In this document: positions 1 to 64,000 of the stretch, piece by piece
Layout of the letters: every line of letters begins with the position of its first letter
How positions within the stretch are numbered: the stretch's first letter is position 1
DNA from: Deltaproteobacteria bacterium
GTDB lineage: Bacteria > Myxococcota > Myxococcia > Myxococcales > 40CM-4-68-19
Assembly: GCA_005879805.1 (NCBI GenBank)
Contig: VBKL01000048.1
Location: 1,310 to 65,309 of the forward strand
Reading direction: 5' to 3'
DNA length: 64,000 nucleotides
Made by a program: the position numbers and the translations under genes
The notes under the pieces: model-generated
Seen by the model: only the letters and a program-made list of their open reading frames with translations
Databases searched by the model: none
Told to the model about the DNA's origin: nothing

Positions 1-516
1 CCGGCTGCGCGCGAAGAGCCGGGTGAGCCCGGCCTCGTCCGCCGGCACCGCATCCTGGGCACCCGATCTCGGCAGATCGGAAGAATCGGCCGTGCATTCT
101 TCGCTGCGCAAGGGCCGGAATCCGAGCCGCTGGTAGTACGCGGTGCCGATGTCGCTGAAGAGGATCGCCGCATCGGCGCCGCGGGAGGCGTGATCGGCGA
201 TGGCGAGCTCGAGCATCCTTCGCGCATGCCCTCGCCGCCGCAGCACCGGAGGCGTGAAGACCGCGCCGACGCCGAGGATGTTCAAGGGCTTCCCCGCGCA
301 GGTGCCGCGCAGGTCGTAGGCCTTCATGGCCGCGAGCAGCCGGCTGCCTTCGAAGAGCCCGATCAGACGATGCCGCTCGCCCGCCTCGCAGGCCTCGGCC
401 AGGCGGCGCTGGAAAGCGATGAACCGGTCCTCGGAGAGCCCTCCTCCCCAGATGGGGTGGACCCCGCGGAAGTAGGCGTCGCGCTCCGCCCCGGAAAGCT
501 CGCGCAGCTCTTCCAT
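1..516 (-). CDS. GNAT family N-acetyltransferase (3' end runs off window)
   Basis: Manual translation from ATG at 516: MEELRELSG...LGVGAVFTPPVLRRRGHARRML...AAILFSDIGTAYYQRLGF, with GNAT motif A (V.P..RRRG.A) and YxxLGF. Not in the ORF track because it is truncated. Confidence 0.8.
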   Translation of the reverse strand, partial: MEELRELSGAERDAYFRGVHPIWGGGLSEDRFIAFQRRLAEACEAGERHRLIGLFEGSRLLAAMKAYDLRGTCAGKPLNILGVGAVFTPPVLRRRGHARRMLELAIADHASRGADAAILFSDIGTAYYQRLGFRPLRSEECTADSSDLPRSGAQDAVPADEAGLTRLFARSR

Positions 517-556
517 CGCCGCCGTCCGTTCTATCAAAACCGGTGGGGCGTTGTGG

Positions 557-587
557 ATGCTCCGCGCCTTCGCGCTCCGCCCGTCGC
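557..587 (+). repeat. Partial copy of dispersed ~50-bp hairpin repeat
   Basis: ATGCTCCGCGCCTTCGCGCTCCGCCCGTCGC matches the first 31 nt of the 23225 array unit at 30/31 positions. Confidence 0.85.
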
Positions 588-602
588 TGTCGCTCGCTGC
601 CC

Positions 603-1073
603 ATGGTCGTGTACGTTGCACTGGTGAATCCGCTCGAGCACGTACGGATCTTCTCGCTGCGGGAGGCGAACGCGCTGGTGCCCCGGCTGCAAGAGCAATT
701 CGAGCAGATCCGCGAGCTGCGCTCGGAGCTTCTCGCCGTCGAAGGCCAGCTGGCCTCGCTGGGTCACCCGATTTCCGAGCCCCACGAGGTCGATCCGCGA
801 GCCCCCGCCGCGGTGCAGCGACTGCAGCGGGTGGCGAAAGACCTCTTTGGCCAGATCGTCGGGATCCTGGGCGGGCTCGGCGAGCTGGGCATCGAGGTCA
901 AAGCGGCCGACGGCCTCGCCGATTTCCGCAGCCGCCTGCACGGCCGCACCGTCTATCTCTGCTGGCGGTTCGGCGAAGAGGCCATCACGCACTACCACGA
1001 GCTGCACGGCGGGTTCGCCGGCCGCCGCCCGCTCCCCGCGGACGGCGACTTCGTCGGCGACCTGTTGCAATGA
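603..1073 (+). CDS. DUF2203-family protein
   Basis: FSLREANALVP start, coiled coil, then GIEVK..DGLADF...VYLCWRFGE..ITHYH....GFAGRRPL. Start codon uncertain. Confidence 0.8.
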   Translation: MVVYVALVNPLEHVRIFSLREANALVPRLQEQFEQIRELRSELLAVEGQLASLGHPISEPHEVDPRAPAAVQRLQRVAKDLFGQIVGILGGLGELGIEVKAADGLADFRSRLHGRTVYLCWRFGEEAITHYHELHGGFAGRRPLPADGDFVGDLLQ

Positions 1074-1077
1074 CCGC

Positions 1078-1506
1078 TCAGTAGGAGATCGAGAGCGACA
1101 GCGATACGCAGTTCCCGCCAATCTTCTCGAATCCCGCAATGCAGGTGAAGTCGCACGAGCCGAAGACGCAGATCGGCGAACCGCCCGGAGGCGCGCCGCA
1201 CTGCGCGCAGGTCGGTCCGCAGCTGCTCTCGTCCTGCGGGACGCAGTCCTGTCCGCAACTGTGGAATCCGGCCGCTCCGCACCGGAAAGTGCATCTGCCT
1301 CTGAGACAACCCGCTACGAAGCCGGGGGGTATACCCGCGGTGCAGTCTTCGCAGACCTTCACCCCGCAATCTTCGGGGGTGTTGGTGCACGGGCCGTCGA
1401 CCACGATCGCGTGAGCGGTCCGTTCTCCGGGCGGAGCGACCTCGTTCGAGCCGCTTCCGCAGCCGAGCGAGACGAGCACCAAAGCCGTCGCAACCAGTTT
1501 CGCCAT
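1078..1506 (-). CDS. Cys-rich putative lipoprotein
   Basis: Signal peptide with lipobox-like SLGC, followed by many Cys in repeated CG..C..C / C..G.C.F.C patterns. Confidence 0.65.
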   Translation of the reverse strand: MAKLVATALVLVSLGCGSGSNEVAPPGERTAHAIVVDGPCTNTPEDCGVKVCEDCTAGIPPGFVAGCLRGRCTFRCGAAGFHSCGQDCVPQDESSCGPTCAQCGAPPGGSPICVFGSCDFTCIAGFEKIGGNCVSLSLSISY

Positions 1507-1532
1507 GGAAATCCCCCGTTCTTCGCGGCCGC

Positions 1533-2420
1533 TCAGAAGCTCGCCTCGCAGCTCACCTGGAGGCAGAAGGTCGCGCCAAGGAAGGCCGCTTGTGTCGACA
1601 CGACGGGCCAGACGACGGCGCCGGGAGCGACTGTGACATTCGGGAGATCGCTATCGACCCGCGTGCCGCTCGCCCAGGCGACGTCGGCAAACAGCGGTCC
1701 GGCCGAGGTGGAGAAGGAGAACGTCACGTTCGGCGCCTCGCGCGCGGAAGCGAAAGCACGGGTAGCGATGCAGGACCGCAGGTCAGGCGATACGGGAATG
1801 GTCGGCGGCGAGGCGAACGCAGACGCCGCGGCAAGGTAGACGCAGAGGTTGCGCGTGATTCGCGGCGTCGCCGTTCCTGTGCCACCCTTGGCGAGAGGCA
1901 AGAGAGGTACCCATGCCGAATCCAGCGTCCCGGAGAGTCCGGCCATGGGAATCCGATCCGCGGCCGCCTCATAGGAGGCGATCTCGTCGCCGCCGCCCTT
2001 CATGTGCGTCTGCGCGTGGGCCGCAGGCGTCGCGAGTAGCGCGTAAGGCGCGCTCGCCAGCGGCGTCCGCGGCGCCATCTCCGGATCGGAGCCGGCCGTG
2101 ATCCCCAGCCACAGTTGCCGGCCATCGACGACGGCTGCGAGAGACACCTGGCTCGACGCCGTTGCGCCGCCCGAGGAATCGCCCAGCACCACGTCGAAGA
2201 AGCCGTCCGACGGGTCCACGGAATGCTGCTCGGACCAGAGCGGCGCCCCGGCCGACGCAGTTTCGTAGAGTGCAAAGGTGATGGTCAGGGTCTGGTTGAC
2301 GGGCGACCCGTCCGCCTTGAGCAGCCGCCCCTGGTAGATCAGTTGCGCAGGTACGCCGCTCGCGAACGTTCCCGATGAAGCGAGCAGAGCGGCAGCGAGG
2401 ACTCGAACCGAAAAGCTCAT
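1533..2420 (-). CDS. Secreted protein with YQGRL N-terminal domain and tail-fibre-like motifs
   Basis: ATG 2420 (MSFSVRVLAAALLA, signal peptide); VPAQLIYQGRL..DGSP...ITFALY...LWSE...PR.PLASAPYAL; HAQTHMKGGGDEI and LPLAKGGTG motifs. Confidence 0.7.
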   Translation of the reverse strand: MSFSVRVLAAALLASSGTFASGVPAQLIYQGRLLKADGSPVNQTLTITFALYETASAGAPLWSEQHSVDPSDGFFDVVLGDSSGGATASSQVSLAAVVDGRQLWLGITAGSDPEMAPRTPLASAPYALLATPAAHAQTHMKGGGDEIASYEAAADRIPMAGLSGTLDSAWVPLLPLAKGGTGTATPRITRNLCVYLAAASAFASPPTIPVSPDLRSCIATRAFASAREAPNVTFSFSTSAGPLFADVAWASGTRVDSDLPNVTVAPGAVVWPVVSTQAAFLGATFCLQVSCEASF

Positions 2421-2421
2421 T

Positions 2422-2757
2422 TCAGCGCCCTTTCGTTTGCAACGAGACGCCATCCAGCGTCCGGTGCGTGGGGGATTGCGCAATCCAGGAAAGCTTGGAG
2501 GACCCGATCCAGCCGACCATCGAATAGGAGCGGGAGTGCATGAGGCCGCCGCCGCTCGAGAACGCGCCGACGACCTGCACCGGAGCGCGGCCGACGTCGG
2601 CGTCGCCCGGTTTCCAGCAGCGCCGGTCGGGAGCGCACTGGAAGCCCGAAGGGCAACGCCCGTCGGCCGAGCACGCCATCTGGCCGCTGCGGAGGTTCGG
2701 GTCGTAGCATGCCGCGCATAGGCCCAAGGCAAGCGCCGCGAGAAGGGTCCGCTTCAT
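2422..2757 (-). CDS. Small Cys-rich lipoprotein
   Basis: MKRTLLAALALGLCAAC lipobox; C.ADGRCPSGFQC....RC motif; ATGA overlap with the upstream TPR gene stop. Confidence 0.7.
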   Translation of the reverse strand: MKRTLLAALALGLCAACYDPNLRSGQMACSADGRCPSGFQCAPDRRCWKPGDADVGRAPVQVVGAFSSGGGLMHSRSYSMVGWIGSSKLSWIAQSPTHRTLDGVSLQTKGR

Positions 2758-3569
2758 CGCGCGACCTCGCCGGAAGGGACCGCTTCGATCAGGGGCCGCG
2801 AGGCCGCCCGGAAGAGGAGACCGCCCGCGCCGAATCCGACGGCAGCCGAGGCGAGCAGGATCCTCGAGAGCGTCTGTGCCTTCTGCCCCTTCGCATCGAG
2901 GCCCGGGTCGAAGGGACGGCCCGCGGCAGCGTCGCCTTGCATCTGAGCCGCCGCGCCGCGCGCCTCGAGGCCGAAGTAGACGGCGAACGCGAGGGAGGCG
3001 GCGGCGGCCCCCGTCGCGATCCACCCCGCCCGGCGGGTCGTCCAGAACGGAGCTGTCGCCTTCGCCGCCACCGCTTCGGGGGGCGCGGCGCGCAGGGCAG
3101 GTGCGGCCGCCGGAGCCACGAGAGCGGGCGTGCGCGGCATGGCCGCGATCGACGGCGCGCCGGGCGGCGGTGGAGGCGCCTCGGCGAGCGCTGGATTCTT
3201 CACCTTGCGCTCTTCGAGGATCGAGGCCAGCCGCTCGATCTTCGACTCCGCCTCGGCGCGATTCGCGGCGTCAGGCTTCCGCTCGAGATACGTCCGGTAG
3301 TAGCGAACCGCCTCTTCCGGACGGTTGGAGAGCCGGTACGCCTGGGCGATGTTGTAGAGGAGCCCGGGCGCGTCCTTGTAGCGGTAAGCCGCTTCGAACT
3401 CGGCGATGGCCTCGTCGTACTTGCCGAGGTCGAAGGCGCGCAGGCCCACCGCGTAGTGCTCGCGCGCCTTGCCCGCGTCTTCGCCGCGCGCCGCCGACGC
3501 GCATACGAAACCCGCGCCGAGCGCCACCGCGAACAGCCGCCGGAACCGGAAGGAACGGAAACGCTGCAC
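2754..3569 (-). CDS. Tetratricopeptide-repeat protein with signal peptide and C-terminal hydrophobic helices
   Basis: AREHY..G...FDLGKYDEAIAEFEAAY...LLYNIAQAYR...EEAVRYYRTYL TPR motifs, Pro/Ala linker, C-terminal TM-like segments. Confidence 0.8.
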   Translation of the reverse strand: MQRFRSFRFRRLFAVALGAGFVCASAARGEDAGKAREHYAVGLRAFDLGKYDEAIAEFEAAYRYKDAPGLLYNIAQAYRLSNRPEEAVRYYRTYLERKPDAANRAEAESKIERLASILEERKVKNPALAEAPPPPPGAPSIAAMPRTPALVAPAAAPALRAAPPEAVAAKATAPFWTTRRAGWIATGAAAASLAFAVYFGLEARGAAAQMQGDAAAGRPFDPGLDAKGQKAQTLSRILLASAAVGFGAGGLLFRAASRPLIEAVPSGEVAR

Positions 3570-3736
3570 GATGCCCCCTTTCGTCTCGCGACGGATCCGC
3601 CAGGGCCGGCAGACGCGCGATGACGAGACCCGGGAAGCTTGCCGGGGCGGAGTGGCACGGCACAGCGGTCAAGTGACGGAGCGCACACCGTCAGGTGGCG
3701 GATGCCGGGACCTCGAAAGACGGCGGCTGGGAAGCG

Positions 3737-4120
3737 CTACCGGCGGACCGCGATCATCTCGATCTCTACCCGCGCCCCCTTGGGCAGCGCGGCGACCTGC
3801 ACCGTCGAGCGCGCGGGCGGCGAGCCGCTGAAGCGCTTGCCGTAGACCTCGTTGACGACCGCGAAATCGGCGAGGTCGGCGAGGAAGATGGTGGTCTTCA
3901 CCACCTGGGCGAAGGAGGCAGAAGCGGCCTCGAGCACGCCGCGCAGGTTCTCCATCACCCGTTCGGCCTGCGCGCGGATGTCGCCCTTCACCATCTCCTG
4001 CGTCTTGGGATCGAGCGGAATCTGCCCGCTCGTGAAGACGAGATCGCCGGACACGATCGCCTGCGAGTAGGGTCCGATGGCCTTCGGGGCCTCGTCCGTC
4101 GCGATCACCTGGTTCGCCAT
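3737..4120 (-). CDS. ridA: RidA/YjgF family reactive imine deaminase
   Basis: APKAIGPYSQA, SGQIPLDP, PPARSTVQVAALPKGARVEIE motifs. Confidence 0.95.
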   Translation of the reverse strand: MANQVIATDEAPKAIGPYSQAIVSGDLVFTSGQIPLDPKTQEMVKGDIRAQAERVMENLRGVLEAASASFAQVVKTTIFLADLADFAVVNEVYGKRFSGSPPARSTVQVAALPKGARVEIEMIAVRR

Positions 4121-4170
4121 GGGCGCGCGGGATACCGGACGGCCCGCGGCGGGTCAAGCACGGAGCGCTC

Positions 4171-6351
4171 TTAAACGCGCTCGACGGAATGTACGCCGGG
4201 GATGGCGCCGATGGCGCGCAGCACGTCGTTCAGCTGCTTCACGTCGACGATCTCGATCTCGAAGGTGGAGATGGCGCCCTTCTCGCCGTTCGAGCGGGCG
4301 TTGGCCTGCAGGATGTTCACGCCCACGTCGGCGAAGGTCTCGCTCATGCGCGCGAGCAGGCCCTTGCGGTCGTCGGAGCGGACGCGGAGGTTCACCGCGC
4401 GCTTGAATTCGCCGTGCACGTCCCAGGTCACGTCCACCCGCCGCTCGGGATCCGTCTCCAGCGCCTTCTTGCACGCGCGGGTGTGGACGGTGACGCCGCG
4501 GCCTCGGGTGATGAAGCCGGTGATCTGGTCTCCCGGCACTGGATTGCAGCACTTGGCGTAGCGCACCAGCACGTCGTCGACGCCTCCGATGCGCACGCCG
4601 CCGCCCGCGCGATTGCGCTGGGCGACGCGGCGGAACAGCTCGGTGAGCCGGCTCGGATGCCCGTTGGCGGCGCTGTCGCCGTCCTGCTGCGGCTTCTTCT
4701 CGGCGAGCTTTTCCGGCGGCAGGAGGCGCTGCAAGACGCTCGCGGGAGAGAGCTTTCCGTACCCGACCGCGGACACCAGATCTTCGGACCGGGCGTGGCC
4801 GTATTCGTTCGCCACCTTCTGGAAGTCGGAAGTCTTCACCATCTTCGAGAAGGTGAGGTCGAAGCGGCGGAACTCGCGCTCGAGCAGATCGCGTCCGATC
4901 TCCAGCGACCGCTCGCGCTGCTGCATCTTGATGAAGTTGCGGATCTTCGCCTGCGCCCGGCTGGTCTTCACGAACGCGAGCCAGTCCTTGTTGGGCCGGA
5001 CGCTCGCGGCGGTGAGGATTTCCACCGAGTCGCCGTTCTTCAGCTTGTAGCGCAGCGGCACGATCTTGCCGTTGACCTTCGCCCCCTGGCAGTGGGCGCC
5101 TACCTCGGAATGGATGGCGTAGGCGAAGTCGATGGGACAGCTCCCCTGGGGGAGGCTGCGCACGTCGCCTTTGGGCGTGAAGCAGAACACTTCGTCGGTG
5201 AAGAGATCGACCTTCACCGTCTCGAGGAACTCGCGGGGGTCCTTGAGGTCCTGCTGCCACTCCATGAGCTGCCGCAGCCAGGCGAACTTCTGCTCGTCCT
5301 TGGCGCTCCGCCCTTCCTTGTACGCCCAGTGCGCCGCGATCCCCTCTTCCGCCACCTGGTGCATCTCCTCGGTGCGCATCTGGATCTCGATGCGCTCGCC
5401 GGTAGGCCCGATCACCGTGGTGTGCAGCGACTGGTACATGTTCGGCTTCGGGATCGCGATGTAGTCCTTGAAGCGTCCCGGCACCGGCTTCCAGAGGGAG
5501 TGGATGAGGCCGAGCGCTTCGTAGCAGGCGGGGACCGACTTCAGGATCAAGCGGAAGGCGACGATGTCGTGGACCTCGGAGACCGAGTTGAGGTCGTTCT
5601 TCCGCATCTTCTTCCAGATGGAATAGATGTGCTTCGGACGCCCCTGCACGGAAGCCTCGAGGCCCGCCTCCTCGAGCTTGGTCTTGAGGAGCTGCACCAC
5701 GTCTCCGATGAACTTGGCCCGATCCCTCTGCGTCTGCGCGACCTGCTGCTCGACGTCGGAAAAGTCCCGCGGCTGCAGGTAGCGGAAGGCGAGGTCCTCG
5801 AGCTCGATCTTGATCCACTGGATGCCGAGCCGGTTGGCGAGCGGCGCGTAGATGTCGAGAGTCTCCTGCGCGATGCGGTTCTGCGCCTCGGCCTTCATGT
5901 GCTCGAGGGTCCGCATGTTGTGGGTCCGGTCGGCGAGCTTGACGAGGATGACGCGAATGTCCTTCGCCATCGCGACCAGCATCTTGCGGAAGTTCTCGGC
6001 CTGCTTCTCCTCCTGCGTGGTGGGCCCGTGGGAGAAGGTTCCCAGCTTGGTCACTCCCTCGACGAGCGAAAGGACTTCGTCCCCGAACAGCTCGCGGATC
6101 TCGGCGGGGGTCGCGAGCGTGTCCTCGATGGTGTCGTGGAGGAGCCCGGCGACGATGCTGGCCTCGTCGAGCTTCAGTTCGGCGAGCAGCCCGGCCACCT
6201 CGAGCGGATGGATGAGATAAGGCTCTCCCGACTTCCGTACCTGGCCCTGATGGACCTTGGCGCTGTAGACGTAGGCCTTCTTGATGAGGTCCAGGTCTGC
6301 GTCAGGGCGGTACTGAGCGACGCGCTCCAGAATGTCGTTCAGCCGGATCAT
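4171..6351 (-). CDS. rel: Bifunctional (p)ppGpp synthetase/hydrolase (long RSH)
   Basis: Intact HD motif (LHDTIED), RxKD synthetase motif (GRFKDYIA), YQSLHT, TGS, CC zinc and ACT domains. Start placed at ATG 6351 (MIRLNDIL). Confidence 0.95.
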   Translation of the reverse strand: MIRLNDILERVAQYRPDADLDLIKKAYVYSAKVHQGQVRKSGEPYLIHPLEVAGLLAELKLDEASIVAGLLHDTIEDTLATPAEIRELFGDEVLSLVEGVTKLGTFSHGPTTQEEKQAENFRKMLVAMAKDIRVILVKLADRTHNMRTLEHMKAEAQNRIAQETLDIYAPLANRLGIQWIKIELEDLAFRYLQPRDFSDVEQQVAQTQRDRAKFIGDVVQLLKTKLEEAGLEASVQGRPKHIYSIWKKMRKNDLNSVSEVHDIVAFRLILKSVPACYEALGLIHSLWKPVPGRFKDYIAIPKPNMYQSLHTTVIGPTGERIEIQMRTEEMHQVAEEGIAAHWAYKEGRSAKDEQKFAWLRQLMEWQQDLKDPREFLETVKVDLFTDEVFCFTPKGDVRSLPQGSCPIDFAYAIHSEVGAHCQGAKVNGKIVPLRYKLKNGDSVEILTAASVRPNKDWLAFVKTSRAQAKIRNFIKMQQRERSLEIGRDLLEREFRRFDLTFSKMVKTSDFQKVANEYGHARSEDLVSAVGYGKLSPASVLQRLLPPEKLAEKKPQQDGDSAANGHPSRLTELFRRVAQRNRAGGGVRIGGVDDVLVRYAKCCNPVPGDQITGFITRGRGVTVHTRACKKALETDPERRVDVTWDVHGEFKRAVNLRVRSDDRKGLLARMSETFADVGVNILQANARSNGEKGAISTFEIEIVDVKQLNDVLRAIGAIPGVHSVERV

Positions 6352-6503
6352 CGCGCTGCGTAAGAAGGAGAGCGTAGCCCACGGCGGGGCGGTCAGCAAA
6401 CGAGCCACGTCCTCATTTGACGCGTCGCAATGCCGCGGGATTCAAGCTTGCAGGCCGATTTGACCCCGGATTGGGCCGCCTCTACACTCCGCGCCCCATT
6501 CCG

Positions 6504-7421
6504 ATGGCCGACGCAGCGACGAAGGCGTGCGAGCGCTGCAAGACGCAGAATCCCGCCGGGGCGAACTTCTGTTTCCACTGCGGCTGGCCCTTCGGCCGCG
6601 AGCCCTTGGCTCCGCCGCCGGTGGCCGAGCCGCAGGATCCGTTCGCAGACTGGTCGGACGCCACCGAGCGCGTCGACCTCGACAACGAGCAAGCGCGCGA
6701 GGACATCCGGGCCCGCCTTGCGGAGCTCGCGCAGGAAGCGGAGGAGTCGGAGCCGCCTCCTCCCCCCGAGGACCAGGCTCCGTTCCCGGCCCGGCTCTAC
6801 ATCGAGGAAGGTCCCGGGTCGGGGACCACCTTCCCGCTCCGCAGCCGCGAGACGCTCCTCGGGGCCAAGGCAGAGGTCGATCTCTCGGCCGATCCCTTCG
6901 TCGGCGCGCGCGCCGGCCTGCTCACTTTCGAGGAGGACCGGCTCTACGTCCGGGACGACGGCTCGGTGAATGGCGTCTACTTCAAGCTGCGCGAACCCGC
7001 CCGGTTGCGCCGCGGCGATCACTTCATCGCGGGCGAGCGCGTCGTCCGGTACGACGGAGCGGTCAATTTCTCAGCCGACGTTCCGGCCCCGGGGTTCCTC
7101 GGCGCCGCCCGGCCCGAGGGCCCCGTCCTCCGCGTCACGGAGCTTTTGCGCGGAGGAGCGACGGGACGCATCTGCTACCGGAAGGGACCGGTCATCTCCG
7201 TCGGGCGCTCCGGTTGCGACCTCAATTTCCCGACCGACCAGCGGATCTCCGCCAAGCACGCCGAGATCCGTGTCGGCCCCGACGGAACGGTGACGCTGGC
7301 CGATCTGGGATCGGCCCGTTCCGGCGTCCTCTTGCGGCTGCGCCCCAACGAGCCGCTGCAGCTCTTCGACGGAGACGTGCTCCAGCTCGGAGCGGTGCTG
7401 CTGCGGGTGAAGTTCTCTTGA
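6504..7421 (+). CDS. Zinc-ribbon plus tandem FHA domain protein
   Basis: CERC...FCFHCG zinc ribbon; two FHA-like domains, the second with VGR...ISAKHA..DLGS. Confidence 0.8.
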   Translation: MADAATKACERCKTQNPAGANFCFHCGWPFGREPLAPPPVAEPQDPFADWSDATERVDLDNEQAREDIRARLAELAQEAEESEPPPPPEDQAPFPARLYIEEGPGSGTTFPLRSRETLLGAKAEVDLSADPFVGARAGLLTFEEDRLYVRDDGSVNGVYFKLREPARLRRGDHFIAGERVVRYDGAVNFSADVPAPGFLGAARPEGPVLRVTELLRGGATGRICYRKGPVISVGRSGCDLNFPTDQRISAKHAEIRVGPDGTVTLADLGSARSGVLLRLRPNEPLQLFDGDVLQLGAVLLRVKFS

Positions 7422-7428
7422 AAGAGGT

Positions 7429-8496
7429 CTAGGCCGGTTCCTGCTGCGTCATGCAGTGGACCGCGCCGAGTCCCCAGACCAGGTCCACGGAGTGGATTCC
7501 GACCACCCGCCTGTCCGGGAAAGCCTGCCCGAGCACTTCGAGGGCGCGGCGATCGTGGGCGTCGTTGAAGGTCGGGACCAGCACGACTTCGTTGCCCACG
7601 TAGAAGTTCGCGTAGCTCGCGGCGAGCCTCTGCCCCTCGAAATAGAGGGGCGAAGGCATGGGGAGCGGAACCACGTGGAGCGGATGGCCGTCCTGGTCCT
7701 TGGCCAGTTCCAGGCGGCGCCGCGCGTCGCGGAGCCGCTCGTGGTTCTCGTCGCGAGGATCGTCCTCCTGCGAGACCAGCACCGTGCGGGGACCGGCGAA
7801 GCGGGCGACGTCGTCGACGCGCCCGTGCGTGTCGTCGCCGGCGATGCCTTCGGCGAGCCAGAGGATGTGGCGGGCGCCGAGGCTCTCCCGCAGGACGTCC
7901 TCGATCTGCTCGCGAGAGAGATCGGGATTGCGCGCCTGCACCGGCGAGAGCAGCGACTCCTCGGTGGCGAGGAGCATTCCCCGTCCGTTCACGTCGATTG
8001 CGCCCCCTTCGAGGACGACGCGCTTCCCCTCCACCTCGGGGAACGCCTGCGGCAAGCCGAGCGCCTTGGCGAGGCGGTCGCCGGCGGCGGCGTCGTTCTT
8101 GTGGTTGCGGTACTTCGACCAGCCGTTGAAACGGAAGCTGAGCAGCACCGTGCCGCCGTCGCTCTTGTGCAAGAAGAGCGGCAGCGAGTCCCTCGTCCAG
8201 GAGCGGTCGGTGCGGATCTTGAAGAAATCGATGCGCGCGAGATCGACGCCGGTCCGCTCCAGCAACTGCCGCGCGGAGCGCTCGGAGGTGGCGTCGTTGA
8301 CCAGGATGCGGACCCGCTCGCCGACCGAGAGGTGGCGGACCACCTCTGCGAAGACCCAGGGAATGGGAGCGAACTTGCGGGGCCAGTCCGCGACCTGGTG
8401 CGGCCAGGCGATCCAGGTGGCCGCGTGGGCTTCCCATTCCGCCGGCATGCGGTACCCGCGCAGTGCAGGCTGGGGGATGGCGCGGGCTGGTCTCAA
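7429..8496 (-). CDS. aguA: Agmatine deiminase family protein (catalytic His apparently replaced by Arg)
   Basis: MPAEWE.H, WTRD, FNGW, LEGGAIDVNG, ASYANFY, GAVHCMTQQEP. TTG start at 8496 follows an AGGAG RBS. Confidence 0.9.
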   Translation of the reverse strand: MRPARAIPQPALRGYRMPAEWEAHAATWIAWPHQVADWPRKFAPIPWVFAEVVRHLSVGERVRILVNDATSERSARQLLERTGVDLARIDFFKIRTDRSWTRDSLPLFLHKSDGGTVLLSFRFNGWSKYRNHKNDAAAGDRLAKALGLPQAFPEVEGKRVVLEGGAIDVNGRGMLLATEESLLSPVQARNPDLSREQIEDVLRESLGARHILWLAEGIAGDDTHGRVDDVARFAGPRTVLVSQEDDPRDENHERLRDARRRLELAKDQDGHPLHVVPLPMPSPLYFEGQRLAASYANFYVGNEVVLVPTFNDAHDRRALEVLGQAFPDRRVVGIHSVDLVWGLGAVHCMTQQEPA

Positions 8497-8535
8497 ACGG
8501 CGAGTCTCCTGATCGCGTCCGGAAGGACGCCGGGG

Positions 8536-8633
8536 AAGGAGCGGGCTTTGTCCGCGACGGGCAGAGCCCGAAGGGTGGAGCGTCGGGAGGAGCGGGCTTT
8601 GCCCGCGACGGGCGGAGCCCGAAGGGCGGAGCA
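8536..8633 (-). repeat. Two tandem copies (51-bp period) of the dispersed hairpin repeat, inverted orientation
   Basis: GGAGCGGGCTTTG(T/C)CCGCGACGGGC(A/G)GAGCCCGAAGGG(T/C)GGAGC at 8538 and 8589 is a reverse-complement variant of the 53-bp unit. Confidence 0.9.
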
Positions 8634-8826
8634 CCGGTGGTGACTGCACACGAAAGAACCTCCCCCCGAGTGGAGCCTTCTAGCGGGCGCCATCGTGGAG
8701 CGCACCGTCGCAAAGCGGGAGCGCCGCTGTCAACCGGAAGCGATGGGAATGCAACGCGGCTCCGCACACAACTGTAACGGCGCGGCGAACGACTCGCAAC
8801 GATTCGAAATTACTATTGAATTATCG

Positions 8827-9954
8827 TCAGGACCCGGCCGATGGGAACGGCCACCACCACCGTCGCCCCTTTCGCGGTCCTTCCCCCTGCGGGGCGTTCT
8901 GGGCCTTGGGCGACGTCGGCGGCGTCGGAACGCGCAGGAGCGGCTCCGCCGCCTGCAGCGACGCTCGCTTCTCGCGAGCCTTGCCGGGGACGGCGAGAAG
9001 CTCGTCGCGGAACTGCTCGGCCGTCTGCGGGCGGCGCCCGGCGTCCTTCTCCAAGGAGCGCAGGATGAGCGTCTCCATCGCCTCGCTGATGGGCGCGTCC
9101 GGCTGTCGCTGCCGCGGCGGGATGGGACGGTCGTGCACCTGCTTGGTGAGGACTTCCATCGAGTTCGCGCCGTCGAACGGAAGATGGCCGGTCGCCATCT
9201 GGTAGAGGATGACGCCCACCGCGTACAGGTCGCAGCGGGCATCGAGATGCGTTCCGGTCGCCTGCTCCGGCGCCATGTACTGGGGGGTGCCGCAGACCAC
9301 GTCCACGCTGGTCAGCCCCGGTCCTTCGGCGTCGAGCAGCTTGGCGATTCCGAAGTCGAGGACCTTGACGAAGTCTTGCTGGTCGCGCCGGTCCTCGACC
9401 ATCACGTTCTCGGGCTTCAGGTCGCGATGGATGATGTTGTGCGCGTGCGCTTCGGAGAGCGCGGCGCAGACCTGGGCCATGATGTTGCAGAGGCGATCCT
9501 CCGCGAGCGGCCACTCGTCGCGCAGGATGACGCGGAGGTCCTTCCCCTGCACGAACTCCATCACGATGTAGAGGGTCCCGTCCTTCTCCTGGCGCCCGAA
9601 GTCGAGGACCTGGATCACGTTCGGATGGTTGAGCCTGCTCGCCGCCTTCGCCTCCCGCTCGAACCGCCCGACGATGGTCGGGTCCTCGAGCAGGGCCGGC
9701 TTGAGCATCTTCAGGACGACCGGACGATCGAGGGCGAGGTGGCGGGCGCGGTAGACCTTTCCCATGCCGCCCTGCCCGATCAGCTCCTCGACATGGAAGC
9801 GACCCGCGACCGTTCGCCCGACGAGGGGATCGGTCGACTTCGCCGCGAGCGGGCGGGTCTTGGGCTGCGACGGCGTGAGCGAGGCTCCGCAGTAGACGCA
9901 GAGAGCGTTCGCCGTGGGCGGCAGCGGCCGCAAGCAGCGAGGGCAGGACGGCAC
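8827..9954 (-). CDS. Hanks-type Ser/Thr protein kinase with N-terminal zinc ribbon
   Basis: CPRC...CVYC; IGQGGMGKVY, HRDLKPEN, DFG, GTPQYMAPE all intact. Confidence 0.95.
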   Translation of the reverse strand: MPSCPRCLRPLPPTANALCVYCGASLTPSQPKTRPLAAKSTDPLVGRTVAGRFHVEELIGQGGMGKVYRARHLALDRPVVLKMLKPALLEDPTIVGRFEREAKAASRLNHPNVIQVLDFGRQEKDGTLYIVMEFVQGKDLRVILRDEWPLAEDRLCNIMAQVCAALSEAHAHNIIHRDLKPENVMVEDRRDQQDFVKVLDFGIAKLLDAEGPGLTSVDVVCGTPQYMAPEQATGTHLDARCDLYAVGVILYQMATGHLPFDGANSMEVLTKQVHDRPIPPRQRQPDAPISEAMETLILRSLEKDAGRRPQTAEQFRDELLAVPGKAREKRASLQAAEPLLRVPTPPTSPKAQNAPQGEGPRKGRRWWWPFPSAGS

Positions 9955-10133
9955 CGCTACGGTTCTCGGGAGGCTGGCATCGGATCAGGCGTAGGTTCGC
10001 ACAGCGCCGAGCCCTTTTCCAACGGCGGAAAGGTAGGACCGTTGGCAGCCGGAGGACAGCTCCGCGGTGCCGCAAGCTCGATTCTGCGCTAGATCCGAGT
10101 TCCCTCCGCAGCGCTGCCGGTGCCTACCAGACC

Positions 10134-10853
10134 ATGGCGAAACCCGCTCCGCCTCCCCAGAAGCCGCGTCCCGCGAGACCGCTGCCCCCGCGCGCGCCCA
10201 AACCCAAGGGCCCGTCTGCCCGCGCGCGGATCAGCGCCATCGCCCGCGACGGCAGCCGCTCCGCCGACTACCTGCTCTTGAAGGACGAGACCCGGGTGGG
10301 AACGGCAGTCTCCGACGCCGAGGTGAAGCTCGACGACGATCCCTTCGTGGCGCCGGTGCACGCCGTGCTGCGCTTCGAAGGGCAGCAGCTCTACGTCGAG
10401 GATGCCGGTTCGGTGAACGGCGTCTTCCTCGGCTTCAAGGAGCGCAAGATCGAAGGCGGCGGCGAGCTGCGCCTCGGACGCCAGCGCCTGCGCATCGAGT
10501 GGCTGCCGGACGACCGCGAGATGGTCGGCCCGGATCCGATCTACGGCAGCCCCGATCCGGGCTACGTCGCCCAGGCCGTCCAGCTCTTCGAAGGGGGAAT
10601 CGAGGGCGACGTGTTCCCGCTGCGGGCGGGAGAAAACATCGTCGGCCGCGCGGCGGGAGACATCACCTTTCCGCACGACGGATACATCTCGAGCAAGCAC
10701 GCGAACATCGCCATTTCGGGCAAGACGATCTCGGTCAAGGACCTCGGATCCGCGAACGGCACTTTCGCGCGCATCAAGAACCGCGCACCGGTCGCCCTCG
10801 GCGATCTGCTCCTGATCGGCGAACAGATCCTCCGCGTGGATCCAGGGGGCTGA
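10134..10853 (+). CDS. Tandem FHA domain protein
   Basis: Second FHA canonical (VGR...ISSKHA...DLGSANGTF); first FHA degenerate; similar in layout to 6504..7421. Confidence 0.85.
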   Translation: MAKPAPPPQKPRPARPLPPRAPKPKGPSARARISAIARDGSRSADYLLLKDETRVGTAVSDAEVKLDDDPFVAPVHAVLRFEGQQLYVEDAGSVNGVFLGFKERKIEGGGELRLGRQRLRIEWLPDDREMVGPDPIYGSPDPGYVAQAVQLFEGGIEGDVFPLRAGENIVGRAAGDITFPHDGYISSKHANIAISGKTISVKDLGSANGTFARIKNRAPVALGDLLLIGEQILRVDPGG

Positions 10854-10856
10854 CGC

Positions 10857-11349
10857 TCAGGCCGTCCGCTGCAGCTTCTCGCAGAGCTCGCGGCGCACGC
10901 GGGCGCGGAATCGCTCGAGCCGCATGGTGACCGCGCTCTTCCCGACACCCATGCGGTCGGCGATCTCGCGGGCCGACAGGGTGCCGTCGAGGTAGAAGAG
11001 CCGCACGGTCTCCTTCTCGGGGCCCTCGCGGAGATTGTCGATCACCTCGCGCACCGCCCGCAGCTCGGCCTCGCGCTCGAGCTGGGCGCTCACCTCGGGG
11101 ACGCTGTCCTCGGCGAGGCGCGACTCCCGCATCGCCTCCTCGACGGCGCGGACATGGGTCGCGCGCGAGGTCAGGTACGAGCGAGCGCGGTTCCTGGCGA
11201 TGGTGAACAGCCAGGCGGAGAAGCGCTCGGGGTCCTTCAAGCCCTTGACAACCTCGCCCACGACCTTCGGGAGGCGGAGGCTCTGGGTGACGGACGACTC
11301 GGCCGGGCTCTCGGGGAGGATTCGCGCGTTCGCGTTCGCGGTGGGCATG
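10857..11349 (-). pseudogene. ECF sigma-70 factor apparently missing region 2.1-2.2
   Basis: LKDPERFSAWLFTIARN (region 2.3-2.4) and region 4 HTH (SAREIADRMGVGKSAVTMRLERFR) are present, but the preceding sigma2 helices are absent. Confidence 0.65.
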
Positions 11350-11526
11350 GCTACTAGCAGCCCGCGTGCCCATGCCAAAGAAACGGCGGTTCCCGAGTGA
11401 AATCGCGGTTTTGTCGCACACTGTAGGCTGCTGTAGGCCCCCGGCACCGCGACATGCATGTCAGGGCGGCCGAGCGCCGACGCCGCTTGCGCGCTCCTGT
11501 CGTTGAGCTAGGTTGCCGCGGATCCC

Positions 11527-13953
11527 GTGCTTCTCGGCGCCGTCAACGACAAAGCCCTCGCCAACCTCGGCTGGAGCTCGCTCTGCTCGGAGCTCGCTCA
11601 CCGCGCCCGCACTCCGATGGGCAAGGAGAGATGTCGCTCCCTCGTTCCCGGAGATTCCGAGGAGGAAGCCGCCCGCCGCCTCGCCCGGGTAGAGGAAGCA
11701 AGGGAGCTCCGCCGTCTCGACCGCGAGGTACCGCTCGCCGATGCCCTCGACGTGCGGCCGGCCCTGGGCCGGGCCGCTCGCGAAGGGACCCTGGAGCCAC
11801 ACGAGCTTCTCGCCATCGCCCGGCTGATCCGCGCCGCCGTCTCCGCGCGGCGGTTCTGCTTGCCGCTGCGCGATCGAGTCCCGCTCCATGCGGAGCTGGC
11901 CGAGACCTTGAGCGACTTCGAGCCGCTCGCCCAGGAGCTGGAGCGCGCCTTCGACCCGGCCGGCAAGCTGCTCGATACCGCGAGCCCGCTCCTCGCCGAG
12001 CTGCGCGAGCGGTCCCGCGGGCTTCATCGGAGCATCAAGGCCCGCCTCGAGGAGATGCTGAAAGACGAGGAGGTCGTGGGGATGCTCCGCGACGCCTACT
12101 ACTCGGTGCGCGGCGACCGCTACGTCGTTCCGCTGCGGGCCGAGCACAAGACCCACCTTCCCGGCATCGTGCACAACGCCAGTGGAAGCGGGCAGACGCT
12201 CTTCGTAGAACCACAAGAACTCGTCGAGCTGGGCAACCAGCTCACCATTGCCGACGCTTCTGCGCTGGAAGAGGAGCAGCGCATCCTGGGCGAGCTGTCG
12301 GGCGCGGTGGGCCGGCGCGCCGAGGCCCTCGCTCGCGACGTCGAGACCCTCGCGACGCTCGACGAGACCCTCGCGGGAGCGCGCCTCGCAGACGATCTTT
12401 CCGCGGCCCCTCCTCGCCTCGCCGATGCCACGCGGGAGAGCTTCCGTCTTTCGGCGGCGCGCCATCCCCTCCTCGTTCTGCAGATGAACGCGCGAGGCCG
12501 CGGCGGATCGGTCATCGCCAACGACATCGAGCTTCCCGCGCCCGCTCGCGCCCTGGTCATCTCCGGTCCCAACGCTGGCGGCAAGACGGTGACCATCACC
12601 GCGGTCGGGCTCTCGGCGTTGATGGCCCGCGCGGGATTGCCGGTGGCCGCCGCGGAAGGGTCGCGGATGCCGCTCTACCGGACCGTGTACACGGCCATCG
12701 GAGACGAGGGAGACCTCTCCCGCGATCTGTCGACGTTCACGGCCCACCTCACCTCGCTTCGCCACATCCTCGAGGCAGCCGGTCCGGGGACGCTGGTCCT
12801 CATCGACGAGATCGCCGCGGATACCGACCCGCGCGAAGGCGCCGCCATCGCCGCGGCAGCGCTCGAGAAGCTGGTCTCTGCCGGAGCGCAGGTTCTCATC
12901 ACCACCCATCTGGAAGAGCTCAAAGCGCTGGCGCTCAGCGACGACCGGTTTGCCTCCGCGAGCGTCGGCTTCGATGTCGACAAGCTGGCACCGACCTATC
13001 GCCTGCGCATGGGCGAGGTGGGGCGCAGCTCCGCCATCGAAATCGCAGCGCGCGTCGGATTACCCGCTGACGTCTGCGCCCGGGCCAAAGAGATCCTGGG
13101 CGGAGGGAGCTCGGCGCTGGCCTCGGCCCTGGAGCGCCTGGAAGCGGAACGGGCGGCCGCGTCTCGCGCCCGCGCCGAGGCGGAAGCCGTGCGCAAGAGC
13201 CTCGCGGAGGAGCGCGAAACGATGCAGGCGGAGATCGAGGCGCTTCGTGCCGCGGAGCGCGAAGTGCGTTCCGGAGCGCGTGCCGAGCTGGTGGAAGATC
13301 TCGCCCGGCGCAAGCAGCAGATCGCGGAGATGGTCGCCCAGCTCCAGGCGGCGCCGGCGCTCGCCCGGGCGGTCGAGGCACAGCAACAGATCGCCCGCCT
13401 CGAGGCGGAGGAAGAGCGCGAGGTGGCACGCGAGGAGGTCCGTGCCGAGGACGCCGCCGCAGCAGCCGGAGGTGAAATCCGGCCGGGTGCCCCGGTGCGT
13501 CACGCCAGGCTCGGCGTGGAGGGAACGGTCATCGAGGTCGACGAAGCGGGCGCGCTCGTCCAGATAGGTGCGCTGCGAACCAAGGTGGCGCGCGCAGACC
13601 TCGTGCCGCTCGCGCGCAAGCCGAAGGGCGACGCGGCTGGCTTCCGCAAGACCGCCCGGGAAAAGATCGCTCGCGCGGAGGCCGTGCGGGCCGCTCCGGC
13701 GAGCACGGTCATCCGGCCGCTCGACGTCCGGGGGTTGCGTGTCGACGAAGCGCTGCGCGCGCTGGAAGAGGAGCTGGACCGGCGGTTACGGGAAGGCGCC
13801 GAGGAAGTGCAGGTGCTGCACGGTCATGGGTCGGGCGCGCTGAAAGCAGCCATCCGGGAGCATCTCGCGCGCAGTCCCTACGTGCGCAGGGCGCGGGCAG
13901 GCGCTTCACACGAAGGCGGTGACGGCGTCACCGTCGCCGAGCTGCGCGGGTAG
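11527..13953 (+). CDS. mutS2: Endonuclease MutS2
   Basis: GIVHNASGSGQTLFVEP, Walker A GPNAGGKT, IDE..A.TDP.EG, coiled coil, C-terminal Smr domain (LDVRG...HGHGSGALK). Confidence 0.95.
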   Translation: MLLGAVNDKALANLGWSSLCSELAHRARTPMGKERCRSLVPGDSEEEAARRLARVEEARELRRLDREVPLADALDVRPALGRAAREGTLEPHELLAIARLIRAAVSARRFCLPLRDRVPLHAELAETLSDFEPLAQELERAFDPAGKLLDTASPLLAELRERSRGLHRSIKARLEEMLKDEEVVGMLRDAYYSVRGDRYVVPLRAEHKTHLPGIVHNASGSGQTLFVEPQELVELGNQLTIADASALEEEQRILGELSGAVGRRAEALARDVETLATLDETLAGARLADDLSAAPPRLADATRESFRLSAARHPLLVLQMNARGRGGSVIANDIELPAPARALVISGPNAGGKTVTITAVGLSALMARAGLPVAAAEGSRMPLYRTVYTAIGDEGDLSRDLSTFTAHLTSLRHILEAAGPGTLVLIDEIAADTDPREGAAIAAAALEKLVSAGAQVLITTHLEELKALALSDDRFASASVGFDVDKLAPTYRLRMGEVGRSSAIEIAARVGLPADVCARAKEILGGGSSALASALERLEAERAAASRARAEAEAVRKSLAEERETMQAEIEALRAAEREVRSGARAELVEDLARRKQQIAEMVAQLQAAPALARAVEAQQQIARLEAEEEREVAREEVRAEDAAAAAGGEIRPGAPVRHARLGVEGTVIEVDEAGALVQIGALRTKVARADLVPLARKPKGDAAGFRKTAREKIARAEAVRAAPASTVIRPLDVRGLRVDEALRALEEELDRRLREGAEEVQVLHGHGSGALKAAIREHLARSPYVRRARAGASHEGGDGVTVAELRG

Positions 13954-13957
13954 AACG

Positions 13958-13989
13958 ACCCTCGGAGCGCCGCCAGGCGCTCCGAGGGT
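13958..13989. terminator. Perfect 14-bp hairpin between convergent genes (probable terminator)
   Basis: ACCCTCGGAGCGCC-GCCA-GGCGCTCCGAGGGT immediately after the mutS2 stop; no clear U-tract. Confidence 0.7.
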
Positions 13990-14034
13990 AGAAAGTAACG
14001 AAGTACGCTGCGGTGAGGCGAAGTGCTTCCCGGC

Positions 14035-14637
14035 TTAGCCGCCGGCGGAGCAGACACCCGAGAGGCAAAGCAGGCCGGTGCAGCAGGCCGCTCCCGTGGC
14101 GCTGCAGGCTGCGGTCTCCGGCAAGCAGACAGGAGGAGGCGGCGGCGGAGGCGGCGGCGGCGGAGCCTGCGGGTCGCACGCGCCCGGGTAGTCCCCATGC
14201 GCGATGTGAGCCCGCACGGCCGACTTGCCGACCCGGATCGTGTGCTCATTGCAATGGTTGCCGGGCGGAATGTGGCAGATGGTCACCTTGCAGTTCGCAT
14301 CGTCGTCGTCGGACTTCGACGACATGCTGAACGAGTGCGACGACAAGCTCTTCGACTGGTCGTGGTCGTCGTCGGAACCCTTGCACTCGTCGTCGTCCTT
14401 GTCGTTCGACTTGACGCTGAGCGAGGACTTGTCAGCGGACTTGTCGTGATCCCCCGACTCGTCGCACTCGTCCTTGTCGTCGCCCTTGCTCGACGCGTCA
14501 TACCGGCCGTCCGCCTTCGACATCGCGGACGTGTCCGACCTGGACGTCAGCGCGGTGCCGCTCGGAGCGCCGCCGCACGCCGACAGCAGCGCTGCCGAGA
14601 AACACATCACACTGATAGAAATCCATCGCGACTGCAT
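14035..14637 (-). CDS. Lipoprotein with acidic low-complexity tract, KVTICH motif, polyproline linker and Cys-rich tail
   Basis: LLSACG lipobox; D/K/S-rich tract; KVTICHIPPGN..HTIRV....AHIAHGD..GAC; ~10 Pro; C-x6-C-x6-CC-x4-C-x4-C tail. Confidence 0.75.
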   Translation of the reverse strand: MQSRWISISVMCFSAALLSACGGAPSGTALTSRSDTSAMSKADGRYDASSKGDDKDECDESGDHDKSADKSSLSVKSNDKDDDECKGSDDDHDQSKSLSSHSFSMSSKSDDDDANCKVTICHIPPGNHCNEHTIRVGKSAVRAHIAHGDYPGACDPQAPPPPPPPPPPPVCLPETAACSATGAACCTGLLCLSGVCSAGG

Positions 14638-14857
14638 TGGAAAAACCCCCCGTAGATGTAGGATTCGTTAAGAGATTCGACTCAGCCGACCATTTCTGCT
14701 CGTGCGCTTGGATCGCTGGCCAGGTGGCCCCCCGCCACCGGCCATTCCGTCTGTAGTACAGCGATCCCCCCCGTGCGCATTCCGCAGCCCCCTGAAGTCA
14801 GCCTGCACTGCAAAGCTACAAGGCACCCTAGATCGGGTCCCTGGGGCGGGGAAAGGG

Positions 14858-17800
14858 TCACTCTGTAAGGAGAAGTGCGACCGGCAGGGACGCCAATGCA
14901 TCCTCTACGCGGATAACGCCGTCCTTGACGACACATCGCTCACCCGTGAAGGCATCGGTGAGAGCTTGGCCTTCCTGCGCGAACGGGACGCGGACGGTAG
15001 TGTCGCCGAATGCGGTCGCCGGCAACAGTCCTTTGGAGTCGAGAAGGCCGGCGACGAGCCTCGGCGCAATGCAGATCGCCGTCCCGCCTTCCTTTTCCCG
15101 GCGGGCAAACGCCACGAGGCGCTCGGCGCGATTCCCCTGGGGTTCGAGCGGCAGATATTCGCCATCTCCGAAAATACCCGGGTTGTCGCGCCGCGTTCGC
15201 AAGCCCGACTGGGTGAGGAAGAGCTTGATGCGGCCATCGGGCCAGGATTGGTAGAGCTCGCGGGCAAGCTCTGCGCGGGGTTTCTGGTCGTCCCGCACCT
15301 CCTGGAGGATGCGGTTGCGGGTCTCGAAATCGACGGGCCTGCGATTGTCCGGGTCGACGAGCGAAAGGTCCCACAGCTCGCTGCCCTGGTAGATGTCCGG
15401 CACGCCCGGGGAGGCGAGCTTCAACACCAGTTGCGATAGCGAGTTATGGGCGCCGACGAGCCCGATCTTGTCGGCGAACGGCAAGAAAGACTTCCAGAAG
15501 GCGTGCTTGGGGGGAAGCGCGAAGAGGTCCTTCACGAACGCCTGGACCGCGTCCTCCCAGCTCCGGTCTTCCTGGATCCAGCTGGTGTTGACCTTCGCTT
15601 CCTTGACTGCCTTGAACATGTACTGCGAAAGGCGCTGCGAGAGCGATTCCATCTCCGCGGGCGGAGGCAGCGCGCCGGCATGGCCGTTCGGCCATACCCC
15701 GACCAGGGTCTGGAAGAAGAGCATCAGCTCGTTCCGATCGGGCGCCTTGCGGCCGTCGACGTCGCGGAGGAGTCCGTCGACCTTGCGCGTCCAGGAGGAG
15801 AGCGCGGACGCCCAGTCCTTCGGCATCTCGGAGAGGCCGTCGATGCGCGTGCGCACGTCCTCGCCGCGCTTGGTGTCGTGGGTCGAGGTGGCGAGCAGTG
15901 TGCGCGGAAAGGACCGTGCGCGGTGCTCGTTGAAGGCATGGAACTGCTGGACGGTTACGCCGAATCGATTCGGCTCGCCTCCCACCTCGTTCAGCGAAAG
16001 CAACCGGTTGTAAACGTAGAAGACCGTGTCCTCGAGGCCCTTGGCCATCACCGGTCCGAGGACCTGCTGCAACTTGATGACGAAGGCGAGCTGGAGGGGA
16101 CGCTCCGACTCCTCGACGTAGTCGGCGAACTTCTGCAGGAGGATGTCGGCGATGAAATCGTAGATCGACGCGTTCTCGGCCGGGTTTCGCCGCTTGGCGC
16201 AGGCGACGGCCTGCAGCACGTACTTGCGATCGCTCTCGTCGACCGTGCCGTCGTCGCCGACGTACGTTCGATACACCGGGAAGCAGGCAACCACTTCGAT
16301 GAGCGCCGCGCGCAGGGAGTAGAGCGTGAAGTCCCGCGTCCAGCGATTGGCCTCGGAGATGCGGTTGAGCTGCCGCGCGAGGAGGTTCATCTCGGAGGCG
16401 AGCGCCGTGTAGAGGATGAGCTTCTTCTTCTGGTAGACGAGCTCGTCGAAGTCGATGCGTCCGCCGATGTAGCGCGAGTAGATCTTGTCCATCGCGTCGC
16501 GCGCGCCGGGATCGACGAAGAGCCCGTTCACCTGGTTGAGGAAGTCGTATCCGGTGGTGCCGCGCACCGCCCACGACTCGGGCAGCCGCTCGGTGCCGGC
16601 GAGGATCTTCTCCGCCACCACGAAAACCGGCTTGTAGAGCGGCGAGGCCTGCCCGGCGGTGGCAATCTCGCGGCCGAGCTCGTCGCGGACGACCAGCTCC
16701 ATCTCCTTCCAGTCCTCGCCGCGGCCTTCGACGAGCACGCGCGCGCGGTCGAGGATGTGGGAGTCCTGGAGCAGACGGAAGTAGCGTGTCGGGTAGGCGA
16801 GCCCGTCGGGATGGTCGACGCGGAAGCCCGTCACCAGGCCCCGGGCGAGGAACTGCAGCGGAAGGCGATGCGCCTCCTCGAAGACCGCGGGATCCTCGAC
16901 GCGGATGGCGGCGAGGGAGTTGATGTCGAAGAAGCGCCGGTAGTTGATCTCCTCGGAGGAGACGCGCCAGTGGGCGAGGCGGTACGCCTGGGCGGCGAGG
17001 AGCTTGTCGAGCAGGTCGAAGCTGCGCGGCTTTCCCGGGACGCCCGAGTAGAGCGCGACGTTCTCCTCGAGGTGCTGGCGGATGCGTGGGTCGGTCGCGC
17101 ACAGGGCCGCCACGCGGCGCTTGATGACTTCCTTCTCCCGGCGCCGTTCGTCGAGCCGGTCGGGATCCTGCTCGTGCCGGGTCGGCAGGTGCTCGATGGC
17201 GGTGAGAATGCTCTTCAGCTCGTCGAGCGACGGGTCGCCGCGGGGAAGACGCGCCTCCAGGTCCGCGAGCCGGTACGAGAGGATCTCGCCGTAGCTGCGC
17301 GGGCTGAGCGGGAAGACGTGATCGAAGTAGGTGATCTGGAAGTTCCCGTTGAGCAGCCGGAGCTTCAGCTCGCCGCGCTCCAGGACCGCCCCGTAGCGGT
17401 CGCCGAGGATGGGGACCAGCACCTTGTCCTCGAGCTCCTCCTTGACCGGGTGCCATTCGACGTCGAAGAAGCGCGCCGCCCGGGCGGAAGGGCCGTTCTC
17501 CAGCAGGTCCATCCACAGCGAGTTGCCGGACCCGATCCCCATGTGGTTCGGGACGATGTCGAGGACGTGTCCAAGCGACTTGTCGCGCGCGGCCGCGCAC
17601 ATCGCGGCGTGGTCCTCGGCCGTGCCGAGCTCGGGGTTCAGCTGCTGGTGGTCGAGGACGTCGTAGCCGTGGTTCGAGCCGGCGGCGGCGCGCATGTACG
17701 GCGAGGTGTAGAGGTCGGTGATCCCGAGATCCTCCAGGTATCCGGTGATCGCCGCCGCGGCGCGGAACCCGAAACCGCGGTGCAGCTGCACCCGGTAGGT

Positions 17801-17941
17801 CGCGAGCGGCAAGCGAGCAACCGACAGCTCGGCCGCGATGTCATCGAGCATCCGGCGGGCGCGAGCATGGGGCAGCTCGCCGAGAAGCTCGCGGACCTGA
17901 CGCACGACCGCCTCCTCGCAACGGGCGCGCGCTCGCCGCAA
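14858..17941 (-). CDS. treY: Malto-oligosyltrehalose synthase
   Basis: ATYRVQ, GSNHGYDV, DIVPNHMG, INYRRFFDIN.L, RVDHPDGL, TSTHDTKRGEDVR, LSLVDPDNRRPVDF. Start uncertain. Confidence 0.95.
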   Translation of the reverse strand: MRRARARCEEAVVRQVRELLGELPHARARRMLDDIAAELSVARLPLATYRVQLHRGFGFRAAAAITGYLEDLGITDLYTSPYMRAAAGSNHGYDVLDHQQLNPELGTAEDHAAMCAAARDKSLGHVLDIVPNHMGIGSGNSLWMDLLENGPSARAARFFDVEWHPVKEELEDKVLVPILGDRYGAVLERGELKLRLLNGNFQITYFDHVFPLSPRSYGEILSYRLADLEARLPRGDPSLDELKSILTAIEHLPTRHEQDPDRLDERRREKEVIKRRVAALCATDPRIRQHLEENVALYSGVPGKPRSFDLLDKLLAAQAYRLAHWRVSSEEINYRRFFDINSLAAIRVEDPAVFEEAHRLPLQFLARGLVTGFRVDHPDGLAYPTRYFRLLQDSHILDRARVLVEGRGEDWKEMELVVRDELGREIATAGQASPLYKPVFVVAEKILAGTERLPESWAVRGTTGYDFLNQVNGLFVDPGARDAMDKIYSRYIGGRIDFDELVYQKKKLILYTALASEMNLLARQLNRISEANRWTRDFTLYSLRAALIEVVACFPVYRTYVGDDGTVDESDRKYVLQAVACAKRRNPAENASIYDFIADILLQKFADYVEESERPLQLAFVIKLQQVLGPVMAKGLEDTVFYVYNRLLSLNEVGGEPNRFGVTVQQFHAFNEHRARSFPRTLLATSTHDTKRGEDVRTRIDGLSEMPKDWASALSSWTRKVDGLLRDVDGRKAPDRNELMLFFQTLVGVWPNGHAGALPPPAEMESLSQRLSQYMFKAVKEAKVNTSWIQEDRSWEDAVQAFVKDLFALPPKHAFWKSFLPFADKIGLVGAHNSLSQLVLKLASPGVPDIYQGSELWDLSLVDPDNRRPVDFETRNRILQEVRDDQKPRAELARELYQSWPDGRIKLFLTQSGLRTRRDNPGIFGDGEYLPLEPQGNRAERLVAFARREKEGGTAICIAPRLVAGLLDSKGLLPATAFGDTTVRVPFAQEGQALTDAFTGERCVVKDGVIRVEDALASLPVALLLTE

Positions 17942-17956
17942 AGAGGCGGCGGGGGC

Positions 17957-19504
17957 TCAGCCTTTACGCCCGTGCTTGTCCGCAAGATGCGTCAGGTGCT
18001 GCGCCATCGCCACCACTTGTGGCTCCGACCATAAATCGGGGAGCCGCCAGGGCAGCCGCCAGGTCCAATTGTGCGGACCGACCGTGCCGGGCGTGTTGAG
18101 GCGTTCCCGCCAGCCGAGCGCATCGTTGATGGGAGTTTCGATGGCGTCCGAGCCTGCCGAATAGAGAAGCTCGAGCAGCGCCGCGTGCGTCTCGCGGGTG
18201 AAGCGGCGCGTATCGCCGCGCAGCTTGTCGAGATAGGGCTGCTTGAGCTGCTCGCGGCGCTCGTGATCGGAAAGCCCCTCCCACCAGGTGACGAGCGATT
18301 CCGTGTCGTGAGTCCCGGTCACGGCAAGCGAGGCCGGGGGGAAACGGCGGACATCGCGGGGCACGCCCTGATCGTTCTCCCAGCGCAGCACCTTGGTCCC
18401 AGGAAGGCCGTTGGCGGTGAGGGAAGCGCGTACGAAGTCGGGAACCGTGCCGAGATCCTCGGCGAGCACCTCGGCCTTCTCGCCGAAGAGAGAGAGGATC
18501 CGCTCGCCCTGCCGGCGCTGCGCCTCTTCTTCGGCAGGGACGAAGAACGCGGGCTTCAACTTGTCGATCGGTCGGGCGTAGGTGCGGTAGAGGCCCACCA
18601 CGTGATCGACGCGGAAGGCGTCGTACAACTCGGCCGCCCGGTCCGCGCGCATGTGCAGCCAGGGGTCGCCGGCCGCGCTCATCTCCTCCCAGCGCGGAAC
18701 AGGTAGACCCCAATCCTGGCCATCGGCCGAATAGGCGTCGGGAGGGACCCCGACCGTCGCGTCGAAGCGGAAGAACTTCTGCATCGCCCACACGTCGGCG
18801 GAATCCTCCGCCACCATGAAGGGCAGATCCCCGAGCAGCTTGACGCCGATGGCATTCGCCTCGCGCCGGCCCTTGCGCACCTGCTCGTCGGCAATCCACT
18901 GCATGTAGGCGAGGGAATCGATCTGAGCGCGCAGCTCGATGCGCATGCGCTCGAGCGCTTCGGGATCGCGCTCCCGCAGGGGCCGCTCCCAGTCGCGCCT
19001 GCTCTTCTGGCGCTGGTCGTGCAGGGCGCGGTAGAGGGCCCAGTCCTCGAGCCAGCTGCCATGCTCCTGGCGAAATCGTGCAAAGGCCTTGGCCCGCTGC
19101 CCCCCGAGCCGCATCTCGCCGCCTTCGAAGTGGCGGAAGGCGCGCGAAAGCGCCGAGCGCTTCACCGCACGGTACTGCCCGAAATCGACGCGGTCGGCTT
19201 GCCTCGCCGCTTCGAGGCTCTTGCGCTCGCCGTCGGTCAGCTCGCCGCCCAGGTCCTCCACCGAGTCGAGATCGATGAAGACGGGCTCGAGCGCGCAGGA
19301 GCTGGAGGCGGCATAGGGGCTGTCCTGCCCGGGCGATACCTCGTTGAGAGGCAACAGCTGCCAGAGCGTCGAGCCGGTGGAGAGCAGGAAGCGGGCGATC
19401 TCGCCTACGTCGCCGTAGTTGGCGAGGTCGCCGCGATGGCCTCGAACCGAGGAGAGAGGAAGCAGGATGCCGGCGCGCCGGCCGAGATTGAAGCGGTGTG
19501 CCAC
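17957..19504 (-). CDS. malQ: 4-alpha-glucanotransferase (GH77)
   Basis: WQLLPL, SPY, GDLPF.V..DSADVW, GVPPD.YS..GQ.WG.P, RVDH, AEDLG, GTHDT. Confidence 0.95.
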   Translation of the reverse strand: MAHRFNLGRRAGILLPLSSVRGHRGDLANYGDVGEIARFLLSTGSTLWQLLPLNEVSPGQDSPYAASSSCALEPVFIDLDSVEDLGGELTDGERKSLEAARQADRVDFGQYRAVKRSALSRAFRHFEGGEMRLGGQRAKAFARFRQEHGSWLEDWALYRALHDQRQKSRRDWERPLRERDPEALERMRIELRAQIDSLAYMQWIADEQVRKGRREANAIGVKLLGDLPFMVAEDSADVWAMQKFFRFDATVGVPPDAYSADGQDWGLPVPRWEEMSAAGDPWLHMRADRAAELYDAFRVDHVVGLYRTYARPIDKLKPAFFVPAEEEAQRRQGERILSLFGEKAEVLAEDLGTVPDFVRASLTANGLPGTKVLRWENDQGVPRDVRRFPPASLAVTGTHDTESLVTWWEGLSDHERREQLKQPYLDKLRGDTRRFTRETHAALLELLYSAGSDAIETPINDALGWRERLNTPGTVGPHNWTWRLPWRLPDLWSEPQVVAMAQHLTHLADKHGRKG

Positions 19505-19595
19505 GGCGACGCTTCATGTACGCCTTGCGGTGGACGTGCGCCAGTGATGACCGCTTCGTTGCTTCCCGCGCTACGGCTCTGATAGAGCGGCTGAC

Positions 19596-19901
19596 ATGGC
19601 GAAGAGGCAGACTACCGACCATGGCGAGATCATTCACTTCGCGGGTCGGTTGCGCCTCTTTCCGGTGGCGAAGAAGGGCGACCCCCTCACGGTGCGACTG
19701 GCGAGCCGCGAGGACGTGCAGCCGGACGAGGTGCGGGTTGGCTGGCCGGCTTGGTTCCGGCCGTTCATCGACGGCCGTCTCGTCTTCGTTTACGACGATC
19801 AGGCCGGCCGCGCGGTGACCCGCGAGCAGGCCCGGGCCGAGGCCGCCGAGGGCCCGGCGGGGCCTGCCGGCGAGGCTTCGCCACAGACGGCCGAACCGTA
19901 G
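19596..19901 (+). CDS. Hypothetical protein
   Basis: ATG-started 101-aa ORF with protein-like composition filling the malQ-rnr gap; 3' end overlaps the rnr tail. Confidence 0.55.
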   Translation: MAKRQTTDHGEIIHFAGRLRLFPVAKKGDPLTVRLASREDVQPDEVRVGWPAWFRPFIDGRLVFVYDDQAGRAVTREQARAEAAEGPAGPAGEASPQTAEP

Positions 19902-22161
19902 CCGCCTCCGGCTCCAGCCCTTCTCGACGCGGAGCCGAGGCCGGAGCGAGGGTGATCCGGCGCCGGACAGGATCCGCCGCGGCCACCCGGACTCGCAGCG
20001 TATCCCCGACTCCGTAGCTGACGCCGCTATTGCCGACGCGTAGGCGATGCAGCTCCTCGTCGAGCTCGACCGAGTCGCCGAGCTCCTCGGCGGGGATCAT
20101 TCCTTCGACGAACACCTCGGCGAGCTCGCAGTACAGGCCGCGCTCGGTCACGCCGGAGACGACGGCCTCGTACTCCTCGTCGATCTTGTCCTGCATGAAC
20201 ATCGCCGCGTAGTAGGCGTCGATGTCGCGCTCGACCTTCATCGCGGCGCGCTCGCGATCCGAGCATTGCGCCGCGACGCCCGCCAGGAACGCCTCCATCT
20301 CGGCGCGCTCCGACTCCCGCGGCGGCTGCCCGCCTCGCGCCCAGTGCTCCTTGAGGAGCCGGTGGACCATGAGATCGGGATAACGGCGAATCGGCGAGGT
20401 GAAATGAAGATAGGTCGGAGCGGCGAGCCCGAAGTGGCCGATGTTGTCCGGGCTGTACTGCGCCTGCATCATCGCGCGCAAAAGCAGCGCGTTGAGCGCC
20501 TTCTGCTGCGGCCTTCCCTCGAGCTCGTGGAGAAGCTCGTTGAGATCTGCCGCAGAGGGCTTCTCCGGCAGCTCGAATCCGTGGGTGCGGGCGAGTTGCG
20601 CGAACGCCTCGAGCTTCTCCTCGTCGGGCTGATCGTGGATCCGGTAGACCGTGGGAAGACCGCGAGCGTCGAAGAAGCGGGCCACCGCCTCGTTGGCCGC
20701 GAGCATTAGCTCCTCGACGAGGCGATGGGCGTCGTTTCGAGGGCGCTTGACAATCTCGCTCACCGTCCCGTCCTCGGCGAGCACGATCTTCGCCTCCGGC
20801 AGATCGAAGTCGATCGATCCGCGCTCGCGCCGCATCTGCGTCAGCTTCTTCGAGAGCTCGTGCGCGAGTTGCAGGTCAGGCACCAGATCGAAAAGCTCGC
20901 CGGCCGAGGAATTCTCGAGCGCCGAGGCGACCTGGGTGTAGGTCAGTCGCGCGTGGCTCCGCATCACGGCTTCGTAGATATCCGCGTGGAGCGCCCTCCC
21001 CTCGCCGTCGAGCGCCAGGTCGCAAACCATGCAGAGGCGATCGACGTCGGGGTTCAAGGAGCAGATCCCGTTCGAGAGCCGCTCCGGCAGCATGGGAAGC
21101 ACGGTGCCCGGAAAGTAGACGCTGGTCGCGCGCCGCAACCCTTCGCGGTCGAGGCCGCCGCCGGGCTTCACGTAGTGCGCGACGTCGGCGATGGCGACCA
21201 CCATCCGGTAACCAGACCCCACCCGCGAGACGAAGACGGCATCGTCGAAGTCGCGGGCATCCTCGCCGTCGATGGTGACGAGGGGCAGCCTGCGCAGGTC
21301 GCGGCGGCCCGCCGTCTCCTCGCGCAGGACGTGGTCGGGCACGCTTTCGGCTGCGAGCAAGGTGGCGCGGTCGAACTCGTCGGAGAACCCTTCCGCGTAG
21401 GCGCTAGCGAGAATCTCGAAGCGCGCATCGCCGCTCGTTCCGAGGCGCGCGATCACCTCGCCGGAAACGCCGCCCGGCTCGCGGATCAAGCGCACCTTGA
21501 CGAATTCGCCGTCCTTGGCGCGAGGATCCCGCCGCACCGGGATGGGATGGACGAAAGTCCGATCGTGCGGCTCGACCCAGATGTTCTTGGCCTGCACCCG
21601 GTAACGTCCGAGGAGAAGCTGGCGGCGCCGCTCGACGACTTCGGCCACCTCGCCGATCGTCCGGCCGTCGCGGCCCCGCGAGGTGCGCACGCGGACGACG
21701 TCGCCATCGAGCGCATCCCGGGACCGGCCCGGCGGGACGAAGACGTCATTCTCGCGTCCCCCTCCGCCGGCGAGGGGCGAGACGAATCCGTAGCCCTCCG
21801 TCTTGAGGTGCAGGGTCCCGACGAGTTCATGGCCGGGCTGCGGCGGGCCCGGCTCCGGGGTCGCGCCGGCGCGCCTTTGCGATTGCGCGACGAGGAGCGC
21901 GGCGGGCATGGTCCTGCGCCGTCCCTCCGACGGACCATCGGTCCGGGTCCTCTCCGGCGGATGTTCGACGGAAGGCTGCGGCCGGTATCGCTTGCCGTGG
22001 TAGGTCGCGGCGCCTTCGTGCACGAGCTTCTGCAGGGCGGTGCGCAGCGCCTTGCGTGCTGCAGGGCCGAGCTGGAGCTGGCCCGCGATCTGGTCGAGGG
22101 TCGCTCCGGAAGACCGCATCTCGCGCAGGGCGCGAGAGACGGCCTCGAGATCAACTTTCAT
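19765..22161 (-). CDS. rnr: Ribonuclease R
   Basis: N-terminal HTH, cold-shock domain (GYGFV), RNB domain (TIDGEDARDFDDA, HFTSPIRRYPDL), S1 domain, basic tail. Confidence 0.95.
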   Translation of the reverse strand: MKVDLEAVSRALREMRSSGATLDQIAGQLQLGPAARKALRTALQKLVHEGAATYHGKRYRPQPSVEHPPERTRTDGPSEGRRRTMPAALLVAQSQRRAGATPEPGPPQPGHELVGTLHLKTEGYGFVSPLAGGGGRENDVFVPPGRSRDALDGDVVRVRTSRGRDGRTIGEVAEVVERRRQLLLGRYRVQAKNIWVEPHDRTFVHPIPVRRDPRAKDGEFVKVRLIREPGGVSGEVIARLGTSGDARFEILASAYAEGFSDEFDRATLLAAESVPDHVLREETAGRRDLRRLPLVTIDGEDARDFDDAVFVSRVGSGYRMVVAIADVAHYVKPGGGLDREGLRRATSVYFPGTVLPMLPERLSNGICSLNPDVDRLCMVCDLALDGEGRALHADIYEAVMRSHARLTYTQVASALENSSAGELFDLVPDLQLAHELSKKLTQMRRERGSIDFDLPEAKIVLAEDGTVSEIVKRPRNDAHRLVEELMLAANEAVARFFDARGLPTVYRIHDQPDEEKLEAFAQLARTHGFELPEKPSAADLNELLHELEGRPQQKALNALLLRAMMQAQYSPDNIGHFGLAAPTYLHFTSPIRRYPDLMVHRLLKEHWARGGQPPRESERAEMEAFLAGVAAQCSDRERAAMKVERDIDAYYAAMFMQDKIDEEYEAVVSGVTERGLYCELAEVFVEGMIPAEELGDSVELDEELHRLRVGNSGVSYGVGDTLRVRVAAADPVRRRITLAPASAPRREGLEPEAATVRPSVAKPRRQAPPGPRRPRPGPARGSPRGRPDRRKRRRDGRR

Positions 22162-22169
22162 GTCTGAAC

Positions 22170-22478
22170 CTAGTTCTTCTTGTTGCTTGGGGTGGCGGCA
22201 GGGGCCGGCTTCTCGCCGCCTTCAGGGGCGGCATAGCCAGGCACGTTCTTCGCCAGAAACGAGTTGAGCGAATCGCACAGCTCCTGCGGCATGTCGGCGG
22301 CGAGCTTGTGGCGGCAGAGGACTCGCGTCGCCTTGTAGGTACGAACGAACGTGATGCAGGGGGGACAGAGGGAAAGGTGCGCTTCCAGCGCCGCGGCCTT
22401 CTCCGGCGGGAGGGAACCGTCGACGTATTCTCCGAGGAGTTCGACGCAGTCTGAACAGTGCTCGAAGAGGCTCGTCAT
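22170..22478 (-). CDS. Zinc-finger (zf-HC2) anti-sigma factor
   Basis: C....ELL..YVDG.L....AHL..CPPC (HxxxCxxC); directly downstream of an ECF sigma. Confidence 0.85.
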   Translation of the reverse strand: MTSLFEHCSDCVELLGEYVDGSLPPEKAAALEAHLSLCPPCITFVRTYKATRVLCRHKLAADMPQELCDSLNSFLAKNVPGYAAPEGGEKPAPAATPSNKKN

Positions 22479-22545
22479 CGACGTTCCATTGGTTTCAGGA
22501 TCGATGCTCCGCCGTTGCGGGCGATTCGCAGGATACCTGCATCGT

Positions 22546-23181
22546 TCACTGTCCGAAAAAATCGCCGAGCTTCTCGCGGAGCGCCAGCCTTGCGCGGTGC
22601 AGACGGCTTTTCACCGCCGGAACCGTGAGATCGAGCGCGGAAGCGATCTCCTCGTTGGAGAGCCCGTCGACGTCCTTGAGCAGGAACACGGTCCGATAAT
22701 CCTCCGGCAAGGCAGTGACCGCCTGGTCGATCGCCTGCCCCAGTTCGCGATCCATCATCTGCGTATCGGCCCTCTGGGACCAATCATTTTGTGGCTCGAG
22801 GAACCCTTCCACCGAGAATTTCGGTCCTTGGAGCTCCAACGGTTGGTCCTGCAAGGCATCGGGAGCGCGCCGCTTGCGCCGTAACCGCATCAGGGCGCTG
22901 TTCGCCGCAATGCGGTAGAGCCAGCTCGAGAACTGGGCCTCTCCCCGGAAATTGGGCAGTTTCTGGTAGGCGTTGAGGAAGGCTTCCTGGAGCACTTCCT
23001 GGGCGTCGGCCTCGCTCCCCGTCATGCGCAAGGCAAGCCGGTAGAGCTGCCGCTGGTGGCGCGCCACCAGCTCCGCGAAGGCGGCGCCGTCGCCGCGCTG
23101 GGCTCTTTCGACGAGCTCGCGGTCCTCGGGCTGTGCGCCCTGGCCCGCCGCAGCGGGCGCCTGTGCTGGCTGATCCGCCAT
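22546..23181 (-). CDS. ECF sigma-70 factor
   Basis: DRELVERAQ.GD..AFAELV, DAQEVLQEAF, FSSWLYRIA.N, region 4 VKSRLHRAR. Confidence 0.95.
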   Translation of the reverse strand: MADQPAQAPAAAGQGAQPEDRELVERAQRGDGAAFAELVARHQRQLYRLALRMTGSEADAQEVLQEAFLNAYQKLPNFRGEAQFSSWLYRIAANSALMRLRRKRRAPDALQDQPLELQGPKFSVEGFLEPQNDWSQRADTQMMDRELGQAIDQAVTALPEDYRTVFLLKDVDGLSNEEIASALDLTVPAVKSRLHRARLALREKLGDFFGQ

Positions 23182-23224
23182 CGAGGGGCCGCGACCCTAG
23201 GATACGCGCCGGATCCGGTCAAGG

Positions 23225-23539
23225 ATGCTCCGCGCCTGCGCGCTCCGCCCGTCGCAGGCAAAGCCCGCTCCTCTCCAATGCTCCGCGCCTGCGCGCTCCG
23301 CCCGTCGCAGGCAAAGCCCGCTCCTCTCCAATGCTCCGCGCCTGCGCGCTCCGCCCGTCGCAGGCAAAGCCCGCTCCTCTCCAATGCTCCGCGCCTGCGC
23401 GCTCCGCCCGTCGCGGGCAAAGCCCGCTCCTCTCCAATGCTCCGCGCCTGCGCGCTCCGCCCGTCGCGGGCAAAGCCCGCTCCTCTCCAATGCTCCGCGC
23501 CTGCGCGCTCCGCCCGTCGCGGGCAAAGCCCGCTCCTCC
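23225..23539 (+). repeat. Tandem array, 6 x 53 bp, no spacers
   Basis: Unit ATGCTCCGCGCCTGCGCGCTCCGCCCGTCGC(A/G)GGCAAAGCCCGCTCCTCTCCA starts at 23225, 23278, 23331, 23384, 23437 and 23490; the last copy is slightly short. Confidence 0.97.
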
Positions 23540-23540
23540 G

Positions 23541-24712
23541 TCATTCGGGGAAAATCTTGCCGGGATTCAGGAGATTCTCCGGATCGAACGCGTGCTTGAG
23601 CCGCCGTTGCAGCTCGATGACCGGGGCGGACTGCTCGCGGGAAAGGAACGGGCGCTTGGCGAGACCCACGCCGTGCTCCCCGGTGATGGTGCCGCCGAGG
23701 CGCAGCGCCGCGTCGAGCACCTCGATGACCGCCTCCTCTCCCTCGTGGCGCTGTTCCAACGAGTCGAAGAGCAGGTTCACGTGGAGGTTGCCGTCGCCGG
23801 CGTGCCCGTAGCACGCGGTCGGCAGACCGTGTTTCTCGCCGATGCGGCGGACCTCGCGGATGAGGTCGACGAGCTTCCCCCGCGGGACGGCCACGTCCTC
23901 GCTGATCTTGAACGGGCGGATATCGGTGAGCGCAACCGAGGTCATCCGGCGGGTCTCCCACAGCTTGCGGCGCTGCGCCTCGTCCTGCGCTGCGAGTACG
24001 TCGATCGCGCCCTGCTCCGCGCAAAGCTCGCCGCTCCGGGCGAGCTCCTCGGCCACGCCGTCGCCGTGCCCATCGAACTCCACCAGCAGCGCTCCGCCGA
24101 CTCCTTCGGGAAACTTGAACGGTGCGCGCGGCGCCACGGTCCGCATGGTCGGTCCGTCGAACAGCTCGCAAGCCCGGGGAAGCAGGCCGGCATCGAAGAT
24201 GGCCTGGACCGAGGCGGCTGCCTCGTCCTCGCTGTGGAACAGCGCGAGCATCGTCTCCACCCGGCGAGGGAGGGGGATGAGCTTGAGGGTTGCCTCGGTG
24301 ATGACGCCGAGGGTCCCTTCGCTCCCGACGAGCAGGTGCACGAGGTCGTACCCGGCAACGCCCTTCCAACTGCGGTGAGAATCACTCCGGGCTGCACGAC
24401 GCAGACCATGTCGGCGCGCGAAATCTCGACGATGCGGTCCATCTTCTCCAGGGAAAGAATGATCCCGCCCCGCTCGGCGAGCGCGCCGCCGCTCTTGCCG
24501 CTGCCGGCGCCGCGCGGCACGACCGGGATCCGCGTCTCGCGGGAGTAGCGGAGGATCTTCGCCACCTCCTCGGCGCTGCGAGCCAGGACCACCGCCTGCG
24601 GAGGGAACTTGCCGAGGCCGCTCTCGTCCTGCTCGTAGGCCGCGGCGCGCTCGCCCTGCGGGAGCACGGTCGCGCCGGGCACGAGGCGAGAAAGATCGTC
24701 GACGAGACTCAT
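23541..24712 (-). pseudogene. glcD: FAD-linked oxidase (GlcD/D-lactate dehydrogenase family) with internal deletion and frameshift near 24370
   Basis: N-part (PVVPRGAGSGKSGG...VQPGVIL) and C-part (KGVAGYDL..LLVGSEGTLG...GHAGDGNLH...GEHGVG...NPGK) are in different frames; the PDP/GGN..NAGG/KYG segment is absent. Confidence 0.8.
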
Positions 24713-25368
24713 CCGAACACCTCCACCGCGCTTCCCGTCAGGGCGAAAGGCGCCTCGCCGGCGAGGAAACGCACGACGCGGGCCACGTCCGTCGGGGTCA
24801 TCTGCGGCTCGAAAGGAGTCTTCCTCAGCATGTCCGTATCGACGCTTCCTGGCAGCACGGCGGCGCAGAAGATACCCGCCTCGCGGCCTTCCTCGGCGAG
24901 CGATTTGACGAGACCCGTGAGGCCCCACTTGCTCGCGTTGTACGCGGCCGCCTCGGCGGTCCCCAGCGTGCCGCTGATCGAGCCCATGGCGATGAGGCGG
25001 CCGCGGTTCCGGGCGAGCCCCTTCCACGCCGCGCGCGCGCAGAGGAAGGCGCCACGCAAGTTCACGCCGAGGACCCGGTCGAACTGCTCGTCGGTGAATT
25101 CCTCGATCGGGCCGCGCTCGAGGACTCCGGCGTTGAGGACCACGACGTCGGTGGGACCGAGGAGCGCCTCGACCTCGGCGAAGAATCGCCGGACCTGCTC
25201 TCCGTCGGCCACGTCGCAGCGGCGGGACAGGTCGGCGCGCGCCGAAGGAACGCTTCCCGAAGCGCACAGCGCCAGGCGCGCTCCCTCCGCGGCGAGCGCC
25301 TCCGCGCAGGCGAGACCGATGCCCCGGGAGGCCCCGGTGACGACGCAGACCTTTCCTTGCAGAGACAG
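24709..25368 (-). CDS. Short-chain dehydrogenase/reductase (probable CTG start)
   Basis: TGASRGIG Rossmann motif lies upstream of the ORF-track start; NAG and YNASK motifs present; CTG at 25368 is 6 nt after GGAGG. Confidence 0.85.
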   Translation of the reverse strand: MSLQGKVCVVTGASRGIGLACAEALAAEGARLALCASGSVPSARADLSRRCDVADGEQVRRFFAEVEALLGPTDVVVLNAGVLERGPIEEFTDEQFDRVLGVNLRGAFLCARAAWKGLARNRGRLIAMGSISGTLGTAEAAAYNASKWGLTGLVKSLAEEGREAGIFCAAVLPGSVDTDMLRKTPFEPQMTPTDVARVVRFLAGEAPFALTGSAVEVFG

Positions 25369-25369
25369 G

Positions 25370-25957
25370 TCAACCCTCCGCGCGCCGGGCGAGGCTCGCG
25401 CGAAGCTCGGCGTCGCGCTCGAACGCTCCCGCCCACGCTTCCACCGTCACGCGACTCTGCGGACGCTTCGGACCGCGAACCTGCATGCACCCGTGCTCGG
25501 CGGCCATGACCACCCCGGCACCGAGGGGAGCGAGCGCCTCCATCACGGACCCGCAGATGCGGTGCGCGAGGTTCTCCTGGAGGATGAGACGGTGGGCGAG
25601 CGCGTCCATCGCCTCGGCGATCTTTCCGAACCCAACCAGGTTGCGATCCGCCACGTACCCGACCGCGGCCACGCCCTTGTAGGGAAGGAGATGGTGCGGG
25701 CACATGGCGTGGAAATCGAGCTGCGAGACGATGACCAGCTCGCCCTTCTTGGGAGCCGGAACGAGCGAGCTCTCGAGGATGGCGACCGGATCCTTCCCGT
25801 AGCCGTCGAGCAGATCCTCGATCCACGCCTTGCTGACGCGTTCGGGAGTCCCGCGCGTCTCCGCGTCCAGCTCCGCGCCCGAGGCGAGCAGCAGGTCGGC
25901 GATGGCCTTGGCGACGCCTTCGCGATCCGCGGCCCGCGCCGGCCGGTCGGGGAGCAT
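25370..25957 (-). CDS. folE: GTP cyclohydrolase I (divergent FolE)
   Basis: TPERV, MCPHHLLPY.G, GFGKI, R..LQE, AEHGCM..RG; TGATG overlap with queD. Confidence 0.85.
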   Translation of the reverse strand: MLPDRPARAADREGVAKAIADLLLASGAELDAETRGTPERVSKAWIEDLLDGYGKDPVAILESSLVPAPKKGELVIVSQLDFHAMCPHHLLPYKGVAAVGYVADRNLVGFGKIAEAMDALAHRLILQENLAHRICGSVMEALAPLGAGVVMAAEHGCMQVRGPKRPQSRVTVEAWAGAFERDAELRASLARRAEG

Positions 25958-26319
25958 CAGCGGAAGCCCTCGGGGCCCCTGTAGCCGACCGAGAAGCCGG
26001 GGATCTCCCAGATGCGCACCTCGTAGAGACCGGGAAGCTTGCCGGTGAGCCGCGACCAGCACCAGGCGGCGACGTTCTCGGCGGTGGGGTTCTCGATGAA
26101 GTCGTTCAGGTTGGCATGGTCCGCTTTGGCGAGGATGCCTTCCTTGACCGCTTTCTCGACGTCTCCCAGGTCGACGAAGATGCCCGAGTATCCGTCGGGC
26201 TCGCCGCGCAAGGTGACTTCCAGCTTGTAGTTGTGTCCGTGCAGGTTGACGCACTTGCCCTGGTAACGCGGCAGCCGGTGGGCGGCGGCAAAGGTGAATT
26301 CGGCTCGGATCTCGTGCAT
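25957..26319 (-). CDS. queD: 6-carboxytetrahydropterin synthase / PTPS family
   Basis: F.AAHRL, CVNLHGHNY, DH..LN...ENPTAEN, V..WE. Confidence 0.9.
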   Translation of the reverse strand: MHEIRAEFTFAAAHRLPRYQGKCVNLHGHNYKLEVTLRGEPDGYSGIFVDLGDVEKAVKEGILAKADHANLNDFIENPTAENVAAWCWSRLTGKLPGLYEVRIWEIPGFSVGYRGPEGFR

Positions 26320-26335
26320 CGGGACGCTCCCCGCG

Positions 26336-27189
26336 CTACGGCGCTCGAAGGCTGTTAGCTAGCTGTACTGCCCGGCGCAAGCCCGCGAAAGGCAGGCGGC
26401 GGAGCGCTTCGTCGATTTCGACCCATTCATGAGCATCGTGCTCGCCCGGATCGAGGCGCACCTCGGACGATTCCGGCACCCGCACCGCAAACGCGGTCTC
26501 GTGCGCGAACCGCGGCGGTCCTTCGCGCCGCACCACGGCCGGGTCCAGCGCGAAGGAGTGCACGTACCCGAGGTTCCGCACCTCGTCGAGCGTGGGGGCG
26601 AACCCGGTCTCCTCGTAAAGCTCGCGCGCTGCAGCGGCGTGCGCGGGCTCACCCGGCTCGCGCCGGCCGGTGAGGATCTGCCAGAAACCGCCCCGCTCGG
26701 GGGTCCGCCTCGCGAGGAGGACCTCGCGGCCGCGAAGCACGACGATGCTCACCGTCTCCAGCTCGGGCGGCACCTCGAAAGCTTCGGCCTCCCAGACGGC
26801 TGAGGAATTGGCGATGGCCCGTTCCTCGACCTCGGCCCGGTGCGGATCATCACCTCTTCCACCGAGGCGACGTATTTGCGCACGTCCTTGCGGTCGGGCT
26901 TCAGGTCGAGGATGGGATATCCGACCAGCTGTCCAGGCCCGTGGTACGTCACGTCGCCGCCGCGATCGGTCTCGAAGATCTCGAATCCGCGCGCCCCCAA
27001 CTGGTCGCGAGACCAGAGTACGTTGGAAGGCTGTGCGCCCCGGCCGAGGGTGACGACGCGGGGATGCTCGAGGAGGAGCAGCGTGTCGGGAATGGTTCCG
27101 GCGGCGCGAGCCTCGACGAGCAGGCGCTGGGCCCGAAGGCCGTCTTCGTACTCCACGAGCCCGAGGCGTCGGACGTGCAGCGCGCGCAT
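26336..27189 (-). pseudogene. lipB: LipB octanoyltransferase fused to a C-terminal Nudix domain; internal deletion and frameshift near 26838
   Basis: LLLEHP.V.TLGR and RGGDVTYHGPGQLVGYPI, then a frame switch into EVEE...FWQILTG..EPGE....AAARELYEETG (Nudix box). KI..IG, HG.ALN and PCG motifs are absent. Confidence 0.8.
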
Positions 27190-27422
27190 CGCGGGCGAAG
27201 ATAACGGACTCCCGCGATCGATGCGCGATGGGATCAAATGTCGGCGCGAAGGGGACGGATCGAACGCTTGACGGCACTTTCCAGGTGCTGCTGACCTGCG
27301 ACGGGTTTTCGAATTGCACCGGAGGTGGGTTTGCCTGTCCATTGCGGCCGCGTACCCGGTTGAGGGTATGTTCGCGTCTGGCGACGTCGTGCCAGACTGT
27401 GCTGTTCCGGAGAGGGGAATCC

Positions 27423-27965
27423 ATGCCGATGCGAAAGCTCTGGCTTGGGCTCGCTGGGCTCGCTCTGCTCGTCTCCGCCGGCTGTGCAGGGAAAGCCAAC
27501 GTCCAGACCCGCAAGCGCGCGGACTTCGATAAGAAGCTCGACCGGGTGCTGATCGTCTTCGCGCCCGAGCGGTTGGGCGATGACTTCGTGGTTGCCTTCA
27601 GGCCGCGCTTCGCAAAGCAGTTGCAGTCGCGCGGCGTCGAGTCGCAATACGCGATCGTCGAAGGCGAGCTGACCCTCGAGACGGCGCCTTCCCTCTCCGA
27701 GCAGGCGAAGGAGTTCCAGGCGACCTCCATCCTCTCGCTGCTCGCGGCGGGCGGCACCCTCAACAGCAACGGCTCGGTCGCCACGGCGAGACTCAACGGC
27801 AAGCTGATGGATCTCGGCCTCCGCAAGCTCGTCTGGCGGGCGGACATCGAGTACACTCCCGGCGGCACGCTGGTTTCCGTCGAGGAGCGGGCCGATGTAC
27901 TCGTCCGCGCCATCCTCGATGCCCTGGTCGCCGACGGCCTCATCTCGGAACAGCCGAAGGCTTGA
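27423..27965 (+). CDS. Putative lipoprotein
   Basis: MRKLWLGLAGLALLVSAGC lipobox; GAGGGG RBS upstream. Confidence 0.75.
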   Translation: MPMRKLWLGLAGLALLVSAGCAGKANVQTRKRADFDKKLDRVLIVFAPERLGDDFVVAFRPRFAKQLQSRGVESQYAIVEGELTLETAPSLSEQAKEFQATSILSLLAAGGTLNSNGSVATARLNGKLMDLGLRKLVWRADIEYTPGGTLVSVEERADVLVRAILDALVADGLISEQPKA

Positions 27966-27973
27966 TACCGCGG

Positions 27974-29044
27974 TCACTGCGCCGCGCCGGGCCTTCTCGC
28001 CTTGGGAACCGCCAGCATCTCCTCGCGCTCCTCGCGCAGGAACCAGGGAGGCGACGAGTAGACGTCCTCGAAGAGCGTCTCGCGGGGCGGATCGGGCTTC
28101 TTCTCCGCCTCGGCGATGGCCTCGTTCACCTCGCCGGCGAGCTTCTCGCGCAGCTCTTCGTCCTTGGCCTCGGTCCAGAGGCCGGCCGCGACGAGGCGGG
28201 TCCGGAACGCCTCGATGGGATCGCGCTTGCGCCAGATCTCCACCTCGCGCTCGTCGCGGTAGCGGGTAGGATCGTCCGACGAGCTGTGCGCGCCGATGCG
28301 GTAGGTCTCGCACTCCACCAGCGTGGGGCCCTGGCCCGCGCGGGCGCGATCGACTGCCGCCTTTACCGCGCCGTAGACCGCCTCGGCATCGTTGCCGTCG
28401 ACCTTGATGCCTTCGAATCCGTACGCGACGGCCTTGACGGCGATGCTTTCGCTCGCGGTCTGCTTCTGCGTCGGGATGCTGATCGCCCAGTGGTTGTTCT
28501 GGCAGACGAAGACGACCGGCGGCTTGAAGACGCCGGCGAAGTTCATCGCCACGTGGAAGTCGGCCGAGGAGGTGGCGCCGTCGCCCATGTACGCGGCCAC
28601 TACTGTCTTGTCTCCCTTGATGCGAGCGGCCATTGCGGCGCCCACCGCTTGCGGGAGCTGGCTCCCGATGCACGAGCTCCAGGAGACCTGGTTCACGCTT
28701 TTCGAGGCCATGTGCGACGGCATCTGCCGGCCCTTGGTCTCGTCGCCCGCGTTGCCGAAGATCTGGCAGAGGTAGGGGACCAGCGGGAAGCCGCGCAGGA
28801 GCATGGCGCCGCCTTCGCGGAGCGCGGGGAAGATCCAGTCGCCCGGCTCGAGGGCGGCGGCGGAAGCGATGGTGGACGCTTCCTGGCCGGTGCAGGCGCC
28901 GTAGAAGCCGACGCGCCCTTGCCGCTGCAGCGTCATCATCCGCTCGTCGAGAGTGCGCAGGCGAAGCATCTCGCGGTAGAGGCGGAGGAGCAATTCCGGC
29001 GCGACCCGCGGCGGCGCTCCTTCGATGCTCTTTGCCGTTCGCAT
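27974..29044 (-). CDS. 2-oxoacid (probably branched-chain) dehydrogenase E1 alpha
   Basis: LQRQGR.GFY, GQEA, KGRQMPSH, GDGATS...NN.WAIS ThDP motif, YRIGAHSSSDD. Confidence 0.93.
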   Translation of the reverse strand: MRTAKSIEGAPPRVAPELLLRLYREMLRLRTLDERMMTLQRQGRVGFYGACTGQEASTIASAAALEPGDWIFPALREGGAMLLRGFPLVPYLCQIFGNAGDETKGRQMPSHMASKSVNQVSWSSCIGSQLPQAVGAAMAARIKGDKTVVAAYMGDGATSSADFHVAMNFAGVFKPPVVFVCQNNHWAISIPTQKQTASESIAVKAVAYGFEGIKVDGNDAEAVYGAVKAAVDRARAGQGPTLVECETYRIGAHSSSDDPTRYRDEREVEIWRKRDPIEAFRTRLVAAGLWTEAKDEELREKLAGEVNEAIAEAEKKPDPPRETLFEDVYSSPPWFLREEREEMLAVPKARRPGAAQ

Positions 29045-29064
29045 GGGCGAGGGATTCTCCTTGG

Positions 29065-30393
<1,329 letters not shown>

Positions 30394-30446
30394 GAAGTCC
30401 TCCGGGGGCGTGCGTGCGGCCTTCTACCTCGAAGGTGTCGCAGGCG

Positions 30447-31421
30447 CTACGGCCGCCTTCCGCGAAGCTCGCCTAGTCCCTTACGGATGCGCGGAGCGAG
30501 GGGCAAGTAATCGTTCTCGAGCGTGTACGGGAACGGGGTATCCCAGCCGGCGATGCGCAGGATGGGCGCCTCGAGATGGTAGAAGCACCGCTCCTGCACG
30601 AGGGCCGCGATCTCGGCGCCGAAGCCGCAGGAGCGAGGCGCCTCGTGCACGATCGCGCAACGGCCGGTCTTCTGGACGCTGCGGGTGACCGTCTCGAGGT
30701 CGAGCGGCCAGAGCGTGCGCAGGTCGATCAACTCCGCGTCCAGGTCTGGCGATTCGGCGCAGGCGGCTTCCGCCTCGTGGAGCATCGCTCCGTAGGCGAG
30801 GACGGTCATGCCCTTGCCCTCGCGAACGACCTTCGCCTCGCCGATGGGAATCGTGTAATCGCCCTCCGGCACCTCGCCCTTCGCGGCCCGGTAGACGCGC
30901 TTCGGCTCGAGGAAGAGCACAGGGTCCTCGCCGCGGATGGCACTGAGGAGCAGCCCTTTCGCATCGACGGGATTCGAAGGGCACACCACCTGGAGCCCGC
31001 CCGCGTGGATGAAGAGCGCCTCCGGCGATTGCGAGTGGTAGTGACCGCCCTTGATTCCACCTCCGACCGGGGTGCGGATGACGAGCGGGGCGGAGTATTG
31101 CCCTCCCGAGCGGTAGCGGAGCTTCCCCAACTCGTTCACGATCTGATCGAAGGCGGGGAAGATGAAGTCGCTGAACTGGATCTCGGGCACCGGCTTGAGG
31201 CCGTACATGGCCATCCCGATGGCGGCGCCGATGATCCCGCCCTCCGCGAGCGGCGTATCGATGACGCGGGTCTCGCCGAATTCCTCGTAGAGCCCGGCGG
31301 TGGCGCGGAAGACGCCGCCGAACTTGCCGATGTCCTCGCCGAGGAGGACGACGCGCGGATCGCGCTTCATCTCGATCCTGAGTGCGTCGTTGACGGCCTG
31401 GATGATGTTCCACTGGGGCAT
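30447..31421 (-). CDS. 2-oxoacid dehydrogenase E1 beta
   Basis: GEDIGKFGGVFRAT, DTPLAE, EIQFSDF, HSQSPEA, IDLRTLWPLD; ATG 31421. Confidence 0.95.
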   Translation of the reverse strand: MPQWNIIQAVNDALRIEMKRDPRVVLLGEDIGKFGGVFRATAGLYEEFGETRVIDTPLAEGGIIGAAIGMAMYGLKPVPEIQFSDFIFPAFDQIVNELGKLRYRSGGQYSAPLVIRTPVGGGIKGGHYHSQSPEALFIHAGGLQVVCPSNPVDAKGLLLSAIRGEDPVLFLEPKRVYRAAKGEVPEGDYTIPIGEAKVVREGKGMTVLAYGAMLHEAEAACAESPDLDAELIDLRTLWPLDLETVTRSVQKTGRCAIVHEAPRSCGFGAEIAALVQERCFYHLEAPILRIAGWDTPFPYTLENDYLPLAPRIRKGLGELRGRRP

Positions 31422-31423
31422 GG

Positions 31424-32332
<909 letters not shown>

Positions 32333-32374
32333 GAGCGGGCGTACATAACCGAAAGCCGTGTTCAGTGCGAGCGG

Positions 32375-32608
32375 CTAGCGAACGTGCCGCGGTGTGACGG
32401 TGATGAAATGATCGAGGAAGCGGAGCGTGTTGGGCTTGGAGGGCAACGTCACGTTCCATTCCAGCGACGGACGGCGAATCGCGCACGTCCGCTCTTCGCG
32501 GTCGCTGTTCAGGACGCGCTCGCCGGCGACGGAGCCGAGCAGGATGGCGAGCGCCGCGAGCGAGCACCGCCTGTAGAGCCGGGCCTCGGACGCGGAAACC
32601 ACTTGCAT
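32375..32608 (-). CDS. Possible small hypothetical protein (77 aa)
   Basis: ATG 32608 preceded by GGAGGG; one hydrophobic stretch; no recognisable family. Confidence 0.35.
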   Translation of the reverse strand: MQVVSASEARLYRRCSLAALAILLGSVAGERVLNSDREERTCAIRRPSLEWNVTLPSKPNTLRFLDHFITVTPRHVR

Positions 32609-32734
32609 GACGCCCTCCAGGGTTCGGCCCCAAAACCCGCGGCCGGACCAGGCATTCCCAAGGGAGTGACCCGGGAGGGAATCCGGTTTCAAGGCTCCGT
32701 CCAGACTGCCGGATAACGACCGGAAGTCGGATAC

Positions 32735-34153
32735 TTAGATGTGGATCGGCTTGCCTTTCACGCCGTGCGCCGCTTCCGTCACCGCCTCGCTGAGCGTCGG
32801 GTGCGGGCGGATGACGTGGACCATCTCCTCGCTCGTCGCCTCGAGCCGCAGTAGCGACGCAGCATCGGCGATCAGCTCGGTTGCGCGCGGCCCGACGATG
32901 TGGACGCCCAGGACCTCGTCGTATTTCTCCTCCCCGACCACCTTCACCATGCCCTCGTTCGAGCCGAGGATCTTCGCCTTGGAGTTGGCGGAGAAGGGGA
33001 ACACGCCCGTCTTCACCTTGTAGCCGCGCTCCTTGGCGGCGCGCTCGGTGAGCCCGATCGATGCGACCTCGGGATCCGAATAGGTGGCGCCCGGGACGAG
33101 ATCGAGGTTCACCGGGTGGGGCTTCTGACCCGCGATGCGCTCCATCACGAAGATCCCTTCGGCCTGGGCAAGATGCGCGAGCTGTGGATGGACGCGGCCC
33201 GGCACCGCAACGACGTCGCCGATGGCGGAGAGCCAGTGCTCGCCGGTGAGCAAGGTGTTCGGATCGACGACCACGAAACCTCGTTCCACCTTCACGTTGG
33301 GGAACTTCTCCAGATCGAGGTTCTCGGTGACCGGGCGCCGGCCGACGGCACAGAGGAACATCTCCGCCTCGAGCTCCTGCGTACCCTTGGCGGTGGTGAC
33401 GGTCGCCTTCACTCCCGTCTCGGTGCGGTCCACCTTCTCCAGCTTGGCCGCGGTGAGGGCCTTGATGCCCCGGCGCCGGAATCCCTTCTCGAACTCGGCG
33501 GAGATGTCGTCATCTTCGAGCGGGACCAGCCGGGGAAGCCGCTCGACGATGGTCACATCGCTCCCGAACCGGCGAAAGACGGAAGCGAACTCGACTCCCA
33601 CCGCGCCGGCGCCGAGGACGATGAGGCGCTTGGGGACGATCTTGTTGTCGAGCAACTCGTCGCTCGTGACGATGTGCGCGCCATCCACCTTGAGACCGGG
33701 CAGAAGCCGCGGCGCGGAGCCGCTCGCGAGGACGATGTGTTTCGCCTCGACGGTCTGGTTTCCCGACGATCCGCCCGAGACGTTGATGCGCCCGGGCCCG
33801 GCGAGCCGGGCGTGGCCGTGCACGCGGTCGACCTTGTTCTTGCGGAAGAGGAACTCGACGCCCTTGGCGTTCGAGGTGACCATCTTCTCCTTGCGCTTCA
33901 AGACGCCGGCCATGTCGACCGAGATTTCGCCCTTCACCTCGATGCCGTGCTCCTTCGCCTCGCGCGCGGTGTCCAGCACCTCGGCGGAGTGGAGCAACGC
34001 TTTGGTGGGGATGCAGCCGCGCAAGAGGCAGGTGCCGCCGAGACGCTCGTCCTTCTCGATGCAGGCGACCTTGAGCCCCAGCTGCCCGGCACGGATCGCG
34101 GCGACGTAGCCGCCCGGTCCGGCCCCGATCACCGCGACGTCGTACTGAGGCAC
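32735..34153 (-). CDS. lpdA: Dihydrolipoamide dehydrogenase E3
   Basis: GAGPGGYVAA, GGTCLLRGCIPTK redox disulfide, HPTLSE. Confidence 0.97.
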   Translation of the reverse strand: MPQYDVAVIGAGPGGYVAAIRAGQLGLKVACIEKDERLGGTCLLRGCIPTKALLHSAEVLDTAREAKEHGIEVKGEISVDMAGVLKRKEKMVTSNAKGVEFLFRKNKVDRVHGHARLAGPGRINVSGGSSGNQTVEAKHIVLASGSAPRLLPGLKVDGAHIVTSDELLDNKIVPKRLIVLGAGAVGVEFASVFRRFGSDVTIVERLPRLVPLEDDDISAEFEKGFRRRGIKALTAAKLEKVDRTETGVKATVTTAKGTQELEAEMFLCAVGRRPVTENLDLEKFPNVKVERGFVVVDPNTLLTGEHWLSAIGDVVAVPGRVHPQLAHLAQAEGIFVMERIAGQKPHPVNLDLVPGATYSDPEVASIGLTERAAKERGYKVKTGVFPFSANSKAKILGSNEGMVKVVGEEKYDEVLGVHIVGPRATELIADAASLLRLEATSEEMVHVIRPHPTLSEAVTEAAHGVKGKPIHI

Positions 34154-34206
34154 TTCCCGCTCCTTTGCAGAAGGGCGCGTGGAAGTAGCCTCGGGCTACG
34201 GGCCTG

Positions 34207-34476
34207 TCAAGGTGGCCGTTGCGGGGTCGCGCGACCGCGGAAACGCACGGCGGAGCCGGCGCGCCTGGCCCAGCGGAGCCCTTGCTTGCCCACGTCCAAC
34301 GCCCGCGCCCGGAGACTTCGCGCCCAGGCGAAGTGGGCGCTGAGCAGGGTCAACCCGACGATGATCAGGGGCAGCCCGGGCCCGGGAAGGATGAGCAGCA
34401 GAACGCCCACGACCAGCAGCACGATCCCGATCGAGATCGTGAGCGCCTTGCGCGCGTGTGCGGTCAGCCTATCCAT
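34207..34476 (-). CDS. PGPGW-like small membrane protein
   Basis: Hydrophobic hairpin with LPGPG and LS.HF.WAR. Confidence 0.8.
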   Translation of the reverse strand: MDRLTAHARKALTISIGIVLLVVGVLLLILPGPGLPLIIVGLTLLSAHFAWARSLRARALDVGKQGLRWARRAGSAVRFRGRATPQRPP

Positions 34477-34531
34477 CTCGAAGGAGTGAGACTTTAGTCC
34501 TAGTTACGCAAGCGGAACGGCCGGGCTCGCA

Positions 34532-35398
34532 TCAGCCGCGCCTGACGGGGCTCAGGCCCGCCGATTCGCGGATGGCACTCGCAAGTCCGCCCCAGTCCCA
34601 GTTCTCGCGACCGCGGGCGAGCGCCGCAAGGAAATGATCGCGGGCGATTCCGGCCAGCGGGAGAGGCGAGCGCAACTCATCCGCCGCTTTCAGCATCAGG
34701 TTCACGTCCTTGAGGCCGAGCACCAGCGCGAATCCCGCCGGCTCGAGCTCGGTGTCGGCGATGCGGCCGCCGTAGCCGCGGACCGCCGGGGCGTCGAGGA
34801 ACGTCGAGCCGATGAACCGCATCACTTCCCGCGGATCGATGCCGCCCTTCTCGACCAGCGCCAGCGCTTCGCCCAAGGACTCGATGAGCGACAGGATGAC
34901 GAAGTTGCCCGTCAGCTTCACGAGGCTCGCCTGCCACGGCTCGGCGAGCGACAGCGATACCTTGCCGAGGGCGTCGAAGATCGTTGCGAGGCCGTCGGTC
35001 TCGCCCCCGGTCACGATCCAGAGCAGCTTCTTCTCCGCCGCCTCGGGACGGCCGAACACCGGTGCCGCGACATAGCGCTGGCCCCGGGCAGCGTGCTCGA
35101 ACGCGAGCCGCCGCGCGAGCGCGATGGAGATGGTGCTCATGCCGAGGTGGGTAGCTCCGCGCGGCAGATGCTCGTAGAGGACGTGGGCGGCCGACTCGAC
35201 CGCGGCGTCATCCGCGAGCATCGTCGCGACCACCTGGCAATCGCGCGCGACTTCCTCGATCGAGCGCTTCTCGGCGACGCCCGGCGGCGCCTTTGCTGGA
35301 GTCCGGTTCCAGCCGAGCACCTGGAACCCAGCCGAGGCGAGGTTGTGCGCCATCGGCCGTCCCATGCGGCCGAATCCGAGAAAGCCGATCGTGTCCAC
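34532..35398 (-). CDS. NAD(P)-dependent oxidoreductase, 3-hydroxyisobutyrate/6-phosphogluconate dehydrogenase family
   Basis: IGFLGFGRMG.PMA.NL, MSTIS, APVFG, KL..N, F.L.LGLKD. Confidence 0.9.
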   Translation of the reverse strand: MDTIGFLGFGRMGRPMAHNLASAGFQVLGWNRTPAKAPPGVAEKRSIEEVARDCQVVATMLADDAAVESAAHVLYEHLPRGATHLGMSTISIALARRLAFEHAARGQRYVAAPVFGRPEAAEKKLLWIVTGGETDGLATIFDALGKVSLSLAEPWQASLVKLTGNFVILSLIESLGEALALVEKGGIDPREVMRFIGSTFLDAPAVRGYGGRIADTELEPAGFALVLGLKDVNLMLKAADELRSPLPLAGIARDHFLAALARGRENWDWGGLASAIRESAGLSPVRRG

Positions 35399-35401
35399 GA
35401 G

Positions 35402-37012
35402 CTACCGCCCGAACAGGGCACGCAGTCGCGCGCCAAGTCCGTTTCCGATCAGCGTCCCGTAGACCTTGCGACCGAGCCGATATCCCTTCGCGCCGTACGG
35501 GTAGTACCAGAAGGCCGGGAAGTTGAAGCGCTCCAGGTTGACGTGGCGGACCTCGGAGAGATCGCGCAGGCCATGCTTGCCGTGCACCCGCCCGAGGCCC
35601 GAGGCCTTCACCCCGCCCCAAGGTGTCTCGGGCGCGGCGTGCGTGTAGAGCGCGTCGTTGTGCATCACCGTGCCGGCGAGAAGCTGGTTGGCGACCCGAT
35701 CCGCCCTCTCGCGATCGCGGGTGAAGACGTACGCTGAGAGGCCGTAGGGCGAGTCGTTGGCGAGGCGCACCGCCTCCTCTTCCGTGCGGAAGGTGAGGAT
35801 GGGGAGCATCGGCCCGAAGGTCTCGTCGCGGACGATGGCCATGTCCTGGGTGACGTCGGTGAGCACGGTGGGCTGCACGAAGCGGGCGCCGTCCAGCGTC
35901 ACCTTGATCTCGCCGCCCGCCAGCACCTTCGCGCCCCTCGCCTTCGCGTCCTCCAGGTGGCGGCGCACGATGTCGACCTGCATCTGCGTCGTCATCGCTC
36001 CCACGTCGACGTCGTGCCGGTTGGGCTCCCCCTGGCGCAATCCCTTGGCGATGCCGACCACCCGATCGGTGAACGGCTTCGCCACGCTCTCGTGCACGTA
36101 GACGCGCTCCACGGAGGCGCAGGTCTGGCCCGAATTGGCGAAGGCGCCCCAGGCCACCTTGCGCGCGGTCGTTTCCAGATCCGCATCGTCGAGCACGATG
36201 GCGGGATCCTTGCCGCCCAATTCGAGGACGCAGGGGATCATCTGCTCGGCCGCGGCGACGTTGACCTTGCGGCCTGTCGCCACCGACCCCGTGAAGACGA
36301 TCATGTTGACGCCCGACTGGATGAGCGCCGCTCCCACGTCGCCGCGCCCATGCACCACCTGGACGAGTCCCCGCGGCACTCCCGCTTCCTCGAGAAGACT
36401 GCGGAGCTTCTCGGCGATGAGCGGGGTGAACTCGCTCGGCTTCAGCACCACGCCGTTCCCGGCGAGAAGCGACATCACCACGTCCCCGCCGGGGATGGAG
36501 AAGGGATAGTTCCAGGGCGAGATGATGCCGATGACGCCGCGCGGGTAGTAGCGCAGGTAGCTCTTCTTGTGCGGGAACATGTGCAGCGGCAGCTTCTCGT
36601 CCCGCAGGATCTTCCGGGCGTGCTTGGCGAAATAGTGGGTCAGATCGGCGACGGGCAGCACCTCCATGAAGAGGGCTTCGTTCTTGGTCTTGCCGTTCTC
36701 GCGCACGATGAGGTCGCCGACCTCTTCGGCGCGGTCGAGGAGCAACTGCTTGAAGGCGAGAAGGATCGCCTCCCGGTCGCGCAGCGGACGGCCGCTCCCC
36801 TCCATTTGCGCGAGCCGGGCGGAGACCGCCGCCTCGCGGACCGGCGCAGGCGTCGAGACGCGCACCTCGCCGACCAGCTTGCCGCTTCCCGGCTCGTAGA
36901 CGGCGAGCGTGCCGTGCGGAGTCACCGTCCCTTGCGGGGGGCGAACCGACGGCGCGGAGTCGTCGAAAAGGGGACCGTCGAGCGGAAGGGCCTGCGAAGC
37001 GGTCTCGGCCAT
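35402..37012 (-). CDS. Aldehyde dehydrogenase
   Basis: ISPWNYP, KPSE.TP, FTGS, LELGGKDP, NSGQTC, ETFGP, PWGG.K.SG.GR. Confidence 0.95.
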   Translation of the reverse strand: MAETASQALPLDGPLFDDSAPSVRPPQGTVTPHGTLAVYEPGSGKLVGEVRVSTPAPVREAAVSARLAQMEGSGRPLRDREAILLAFKQLLLDRAEEVGDLIVRENGKTKNEALFMEVLPVADLTHYFAKHARKILRDEKLPLHMFPHKKSYLRYYPRGVIGIISPWNYPFSIPGGDVVMSLLAGNGVVLKPSEFTPLIAEKLRSLLEEAGVPRGLVQVVHGRGDVGAALIQSGVNMIVFTGSVATGRKVNVAAAEQMIPCVLELGGKDPAIVLDDADLETTARKVAWGAFANSGQTCASVERVYVHESVAKPFTDRVVGIAKGLRQGEPNRHDVDVGAMTTQMQVDIVRRHLEDAKARGAKVLAGGEIKVTLDGARFVQPTVLTDVTQDMAIVRDETFGPMLPILTFRTEEEAVRLANDSPYGLSAYVFTRDRERADRVANQLLAGTVMHNDALYTHAAPETPWGGVKASGLGRVHGKHGLRDLSEVRHVNLERFNFPAFWYYPYGAKGYRLGRKVYGTLIGNGLGARLRALFGR

Positions 37013-37184
37013 GGCTGCTCTCCTTGAGGTCCCGCCGTAACGCTCCTTGCCGCAGGATGTCAATGCAGCTTTCTCATCGGGGGGCCGGCTCCGCCTGCCC
37101 CCCGCACCCCCGCGGTCCGCCGCCGGGGACCCACGAGACCCGTCGTCGGCCCGCTTCCCGCCACGCCGGGTTTCGCCTTAGAAC

Positions 37185-37508
37185 ATGGTCCCGATGGAGT
37201 TGCGTTTGACAGGTGCGGCGGCCGAGGCGGTACGCGACCGGGCGCGGGAGGCGGGAGTGTCGGATCATCTGCTCCGCATCGCCGTGGTGGCGGGCGGGTG
37301 CAACGGACTCTCCTACGACCTCTACCTGGTGCCGGAGGCGCTTCCAGACGACGCCGTGGTCGAGTCGTGCGGCGTTCGCGTCGCGGTGGACACGGCGAGC
37401 GCGAGGCTCCTCGAGGGAACGCTGGTGGATCTGCGCGGCCGTTCCTTCGTCTTCCAGAACCCCAGGGCGCGCAAATCGTGCTCGTGCGGCGCGAGCTTCG
37501 AGGTCTAG
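37185..37508 (+). CDS. HesB/IscA family Fe-S cluster carrier
   Basis: LRI.V.AGGCNG.SY and NP.A..SCSCGASF. Confidence 0.9.
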   Translation: MVPMELRLTGAAAEAVRDRAREAGVSDHLLRIAVVAGGCNGLSYDLYLVPEALPDDAVVESCGVRVAVDTASARLLEGTLVDLRGRSFVFQNPRARKSCSCGASFEV

Positions 37509-37820
37509 ATGCCGAAGCTCCTCCGGACCCTAGCCGCGATCCTCACCGTCGCGGTGCTCACTTGCCTCGTCGGGTTCGTGAGGGCACGCGTCACCGGACC
37601 GGCGGAGTCGGCCCGCGGCTGGATGATCGGCCTTCTCGTCTGTTTCGGCGCGATGGGGCTCGCGGCGCTCTACATGGCGGCGGTCGGCGTCTACCACACC
37701 ATCCTGGCGCTCTTCGGCTGGGACGGCGGCCCGGGCATCCTGCGCAAGAACCCGCACTACCTTCCAGGAAGCGACGAACCCCTGGCGGACGACACGCCGC
37801 TCAAACCTCCGCTCAACTGA
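37509..37820 (+). CDS. Small membrane protein
   Basis: Two hydrophobic helices; start codon abuts the stop of the IscA-family gene. Confidence 0.6.
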   Translation: MPKLLRTLAAILTVAVLTCLVGFVRARVTGPAESARGWMIGLLVCFGAMGLAALYMAAVGVYHTILALFGWDGGPGILRKNPHYLPGSDEPLADDTPLKPPLN

Positions 37821-39478
37821 TCACTCATCCGTGGAGAGCGCGGCGACGACCGATTCCCGGCGCGTCTCGAAAAGTCGAGCGGCAAAGGCGAGCAGGCCGC
37901 CGTAAGCGAAGCTCATCGCGACGGCCAGTCCTGCGTAGGCGACGGCGGCGGGCAATCCGAGAACCGCGGCGATCGCGAACGGTCCCCAAGCGGCGAGGCT
38001 CAAGAGCAGGAGCGCGAACATGCGCGATCCGACGGGACCGCTCCCTCGCACCCTCCGCAGGCGCATCCCGCGGACCGGTACCGGCCAGAGGATGCTGGAG
38101 ACGTTTCCGACGGTGGCGAGGAGCGGGAAGAGCGCCAGGTGCGCGAGGAGAGCGATCGCCACCTGCTCCGCCGTCACCGGCCCCGTCGCGACGGCCACGA
38201 CGATCAGCGCGGCGAAGATGAGGACCGAGAAGACGTAGGCGACCGCGTTCTTGGCGACGAGGACGGCGCGGGGCGAGACCGGCCAGAGGAACCACGCCCG
38301 CGCTCCGCCGAGATCGCGCCCGAAACAATTGGTGGCGAGCTCCAGCACGCCGAGGTGCGCGTAGACCGCGGCGAAGAGGAGCGGCTCGCGGCGGACGAAT
38401 CCCGCGGCGTCCCGGAAGAAGACCGACCGCAAGACGAGGAAGCCGACCGACACCAGGATGATCTGGAGCCAGCCGACGCGCAGAACCGTCTTCGCCTCCT
38501 TCTCGACGAGCGCGGCGAGGCGGTCGGGGACCCCCGGGATCCGCCAGCCCCTGCTCTTCACCTTCGCCGACGGCGCCACAGTCACCTCGGCGGGACGCCG
38601 CGCTTCCCGGAGCGAGACGACGTGCGCGAGAGAGGCGCTGGCGAGACCTACGGCGAAAAGGAGAAAGGCGAAGGCAAGCGCGGGTAGCACGGCGCCGCTG
38701 GAGACATCCGCCGCGAAATGGGCGGCCCAGCCGGGCGGCGTGTACTCGACCGCCTTCCACGCGCTGCCGGCGAAGAGGCTCCCGACGCCGCGGCGGCCTG
38801 CCTTGGCGAGGCCGAGTTGGAACGAAGTGAACGCCGCGGCGAAGAAAACGACGCTGGCGATGCGGCGCACGGCGGGATGCGCATCGAGCGCTCCGGAAAG
38901 GGTGGCGACGAGGTGCAACAGGCCCGCTACCGCCCAGACGCAGAGGACCTCGGCGCTTAGAAGCGCGACCGGTCCGGGCATGCCGGGAATCCGCGATCCC
39001 GCGAAAGCCATCGCGAAAAGGATCGGCCAGAAGAAGAGCCAGGCCGGATCGAGCAACTCCGCCGCAAAGTTGAGCGCCGACACGAGGCGCGGAGGCACGG
39101 CGAAGACGAGGAAGCGGCGGGGATCGAAGAGGGCGCCGCTTTGTCCGCGGGGAAGCAGCGCGAACCAGATCCGCGCGAGGAGCACGCCCGCGAGCCAGGT
39201 GGCGAAGATGGCTACCGCTCCGCCCCGCGCCTCGACGCGCCCCGGAGCGTGCTGCAACTCGACGGCCTTGCCCCACACCGCCACTGCCACGCCACAGCTC
39301 ACCGCGAGGCCGAGCAGGACGGAGAGGATGGAGAGAACGAGCCGCCCCCATTCGCGGCGCCGCGCGATCCTCCGCAGTGACAGCGTGAATCGCAGCCAGA
39401 GGAGCGCCCGGGCCTGGTCGCCGTATCCTCCGGCCTTCGACCTCCGCCCGTCCCCGGCGAGGCCAACTCCTGCCACCG

Positions 39479-39482
<4 letters not shown>
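37821..39482 (-). CDS. Multi-pass membrane protein, probable ABC exporter permease
   Basis: Many TM segments, AALVEKE.K..LR and NCFG.D motifs; GTGA overlap with the ABC ATPase stop. Confidence 0.75.
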
Positions 39483-41730
<2,248 letters not shown>

Positions 41731-43842
41731 CTAGTTGCTGCCTGTCGAGCTGCCGCCGCCGCGGATCTCGCCCACGATCCGGCTCGCGCCGTAGATGTGA
41801 TCGAGCGCCTCCATCAGCGCCGGGCTCGACACCGAGACCGACCGGTTCACGCTTGGATCGAACCAGTACTCGCCGCCGAGCGACTGGATGTTTCCGTCGA
41901 AGATGAGGCCGACGACCTCCAGCTTGGCATTGAAGAGCGGCGAGCCGCTGTTCCCGCCGATGATGTCGTTGCTCGTCGCCAGATCGAACGGCGTGTTCAA
42001 GTTGAGCCGCCCGTCTTGCTTGGCGACGTTCCAGCTCTTCGGCAGCGCGAATGGCTCGCGCCCCGTGGCGCGGTCGAACGCTCCGCCCATGGCGGTGATC
42101 GGGTTCACGTGGTGGCCGTTCTCGTCGTATCCCTCGACCGATCCGTAGCTCAAGCGGAGCGTGAAGGTCGCGTCCGGATAGTTGCTGGTGCCTTCGAGCT
42201 TGAACCGGGCCTTCGCGATCTTGCCCTGGTTGCGCTTCTCCACCGAGTCGACTCCGTGCTCGTACGCCGCGCGAACCTCGCGGGCGGCCGGATCCACCAG
42301 GCGGGCGAGCTGGATCATCGGATCGTTCGAAGCGTCGATGGCCGCCTTGCCGCCTTCGAAGAGCTGCTTGCGGACGGCGAGGTCCTTGAGCTTGCTCCCC
42401 GTCACGAGCTCGCGAGCGAGGTCATCCGGCGACCTGGTGCCGAACACCTTGCGCACGAGCGCGTCGTCGGGACCGAGCACTTCGCGGAGCTTGGTGAGGG
42501 CGAAGCGCAAAGCCTCCATCTCGTAGTCGTCATGCACGGGGGCGGAGGAGAAGAGCTTCTGCTTCAGCGCCGGCAGCGCGGAGTCGACGTACTCGCGGAG
42601 CCGCTCCTCGTTGGGCTTCTGCAGCTCTTCCGCGGCGCGAACGAGATAGCGGGCATTCCGGAAGTACGTCGTATTGATCACGCTGAAGCCGCGCGGCCGG
42701 ATGAAGGTGCCGGAGTTGGTCGGCCCTCCTTCCAGCGTGTAGAGGCGATCGTGGAGCTCTTTCGCCTTCTCCACCGACCTGGCGATCTCGTCCCAGGCGC
42801 CGGCCACCGCCTTCGTTCCCTTGGTCTTCTGCTGCAGCGCCTGCTCGGTCCGCTCTTTCAGGTTGAAGAGCTTGGGATCGATCAGCGCCTCGCGGCGTCC
42901 CTTGAGCGCCTTGTAGCTGTTCTCGACGGTGAAGAGGTCCGCTTCCGCGGTGCGGTGCTGCTCGGGACCGCGGCGTGTGTACTCGGTCAAGAAGCCGCGC
43001 ACCTGCGCGTAATACGTCAGCGAGTCGGGAAGGGCCACGTCGCGCTCGTAGCGGAGCTGCGCGACGGTCAGCTCCCGATCGGTCCCGCCCGGATGGCCGG
43101 AGACGAAGGTGAGGTCGCCGTCCTTGGCGCCCCCCTGCGACCACCGGAAGTAATGGTCGGTATGGAAAGGCTTCCCGTCGTCGTAGGCGCGGAGGAACGA
43201 CACGTCGAGGTCGTAGCGCGGGAAGTTGAAGTTGTCGGGATCGCCGCCGAAGAAGGCGATGGCGAACTCGGGCGCGAAGACGAGGCGCACGTCCTGGAAG
43301 CGGCGGTACTTGTACAGATCGTAGCGGCCGCCGTGGTAGAGCGTGACGACGTCGCAGCGCACCTTGGCGTCGCCGCCGGCGCACTCCTTCTCGATCTTCG
43401 CCAGCGCGCCCTTCTCGGCCTTGCCGAACTTCTCGCCGGAAAGCCCGTCTGTCGCCGCGGTCACCCGCGAGGTGACGTCGGAGATCTGCACGAGCTGGTT
43501 GAGCTCGATCTCCGGGCACTTCACCTCCTCTGGCTGCGTCTTCGCGTAGAAGCCTTCCTTGACGAAGTCCCTGTCCTTGGTCGAGAGCTGCTCGATACAG
43601 GTGTGGGCGCAGTGGTGGTTGGTCATCACCAGTCCGTCGGCGGAGACGAAGCTGCCCGAGCAGCCTCCAGCGAGCCGGACAGACGAGAGCCGCGCCGCCT
43701 CGAGCCAGCGGTCGTCGGGGTTGAATCCGTACTTCTTGGAAACCTTGTCCTTCGGGAAATTGTCGTAGGTCCACATGCCTTCGTCGGCGCGCGCGGCGAA
43801 TGCCACAGCGAGCCCGAAAGCGAGCGCAGCCAATCGATTCAT
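41731..43842 (-). CDS. S46 family dipeptidyl peptidase
   Basis: Signal peptide, ADEGMW, TNHHC, YPDATFTLRLSYG, DIIGGNSGSP, GLIFDGN. Confidence 0.95.
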   Translation of the reverse strand: MNRLAALAFGLAVAFAARADEGMWTYDNFPKDKVSKKYGFNPDDRWLEAARLSSVRLAGGCSGSFVSADGLVMTNHHCAHTCIEQLSTKDRDFVKEGFYAKTQPEEVKCPEIELNQLVQISDVTSRVTAATDGLSGEKFGKAEKGALAKIEKECAGGDAKVRCDVVTLYHGGRYDLYKYRRFQDVRLVFAPEFAIAFFGGDPDNFNFPRYDLDVSFLRAYDDGKPFHTDHYFRWSQGGAKDGDLTFVSGHPGGTDRELTVAQLRYERDVALPDSLTYYAQVRGFLTEYTRRGPEQHRTAEADLFTVENSYKALKGRREALIDPKLFNLKERTEQALQQKTKGTKAVAGAWDEIARSVEKAKELHDRLYTLEGGPTNSGTFIRPRGFSVINTTYFRNARYLVRAAEELQKPNEERLREYVDSALPALKQKLFSSAPVHDDYEMEALRFALTKLREVLGPDDALVRKVFGTRSPDDLARELVTGSKLKDLAVRKQLFEGGKAAIDASNDPMIQLARLVDPAAREVRAAYEHGVDSVEKRNQGKIAKARFKLEGTSNYPDATFTLRLSYGSVEGYDENGHHVNPITAMGGAFDRATGREPFALPKSWNVAKQDGRLNLNTPFDLATSNDIIGGNSGSPLFNAKLEVVGLIFDGNIQSLGGEYWFDPSVNRSVSVSSPALMEALDHIYGASRIVGEIRGGGSSTGSN

Positions 43843-43927
43843 GTGCGTCCCTTTCCGCCCTGGCAGCGGAGAGTGTCCGAGAGTGAGGGGGCGGGTTTTG
43901 CCGGAACGGGCGCCGCCCGTCAAGCCG

Positions 43928-45127
43928 CTACGGGGCGGGAATGGCGGCGAGTAGATTGCCCAGTTTGCCGAGCTCCGTAGCGGTTTCCGTATCGGCCAGC
44001 CACTCTGCCGGGAAGTGACGCTGCGCACGCAAGAAAGCGTCCAGTTGCGCGTCCCGGCCGTAGAGGGCGGACGCGGCGGCGACCGCCCGCACGAGCCCTG
44101 CCCGGACCGACGACGCCTCGGTCGTCTGCCGGGCGATCTCCACCTCGGCGCTGGCCTCCGCGAGGTGCTGGCGATCGTGCAGGCGGAGGTTCTCCCGCCG
44201 GCTCACCATGGACAAGGAGTCGAGAAAGCGAGCGAGGTTCTCGGTGGTGAGCTTGATCTCGCGCACCCGAGGCGGGGTTTCCAGCGAAAGGGCGTGCAGC
44301 TCGGTGCGCGTCTCGAGGAAGATGCGCTTGTCCGCGGTGCGCAGCGCAGCCAACGCCCGCGTGCGGCTGAAGGCCTGCACGTCCCGGAGCGCCTCGCCGA
44401 GAACCGTGGCGAGGCGATCGTCGGGCGTGGCGGCAATGCGGCGGGCGTGGCCGCGGAAGAGGAAGGCGAGGTTGGTCGCGGCGTTCCTCACCAGGAGCGC
44501 CTGGGAGAGATCCATCGCGTAGCCGGGCACGACGTTGATGCGCTCGACGTCCTCGACCGTGGAGGCAAGCTGGTAGATGAGCTCTCCGATTCCCGCTCGC
44601 AGGCGGCCGCGGAATTCCAGGAGGTCGGAAATCAAGTTCCAGGTGTCCGAGACCACGCTCGGGTTGCGCAGGCGCTCTCCCAGGCGGGTGACGTCGCGCC
44701 GCAGACCCATGGAGACCGCGGAGACCATGCCCGCGATCTCCTCCTCTTTCGACGGTGGGCGTTCGGCGACGGAATCGCTGCTCGCGGATCCGAAAGCCGC
44801 GTCGAGGCCGGCGTCGAGGTCGCCCTCCGCTCGCGGCGGAAAGACCTCCTCCGCGACCGCCACCAGGCGGTTGACGCTCTCGACCGTCTCGCTCATCACC
44901 GGCGCAAGCTCTTCCCACAGGGCAAGCGTGTGCGACCCGGCAGAGGAGCCCGCCTCGAAACGGACCAGATCGACCTCGGCGAGTTGCAGGATCGATTCCG
45001 CTGCTCCGAAGAGGAGGCGGTTCACCCGCTCGCGGAGGGCGGGCGGAAATCGAGCGGCGAGATCACGAAGCCGTTCTTCGACGTCGCGGGCGGCCGCATC
45101 TTCGGGAGGAAGAATCCCGACCGGCAT
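43928..45127 (-). CDS. Hypothetical alpha-helical protein
   Basis: 399-aa ORF with protein-like composition; no family recognised. Confidence 0.7.
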   Translation of the reverse strand: MPVGILPPEDAAARDVEERLRDLAARFPPALRERVNRLLFGAAESILQLAEVDLVRFEAGSSAGSHTLALWEELAPVMSETVESVNRLVAVAEEVFPPRAEGDLDAGLDAAFGSASSDSVAERPPSKEEEIAGMVSAVSMGLRRDVTRLGERLRNPSVVSDTWNLISDLLEFRGRLRAGIGELIYQLASTVEDVERINVVPGYAMDLSQALLVRNAATNLAFLFRGHARRIAATPDDRLATVLGEALRDVQAFSRTRALAALRTADKRIFLETRTELHALSLETPPRVREIKLTTENLARFLDSLSMVSRRENLRLHDRQHLAEASAEVEIARQTTEASSVRAGLVRAVAAASALYGRDAQLDAFLRAQRHFPAEWLADTETATELGKLGNLLAAIPAP

Positions 45128-45185
45128 TGCGGCTTGCTAGCACATGCCGTCCCGGAGTCGTGACCAAATCGCTGCGGGGAGCGCC

Positions 45186-45219
45186 AAAAGGAAGGGCGCG
45201 TCCCTTTCGAGACGCGCCC
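45186..45219 (-). terminator. Intrinsic terminator of the sigma factor gene
   Basis: GGGCGCGTC/GACGCGCCC 9-bp stem followed on the minus strand by TTCCTTTT, about 30 nt after the stop. Confidence 0.75.
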
Positions 45220-45250
45220 CGAAGCTAGCGAGCCTGCGCGACGGCGCTGC

Positions 45251-45961
45251 TTATGCCGCTTCCTCGAAGTCCGCCAGGTACCGGCTGAGGAAGCTGCGCG
45301 TGCTCTTCTCCACCTGCCGGACGCGCTCGCGGGAAAGGCCCCACTGCTTGCCGAGGTCCTCGAGCGTCCGCGGATCCTCCTGCGTCAGGCGGTCGTTCAA
45401 GATGTCCCAGGCCAGTTCGCCCATGCGCTTGCGGACGCGGCCGAGAGCGCTGCGCACGTCCTTCTGCCGCTCGGCGCGGATGACCTGCTCGTCAGGCGTC
45501 GGCCCTTCGTCCTTCAACCGGTCGAGGTGGGTCGACTCGCCCTCGGGGTCGAGAGACTCCTCGAGCGAGATGTCGCGCGGCGGAAGTCCGCCGTGAGGCA
45601 TCGTCCGGCGCACCGCCGAAGGACCGTCCTTCAGCGAGCGCGTGATGTAGGCGCGGATCCACCAGACCGCGTACGTGGAGAAGCGGTTGCCCTTCTCCGG
45701 GTCGAAGTGCTCGATGGCCTTCAACAGGCCGTAGTTGCCCTCCTGCACGAGATCCTCGAGGCGGACGCCGCGGCCCATGAACTTGCGGGCCACGGAGATG
45801 ACGAGGCTCAGGTTGTGCAGGACGAGCTTTTCCTGCGCGCGCTTGTCGCCCTTGCGGGCCTTCCGCGTGACCACGAGCTCCGTCTCCCGATCGAACGGGG
45901 GATGGGCCCGGATCAGCTTGATCAGGGGCGCGAGGTCGTCGAACTCGCTGCGATCGCGCAT
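45251..45961 (-). CDS. Alternative sigma-70 factor (RpoD/RpoH-like region 2, short region 3)
   Basis: NL.LV.S.A.K, DLVQEGN.GL.KA.E.FDP.KG.RFSTYA.WWIR, TLEDLG...GLSRERVRQ. Confidence 0.9.
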   Translation of the reverse strand: MRDRSEFDDLAPLIKLIRAHPPFDRETELVVTRKARKGDKRAQEKLVLHNLSLVISVARKFMGRGVRLEDLVQEGNYGLLKAIEHFDPEKGNRFSTYAVWWIRAYITRSLKDGPSAVRRTMPHGGLPPRDISLEESLDPEGESTHLDRLKDEGPTPDEQVIRAERQKDVRSALGRVRKRMGELAWDILNDRLTQEDPRTLEDLGKQWGLSRERVRQVEKSTRSFLSRYLADFEEAA

Positions 45962-46159
45962 TCTCTCTGCTCCGTCCTTTCCCTTTCCTTCGAGAACGCC
46001 TGGCGGCCTGCAAAGATCCCGACCGCGTGAAGCCTCTTTCCGACCACGTTTCTTCTGATGCCGAACGCCGCAGTGTGTTGCTGATTCCTTTTCGCGGCGT
46101 TATGACGCACGGTTCATCTGAGAACAACCCGGGTCCATCCGGCTAAATACCCGAAAACT

Positions 46160-49100
46160 TTGGCAAGTTCGGACACAAAAACGCCCGGACTACGGCCGGT
46201 CGTGCGCCGCTGGTTCGAGTCGTCGTTCGCCGCCCCTACCCGCGCACAGGCGCTCGGTTGGCCGCCCATCCTGGCGGGAAGGAGCACCTTGCTCCTCGCG
46301 CCGACGGGATCCGGGAAGACTCTCGCAGCCTTTCTGACGTCGATTGACCGCTTGATGTTCAATCCGGCGCCAGAAAAGAAATCGCGCTGCCGGGTGCTCT
46401 ACGTCTCGCCGATGAAGGCGCTTGCTGTCGATGTCGAGCGCAACCTCCGGGCCCCGATCGCAGGCATCGCGGCGCAGGCAGAGCGGGACGGCGAACAGAT
46501 CCACATGCCGGTGGTTGGAATCCGCACCGGCGACACGCCCGCCAAGGAACGCGCGCAAATGTTGCGCGCTCCGCCCGACATCCTCATCACCACGCCGGAG
46601 TCGCTCTACCTCCTGCTCACCTCGCAGTCGCGCGAGATCCTCCGCTCGGTCGACACGGTCATCGTCGACGAGATCCACGCGCTCGTCTCCGGAAAGCGCG
46701 GCGCGCATCTGTTCCTTTCGCTGGAACGGGTCGAGGCCCTGCGCACGGCGAAAACGCCGCTCCAGCGCATCGGGCTTTCGGCGACACAGCGACCGCTCGA
46801 CGAAGTGGCCCGGCTCCTCGGTGGGGGCGAGCTGTCGCCTTCCGGCCGGAAGTGGCGGCCGCGGCCGGTCGAGATCGTCGATGCCGGCAGCAAGAAGGAG
46901 TTCGACCTGCGAGTCGAGGTCCCGGTCGAGGACCTCGGCAGGATCGGGAGAGTGGAGCCGTCGACCACCGAGCGGGGAGAGGGCCGGCGAAGCTCGATCT
47001 GGCCGTCGATCCATCCCCGGCTCGTCGAGCTGATCCGGGCGAACCGCTCGACGATGATCTTCGTGAACTCGCGGCGGCTGTCGGAGCGCCTGGCCGCCGC
47101 CATCAACGAGGTGGCGCGCGAGGAGATCGCCCTCGCCCACCACGGCAGCCTCGCCAAGGAGAAGCGGCAGGAGATCGAGGATCGGCTGAAGCAAGGAAAG
47201 CTTCCCGCCATCGTCGCGACCAGCTCGCTCGAGCTCGGCATCGACATGGGCGCGGTGGACCTCGTCATCCAGATCGAGGCGCCGCCCAGCATCGCCTCGG
47301 GGTTGCAACGCATCGGCCGGGCCGGCCACCACGTGGGAGGCGTTCCGCGCGGGGTCATCTTCCCCAAGCACCGCGGCGACCTCCTCGGCAGCGCCGCGGC
47401 GGCGGTGGGGATGGGGAAGGGCCAGGTCGAGGAGACCTTCTACCCGCGAAATCCGCTCGACGTGCTCGCCCAGCAAATCGTGGCGATGAGTGCAGAGCGG
47501 ACCTGGAAGGTGGACGAGATGTTCGCTCTGGCCCGCCGGACGGCTCCCTTCGCGGATCTGCCTCGGCAGAGCTTCGAAGGCGTTCTCGACATGCTTTCGG
47601 GGCGCTATCCCTCCGACGAGTTTGCCGAGCTCCGTCCGCGCGTGACCTGGGACCGCGTCGCTTCCGAGGTACGAGCTCGGGAAGGCGCCGCCCGCGTCGC
47701 GGTGGTGAACGCCGGGACCATTCCCGATCGCGGCCTGTACGGCGTCTTCCTGGCGGCGGGCGATGGGAAGACGAGCCGCCGTGTCGGCGAGCTCGACGAG
47801 GAGATGGTCTTCGAAAGCCGCGTCGGCGAGGTGTTCGTCCTGGGGGCGTCGAGCTGGCGCATCGAGGAGATCACCCAGGATCGCGTGCTGGTCAGCCCCG
47901 CGCCCGGCGAGCCCGGCAAGATGCCGTTCTGGCATGGCGATCGGCCGGGCCGCCCGCTCGAGTTCGGAGAGGCGGTCGGGAAGCTCGCGCGCGAACTGTC
48001 CCGGCTTCCGGCGCCGGAGGCCGCGGAGCGTCTGCGCCGCGATCATGGACTCGACGATCGCGCCGCGCAGAACCTTGTGCGGTACCTCGCCGAGCAGGTC
48101 GCGACCACCGGCGAGGTCCCGAGCGATCGCACCATCGTGGTCGAGCGCTACGTCGACGAGATGGGCGACTTCCGCGTGTGCGTGCTGACACCCTTCGGCG
48201 CTCGCGTGCATGCGCCCTGGGCGACGGCGGTGGTCGCGCGGCTCGGAGAATTGCGCGGAACGGAAATAGAGATGCTCTACAGCGATGACGGCATGGTCTT
48301 CCGCGTGCCACAGGCCGACGAGCCGCCCGTGCCGGAGCTGTTCTTTCCCTCGCCGGAGGAGATCGAGGACCTCGTCTCCCGCTCCCTCGGCGGGACCTCG
48401 CTCTTCGCGGCGCGGTTCCGCGAGAATGCCGCACGCGCTCTGCTGCTGCCGCGCCGGCATCCCGGACGGCGGACCCCGCTCTGGGCGCAGCGCAAGCGCG
48501 CGGGCGACCTGCTCGCGGTGGCGAAACGGTTCGGCAGCTTCCCCATCCTGCTCGAGACGTACCGGGAGTGCCTGCGCGACGTCTTCGACTTGCCCGGGCT
48601 CACCGACCTCTTGCGCCGAGTGAAGGACCGGCGCGTGCGGGTCGTGACCGCCGATACCCGCACGCCTTCCCCTTTCGCGGCCTCGCTGCTCTTCGCCTAC
48701 GTCGCGAACTTCATCTACGACAGCGACGCTCCTGCCGCCGAGCGGAGGGCGCAGGCGCTCAGCGTCGACCCCGCCCAGCTCCGCGAGCTGCTCGGCGAGT
48801 CGGAACTGCGCGAGCTGCTCGATCCGGAAGCGATCGAGGACCTCGAGCGGGCACTGCAGCGCCTCTCCTCGCGCCATCCGGTCCGCCACGCGGACGGAGC
48901 GCACGATCTCTTGCTCCAGCTCGGCGATCTGACCGCAGCGGAGCTGGCCGCGCGCAGCCTCCCCGCAGCGCCGGTCGAAGGATGGCTGGAGCAGCTCCGG
49001 CGGGAGCGACGGGCGTTTCCGGCGCCGATCGGCGGCGAGGATCGCTGGATCGCCGCGGAGGATGCGGCGCGCTTCCGCGACGCGCTCGGCGTCTTGCCAC

Positions 49101-50755
49101 CGCCCGACATCCCATCCGAGCTCCTCGCGCCGGCGCCTCGCGCCAGGATCGACCTCGTCTCCCGCTACGCGCGGACCCACGGTCCCTTCCGGGCCGAGGA
49201 CGTCGAGCGCCGGCTGGGGATGGATTACGCGACCGTCCAATCCGCGCTCGACGCGCTGCTCGACGAGGAACGGCTCGTCGAAGGGAAGTTCCTCCCTGCC
49301 GCGCTCGTCCACGCCCGCTATCCGGACGGCGGCCGCGAACGGGAGCTATGCGACGTGGAGGTCCTGCGCGGCCTCAAGCGCCGATCGCTGGCGAAGCTGC
49401 GCAAGGAGGTCGAGCCGGTCGAAGCGCCCGCTCTCGCCCGGCTGCAGATCTCCTGGCACGGTCTCGATGCGCCGCGATCGGGGCTCGATTCCCTCCTCTC
49501 GGTCGTCGAGCAATTGCAGGGCGCGCCCATCCCGGCGAGCGCGCTCGCCCGCGACGTCCTTCCCGCGCGCGTCCGGCCCTTCAAGCCGGCCGATCTCGAT
49601 CTCCTCGCTGCCGCCGGCGAGATCGTCTGGCGCGGCGTCGAGCCGATCGGCCCGCGCGATGGGCGCATCGCCCTGTACCTCGCGGGGCACTACCCGCTCC
49701 TCGCGCCGCCGCCCGACAAGACGGAAGGCGAGCTTCCCCGCAAGATCCGCGACATCCTCGGACGGAAGGGCGCGAGCTTTTTCGCCGACCTGCAAGCCGC
49801 GACCTCCGCCTTCCCGGCTGACCTCGCAGCGGCGCTCTGGTCGATGGTCTGGGCGGGCGAGGTCACGAACGACACCCTCGCGCCGCTCCGGTCGCTCCTC
49901 GCCGGCGAGCCGTCGCAGGGCCGCAGGGAGCGCATCGCGCCCGCGTTCCGATCGCGCCGGCCCGGTCCGCCGGGGAGCGAAGGACGCTGGTCGCTGTTGC
50001 CGGCGCCGTCCGGGACTGGAACAGAGCGGAGCGCGGCCCTTGCCCAGGTGCTGCTCGCCCGGCACGGGGTCCTCACACGCGAGGCGGTGCACGCCGAGGG
50101 GATCCCGGGCGGCTTTGCCTCGGTCTACGAAGTCCTGAAGCGCATGGAGGAGACGGGCCGCGCCCGGCGCGGGTACTTCGTCGCGGGGCTCGGGGCGACA
50201 CAGTTCGCGCTTCCCGGCGCGGAGGAGCGATTGCGGTCCTTGCGCGAACCGCCGGATGGGCCGCAGACGGTGATCCTCTCCGCCACCGATCCGGCCAATC
50301 CCTACGGCGCCGCGCTGGCGTGGCCCGGTCGCGGCGAGGGCGCGCCGGAATCGCGGCCGCAGCGGGCCGCCGGGTCCCATGTCGTCCTGTACGGAGGCGA
50401 GCTCTGCGGGTACCTGGCGCGGGGCGATCGGACCCTTTTGACCTTTCTTCCGGCCGAGGAGCCGGAGCGCACGCGCCGGGCGCGGGCGCTCGTCGCCGCT
50501 CTCGCAGCCCTCGTCGAATCGGGCCGCAGGCGCGCCCTGCTCCTCGAGCAGGTCGATGGCGACCCGCCGGGCCTCTCCGCCCTCGCGCCCTATCTTGCGA
50601 CCGCGGGGTTCTCACCCGGGCAGCAGGGTTTCTTGAAGCGCGCGCCGCTCGAGGTGACTGGACTGCGGCTGCGCGCGCCAGCGGGCATGCCGCGAGGTCC
50701 GCTGGGCCCGGACGTCGATGCGCAAGACGTAGCGCTCGACGAAGACGAGCCCTGA
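46160..50755 (+). CDS. lhr: Full-length Lhr helicase
   Basis: APTGSGKT, TTPESL, DEIH, GLSAT, HHGSL, SSLELGIDMG, QRIGRAGH, plus a long C-terminal extension (LL.RHGVLTR, RRGYFV.GLG..QFA, ATDPANPYG). Confidence 0.95.
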   Translation: MASSDTKTPGLRPVVRRWFESSFAAPTRAQALGWPPILAGRSTLLLAPTGSGKTLAAFLTSIDRLMFNPAPEKKSRCRVLYVSPMKALAVDVERNLRAPIAGIAAQAERDGEQIHMPVVGIRTGDTPAKERAQMLRAPPDILITTPESLYLLLTSQSREILRSVDTVIVDEIHALVSGKRGAHLFLSLERVEALRTAKTPLQRIGLSATQRPLDEVARLLGGGELSPSGRKWRPRPVEIVDAGSKKEFDLRVEVPVEDLGRIGRVEPSTTERGEGRRSSIWPSIHPRLVELIRANRSTMIFVNSRRLSERLAAAINEVAREEIALAHHGSLAKEKRQEIEDRLKQGKLPAIVATSSLELGIDMGAVDLVIQIEAPPSIASGLQRIGRAGHHVGGVPRGVIFPKHRGDLLGSAAAAVGMGKGQVEETFYPRNPLDVLAQQIVAMSAERTWKVDEMFALARRTAPFADLPRQSFEGVLDMLSGRYPSDEFAELRPRVTWDRVASEVRAREGAARVAVVNAGTIPDRGLYGVFLAAGDGKTSRRVGELDEEMVFESRVGEVFVLGASSWRIEEITQDRVLVSPAPGEPGKMPFWHGDRPGRPLEFGEAVGKLARELSRLPAPEAAERLRRDHGLDDRAAQNLVRYLAEQVATTGEVPSDRTIVVERYVDEMGDFRVCVLTPFGARVHAPWATAVVARLGELRGTEIEMLYSDDGMVFRVPQADEPPVPELFFPSPEEIEDLVSRSLGGTSLFAARFRENAARALLLPRRHPGRRTPLWAQRKRAGDLLAVAKRFGSFPILLETYRECLRDVFDLPGLTDLLRRVKDRRVRVVTADTRTPSPFAASLLFAYVANFIYDSDAPAAERRAQALSVDPAQLRELLGESELRELLDPEAIEDLERALQRLSSRHPVRHADGAHDLLLQLGDLTAAELAARSLPAAPVEGWLEQLRRERRAFPAPIGGEDRWIAAEDAARFRDALGVLPPPDIPSELLAPAPRARIDLVSRYARTHGPFRAEDVERRLGMDYATVQSALDALLDEERLVEGKFLPAALVHARYPDGGRERELCDVEVLRGLKRRSLAKLRKEVEPVEAPALARLQISWHGLDAPRSGLDSLLSVVEQLQGAPIPASALARDVLPARVRPFKPADLDLLAAAGEIVWRGVEPIGPRDGRIALYLAGHYPLLAPPPDKTEGELPRKIRDILGRKGASFFADLQAATSAFPADLAAALWSMVWAGEVTNDTLAPLRSLLAGEPSQGRRERIAPAFRSRRPGPPGSEGRWSLLPAPSGTGTERSAALAQVLLARHGVLTREAVHAEGIPGGFASVYEVLKRMEETGRARRGYFVAGLGATQFALPGAEERLRSLREPPDGPQTVILSATDPANPYGAALAWPGRGEGAPESRPQRAAGSHVVLYGGELCGYLARGDRTLLTFLPAEEPERTRRARALVAALAALVESGRRRALLLEQVDGDPPGLSALAPYLATAGFSPGQQGFLKRAPLEVTGLRLRAPAGMPRGPLGPDVDAQDVALDEDEP

Positions 50756-50766
50756 GCGAGCCGGAA

Positions 50767-51465
50767 TCAGATGCGCGAGAGCACGCTCTCGACGATGCGA
50801 TCGCAGCGGGCGCCGTCGAAGGAAAAAGGCGGCAGCGCGGCCGCGCCGATGCGGGCGAAGAGCTCGTCGCGCATGGCCGCGCGGGCGCGATGCAGCCGCG
50901 TCTTCACCGCCATCTCGGTGATGCCGAGCGAGTCGGCGACCTCCGCGGTGGAAAGTCCCTCGACGTCGCGGAGGACGAACACCGCACGGTATCCCACGGA
51001 GAGGGAGTCGATGGCAGAGGTGAGGACGCCGCCTAGCTGGTGGTTCAAGGCTTGCTCCTCTGGACCCGCCGTTGGACCTGGGACGATGCGCACCGGGGCC
51101 CCCTTCGAAGCTTGATCGACCATCTGCATGTGGCGGCCGCGCTTGCGGAGCCTGGCCCGGCACTCGTGCACGGCGATGTGGCTGAGCCACGACCCGAGGC
51201 GCGAGGGGTCCTCCAGCTGGTCGAGATGAGCGTAAGCGCGGACGTAGGCGTCCTGGAGGACGTCCTCGGCCTCGGAATCGTCGCGCAAGAGCGAGCGCGC
51301 GAGCCGGAAGAGCCGCTGGTTGTAGCGGCGCATCACCGCCTCGAAGAGAGGTTTGTCGCCCTTGCGGATGCGGTCGATCAGCTCGCTGTCGGTCAGCGTG
51401 CCGCCGTAGTTGACCTTTCTCGCTGCTTGCACGCCCGCGCCTCCGCTTCCCTGTTTGAGATCCAT
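50767..51465 (-). CDS. ECF sigma-70 factor with C-terminal RCD extension
   Basis: MRRYNQRLFR.AR, AEDVLQDAY, VKTRLHRAR, tail FSFDGARCDRIV. Confidence 0.9.
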   Translation of the reverse strand: MDLKQGSGGAGVQAARKVNYGGTLTDSELIDRIRKGDKPLFEAVMRRYNQRLFRLARSLLRDDSEAEDVLQDAYVRAYAHLDQLEDPSRLGSWLSHIAVHECRARLRKRGRHMQMVDQASKGAPVRIVPGPTAGPEEQALNHQLGGVLTSAIDSLSVGYRAVFVLRDVEGLSTAEVADSLGITEMAVKTRLHRARAAMRDELFARIGAAALPPFSFDGARCDRIVESVLSRI

Positions 51466-51637
51466 CGGCGGCAAAGGTTACGTGCGTCACCGAACGCTCT
51501 GCAAGGACTCTCCTGCAATACGTGGCGCCGCCTGGCCGAAGGTCGCTTGTACGCAAACGTGGGCGGCGCGGGAAGGGCCGGCGGGACCGTCTCCGGTGCG
51601 CTAGAATGGCGTCCGCAGCACAGCAGGAGGCAATACC

Positions 51638-53101
51638 GTGGGGTCGATTCAAGGATTGCTCGACTGGGGCGTCGCGCTACGAATCGTGGCCGTCGCCGGA
51701 TACGCGCTTGCCTTCCTCGGATATGCCGCGCGCCTCGCGGTGCGGAAGCTGAAGCTCGATCGCGTGGCCACGGGGCTCGCCGTGACCGCCGTCGGCGCGC
51801 ACACGGCCTACCTCGTCACGCGCTGGATCGCCGCCGGACGCATCGAGATCCTCCTCCGCGAGAGGACAGGAGACGTGCTCAGCGGGACCGAACGGTTCTG
51901 GTACATGGTCTCGCATCCCCCGTACACCAACCTCTTCGACGCCCTGAACTTCGTCGCCTGGGCGATGATGGTCTGCTACCTCATCATCGAGCGGAAATGG
52001 GGACTCCGGGTCGTCGGCGTCCTCGCGGTGGCGCTGGCCCTCGTCGCCATGGGCGAGGCCTCCCTCGTCACCGACAAGCAGATCGAGCCGCTCGTTCCCG
52101 CGCTGCAGAGCTACTGGATCCTCATCCACGTCGCCATGCTGTTCGTCAGCTACTCGCTCTTCACGCTGGGGGCAGTCTGCGCGCTCCTCTACCTGGTCCG
52201 CACCGGCACGGCGAGCGCGTGGCTCGGCGGCGTGCAGGCCGCTCTGGCGGCGCTGCTCCTCACGCTGGTGGGCGGCACCCAACTGATTCTCGGCACCTTC
52301 CAGATGGCGCCGGGCTGGGTGCACCAGGTACCCAGCCAGCTGCACAAGGGAAGCTTCCTCGAGGTGACGACCGCCGCCCATTACATCCCTGCGGGCTCGG
52401 ACAAGCTGGCGAAGGTCCTCGTTCCAGTCCCGGGGGTGGGACCGTTCCTCCTCGCCGCGATAGTCCTCTTCCTCGCCGGCGCCGTGATCTACTTCTTGGC
52501 GCGGAAAGGGCCCGAGCAGGGCACCTCCGCGCTCGGGTACAAGGTCGTCGCCGCGGGTTTCGTGGTCCTGACGGTCGGGCTCGCGCTGCTCGTCTACCGC
52601 ATCGTGAACAGCCCCGAAGTGGCCTTCCCCCAAGGGATCCGGCCGGCGCCGGGCGAGCACGGCCCGTTCCGGTTCGGCATCGCCTCGAACTACGCCCTCG
52701 GGCTCATCGCGCTCGTCTGGGGTCTGACCGGAGGGTTCCTCGTCACGACGCCTTTGCGCGATCGAATCTCGGCGGGCCTGCCCGATCCCCGCAAGCTCGA
52801 GGACATCACCTACAAGGTGATCATCGCCGGTTGGCCCCTCCTCACCATCGGTATCGTCATGGGCGGGATGTGGGCCAACGAGGCCTGGGGCCGCTTCTGG
52901 GGATGGGACCCGAAGGAAACCTGGGCCCTCATCACCTGGGTCGTCTACGCCGGATACTTGCACACGCGCATCACGCTGGGATGGGCAGGGAAGCGTCCCG
53001 CCGCGATCGCCGTGTTCGCCTTCGCGGTTGTCGTGTTCACGTTCATGGGCGTGAACCTCGGCCTCACCGGCGAAGGACTGCACACGTACGGCGCGGGGTG
53101 A
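51638..53101 (+). CDS. ccsA: System II cytochrome c biogenesis protein CcsA/ResC (elongated)
   Basis: LVPALQSYW..IHV; WWD domain WANEAWGRFWGWDPKETWALITW..Y..YLH; GLHTY. Confidence 0.9.
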   Translation: MGSIQGLLDWGVALRIVAVAGYALAFLGYAARLAVRKLKLDRVATGLAVTAVGAHTAYLVTRWIAAGRIEILLRERTGDVLSGTERFWYMVSHPPYTNLFDALNFVAWAMMVCYLIIERKWGLRVVGVLAVALALVAMGEASLVTDKQIEPLVPALQSYWILIHVAMLFVSYSLFTLGAVCALLYLVRTGTASAWLGGVQAALAALLLTLVGGTQLILGTFQMAPGWVHQVPSQLHKGSFLEVTTAAHYIPAGSDKLAKVLVPVPGVGPFLLAAIVLFLAGAVIYFLARKGPEQGTSALGYKVVAAGFVVLTVGLALLVYRIVNSPEVAFPQGIRPAPGEHGPFRFGIASNYALGLIALVWGLTGGFLVTTPLRDRISAGLPDPRKLEDITYKVIIAGWPLLTIGIVMGGMWANEAWGRFWGWDPKETWALITWVVYAGYLHTRITLGWAGKRPAAIAVFAFAVVVFTFMGVNLGLTGEGLHTYGAG

Positions 53102-53117
53102 CGTAGGCTCGGGCGGC

Positions 53118-53576
53118 ATGCCGCGCCAAGAGTTCGCTTGCAGCTACCGCCTGCGCGTCCGCTGGGCCGAAGTGGACATGCAGCGCGTCGTCTTCAACGG
53201 CCATTACCTGACCTACATCGACGAGGCCGTCGGCGAGCACTGGCGGATGTTGGGGCTCGACTACCCCGACGGCTTCGTGCGCGAGCACGGCTCCGACGTG
53301 TTCCTGCGCAAGAGCACCGTGGAGTATCTCGAGTCCGCCCGCTACCCCGACGTCCTCGAGGTGCTGGTCCGCGTCGCGCGGCTCGGGCGCTCGAGCCTGA
53401 CCTACGCCCTCGAGATCCATCGCGTCGAGCCGGCGCCTTCGACCGGCCCGTTGGTGCGCGCCGAGCTCGTCTACGTGAACGTGGATCTTTCGACGATGAA
53501 GCCCGCGCCGATCCCGGCGAAGATGCGGGCGCGGATCGAGGAAGCAGAGAGGGTCCTACCAGCGCAGCCCGCGTGA
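53118..53576 (+). CDS. Acyl-CoA thioesterase (YbgC/4HBT family)
   Basis: RVRWAEVDMQ.VVFNGHYL.Y, LGRSS. Confidence 0.9.
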   Translation: MPRQEFACSYRLRVRWAEVDMQRVVFNGHYLTYIDEAVGEHWRMLGLDYPDGFVREHGSDVFLRKSTVEYLESARYPDVLEVLVRVARLGRSSLTYALEIHRVEPAPSTGPLVRAELVYVNVDLSTMKPAPIPAKMRARIEEAERVLPAQPA

Positions 53577-53584
53577 GGGGCCCG

Positions 53585-54184
53585 TCACTTCCCGAGCTGC
53601 GCCTGCCGGAGCGCGCTCTCGACGAACTCGAGACGGTCGTTCCCCCAGAAGCTGCGCTCGCCGACGAAGATGGTGGGCACGCCGAACACCCCGCGCTTGA
53701 GCGCGAGATCGGTGTTCTTGCGCAGCTCGTCCTTGACGTCCTGCACGTGGGCGCGGGCGACGAGCGCGGCGGCCGGAAGATCCGCGGCGGCGAGGGAAGC
53801 CTCGACGACGTCGACCTGCGAGATGTCCTTCCCCTCGACCCAGTAGGTCCGGAAGAGAGCGCGCATCGCTGGCTCGCCCTTTCCTTCGTGGATGGCGGCG
53901 AGGCAGGCGCGGAGCGGCAGGATGGTGCTCACCGGAAACGCCGCGGGAATCTGCATGGGAACGCCGTACTTCTGCGCCCAGCGCGAAGTGTCTTCGGCCA
54001 TGTACTTGAGCTGCTGCGGCGGCGGCATCTGGTGGCCGGTCTCTTTGCGCACCCCGCCGAGCGTGATCGGCAGGAGGCGGGCACGCGCTCCCGTGCGCCC
54101 CTCGATTCCCGAGAGCTGCGTGGAAGCGAGGTAGCTGTAGGGGCTCGAGAAGTCGAAGAAGAAGTCGAAGGTGACGGCGGCCAT
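53585..54184 (-). CDS. 2-hydroxychromene-2-carboxylate isomerase / GST-kappa (DsbA-like)
   Basis: FFFDFSSPYSYLA, GVFGVPT, FWGNDRL. Confidence 0.9.
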   Translation of the reverse strand: MAAVTFDFFFDFSSPYSYLASTQLSGIEGRTGARARLLPITLGGVRKETGHQMPPPQQLKYMAEDTSRWAQKYGVPMQIPAAFPVSTILPLRACLAAIHEGKGEPAMRALFRTYWVEGKDISQVDVVEASLAAADLPAAALVARAHVQDVKDELRKNTDLALKRGVFGVPTIFVGERSFWGNDRLEFVESALRQAQLGK

Positions 54185-54267
54185 GGCGGGGCGGAGGGTA
54201 GCCCCTGCACGCCGGGCCGGCAAACCTCATTGACGGCGCCGCGCGGCACGGGCGAGCATCGGCCGCA

Positions 54268-54711
54268 ATGCTGAAGATCTGCCCTGTCTGCCGCCGCACC
54301 TGGAGCGGCGGCCGCGACTGCCCGCGGTGCGGCGGGGGCCACCTGCTCATCGACGTCGCCGAGCCCGCCGGGCGCCGCGTCTTCCTGCGCGACAAGGAGC
54401 TCGCCTCGGCAATCCGCGGCTACTACGGCGCTCGCAGCGGAATGCTGGTCGCCTTCTTCGGGATCCTGATCGGGCTCGTGCTGGCGCTCGCGCTCGCACG
54501 CAAGGCCGCCATCGCGCACTCGCCGCTCCATGGCGTCCTCGCCGTCATCGCGGGACTGGTCCCCTTCGCGGTTTCCGTCCTGGTGGGGAACCGGATCGTC
54601 CGCCGCTTCAGCAAGGGCTGCATCGGCCGCGCGCCGGGACCGTCGGACATCCGCATCGGAGCTCGCGATCGCTCCCGCGAGGATCTCCTCGGATTCGGGC
54701 AGCGCGGCTAG
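54268..54711 (+). CDS. Zinc-ribbon membrane protein
   Basis: CPVC...CPRC followed by two TM helices. Confidence 0.6.
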   Translation: MLKICPVCRRTWSGGRDCPRCGGGHLLIDVAEPAGRRVFLRDKELASAIRGYYGARSGMLVAFFGILIGLVLALALARKAAIAHSPLHGVLAVIAGLVPFAVSVLVGNRIVRRFSKGCIGRAPGPSDIRIGARDRSREDLLGFGQRG

Positions 54712-55205
54712 GCGGTCGAGTCGCTCTCCAGCTCGAAGGCGAGGGCGGCGAGGAGCTTCTGCGCCACCGAGGCTTCGCTGGGCTGCTTCGCCAGCACGCG
54801 GCGCACGGCCGACTCGACCGTGCCCGTCTTCAATAGATCTACCTTGCGACCTCGCGCCGTGAGCATGAACAGGGCGCGGCGGGCGTCGTTGGGGTCGCTC
54901 TTGCGTGTGATGACCCCGCGCGTCTCGAGCCGCCGGAGGATCCCGGTCAGCGTGCTCGGGTGCATGCGGAGGATCTGCGCGAGCGCCCCCGCCGAGATCC
55001 CGGGTGTGCGCCCGACGATGCGCACCACCAGTCTCTGCGGGCCGGTGATCCCGTGCTGCGATTCCAGCCGTTTCGAGATGGTCTGCAGGCCGTGGTCGAC
55101 GGCCCACAGCTGCTTCATGAACTCGAGGACCGGCCCGAGGTCGGCCCCATCGTCGGCTTGTCCGTCCACGTTCCCGAAGTTGGCCGATTCCGAACGTGTA
55201 CGCAA
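54708..55205 (-). CDS. MarR family transcriptional regulator
   Basis: GITGPQ, STLTGILRRLE..G.I.R..DP.DARR...LT..GR. Start uncertain. Confidence 0.9.
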   Translation of the reverse strand: MRTRSESANFGNVDGQADDGADLGPVLEFMKQLWAVDHGLQTISKRLESQHGITGPQRLVVRIVGRTPGISAGALAQILRMHPSTLTGILRRLETRGVITRKSDPNDARRALFMLTARGRKVDLLKTGTVESAVRRVLAKQPSEASVAQKLLAALAFELESDSTA

Positions 55206-55209
55206 GCGA

Positions 55210-55779
55210 TTACCGGATGAGAGGGGAAAGCTCCTTGAACTCGGGCGTTCCCGCGGTGCCGAGCAGGTCGAAGAGAACCGTCTCGGTGCTAGTTACGACG
55301 GCGCCAGCCTTTTCGCAAAGATTCAGCCCGACTTGCCGGTTCTCCTCGGTCCGCGAAACGATGGCGTCTCTGGGGACGAAGACCTGGAAGTCCTTGCGCA
55401 AGAGGTCGCGCACGGTCTGGAAGACGCAGACATGGGACTCCATCCCGACCGCGATCACCTGCCGCCGGCCGGTGCCTTCGATCGCGCCGGCGAGCGAGCT
55501 CACGTTGGCGCAGGAGAACTCCATCTTCTCGATGGGCGGCGAGGGCAAGAGGTCGCGAAGCCCGGAGACCGTCGGTCCGAGCCCCTTCACGTACTGCTCG
55601 CTCGCCACCACGGGCAGCCCCAACCGCCGGGCCGCCTTGATGAGGATGGCCGCGTTCTTCTCCATCCGCGCCTCGGCTTCGGCGGGCATGGCGCGGGCGA
55701 GCTTCTCCTGCACGTCGATGACGAGGACCAGCGCCTTGGCACGGTCGAGCTGGAGATCGTCAGGCCGATCAGATGGCAT
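55210..55779 (-). CDS. Isochorismatase family hydrolase
   Basis: LVIDVQEKL, EQY.KGLG.TV, K..FSC, G.ESHVCVFQT. Confidence 0.9.
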   Translation of the reverse strand: MPSDRPDDLQLDRAKALVLVIDVQEKLARAMPAEAEARMEKNAAILIKAARRLGLPVVASEQYVKGLGPTVSGLRDLLPSPPIEKMEFSCANVSSLAGAIEGTGRRQVIAVGMESHVCVFQTVRDLLRKDFQVFVPRDAIVSRTEENRQVGLNLCEKAGAVVTSTETVLFDLLGTAGTPEFKELSPLIR

Positions 55780-57415
55780 AGCCTTGGGCTCCGCTGGCCG
55801 CGGGGGCGGCAGGGTCGAGGCGCACGTCCACGCAGGCCACCTTGCCGGAGGCGAGCGCGCGTTCCAGCGCCGGGCGGACCTTCGCCGGATCCTCGACGTG
55901 CTCGCCGTACCCTCCGAACGCCTCGACCACCTTGTCGTAGCGCGTCGGCGCTAGCAGGGTCGCCGGGCTCTTCTCCGGCCCGAAGAACTCGAGCTGCGGA
56001 AGCCGGATCTGTCCCCAGGAAGCGTCGTTTCCCACCACGCACACCATGGGCAGGTCGAAGCGCACGGCGGTCTCGAAATCCATCCCGTTGAGCCCGAAGC
56101 TGCCGTCTCCCTGGATGACGAAGATCGGCCGCGACGGGTGGAGCAGCTTCGCCGCAAGCGCGAACGGCGCTCCGACGCCCAGGCACCCCAGCGGGCCGGG
56201 ATCGAGCCAGCGTCCTGGCTTCTGCAACCGGATCACCTTCGCCGCGATGGCCACCCAGTTGCCGCCGTCGGCGACGAACATGGGATCGCCGGCGGCGCGG
56301 GCCACCTCGTCCAGCTCCCTGGCGAGCCGGAAATGATGGATGGGCGTCTGGTCGCTCTGCTCGAAAGCGCGCTGCTTCTCGGCCTTCTTGGTTTCGCGCT
56401 CGCGCAGATGCTTGAGCCAGGCACCGCCGGGCCGGCCGCGCGAAAGAGCTTCGGAGAGCTGCCCGAGGACGCTCCGAGAATCGCCCACGAGGCCAACCTC
56501 GACCGCGCGATTGCGCCCGATCTCGGACGCGTCCGCGTCGATCTGGACGATCTTGGCATCCGGCGAGAACCCCGCGCCGTAACCGAGCCGGAAATCGAGC
56601 GGCGTTCCCGCGACCACCACCACGTCGGCCTCGGAGAGCGCGTCCTTGCGGGTGTGAGTGAAGAAATTCGGGTGCTCGGGTGGCAGCGATCCCCGGCCGG
56701 CGCCATTCAGGTACACGGGCGCCCCGGTCCGGTCGGCTAGCTGCGCGAGCGCTTCCGGGGCGTCGTCCCACCAGATCGAGCTTCCCGCGATGATCGCCGG
56801 GCGCTCGGCTCGCTCGAGGAGGCGCGCGGCGCGGGAGACGAACTCGGGGTCGCTCTGCACCCGCGCTCGGGTCCGGTAGCCGGTCGGCAACTTCGCCTCT
56901 TCGTCGTCGGCTCCGTTGGAGAGGACGTCCCACGGCACCTCGAGGAAGACCGGTCCCGGCCGGCCCGAGAGCATGGTGCGGAAGGCGCGCGCGAGATAGG
57001 TCGGAACGCGGTCGGGGGCCGGAATCCGATCCGACCACTTGGTGATGCGGGTGAAGAGATCCACCTGCTCCATTTCCTGGAGCGATCCCCTTCCTGCGTT
57101 GAACGTCGGGGCAGCGCCGCCCAGCAGGAGGAGCGGGCTCGAGGCCGCGTAAGCGTTGGCCACGCCCGTGAGCGCATCGGTGACGCCGGGGCCGGCGGTG
57201 ACCGCGACGACCCCGACGCCGCGAGTCAGCCGCGCGTACGCGTCGGCGGCGTGGGTCGCGGCTTGCTCGTGGCGCGTGTCGACGATTGCGATCCCTTCCT
57301 CGACGCAGGCGGCATAGATGGGGGCGATGTGCAGGCCGCAGAGCGTGAAGAGATGGCGCACGCCCTCGGCCTTCAGCATGCGGGCAAGAAGCTGGGCTCC
57401 GCTGGACGTCGCCAT
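55769..57415 (-). CDS. ThDP-dependent enzyme (acetolactate synthase-like / 2-hydroxyacyl-CoA lyase family)
   Basis: RHEQAA.HAAD.YAR, TAGPG.T, PGPV, DPGP.GCLGVG, GDGSFG...GND..WG. Confidence 0.9.
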   Translation of the reverse strand: MATSSGAQLLARMLKAEGVRHLFTLCGLHIAPIYAACVEEGIAIVDTRHEQAATHAADAYARLTRGVGVVAVTAGPGVTDALTGVANAYAASSPLLLLGGAAPTFNAGRGSLQEMEQVDLFTRITKWSDRIPAPDRVPTYLARAFRTMLSGRPGPVFLEVPWDVLSNGADDEEAKLPTGYRTRARVQSDPEFVSRAARLLERAERPAIIAGSSIWWDDAPEALAQLADRTGAPVYLNGAGRGSLPPEHPNFFTHTRKDALSEADVVVVAGTPLDFRLGYGAGFSPDAKIVQIDADASEIGRNRAVEVGLVGDSRSVLGQLSEALSRGRPGGAWLKHLRERETKKAEKQRAFEQSDQTPIHHFRLARELDEVARAAGDPMFVADGGNWVAIAAKVIRLQKPGRWLDPGPLGCLGVGAPFALAAKLLHPSRPIFVIQGDGSFGLNGMDFETAVRFDLPMVCVVGNDASWGQIRLPQLEFFGPEKSPATLLAPTRYDKVVEAFGGYGEHVEDPAKVRPALERALASGKVACVDVRLDPAAPAASGAQGYAI

Positions 57416-57457
57416 GGCGCGGAGAGTACCGCGCGCGCCCGGCCGGTGCATCCGATC

Positions 57458-58150
57458 TCAGCGGCCCGGGCTCCCCTTGGGGAGGAGGGCGCCCAGGCAG
57501 ATCATCCAGGCGAATCCCGCGAAGCGCGCGAGCGGAAGGAGCCAGGCGGCGAACGGCACCACGAAGGTGAGGACGGAGAGCTCGGCGGCCGCCGCGATGG
57601 CGAAGCCGAAGTACATCAGCCAGCGGGGGACGAGCCCGGGCAGACCGGCCACCGCGGACGCGCCGGCGACGAGGAGCCCGAAGCTCGCGATGCAGGCCGG
57701 TCCTCCGGTTGCGAACGACAGCAAGTGGAGAGGTCGCGTGACGGCCGGGATCTCCGAAACGCCCGGTTGCGAGATCACCCACAGGCTGCACGCGGCGGCG
57801 GCCTGGAAGACCGAGGCGAGAAGGCCGCCGGCGAGCGCGATGTGCACGCCCGCGACGCGCATGCCGAGGAACAAGAGGCGACTCGCCACGGTGGCAGTGA
57901 AGACGGCGAGGGGAATCGCCGCGCCAAGCTGGAAGAAGGCCAGCGCGCGCACCGCCGGGGCCTGCGCGGCGAACCAGGCGTCGGAAGGGCCGCGGGGCGC
58001 GAAGGGCGAGGGAAAGGCGCCGCCCATGGCGGCGGAGATGACGAGGCCCACGATGACCAACGCCGCATGAACGGCAGCAACCACGATCAGCGGAGGTCCA
58101 CGATGAAGCACTTCCGCCCGGCCGCCGACTGGCTCGATCGTCGATTCCAT
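57458..58150 (-). CDS. Membrane protein (DUF4386-like)
   Basis: About six hydrophobic helices; GL.PRWL..FG near the C-terminus. Confidence 0.65.
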   Translation of the reverse strand: MESTIEPVGGRAEVLHRGPPLIVVAAVHAALVIVGLVISAAMGGAFPSPFAPRGPSDAWFAAQAPAVRALAFFQLGAAIPLAVFTATVASRLLFLGMRVAGVHIALAGGLLASVFQAAAACSLWVISQPGVSEIPAVTRPLHLLSFATGGPACIASFGLLVAGASAVAGLPGLVPRWLMYFGFAIAAAAELSVLTFVVPFAAWLLPLARFAGFAWMICLGALLPKGSPGR

Positions 58151-58163
58151 GTCGATTCCCTCG

Positions 58164-59069
58164 CTAGGGGACGAGGAGGATCTTCCCCACTCCGCCCTTC
58201 TCCGCGACCTTCTGCGCCTCTCCGGCCTGTGCGAGCGGGAAGGTCTTCTCGATCGGGATCTCGAGCTCGCCTCGCGCCACCGCCTCGGCCATCTCGCGCA
58301 AGCGCTTCGAGTCAGGATGCGCGAGGAAGGCCTTGACGCGCAGATCGCGTCCCTTGGCGCCGGCCGGCTCGCCGACGACGCTCCCGACCGCTCCGCCCTT
58401 GCGGATCTTCGGGAGGAGCTTTTCGGTGGTCGCGCCACCGACCGTGTCGGCGACCGCGTCGAGCTCTGGCAGGCGCGAGATCTCGCCTTCGTCGTCGAGG
58501 GCGACGACTTGCTCGGCGCCGAGCTTCTGCGCCTCGGCTTTCTGCTTCGCGCGGACGCCGGCGATCACGCGCGCGCCGAGCTTGCGGGCGGCGTACACGG
58601 CGGCTCGGCTCACGGCGCCCACCGCTCCTGTCACCAGGACGAGCTCTCCCTTGCGCGGCCTCGTCGCCTCTTCGATGAGCTGGGCGCCGGTGAGCACCAC
58701 GAGCGGCAGTGCCGCGGCCTTCTGGAGATCGAGACCGTCGGGGATCCGCGCGAAACCTTCCTGCGCGTCCACCACGTACTCCGCGTACCCGTGGTGGACG
58801 AGCCCGAGCACCTTGTCGCCGGTCTTGAAGCCGGTGACGCCCGGACCGACCTTCACGACGGTCCCCGAGACGTCGCGGCCCAGGATGGCTGGCAGCTGCA
58901 AGGGCATCATCTTCTGCATGCCGCCGCTCCTCAGCTTCCAGTCCACCGGGTTGATGCTTGCCGCGGCGACCTTCACCTTCACCTCGGAAGGACCCGGTTC
59001 CGGTTCGGGAACGTCGCGCAGGACGAGCTTGTCCACGTCACCGTAAGCCGTGAGGACGACCGCTTTCAT
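58164..59069 (-). CDS. NADP-dependent oxidoreductase (zinc-independent MDR/quinone reductase family)
   Basis: MKAV...YG, INPVDWK, GRDVSG, GKILL. Confidence 0.9.
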   Translation of the reverse strand: MKAVVLTAYGDVDKLVLRDVPEPEPGPSEVKVKVAAASINPVDWKLRSGGMQKMMPLQLPAILGRDVSGTVVKVGPGVTGFKTGDKVLGLVHHGYAEYVVDAQEGFARIPDGLDLQKAAALPLVVLTGAQLIEEATRPRKGELVLVTGAVGAVSRAAVYAARKLGARVIAGVRAKQKAEAQKLGAEQVVALDDEGEISRLPELDAVADTVGGATTEKLLPKIRKGGAVGSVVGEPAGAKGRDLRVKAFLAHPDSKRLREMAEAVARGELEIPIEKTFPLAQAGEAQKVAEKGGVGKILLVP

Positions 59070-59089
59070 GATGACCTCCGCCCGACCGT

Positions 59090-59138
59090 ATGCTACGCGC
59101 TGCGCGCTCCGCCCGTCGCCGGCAAAGCCGGCTCCTCC
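59090..59138 (+). repeat. Single copy of dispersed hairpin repeat with compensatory changes
   Basis: ATGCTACGCGCTGCGCGCTCCGCCCGTCGCCGGCAAAGCCGGCTCCTCC. Confidence 0.9.
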
Positions 59139-59147
59139 GCGGGCGGC

Positions 59148-59822
59148 TCAGTCTGCCACGTGCTGGAGAAGCCAGCGCACGACGGGCGCAACTTCTTGCG
59201 AACGCTCGACGCACCAGTCGAGCAGGGCCTTGCTGTGGCGGACCTTGGTCGGGATGGGCGGAAAGTCCAGGGCGAGGCCTTTGTGGCGCAAGAGATCCGC
59301 CCGCGGATGCGACGGGTCCACGCCCTTCGGCGCCCTCGAGAGCTGCGCTGCCGAGATGATCTGGTAGCCGTCGCGCACGAGAGGGGCGAGGAGCTTCGCG
59401 AGGGTCGCGCCCTGCCGGTCGTTCTGCACCGCGCGCCGGTAGCGGGCGAGTTGCTCGGGACCCATCGCCCAGTACCCCGCCGCCGCGCCCTCCTCGGGAC
59501 CGATCTGGAGATACAGCGCGCCGACCGCCGTCATCGGATCGAGGTTGCTCCCGATCATCAAGACGCCGCTCGCGTGGTCTTTGAACGGCGACTTGTCCTT
59601 CGAGAAGCGGACGTCGCGGTGGATGCGGAAGATCTTGGTCGCGATCTGCCGACGCGGATAGGAACGGGAGAGCTTCGAGCGCGCCTGGTCGAGGAGCGCG
59701 CGGAGCGGCGCGTACACTTGCTCGTCGATCTCGGCTTTGTGCTCGGCGTACCAGAGCCGATCCTGCCGGTGCACGAGCTCGACGATGAGCCTCGCCGCGC
59801 GGGGGCTGATTCCCTCGAACAT
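59148..59822 (-). CDS. DUF2461 family protein
   Basis: IFRIHRDVRFSKDKSPFK, L.RAPKG....HP..DLLR.K. Confidence 0.85.
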   Translation of the reverse strand: MFEGISPRAARLIVELVHRQDRLWYAEHKAEIDEQVYAPLRALLDQARSKLSRSYPRRQIATKIFRIHRDVRFSKDKSPFKDHASGVLMIGSNLDPMTAVGALYLQIGPEEGAAAGYWAMGPEQLARYRRAVQNDRQGATLAKLLAPLVRDGYQIISAAQLSRAPKGVDPSHPRADLLRHKGLALDFPPIPTKVRHSKALLDWCVERSQEVAPVVRWLLQHVAD

Positions 59823-60131
59823 TCAGGAGCGCGCGCGGAACCGGGAAAGGCTTGGCGGAAGGTCGGCGAGCGGCGGGAACTTCGTCTCAGGGTGCAGCTT
59901 CTTCGCGCGATCGTAGAGGACTGCCTCGGCCTCCGGGATCTGCGGATCGGGTACGCAGCAATCGACCGGGCACACGGCGGCGCAAGCTTCCTTCTCGTTG
60001 AAGCCGACGCACTCGGTGCAGAGCATGGGATCGATGACGAAGATGTCCTCGCCCTGGCTGATGGCCTGGTTCGGGCACTCCGGCTCGCAGGCCCCGCAGT
60101 TGATGCATTCCTCGGTGATGAGCGTCGCCAT
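59823..60131 (-). CDS. 2[4Fe-4S] ferredoxin (YfhL-like)
   Basis: CINCGACEPECP and CTECVG.....CAAVCPVDC. Confidence 0.93.
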   Translation of the reverse strand: MATLITEECINCGACEPECPNQAISQGEDIFVIDPMLCTECVGFNEKEACAAVCPVDCCVPDPQIPEAEAVLYDRAKKLHPETKFPPLADLPPSLSRFRARS

Positions 60132-60151
60132 GTCTCTTGGAGAGTCTCCAG

Positions 60152-61474
60152 CTACGGCAGCGTTTCCAAGCGCCCGATCGCCACCGGTAGAACCACATCG
60201 TGCCCGGCGGCGCGCAGCCGTACCCGGAACCCGTTCCCCGGCGTGAGCAGGCCGGGAGAACCGTCGAACACCACTCCTACGCCGCCCTCCGGAACGAGAT
60301 CCAGCTTGAAGGTCGCGATTGCGTCTCCGGGAGCGAGCGCCGCGTCGGCGGGGCCGCCGACCGAGGTGGGTTTCTGTGCGATGCCGAGCGCCAGTGTACC
60401 CGTCAACGGACCCGTGGCGGGCAGCACCAGAGCGACTGCGGGAGTCGGCGATCCGGTGACCGGATCGAGCTTTCCCACCCCCAGCTCCGGCGCATTCGAG
60501 CCGGCGAGCGCGTGGAGCGAAACGCGGGCGCTGCCGTCGCGAGAGCCTGCCACCGTCCCGTCGAGGGGCAGGTTGAGCGCGATCGCCGACAGCGAAGGCA
60601 GCGCGGCGGTCGCCACCAGCTTCAAGACCGCTTGCGCCGGCGTGCTTGCCGGGTCGGCGACGAGGCGCAATGCCTCGTCTCCCGCGAGAGGATCGGTGTA
60701 GGCGAGAGCGGTCGAGAGGGCGCCCGACACGGTCACCGCCCTGTTCGCCGTCGAGTTGCCGAGCACGTTGGTCGCGGTGAGCGTGTACGTCGTGTCGTGG
60801 AGCGGGCGGACGCGCAGGCTGTGCAAGGAGCCCACCGCGAAGGTGGTCGTGCCGTCGGTCACCGTGAACGTTCGCGCGAAGCTCGCCGTCCAGCGCAGGA
60901 ACGTCGAGGTGCCGCGCGGCACGCTCGGCAGGTCGGCGGTGAAGCTCGTCACGAGCGGACGCGCCCCGACCCGTACCCGGACCGAAGCGGTCGAAGATCC
61001 GAGCGCGCTCTGGACGGTGAGCACGTAGGTGGTGTCGCCTTGCGGATTCGTCCGCAGCGTCGTCTGGGCGGGCGCCACGGCGGTTCCGTTCACCGACGAG
61101 GAGGTGGCGGGAATGGCGAGCTTCCAGCGCAACTCGACGGCGCCTCCTGCCTCCACCTCGTCAGGGAAGGCGGCGAAGCTCGAGATGGCGCTCTGCACGA
61201 CGTTCACCTGCACCGCCTGGGAAGCCGTGGACCCGTGCGAGTTGGTGGCATGCAGCACGTACGAGGTGGTCGCCTGCGGCGAGACCGTCGCCGAGCTTCC
61301 CGTCACCGTGCCGGGCTGCGGATCGATCTCGATCTTGCGGGCTCCCTCGACGTTCCAGCTGAGCGTGACCGAATCGCCTCGCAGGATCCGGTCCCGATCG
61401 ACGGTGAAGGAGTGGATGGACGGCGCACCGCCGCAGGCGCCGCAGAGCGCGGCGAGGACGAGGACGCGCTTCAA
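60152..61474 (-). CDS. Lipoprotein with three Ig/PKD-like repeats and a C-terminal beta-rich domain
   Basis: LCGACGG lipobox; three I.SF.A......G....L.W.....TTY.LT..N/S..G repeats; TTGA overlap with the upstream gene. Confidence 0.75.
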   Translation of the reverse strand: MKRVLVLAALCGACGGAPSIHSFTVDRDRILRGDSVTLSWNVEGARKIEIDPQPGTVTGSSATVSPQATTSYVLHATNSHGSTASQAVQVNVVQSAISSFAAFPDEVEAGGAVELRWKLAIPATSSSVNGTAVAPAQTTLRTNPQGDTTYVLTVQSALGSSTASVRVRVGARPLVTSFTADLPSVPRGTSTFLRWTASFARTFTVTDGTTTFAVGSLHSLRVRPLHDTTYTLTATNVLGNSTANRAVTVSGALSTALAYTDPLAGDEALRLVADPASTPAQAVLKLVATAALPSLSAIALNLPLDGTVAGSRDGSARVSLHALAGSNAPELGVGKLDPVTGSPTPAVALVLPATGPLTGTLALGIAQKPTSVGGPADAALAPGDAIATFKLDLVPEGGVGVVFDGSPGLLTPGNGFRVRLRAAGHDVVLPVAIGRLETLP

Positions 61475-64000
61475 GGCCGTCCCCCGAATCGGGCGAGGAA
61501 GGCGGCGAGATCGGCGTCGTCGATCTGGTTGGACGTCCCCACCAGATCGGCCTCCGGCGGGTAGGAAGGGCTCGTGCTGCTAGTCCCGAGCGCGGACGTC
61601 AGATCGATGAGATCGAACCCGTCGAGCTTCTGATCGAAGTCGAGGTCGCCCTTCCCGCGCGCCCCCGCGGCAATTCCGCCCGCGGTGGGATTGAGCTGCC
61701 ACACCCCGCGGCCGTAGGTCCCGACCACCAGGCTCGCGCCGTCCTCGGAAACGCAGATGTCGGTGACCTTGACGAAGGGAAGCCCGAAATCGCGGGTGAA
61801 GGTCGCTCCGTGATCGGTCGACTTGTAGAGGCCGATGAAGGTGCCGACGTAGAGCACGTTGGGATCGTTCGGATCTCCTTTCAGGCTCTCGATGGGGACG
61901 TTGGGCAGCGTTCCGCCTCCGGTCACCGATTGCCAGCTCTGTCCGCCGTCGCTCGTGAAGAAGAGGTGGCCGTAGTCGTCCGGCACGGGCTGGGTGGGCG
62001 GGTTAGCGGCCAACGACGGCGTGGCGTCGAACACGTCGGGTTGATCGCTCGCGGCCCAGAAACGCGTGCCGGTCGGATCGGTCGGATCGAACGCCAGGCC
62101 CGTCGCGCCTTTGATGCCGGTGACCCGTCGCTGCGGATTCGTCCCGAGGACGTTCGCTCCGTTCCACGTGGTTCCCCCGTCCGGCGTCACGAAGATTCCG
62201 CCGTGCGAGGCGCTCACCGCGTACACGCCCGCGGCCCGCGGATGCGTGAAGAGGAGATGGAAGACGGCCCTTCCGCCCGCGTAGTTCTTGAAAAGCGCTC
62301 CGGTCGTTCCGTCGGGGCTGTGGACCCGGGTGCCGTTGATCGGGGTCCAGGCGTCTGCCCCGACCGAGCGGTAGATGACGCTGTCGGGCGGATCGGTGAA
62401 GGTGAGGAAGGTCTGCCCGTCCGCGGCCGCGTCGTCGGAGGCGATCCGCACGAAGAAGGGAATGGCGGGCGAACCGGCCGCGGGAAGGCCGGGCTTGAAG
62501 AGGATGAAGCTGCCCGGCAGGCCACCCGAGCCGCTGCGGAGCGGTCCTCGCAGCGGAGAGGAGCTGAGGACGGCAGCGGGAGTGGCGCCCGAGATGGCGC
62601 GGCTCACCGCGACGCCGACGGCGTCTCCCCCGGCGGACTGATCGAAGGTGCTCGGGCCCGAGGCCGTCGCGAGATTCCGCACCCGGGTGCCGTTGTCCTG
62701 CATCCCGGCGACCACGAAGCCCGGATTCGCCGACCACTCCGGCGTGCCCTTCGCGCAGGCCACCTGGTACACGAGGTGGCTCACCACGCCCACGTTCATC
62801 TGATCGGAGACGTGGACCTGCGCCGCGGGGACGGTCGTCGCGTCGGTGGAAGCGAAGAGCCCGCCATCGGTCCCGAAGTACAGGGTCTTCTGGCCGGCCA
62901 TCCCGAACACCATCGCGTGATGGTCGGAGTGGACGTAGGGCAGCCCCGAGCCGGAGAAGGCAGGCAGCCAGTCTCCGACGAGCGACCAGGTCATGCCGCC
63001 GTCCTGGGATCGCGCGGCGGCGAACATGCCGCCGATGAAGAGCGTGTTGGGATCTTCGGGATCGACGGCGATCGCCTGGTTGTAGCTGGCTTGCTGCTGG
63101 AGCAGATCGAGGTTCCGCTGCACGTCGATCGGGTTGTCGGGCGCGCGCGTCGCATTCACGCCCAGCGCAATGAACGTCTTGCCACCGTCCTCCGAACGGT
63201 AGAGGTCCTTCTGGAAGGCGCCGGTCGCGTTCGCGCCGGCAGCGAGCAGGAAGACCCGCGAGGTTTCGCCGGACACGGCGGTGCTCGGCGCCACCGCGAG
63301 CGAGGCGCGGAAGATCTGCGGCGCCTCTCCGGGGGGGAGGCCGTTCGAGATGTCCGACCAGGTCTGGCCGTCGTCGAAGGAGCGCCATAGCCCAAGCGTC
63401 CCCTGCGTGCCTCCCGCGGATCGGTCGAAGAGCTGTCCGGAAGCGAGCCACGTCCCCGGACCCGCCCAGGCCACCGACCACATCGCCGCGGTGGCGGTCG
63501 CGCTGGCGAGTGGCAGCGGCGCCTGCTTCGGAGCGGAGACGCCGTCCCAGACGAAGAGGCCCACGTCGGTCGCGACGAGGACGTGGGCGTTCGCGACCGG
63601 ATCTACGGCGATGTCCCGCACCGACTGCGCCGTGGCCGGCTTGCCGGCGTTGGTGGCCACCGCTTGCACCGGACCTTCCCAGGACAGCCCGCCGTCGAGG
63701 GAGCGGAAGAGGCCCGGCTGCTTGGTGTCGAAGGGATCGCCGAGGCCGAGGTAGAGGATGTCGGGGGCCTGGGGATCCATCGCCAGGGCGCCGATCGCCG
63801 TCGAGCCGAGCTTCTGATCGGTGATGGGCTCCCAGGAGCGGCCTCCATCAAAAGTCTTCCAGACGCCTCCGCCCGCGGTGGCGAGGTAGAGGATGCCCGG
63901 CTCGGTCGGGTGCGGGACGATGCTGCGCACGCGGCCCGAGTCCTGCGCCTGGAAGACGACGCCGTTGAACTGGACGTCGGAGCGGGTCGGTCCGAGGTTC
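61471..64000 (-). CDS. BNR/Asp-box beta-propeller protein with C-terminal dockerin-like domain (5' end outside window)
   Basis: Eight S/T.DGG..W-type Asp boxes; tail GDLDFDQKLDGFDLIDL...ADLVGTSNQIDDADLAAFL; frame stays open to 64000. Confidence 0.8.
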   Translation of the reverse strand, partial: NLGPTRSDVQFNGVVFQAQDSGRVRSIVPHPTEPGILYLATAGGGVWKTFDGGRSWEPITDQKLGSTAIGALAMDPQAPDILYLGLGDPFDTKQPGLFRSLDGGLSWEGPVQAVATNAGKPATAQSVRDIAVDPVANAHVLVATDVGLFVWDGVSAPKQAPLPLASATATAAMWSVAWAGPGTWLASGQLFDRSAGGTQGTLGLWRSFDDGQTWSDISNGLPPGEAPQIFRASLAVAPSTAVSGETSRVFLLAAGANATGAFQKDLYRSEDGGKTFIALGVNATRAPDNPIDVQRNLDLLQQQASYNQAIAVDPEDPNTLFIGGMFAAARSQDGGMTWSLVGDWLPAFSGSGLPYVHSDHHAMVFGMAGQKTLYFGTDGGLFASTDATTVPAAQVHVSDQMNVGVVSHLVYQVACAKGTPEWSANPGFVVAGMQDNGTRVRNLATASGPSTFDQSAGGDAVGVAVSRAISGATPAAVLSSSPLRGPLRSGSGGLPGSFILFKPGLPAAGSPAIPFFVRIASDDAAADGQTFLTFTDPPDSVIYRSVGADAWTPINGTRVHSPDGTTGALFKNYAGGRAVFHLLFTHPRAAGVYAVSASHGGIFVTPDGGTTWNGANVLGTNPQRRVTGIKGATGLAFDPTDPTGTRFWAASDQPDVFDATPSLAANPPTQPVPDDYGHLFFTSDGGQSWQSVTGGGTLPNVPIESLKGDPNDPNVLYVGTFIGLYKSTDHGATFTRDFGLPFVKVTDICVSEDGASLVVGTYGRGVWQLNPTAGGIAAGARGKGDLDFDQKLDGFDLIDLTSALGTSSTSPSYPPEADLVGTSNQIDDADLAAFLARFGGRP

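Follow-up and report, generated by a model that had tools for sequence, protein, structure and literature searches.

A short, hairpin-forming DNA repeat recurs throughout the genome (G000, 88% complete) that contains the window, the whole 64-kb stretch of DNA analysed here. It is very probably a selfish, non-autonomous mobile repeat confined to one clade of soil Myxococcota that have not been cultured. Insertions consist of one or more exact units, and the copy number is sharply increased in some genomes only. The original prediction, made from the window's sequence, was of an undescribed non-autonomous REP-like family. Undescribed, non-autonomous and dispersed the family is; its anatomy and habitat, however, are not those of REP or REPIN elements.

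The unit comprises about 49–50 conserved bases, occupies 53–56 bases as inserted (typically 54) and forms two hairpins. The 5′ half of its G-rich strand reads (C)GGAGGAGC, hairpin A (GCSGGC-TTT-GCCSGC), GACGGGC and GGAG; the 3′ half comprises hairpin B, with a GC stem of 4–5 bp and a GNA-type loop, followed by GGAGCAT and 2–5 variable bases. A conserved tetranucleotide precedes each hairpin, and in the sense orientation each unit displays three or four unpaired GGAG motifs. The linker GCGACGGGCGGAG, predicted to be nearly invariant, is almost unchanged across copies, and the predicted GNA-type loops are found in hairpin B as GCA, GAA or GGA on the GGAG-rich strand. Subfamilies are genome-specific. 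(By eye, GG-N10-GC across hairpin A presumably resembles a sigma-54 promoter; this candidate was set aside, the TTGC being broken by common loop variants.)

Both main hairpins keep their pairing while their stems vary, as originally proposed. Among 102 model-aligned copies (97 distinct), in an alignment that was fitted to the model and leans towards structure, 96.4% of cells in the main-hairpin columns pair, versus 84.6% in shuffles, none of 500 being as high; sliding the partners by 1–3 columns left pairing in 29–41% of cells. Compensatory pairs in the 97 distinct copies were counted as CG44/GC37/GU12, CG54/GC37 and CG62/GC11. A frequent hairpin-A variant (GU, 12/97) forms a G-U pair on the sense strand and an A-C mismatch on the opposite strand. 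Of 121 distinct copies, the G-rich strand has the more stable fold in 119 when RNA parameters are used and in 120 when DNA parameters are used. The proposed 5′ mini-stem was not upheld: it pairs in only 58.6% of cells.

All five predicted window loci were confirmed by direct reading, at 555–587 (partial), 8534–8635 (a tandem pair on the strand opposite to the others), 23223–23540 (six copies), 41626–41676 and 59090–59140; a sixth, diverged copy had been overlooked (Table 1, with slightly wider spans). The partial copy retains its 3′ half (GACGGGCGGAG, hairpin B, GGAGCATCC) and has lost the hairpin-A half; it lies in a divergent spacer between genes assigned by Pfam as GNAT (to 516, minus) and DUF2203 (603–1073, plus). 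The tandem pair consists of 8530–8587, found by nhmmer and present in the alignment, and 8581–8638, listed by the covariance model at 78.6 bits. It exemplifies the minority orientation, antisense to both minus-strand neighbours: a PAD_porph deiminase gene (7429–8448) and a Ser/Thr kinase gene (8827–9933). The six-copy array occupies the interval between the TGA stop codon of an FAD-oxidase gene (23541–24341, minus) and the −35 box (TTGACC) in the promoter of an ECF sigma-factor gene (22546–23181, minus). The single copy near thiC (40264–41568, minus) sits between a terminator-like hairpin that follows an S46 peptidase gene (41731–43842, minus) and the thiC −35 box (TTGACG). The diverged copy occupies the junction of an ABC ATPase gene (39479–40267, minus) and the next minus-strand ORF (37821–39482), and may lie within the first codons of the latter. 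The last copy, with hairpin A GCCGGC/GCCGGC and hairpin B GCGC-GCA-GCGC, takes up the 78 nt that separate the stop of a DUF2461 gene (59148) from the start (59069) of a zinc alcohol-dehydrogenase gene. To judge from Pfam, the genes downstream of the window copies are functionally unrelated. The prediction that copies are intergenic holds for the window and fails for the family as a whole, in which copies elsewhere lie inside ORFs.

Table 1. Copies of the repeat in the 64-kb window
Feature	Position	Strand	Evidence
Partial/degenerate copy	553..604	-	Covariance model, 34.6 bits, E 4e-7
Two head-to-tail copies	8530..8638	+ (GGAG-rich strand)	nhmmer and covariance model
Six-copy head-to-tail array, 53-nt period	23221..23544	-	TRF score 607, 99% matches
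Diverged copy	39421..39478	-	73% to reference; covariance model, 46.5 bits, E 1.3e-10
Single copy	41622..41679	-	Direct reading and covariance model
Single copy	59086..59143	-	Direct reading and covariance model

Further copies were expected genome-wide, and about 75–90 are present: an nhmmer profile built from six copies gave 89 matches in G000 at E≤1 and 75 at E<1e-4, at 64 loci. With the covariance model (E≤0.001), at least 90 matches were found in G000, at least 137 in its congener G005, and only 5–11 in each of the other seven congeners. Copy number ranges from 5 to at least 137 within the genus, and from 0 to at least 137 among relatives; these are lower bounds, because all of the genomes are MAGs and repeats break assemblies. 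The pattern is patchy, with a covariance-model match in 25 of 41 genomes of the order. Rfam gave no match across the whole window, in keeping with a family not described before; over 23100–23650 it returned only two sub-threshold matches (E 2.9 and 4). A literature search found no paper with the core motif, and no small mobile repeat family described for the phylum Myxococcota.

Insertion sites are mostly not common to relatives, as judged by comparing filled and empty orthologous sites, a check proposed with the original prediction. In this comparison, which alone does not distinguish insertion from precise deletion and in which sites in conserved genes were called by parsimony, the element is absent from the 23.2k and 41.6k window loci in five of five congeners each; for the last window locus, orthologous flanks were not found in five congeners. 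An Hsp70-like gene (C83) contains an exact 54-nt insertion that is absent from five aligned congeners (seven had a match). Among 32 sites filled in other MAG records, with both flanks on one G000 contig, the gap is at most 12 nt at 23, and one holds a truncated copy in G000. A GST-gene copy is common to G000 and G005, and both of its hairpins are destroyed in G005: an old copy has decayed.

Arrays are head-to-tail with a 52–55-nt period and contain no inverted doublets; the longest has six copies within the window and seven outside it (L038). One orthologous site has one copy in one MAG and two in another (L051 versus L066). Insertions begin and end at a nearly identical phase of the unit, and junction ambiguity is 0–5 nt. 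An exact 5-mer repeat flanks 10 of 83 solo copies, versus 3.1 expected (P = 0.0015); no clear target duplication of fixed length and no conserved flanking target tetranucleotide was found at the junctions. Of the empty sites inspected by eye, about half contain a GGAG-like motif, which becomes the element's 5′ GGAG. (With diverged flanks, automatic junction finding gave a clean result for only about 6 of the 16 pairs.) Soil metagenomes from 13 studies contain the window stretch. Among contigs from three DNA runs and one RNA run, no joint skips a copy, and the DNA contigs give no empty allele within populations; metagenome contigs break at 41626 and 41675, with disagreeing continuations, as expected of a repeat. 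RNA cover of copies was not seen in the contigs of the RNA run.

The repeat is oriented with respect to genes. Gene models came from a crude codon-usage caller, which makes orientation and in-ORF counts approximate: the GGAG-rich strand is sense at 36 of 47 orientable G000 loci (binomial p = 3.5e-4) and antisense at 11, and sense at 46 of 56 in other MAGs (p = 1.2e-6). Co-directional spacers in G000 account for 20 sense versus 7 antisense. Convergent spacers, 10.5% of all spacers, hold about 3 of the 64 G000 loci (manual reading) and none of 74 loci in other MAGs. At 12 loci where the gene occupies the local minority strand, a test of replication versus transcription, 7 copies follow the gene and 5 the majority. 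(GC skew was rejected as a replication marker: it follows the coding strand, and matches the gene-majority strand at 19 of the 64 loci.)

Many copies end 0–20 nt upstream of a start codon, in very short spacers. (A start-adjacent count of 51/62, obtained with elements masked, was discarded as partly an artefact, masking forcing gene starts past the element.) Three copies (C19, C273:9353 and C158:34290) read GGAGCAT, 2–3 nt, ATG; judging from such sequences, the last GGAG of start-adjacent copies can serve as a ribosome-binding site. At C19 the element separates the −10 box from the ATG, and the gene concerned has almost no leader in one relative. Other copies are coding: at least 9 of 64 G000 loci are in frame inside ORFs, and at least three reading frames are used. 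Pfam domains span or flank the copy in Hsp70-like, GST, PilQ/AMIN, amino-acid permease, ABC-2 and ComEC genes, and N-terminal linkers contain copies in genes for a Tat-signal aldo/keto reductase, PurF and a lipocalin.

Several of these features might suggest a cis-acting RNA element (translation enhancer, ribosome standby site or 5′ stabiliser) spread by benefit to downstream genes: the sense orientation of about 77–82% of orientable copies; their frequent placement 0–20 nt before start codons in tiny spacers; the three or four unpaired GGAG motifs per unit; the better fold of the sense strand, with a hairpin-A variant that pairs G-U on that strand only; and the C19 copy. Nevertheless, structured RNA under selection, the alternative offered originally, is unlikely as the main explanation, because sites are unconserved among close relatives, some copies lie upstream of promoters or in ORFs, and an old copy (GST gene, G005) lacks hairpins. 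The beneficial element in particular is improbable: copies precede −35 boxes (23.2k, 41.6k); 11 of 47 loci are antisense and in-ORF copies use at least three frames; copy number varies from 0 to at least 137; the genes downstream in the window are functionally unrelated; and the RNA contigs do not cover the copies. A CsrA-type partner was not found either: a CsrA sponge, considered for the many GGA motifs per array, was rejected, as a search of G000 (88% complete) gave no CsrA match.

Movement in trans as single-stranded DNA by a genomic Y1 HUH transposase, of an element of REP/REPIN type or derived from IS200/IS605 (PATE-like), is rather doubtful. G000 does contain six RAYT-like Pfam matches to Y1_Tnp, and one protein has 'REP-associated tyrosine transposase' as its best NCBIfam match (38.7 bits, versus a cut-off of 80). 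The tetranucleotide before each hairpin, GNA triloops that favour DNA hairpins, and an orientation bias expected from strand-specific transposition of single-stranded DNA all fit. Of the 24 genomes in group f1 (family level), 20 have the Y1 family and 19 the element, and the same four lack both, but this co-occurrence is confounded by shared ancestry. As predicted, the window contains no cognate transposase, and the copies envisaged beside a Y1 or RAYT gene did not appear: none of the six G000 Y1 loci has an nhmmer match (E≤10) within 500 nt, and the covariance model with filters off gave weak matches only near these genes (best E 0.012). The Y1 genes are flanked instead by an 18-nt motif of their own. 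(A 31-nt hairpin upstream of three of them has the words GCGACGGGC and AGCATCC in common with the element; it was rejected, its local alignment to the element being equalled or bettered by 7–8% of random genome windows.) Y1_Tnp has no match in G005 (at least 137 copies, 100% complete) or G030 (at least 44 copies, 95% complete), both MAGs and two of the three highest-copy relatives, and the G000-type Y1 protein is absent from f5 and f7 family genomes with 6–44 copies. Inverted doublets and a conserved target tetranucleotide are lacking, and no TnpB was found. Highly improbable, finally, is an origin as captured fragments of abundant small single-stranded DNA (retron msDNA type) or as templated insertions by microhomology-mediated repair. 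The variable 0–5-nt junction microhomology without a clear fixed duplication, the GGAG-like motif in about half of the empty sites read by eye, and the lack of a transposase associated with copies point that way; however, RVT_1 has no match in nine genomes of the genus, including the two high-copy genomes, and a near-constant insertion phase is not expected of random template switching. These searches found no mobilising enzyme for the repeat, which weighs against the selfish mobile repeat itself, as do the missing terminal inverted repeats, the lack of a clear fixed-length target duplication and, within populations, of an empty allele.

The repeat shares traits with several known families. 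Like REPs and REPINs, it is short, GC-rich, hairpin-forming and dispersed in tens to hundreds of copies, with compensated stems, a tetranucleotide next to each hairpin and RAYT-like genes in the genome. Unlike them, it forms head-to-tail arrays rather than inverted pairs (REPIN/BIME doublets); copies do not flank any RAYT gene, and Y1_Tnp has no match in two of the three relatives with the most copies. REPs are extragenic and typically follow genes, whereas the Myxococcota repeat is nearly absent from convergent (3′-3′) spacers, strongly sense-biased and in some copies placed in ORFs. MITEs and PATEs (IS200/IS605 derivatives) are also non-autonomous, with burst-like copy numbers and genome-specific subfamilies. 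In contrast to these, the Myxococcota unit is far shorter than typical and has no terminal inverted repeats, its ends (GAGGAGC... and ...GGAGCAT) being direct GGAGC motifs that are mutually non-complementary; nor is there a clear target duplication of fixed length, and an autonomous element sharing its ends was not found.

Mycobacterial interspersed repetitive units (MIRUs; PMC12548453) are defined by a coupled ORF that ends in a 4-nt overlap between its stop and the downstream start. A coupled small ORF of this kind was rejected for the Myxococcota repeat: in 3 of 19 cases the TTG/GTG frame of loop A terminates at the downstream start, and one-base differences in unit length shift that frame. 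MIRUs also have units of about 50 nt, in head-to-tail arrays of variable length, gene-oriented in short co-directional spacers, at or next to start codons, and are regarded as mobile elements that hardly affect expression. Variable, gene-oriented head-to-tail arrays in operon spacers are found here too (1 versus 2 copies; 20 versus 7). Myxococcota copies also lie in ORFs and upstream of promoters, however, and the sequence appears unrelated. Rickettsia palindromic elements (RPEs), small repeats of about 100–150 bp (about 150 bp in the review PMC10969869), are described there as inserting in frame into protein-coding genes. The Myxococcota repeat shares with them non-autonomous in-frame insertion that adds a peptide to unrelated conserved proteins, as in the exact 54 nt in the Hsp70-like gene and the domain-spanning or -flanking copies in six genes. 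RPEs are set apart by unit length (about 100–150 bp versus 54 nt) and host phylum. Moreover, most Myxococcota copies are intergenic, those in ORFs use at least three frames and so yield no single conserved peptide, and the unit carries Shine-Dalgarno-like motifs.

If the family is a selfish mobile repeat, the compensatory changes would reflect selection on source copies to keep both hairpins, presumably because the mobilising machinery recognises them. Recognition would probably be of the G-rich strand as single-stranded DNA, because the better fold and the GNA triloops belong to that strand. Copies may persist because they do little harm. Nearly every frame is stop-free (351/381 sense, 379/381 antisense), so a 54-nt insertion adds 18 in-frame residues; a sense unit carries three or four GGAG motifs, so a downstream ribosome-binding site would not be blocked and could be replaced. 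A more speculative proposal, offered tentatively, is that this 54-nt, frame-transparent element, carrying its own ribosome-binding motifs, might spread in its highest-copy hosts without a recognisable Y1 or RT enzyme by homing to sense-strand GGAG/Shine-Dalgarno-like sites, perhaps on single-stranded DNA exposed by transcription. If true, this would represent a new mobilisation mechanism, and no smaller mobile element would be known that rewires translation starts and also inserts 18-residue segments into conserved proteins.

Together, these results add a well-defined small mobile repeat family to the Myxococcota, where none was found described. One short unit combines traits of REPs (covarying hairpins), MIRUs (arrays at gene starts) and RPEs (in-frame insertion). 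In practice, the repeats break MAG assemblies, mislead the calling of gene starts, and make species-specific 18-residue inserts in conserved proteins. Moreover, with high-copy G005 lacking a Y1_Tnp or RVT_1 match, the family is a clean case in which to study the movement of such elements.

At all five loci named in the original prediction, direct reading of the sequence finds the repeat, and the window holds a diverged copy at a sixth (see table). On its GGAG-rich strand (hereafter the G-rich strand), the ~54-nt unit comprises, in order: (C)GGAGGAGC; hairpin A; GACGGGC; GGAG; hairpin B; and GGAGCAT plus a few variable bases. On this strand hairpin A reads GCSGGC-TTT-GCCSGC, and hairpin B has a GC stem of 4-5 bp with a GCA, GAA or GGA loop. 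Base frequencies are random outside the C that precedes GGAGGAGC and a few bases past GCAT. The window also carries a short tandem repeat of the GGAGGCGGCGGC type (14132-14172; TRF periods of 12-15 nt).

Copies of the repeat in the window, and Y1 genes elsewhere in the same MAG (G000; C numbers denote its contigs)
Feature	Location	Remarks
Partial copy	555-587	
Two copies	8534-8635	Opposite strand to other window copies
Six-copy array	23223-23540	TRF period 53, 99% matches
Diverged copy	39421-39478	Sixth locus, absent from the original prediction
Single copy	41626-41676	
Single copy	59090-59140	
Y1 gene	C70:11947-12555	
Y1 gene	C52:13514-14116	
Y1 gene	C132:9264-9875	
Y1 gene	C266:21934-22407	
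Y1 gene	C119:16688-17239	
Y1 gene	C26:3-404	

The proposal that stem sequences vary while pairing is kept stands for the two main hairpins. Among 102 model-aligned copies (97 distinct), standard pairs fill 96.4% of main-stem cells versus 84.6% after shuffling, a level that none of 500 shuffles reaches; with slid partners, pairing drops to 29-41%. The covariation score is 0.251 versus 0.069 shuffled. All these figures overstate independence, because a model-fitted alignment of related copies underlies them. Compensatory change falls mostly at three pairs, one in hairpin A (CG44/GC37/GU12) and two in hairpin B (CG54/GC37 and CG62/GC11), and the raw sequences plainly show stem variants: GGCC, GCGC, GCCC/GGGC, GUGC/GCAC, and GCGGGC versus GCCGGC. 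The third, 5' mini-stem must be dropped, with pairing in only 58.6% of cells. Of 121 distinct copies, the G-rich strand folds better in 119 under RNA parameters (-24.9 versus -19.7 kcal/mol) and in 120 under DNA parameters. The frequent GCCTGC variant forms a G-U or G-T pair on the G-rich strand; its opposite-strand counterpart is an A-C mismatch.

Further copies are indeed spread through G000, the MAG to which the window belongs (291 contigs, 5.02 Mb, 68% G+C, 88% completeness): nhmmer finds 75 at E<1e-4, at 64 loci, and a covariance model gives 90 matches. A search of one genome per species with an exact 28-nt pattern gave 67 matching stretches in 15 assemblies, all but one titled Myxococcales or Deltaproteobacteria bacterium. 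The exception is a MAG titled Casimicrobiaceae bacterium (a betaproteobacterial family), whose one perfect copy could reflect mis-binning or transfer. The covariance model was also applied to 40 genomes of relatives, where its counts are lower bounds because repeats break MAG assemblies and no more than 136 candidates per genome were scored. All eight congeners have matches, seven with 5-11 each and one, G005, with 137. In the family-level group of G000, 19 of 24 genomes matched (0-43 matches each). Other families are patchy: all three genomes of f5; the single f7 genome, with 44 matches; one of three in f4, weakly; and no genome in f2, f3, f6, f8 or f9. No Rfam family reaches its gathering threshold, and the six-copy array gives two chance-level matches only. 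The searchable literature yielded neither the 13-nt core of the repeat nor anything relevant on myxobacterial REPs or MITEs.

Five kinds of evidence show that the repeat is mobile. Copy number differs widely within one genus, between G005 and the other seven congeners. Comparison of filled and empty orthologous sites revealed empty sites in relatives. In G000, the element near 41.6k lies between a terminator-like hairpin and the conserved thiC promoter TTGACG-N17-TACTGT, and the array near 23.2k has the stop codon of an FAD-oxidase gene on one side and the -35 box (TTGACC) of an ECF sigma gene on the other; each is missing in all five congeners compared. An Hsp70-like gene on contig C83 contains an exact 54-nt insertion (...CCCTGG/GAGGAGC...CATACGGT/GAC..., slashes marking the junctions), missing in all five aligned congeners; two more matched but were left out, and one was unmatched. 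Conversely, 59 arrays from other MAG records had enough flank to be mapped onto G000, and for 32 both flanks fell on a single contig in a single orientation. Of these sites, 23 are empty in G000 (gap <=12 nt), one holds a 42-nt shortened copy, and the remainder are ambiguous. Arrays also vary in length, with one copy versus two at one orthologous site in different MAGs (L051, L066), and reach seven copies (L038). The dominant stem subfamilies differ by genome, in a sample biased by the search pattern. Finally, a copy in a GST gene is common to G000 and G005; the G005 version has the same length and has lost both hairpins, and therefore the structure is not maintained in merely resident copies.

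Translation through the copies shows many to be in frame within genes: at least 9 of the 64 loci, and perhaps 13-20. (A stricter coding-potential test, which missed known cases, gave seven.) A Pfam domain runs across the copy, or same-frame domains lie on both sides, in genes for the Hsp70-like protein, GST, a PilQ-type secretin (between AMIN domains), an amino-acid permease, an ABC-2 permease, and ComEC. Three further copies follow signal peptides or propeptides, in PurF, a lipocalin-like protein, and a Tat-signal aldo/keto reductase; the last is missing in five congeners. C-terminal tails are lengthened by 3-4 copies (ScpB, RlmN, QueA, and a partial copy past DAHP synthase). These in-gene copies use at least three reading frames, each giving a peptide sequence of its own. 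If its predicted start holds, a large protein encoded on C140 would carry an 18-residue segment three times before its S1 domains, from a three-unit array with a 54-nt period. On C242, the aldo/keto-reductase gene has its in-frame copy ~70 nt past the point at which its G005 ortholog (L118) carries a separate copy, right before the ATG; the two copies stem from separate insertion events close to each other.

The rest of the copies lie between genes. Where the flanking genes are co-directional, the element usually occupies nearly all of the spacer, leaving 0-20 nt per side. At three clear loci (C19, C273:9353, and C158:34290), GGAGCAT is followed by 2-3 nt and ATG, so the last GGAG of the unit is the sole Shine-Dalgarno motif there. 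The C19 element separates the ATG from a TACAAT -10 box; in the ortholog from the relative G006, only ~9 nt lie between the -10 box and the ATG. A count of 51 start-codon-adjacent loci among 62, made with elements masked and genes re-called, was rejected as partly an artefact, because masking makes called genes begin after the element.

Orientation is biased toward sense, with the G-rich strand on the coding strand. With unmasked gene calls, sense copies in G000 make up 20 of 27 between co-directional genes and 16 of 20 where a called gene overlaps (36 of 47 in total, p 3.5e-4); other MAG records have 46 of 56 (p 1.2e-6). Those records hold 13 copies in divergent spacers and none in convergent ones, and in G000 roughly 3 of 64 loci, read by eye, are convergent, versus 10.5% of all spacers. 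Stop codons do not account for the bias: 351 of 381 frames are open in the sense orientation and 379 of 381 in antisense. Local GC skew in G000 opposes the gene-majority strand, with agreement in just 19 of the 64 regions sampled. The coding strands in this genome are thus C-rich, and replication direction cannot be inferred from skew.

Several leaders in these regions are short. At 23181-23222 in the window, and at the orthologous loci L098-L102, a conserved TTGACC-N17-TAGGGT promoter lies ~15 nt before the ECF sigma-factor ATG, and no Shine-Dalgarno motif was found at this gene start, which suggests from sequence that the mRNA may be nearly leaderless. Similar short leaders occur at the orthologs of C19 and C158:34290. 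For thiC (40264-41568, minus strand), promoter-like boxes and ATG are separated by only ~50 nt (41569-41621), and Rfam gave no TPP riboswitch match in the window; a short spacer lacking this riboswitch is unusual for thiC. Right after the S46 peptidase gene, a GC-rich inverted repeat at 41680-41712 (GCGGCCGGCGG...CCGCCGGCCGC) looks like a terminator, though one with no clear T run.

No terminal inverted repeats were found in the element, and at its junctions 0-5 nt can be assigned to either side (GA, GAC, TGAC, GACC, CGATG, GGAGG). By eye, roughly half of the empty sites inspected show at the junction a GGAG-like motif that appears to become the 5' GGAG of the element, an uncontrolled impression. 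Among 83 solo copies, 10 repeat just past the element the exact 5-mer that precedes GAGGAGC, versus 3.1 expected (P 0.0015), which weakly points to a short duplication.

Six Y1_Tnp matches occur in G000. They are paralogs ~75-83% identical in DNA, and in NCBIfam they score highest against the REP-associated tyrosine transposase, under its cut-off. The search for a Y1/RAYT gene flanked by copies came out negative: the Y1 loci of G000 carry, in place of the repeat, their own 18-nt motif flanking each gene (28 matches at <=3 mismatches). A 31-nt hairpin lies ~100-190 nt upstream of three of them. Diverged RAYT-like Y1 paralogs number 6-9 in G000, relatives have as many as 45, and the search found none in genera that are also repeat-free; co-occurrence of Y1 and repeat in the family-level group is confounded by descent. 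There is no Y1_Tnp match in G005 (137 copies) or in the relative G030 (44 copies). Reverse transcriptase was not found in any of nine genomes of the genus, and TnpB was not found.

The best-supported interpretation is that the repeat is a selfish, non-autonomous mobile element. It is intermediate in kind between REPs, MIRUs (PMC12548453), and Rickettsia RPEs (PMC10969869), and departs from each in defining features. Selection on source copies would keep the hairpins, most likely because the G-rich strand is recognized in single-stranded form. Resident copies would be tolerated because they are frame-transparent and, in the sense orientation, compatible with ribosome-binding sites; secondarily, some of them may plausibly serve as ribosome-binding sites themselves.
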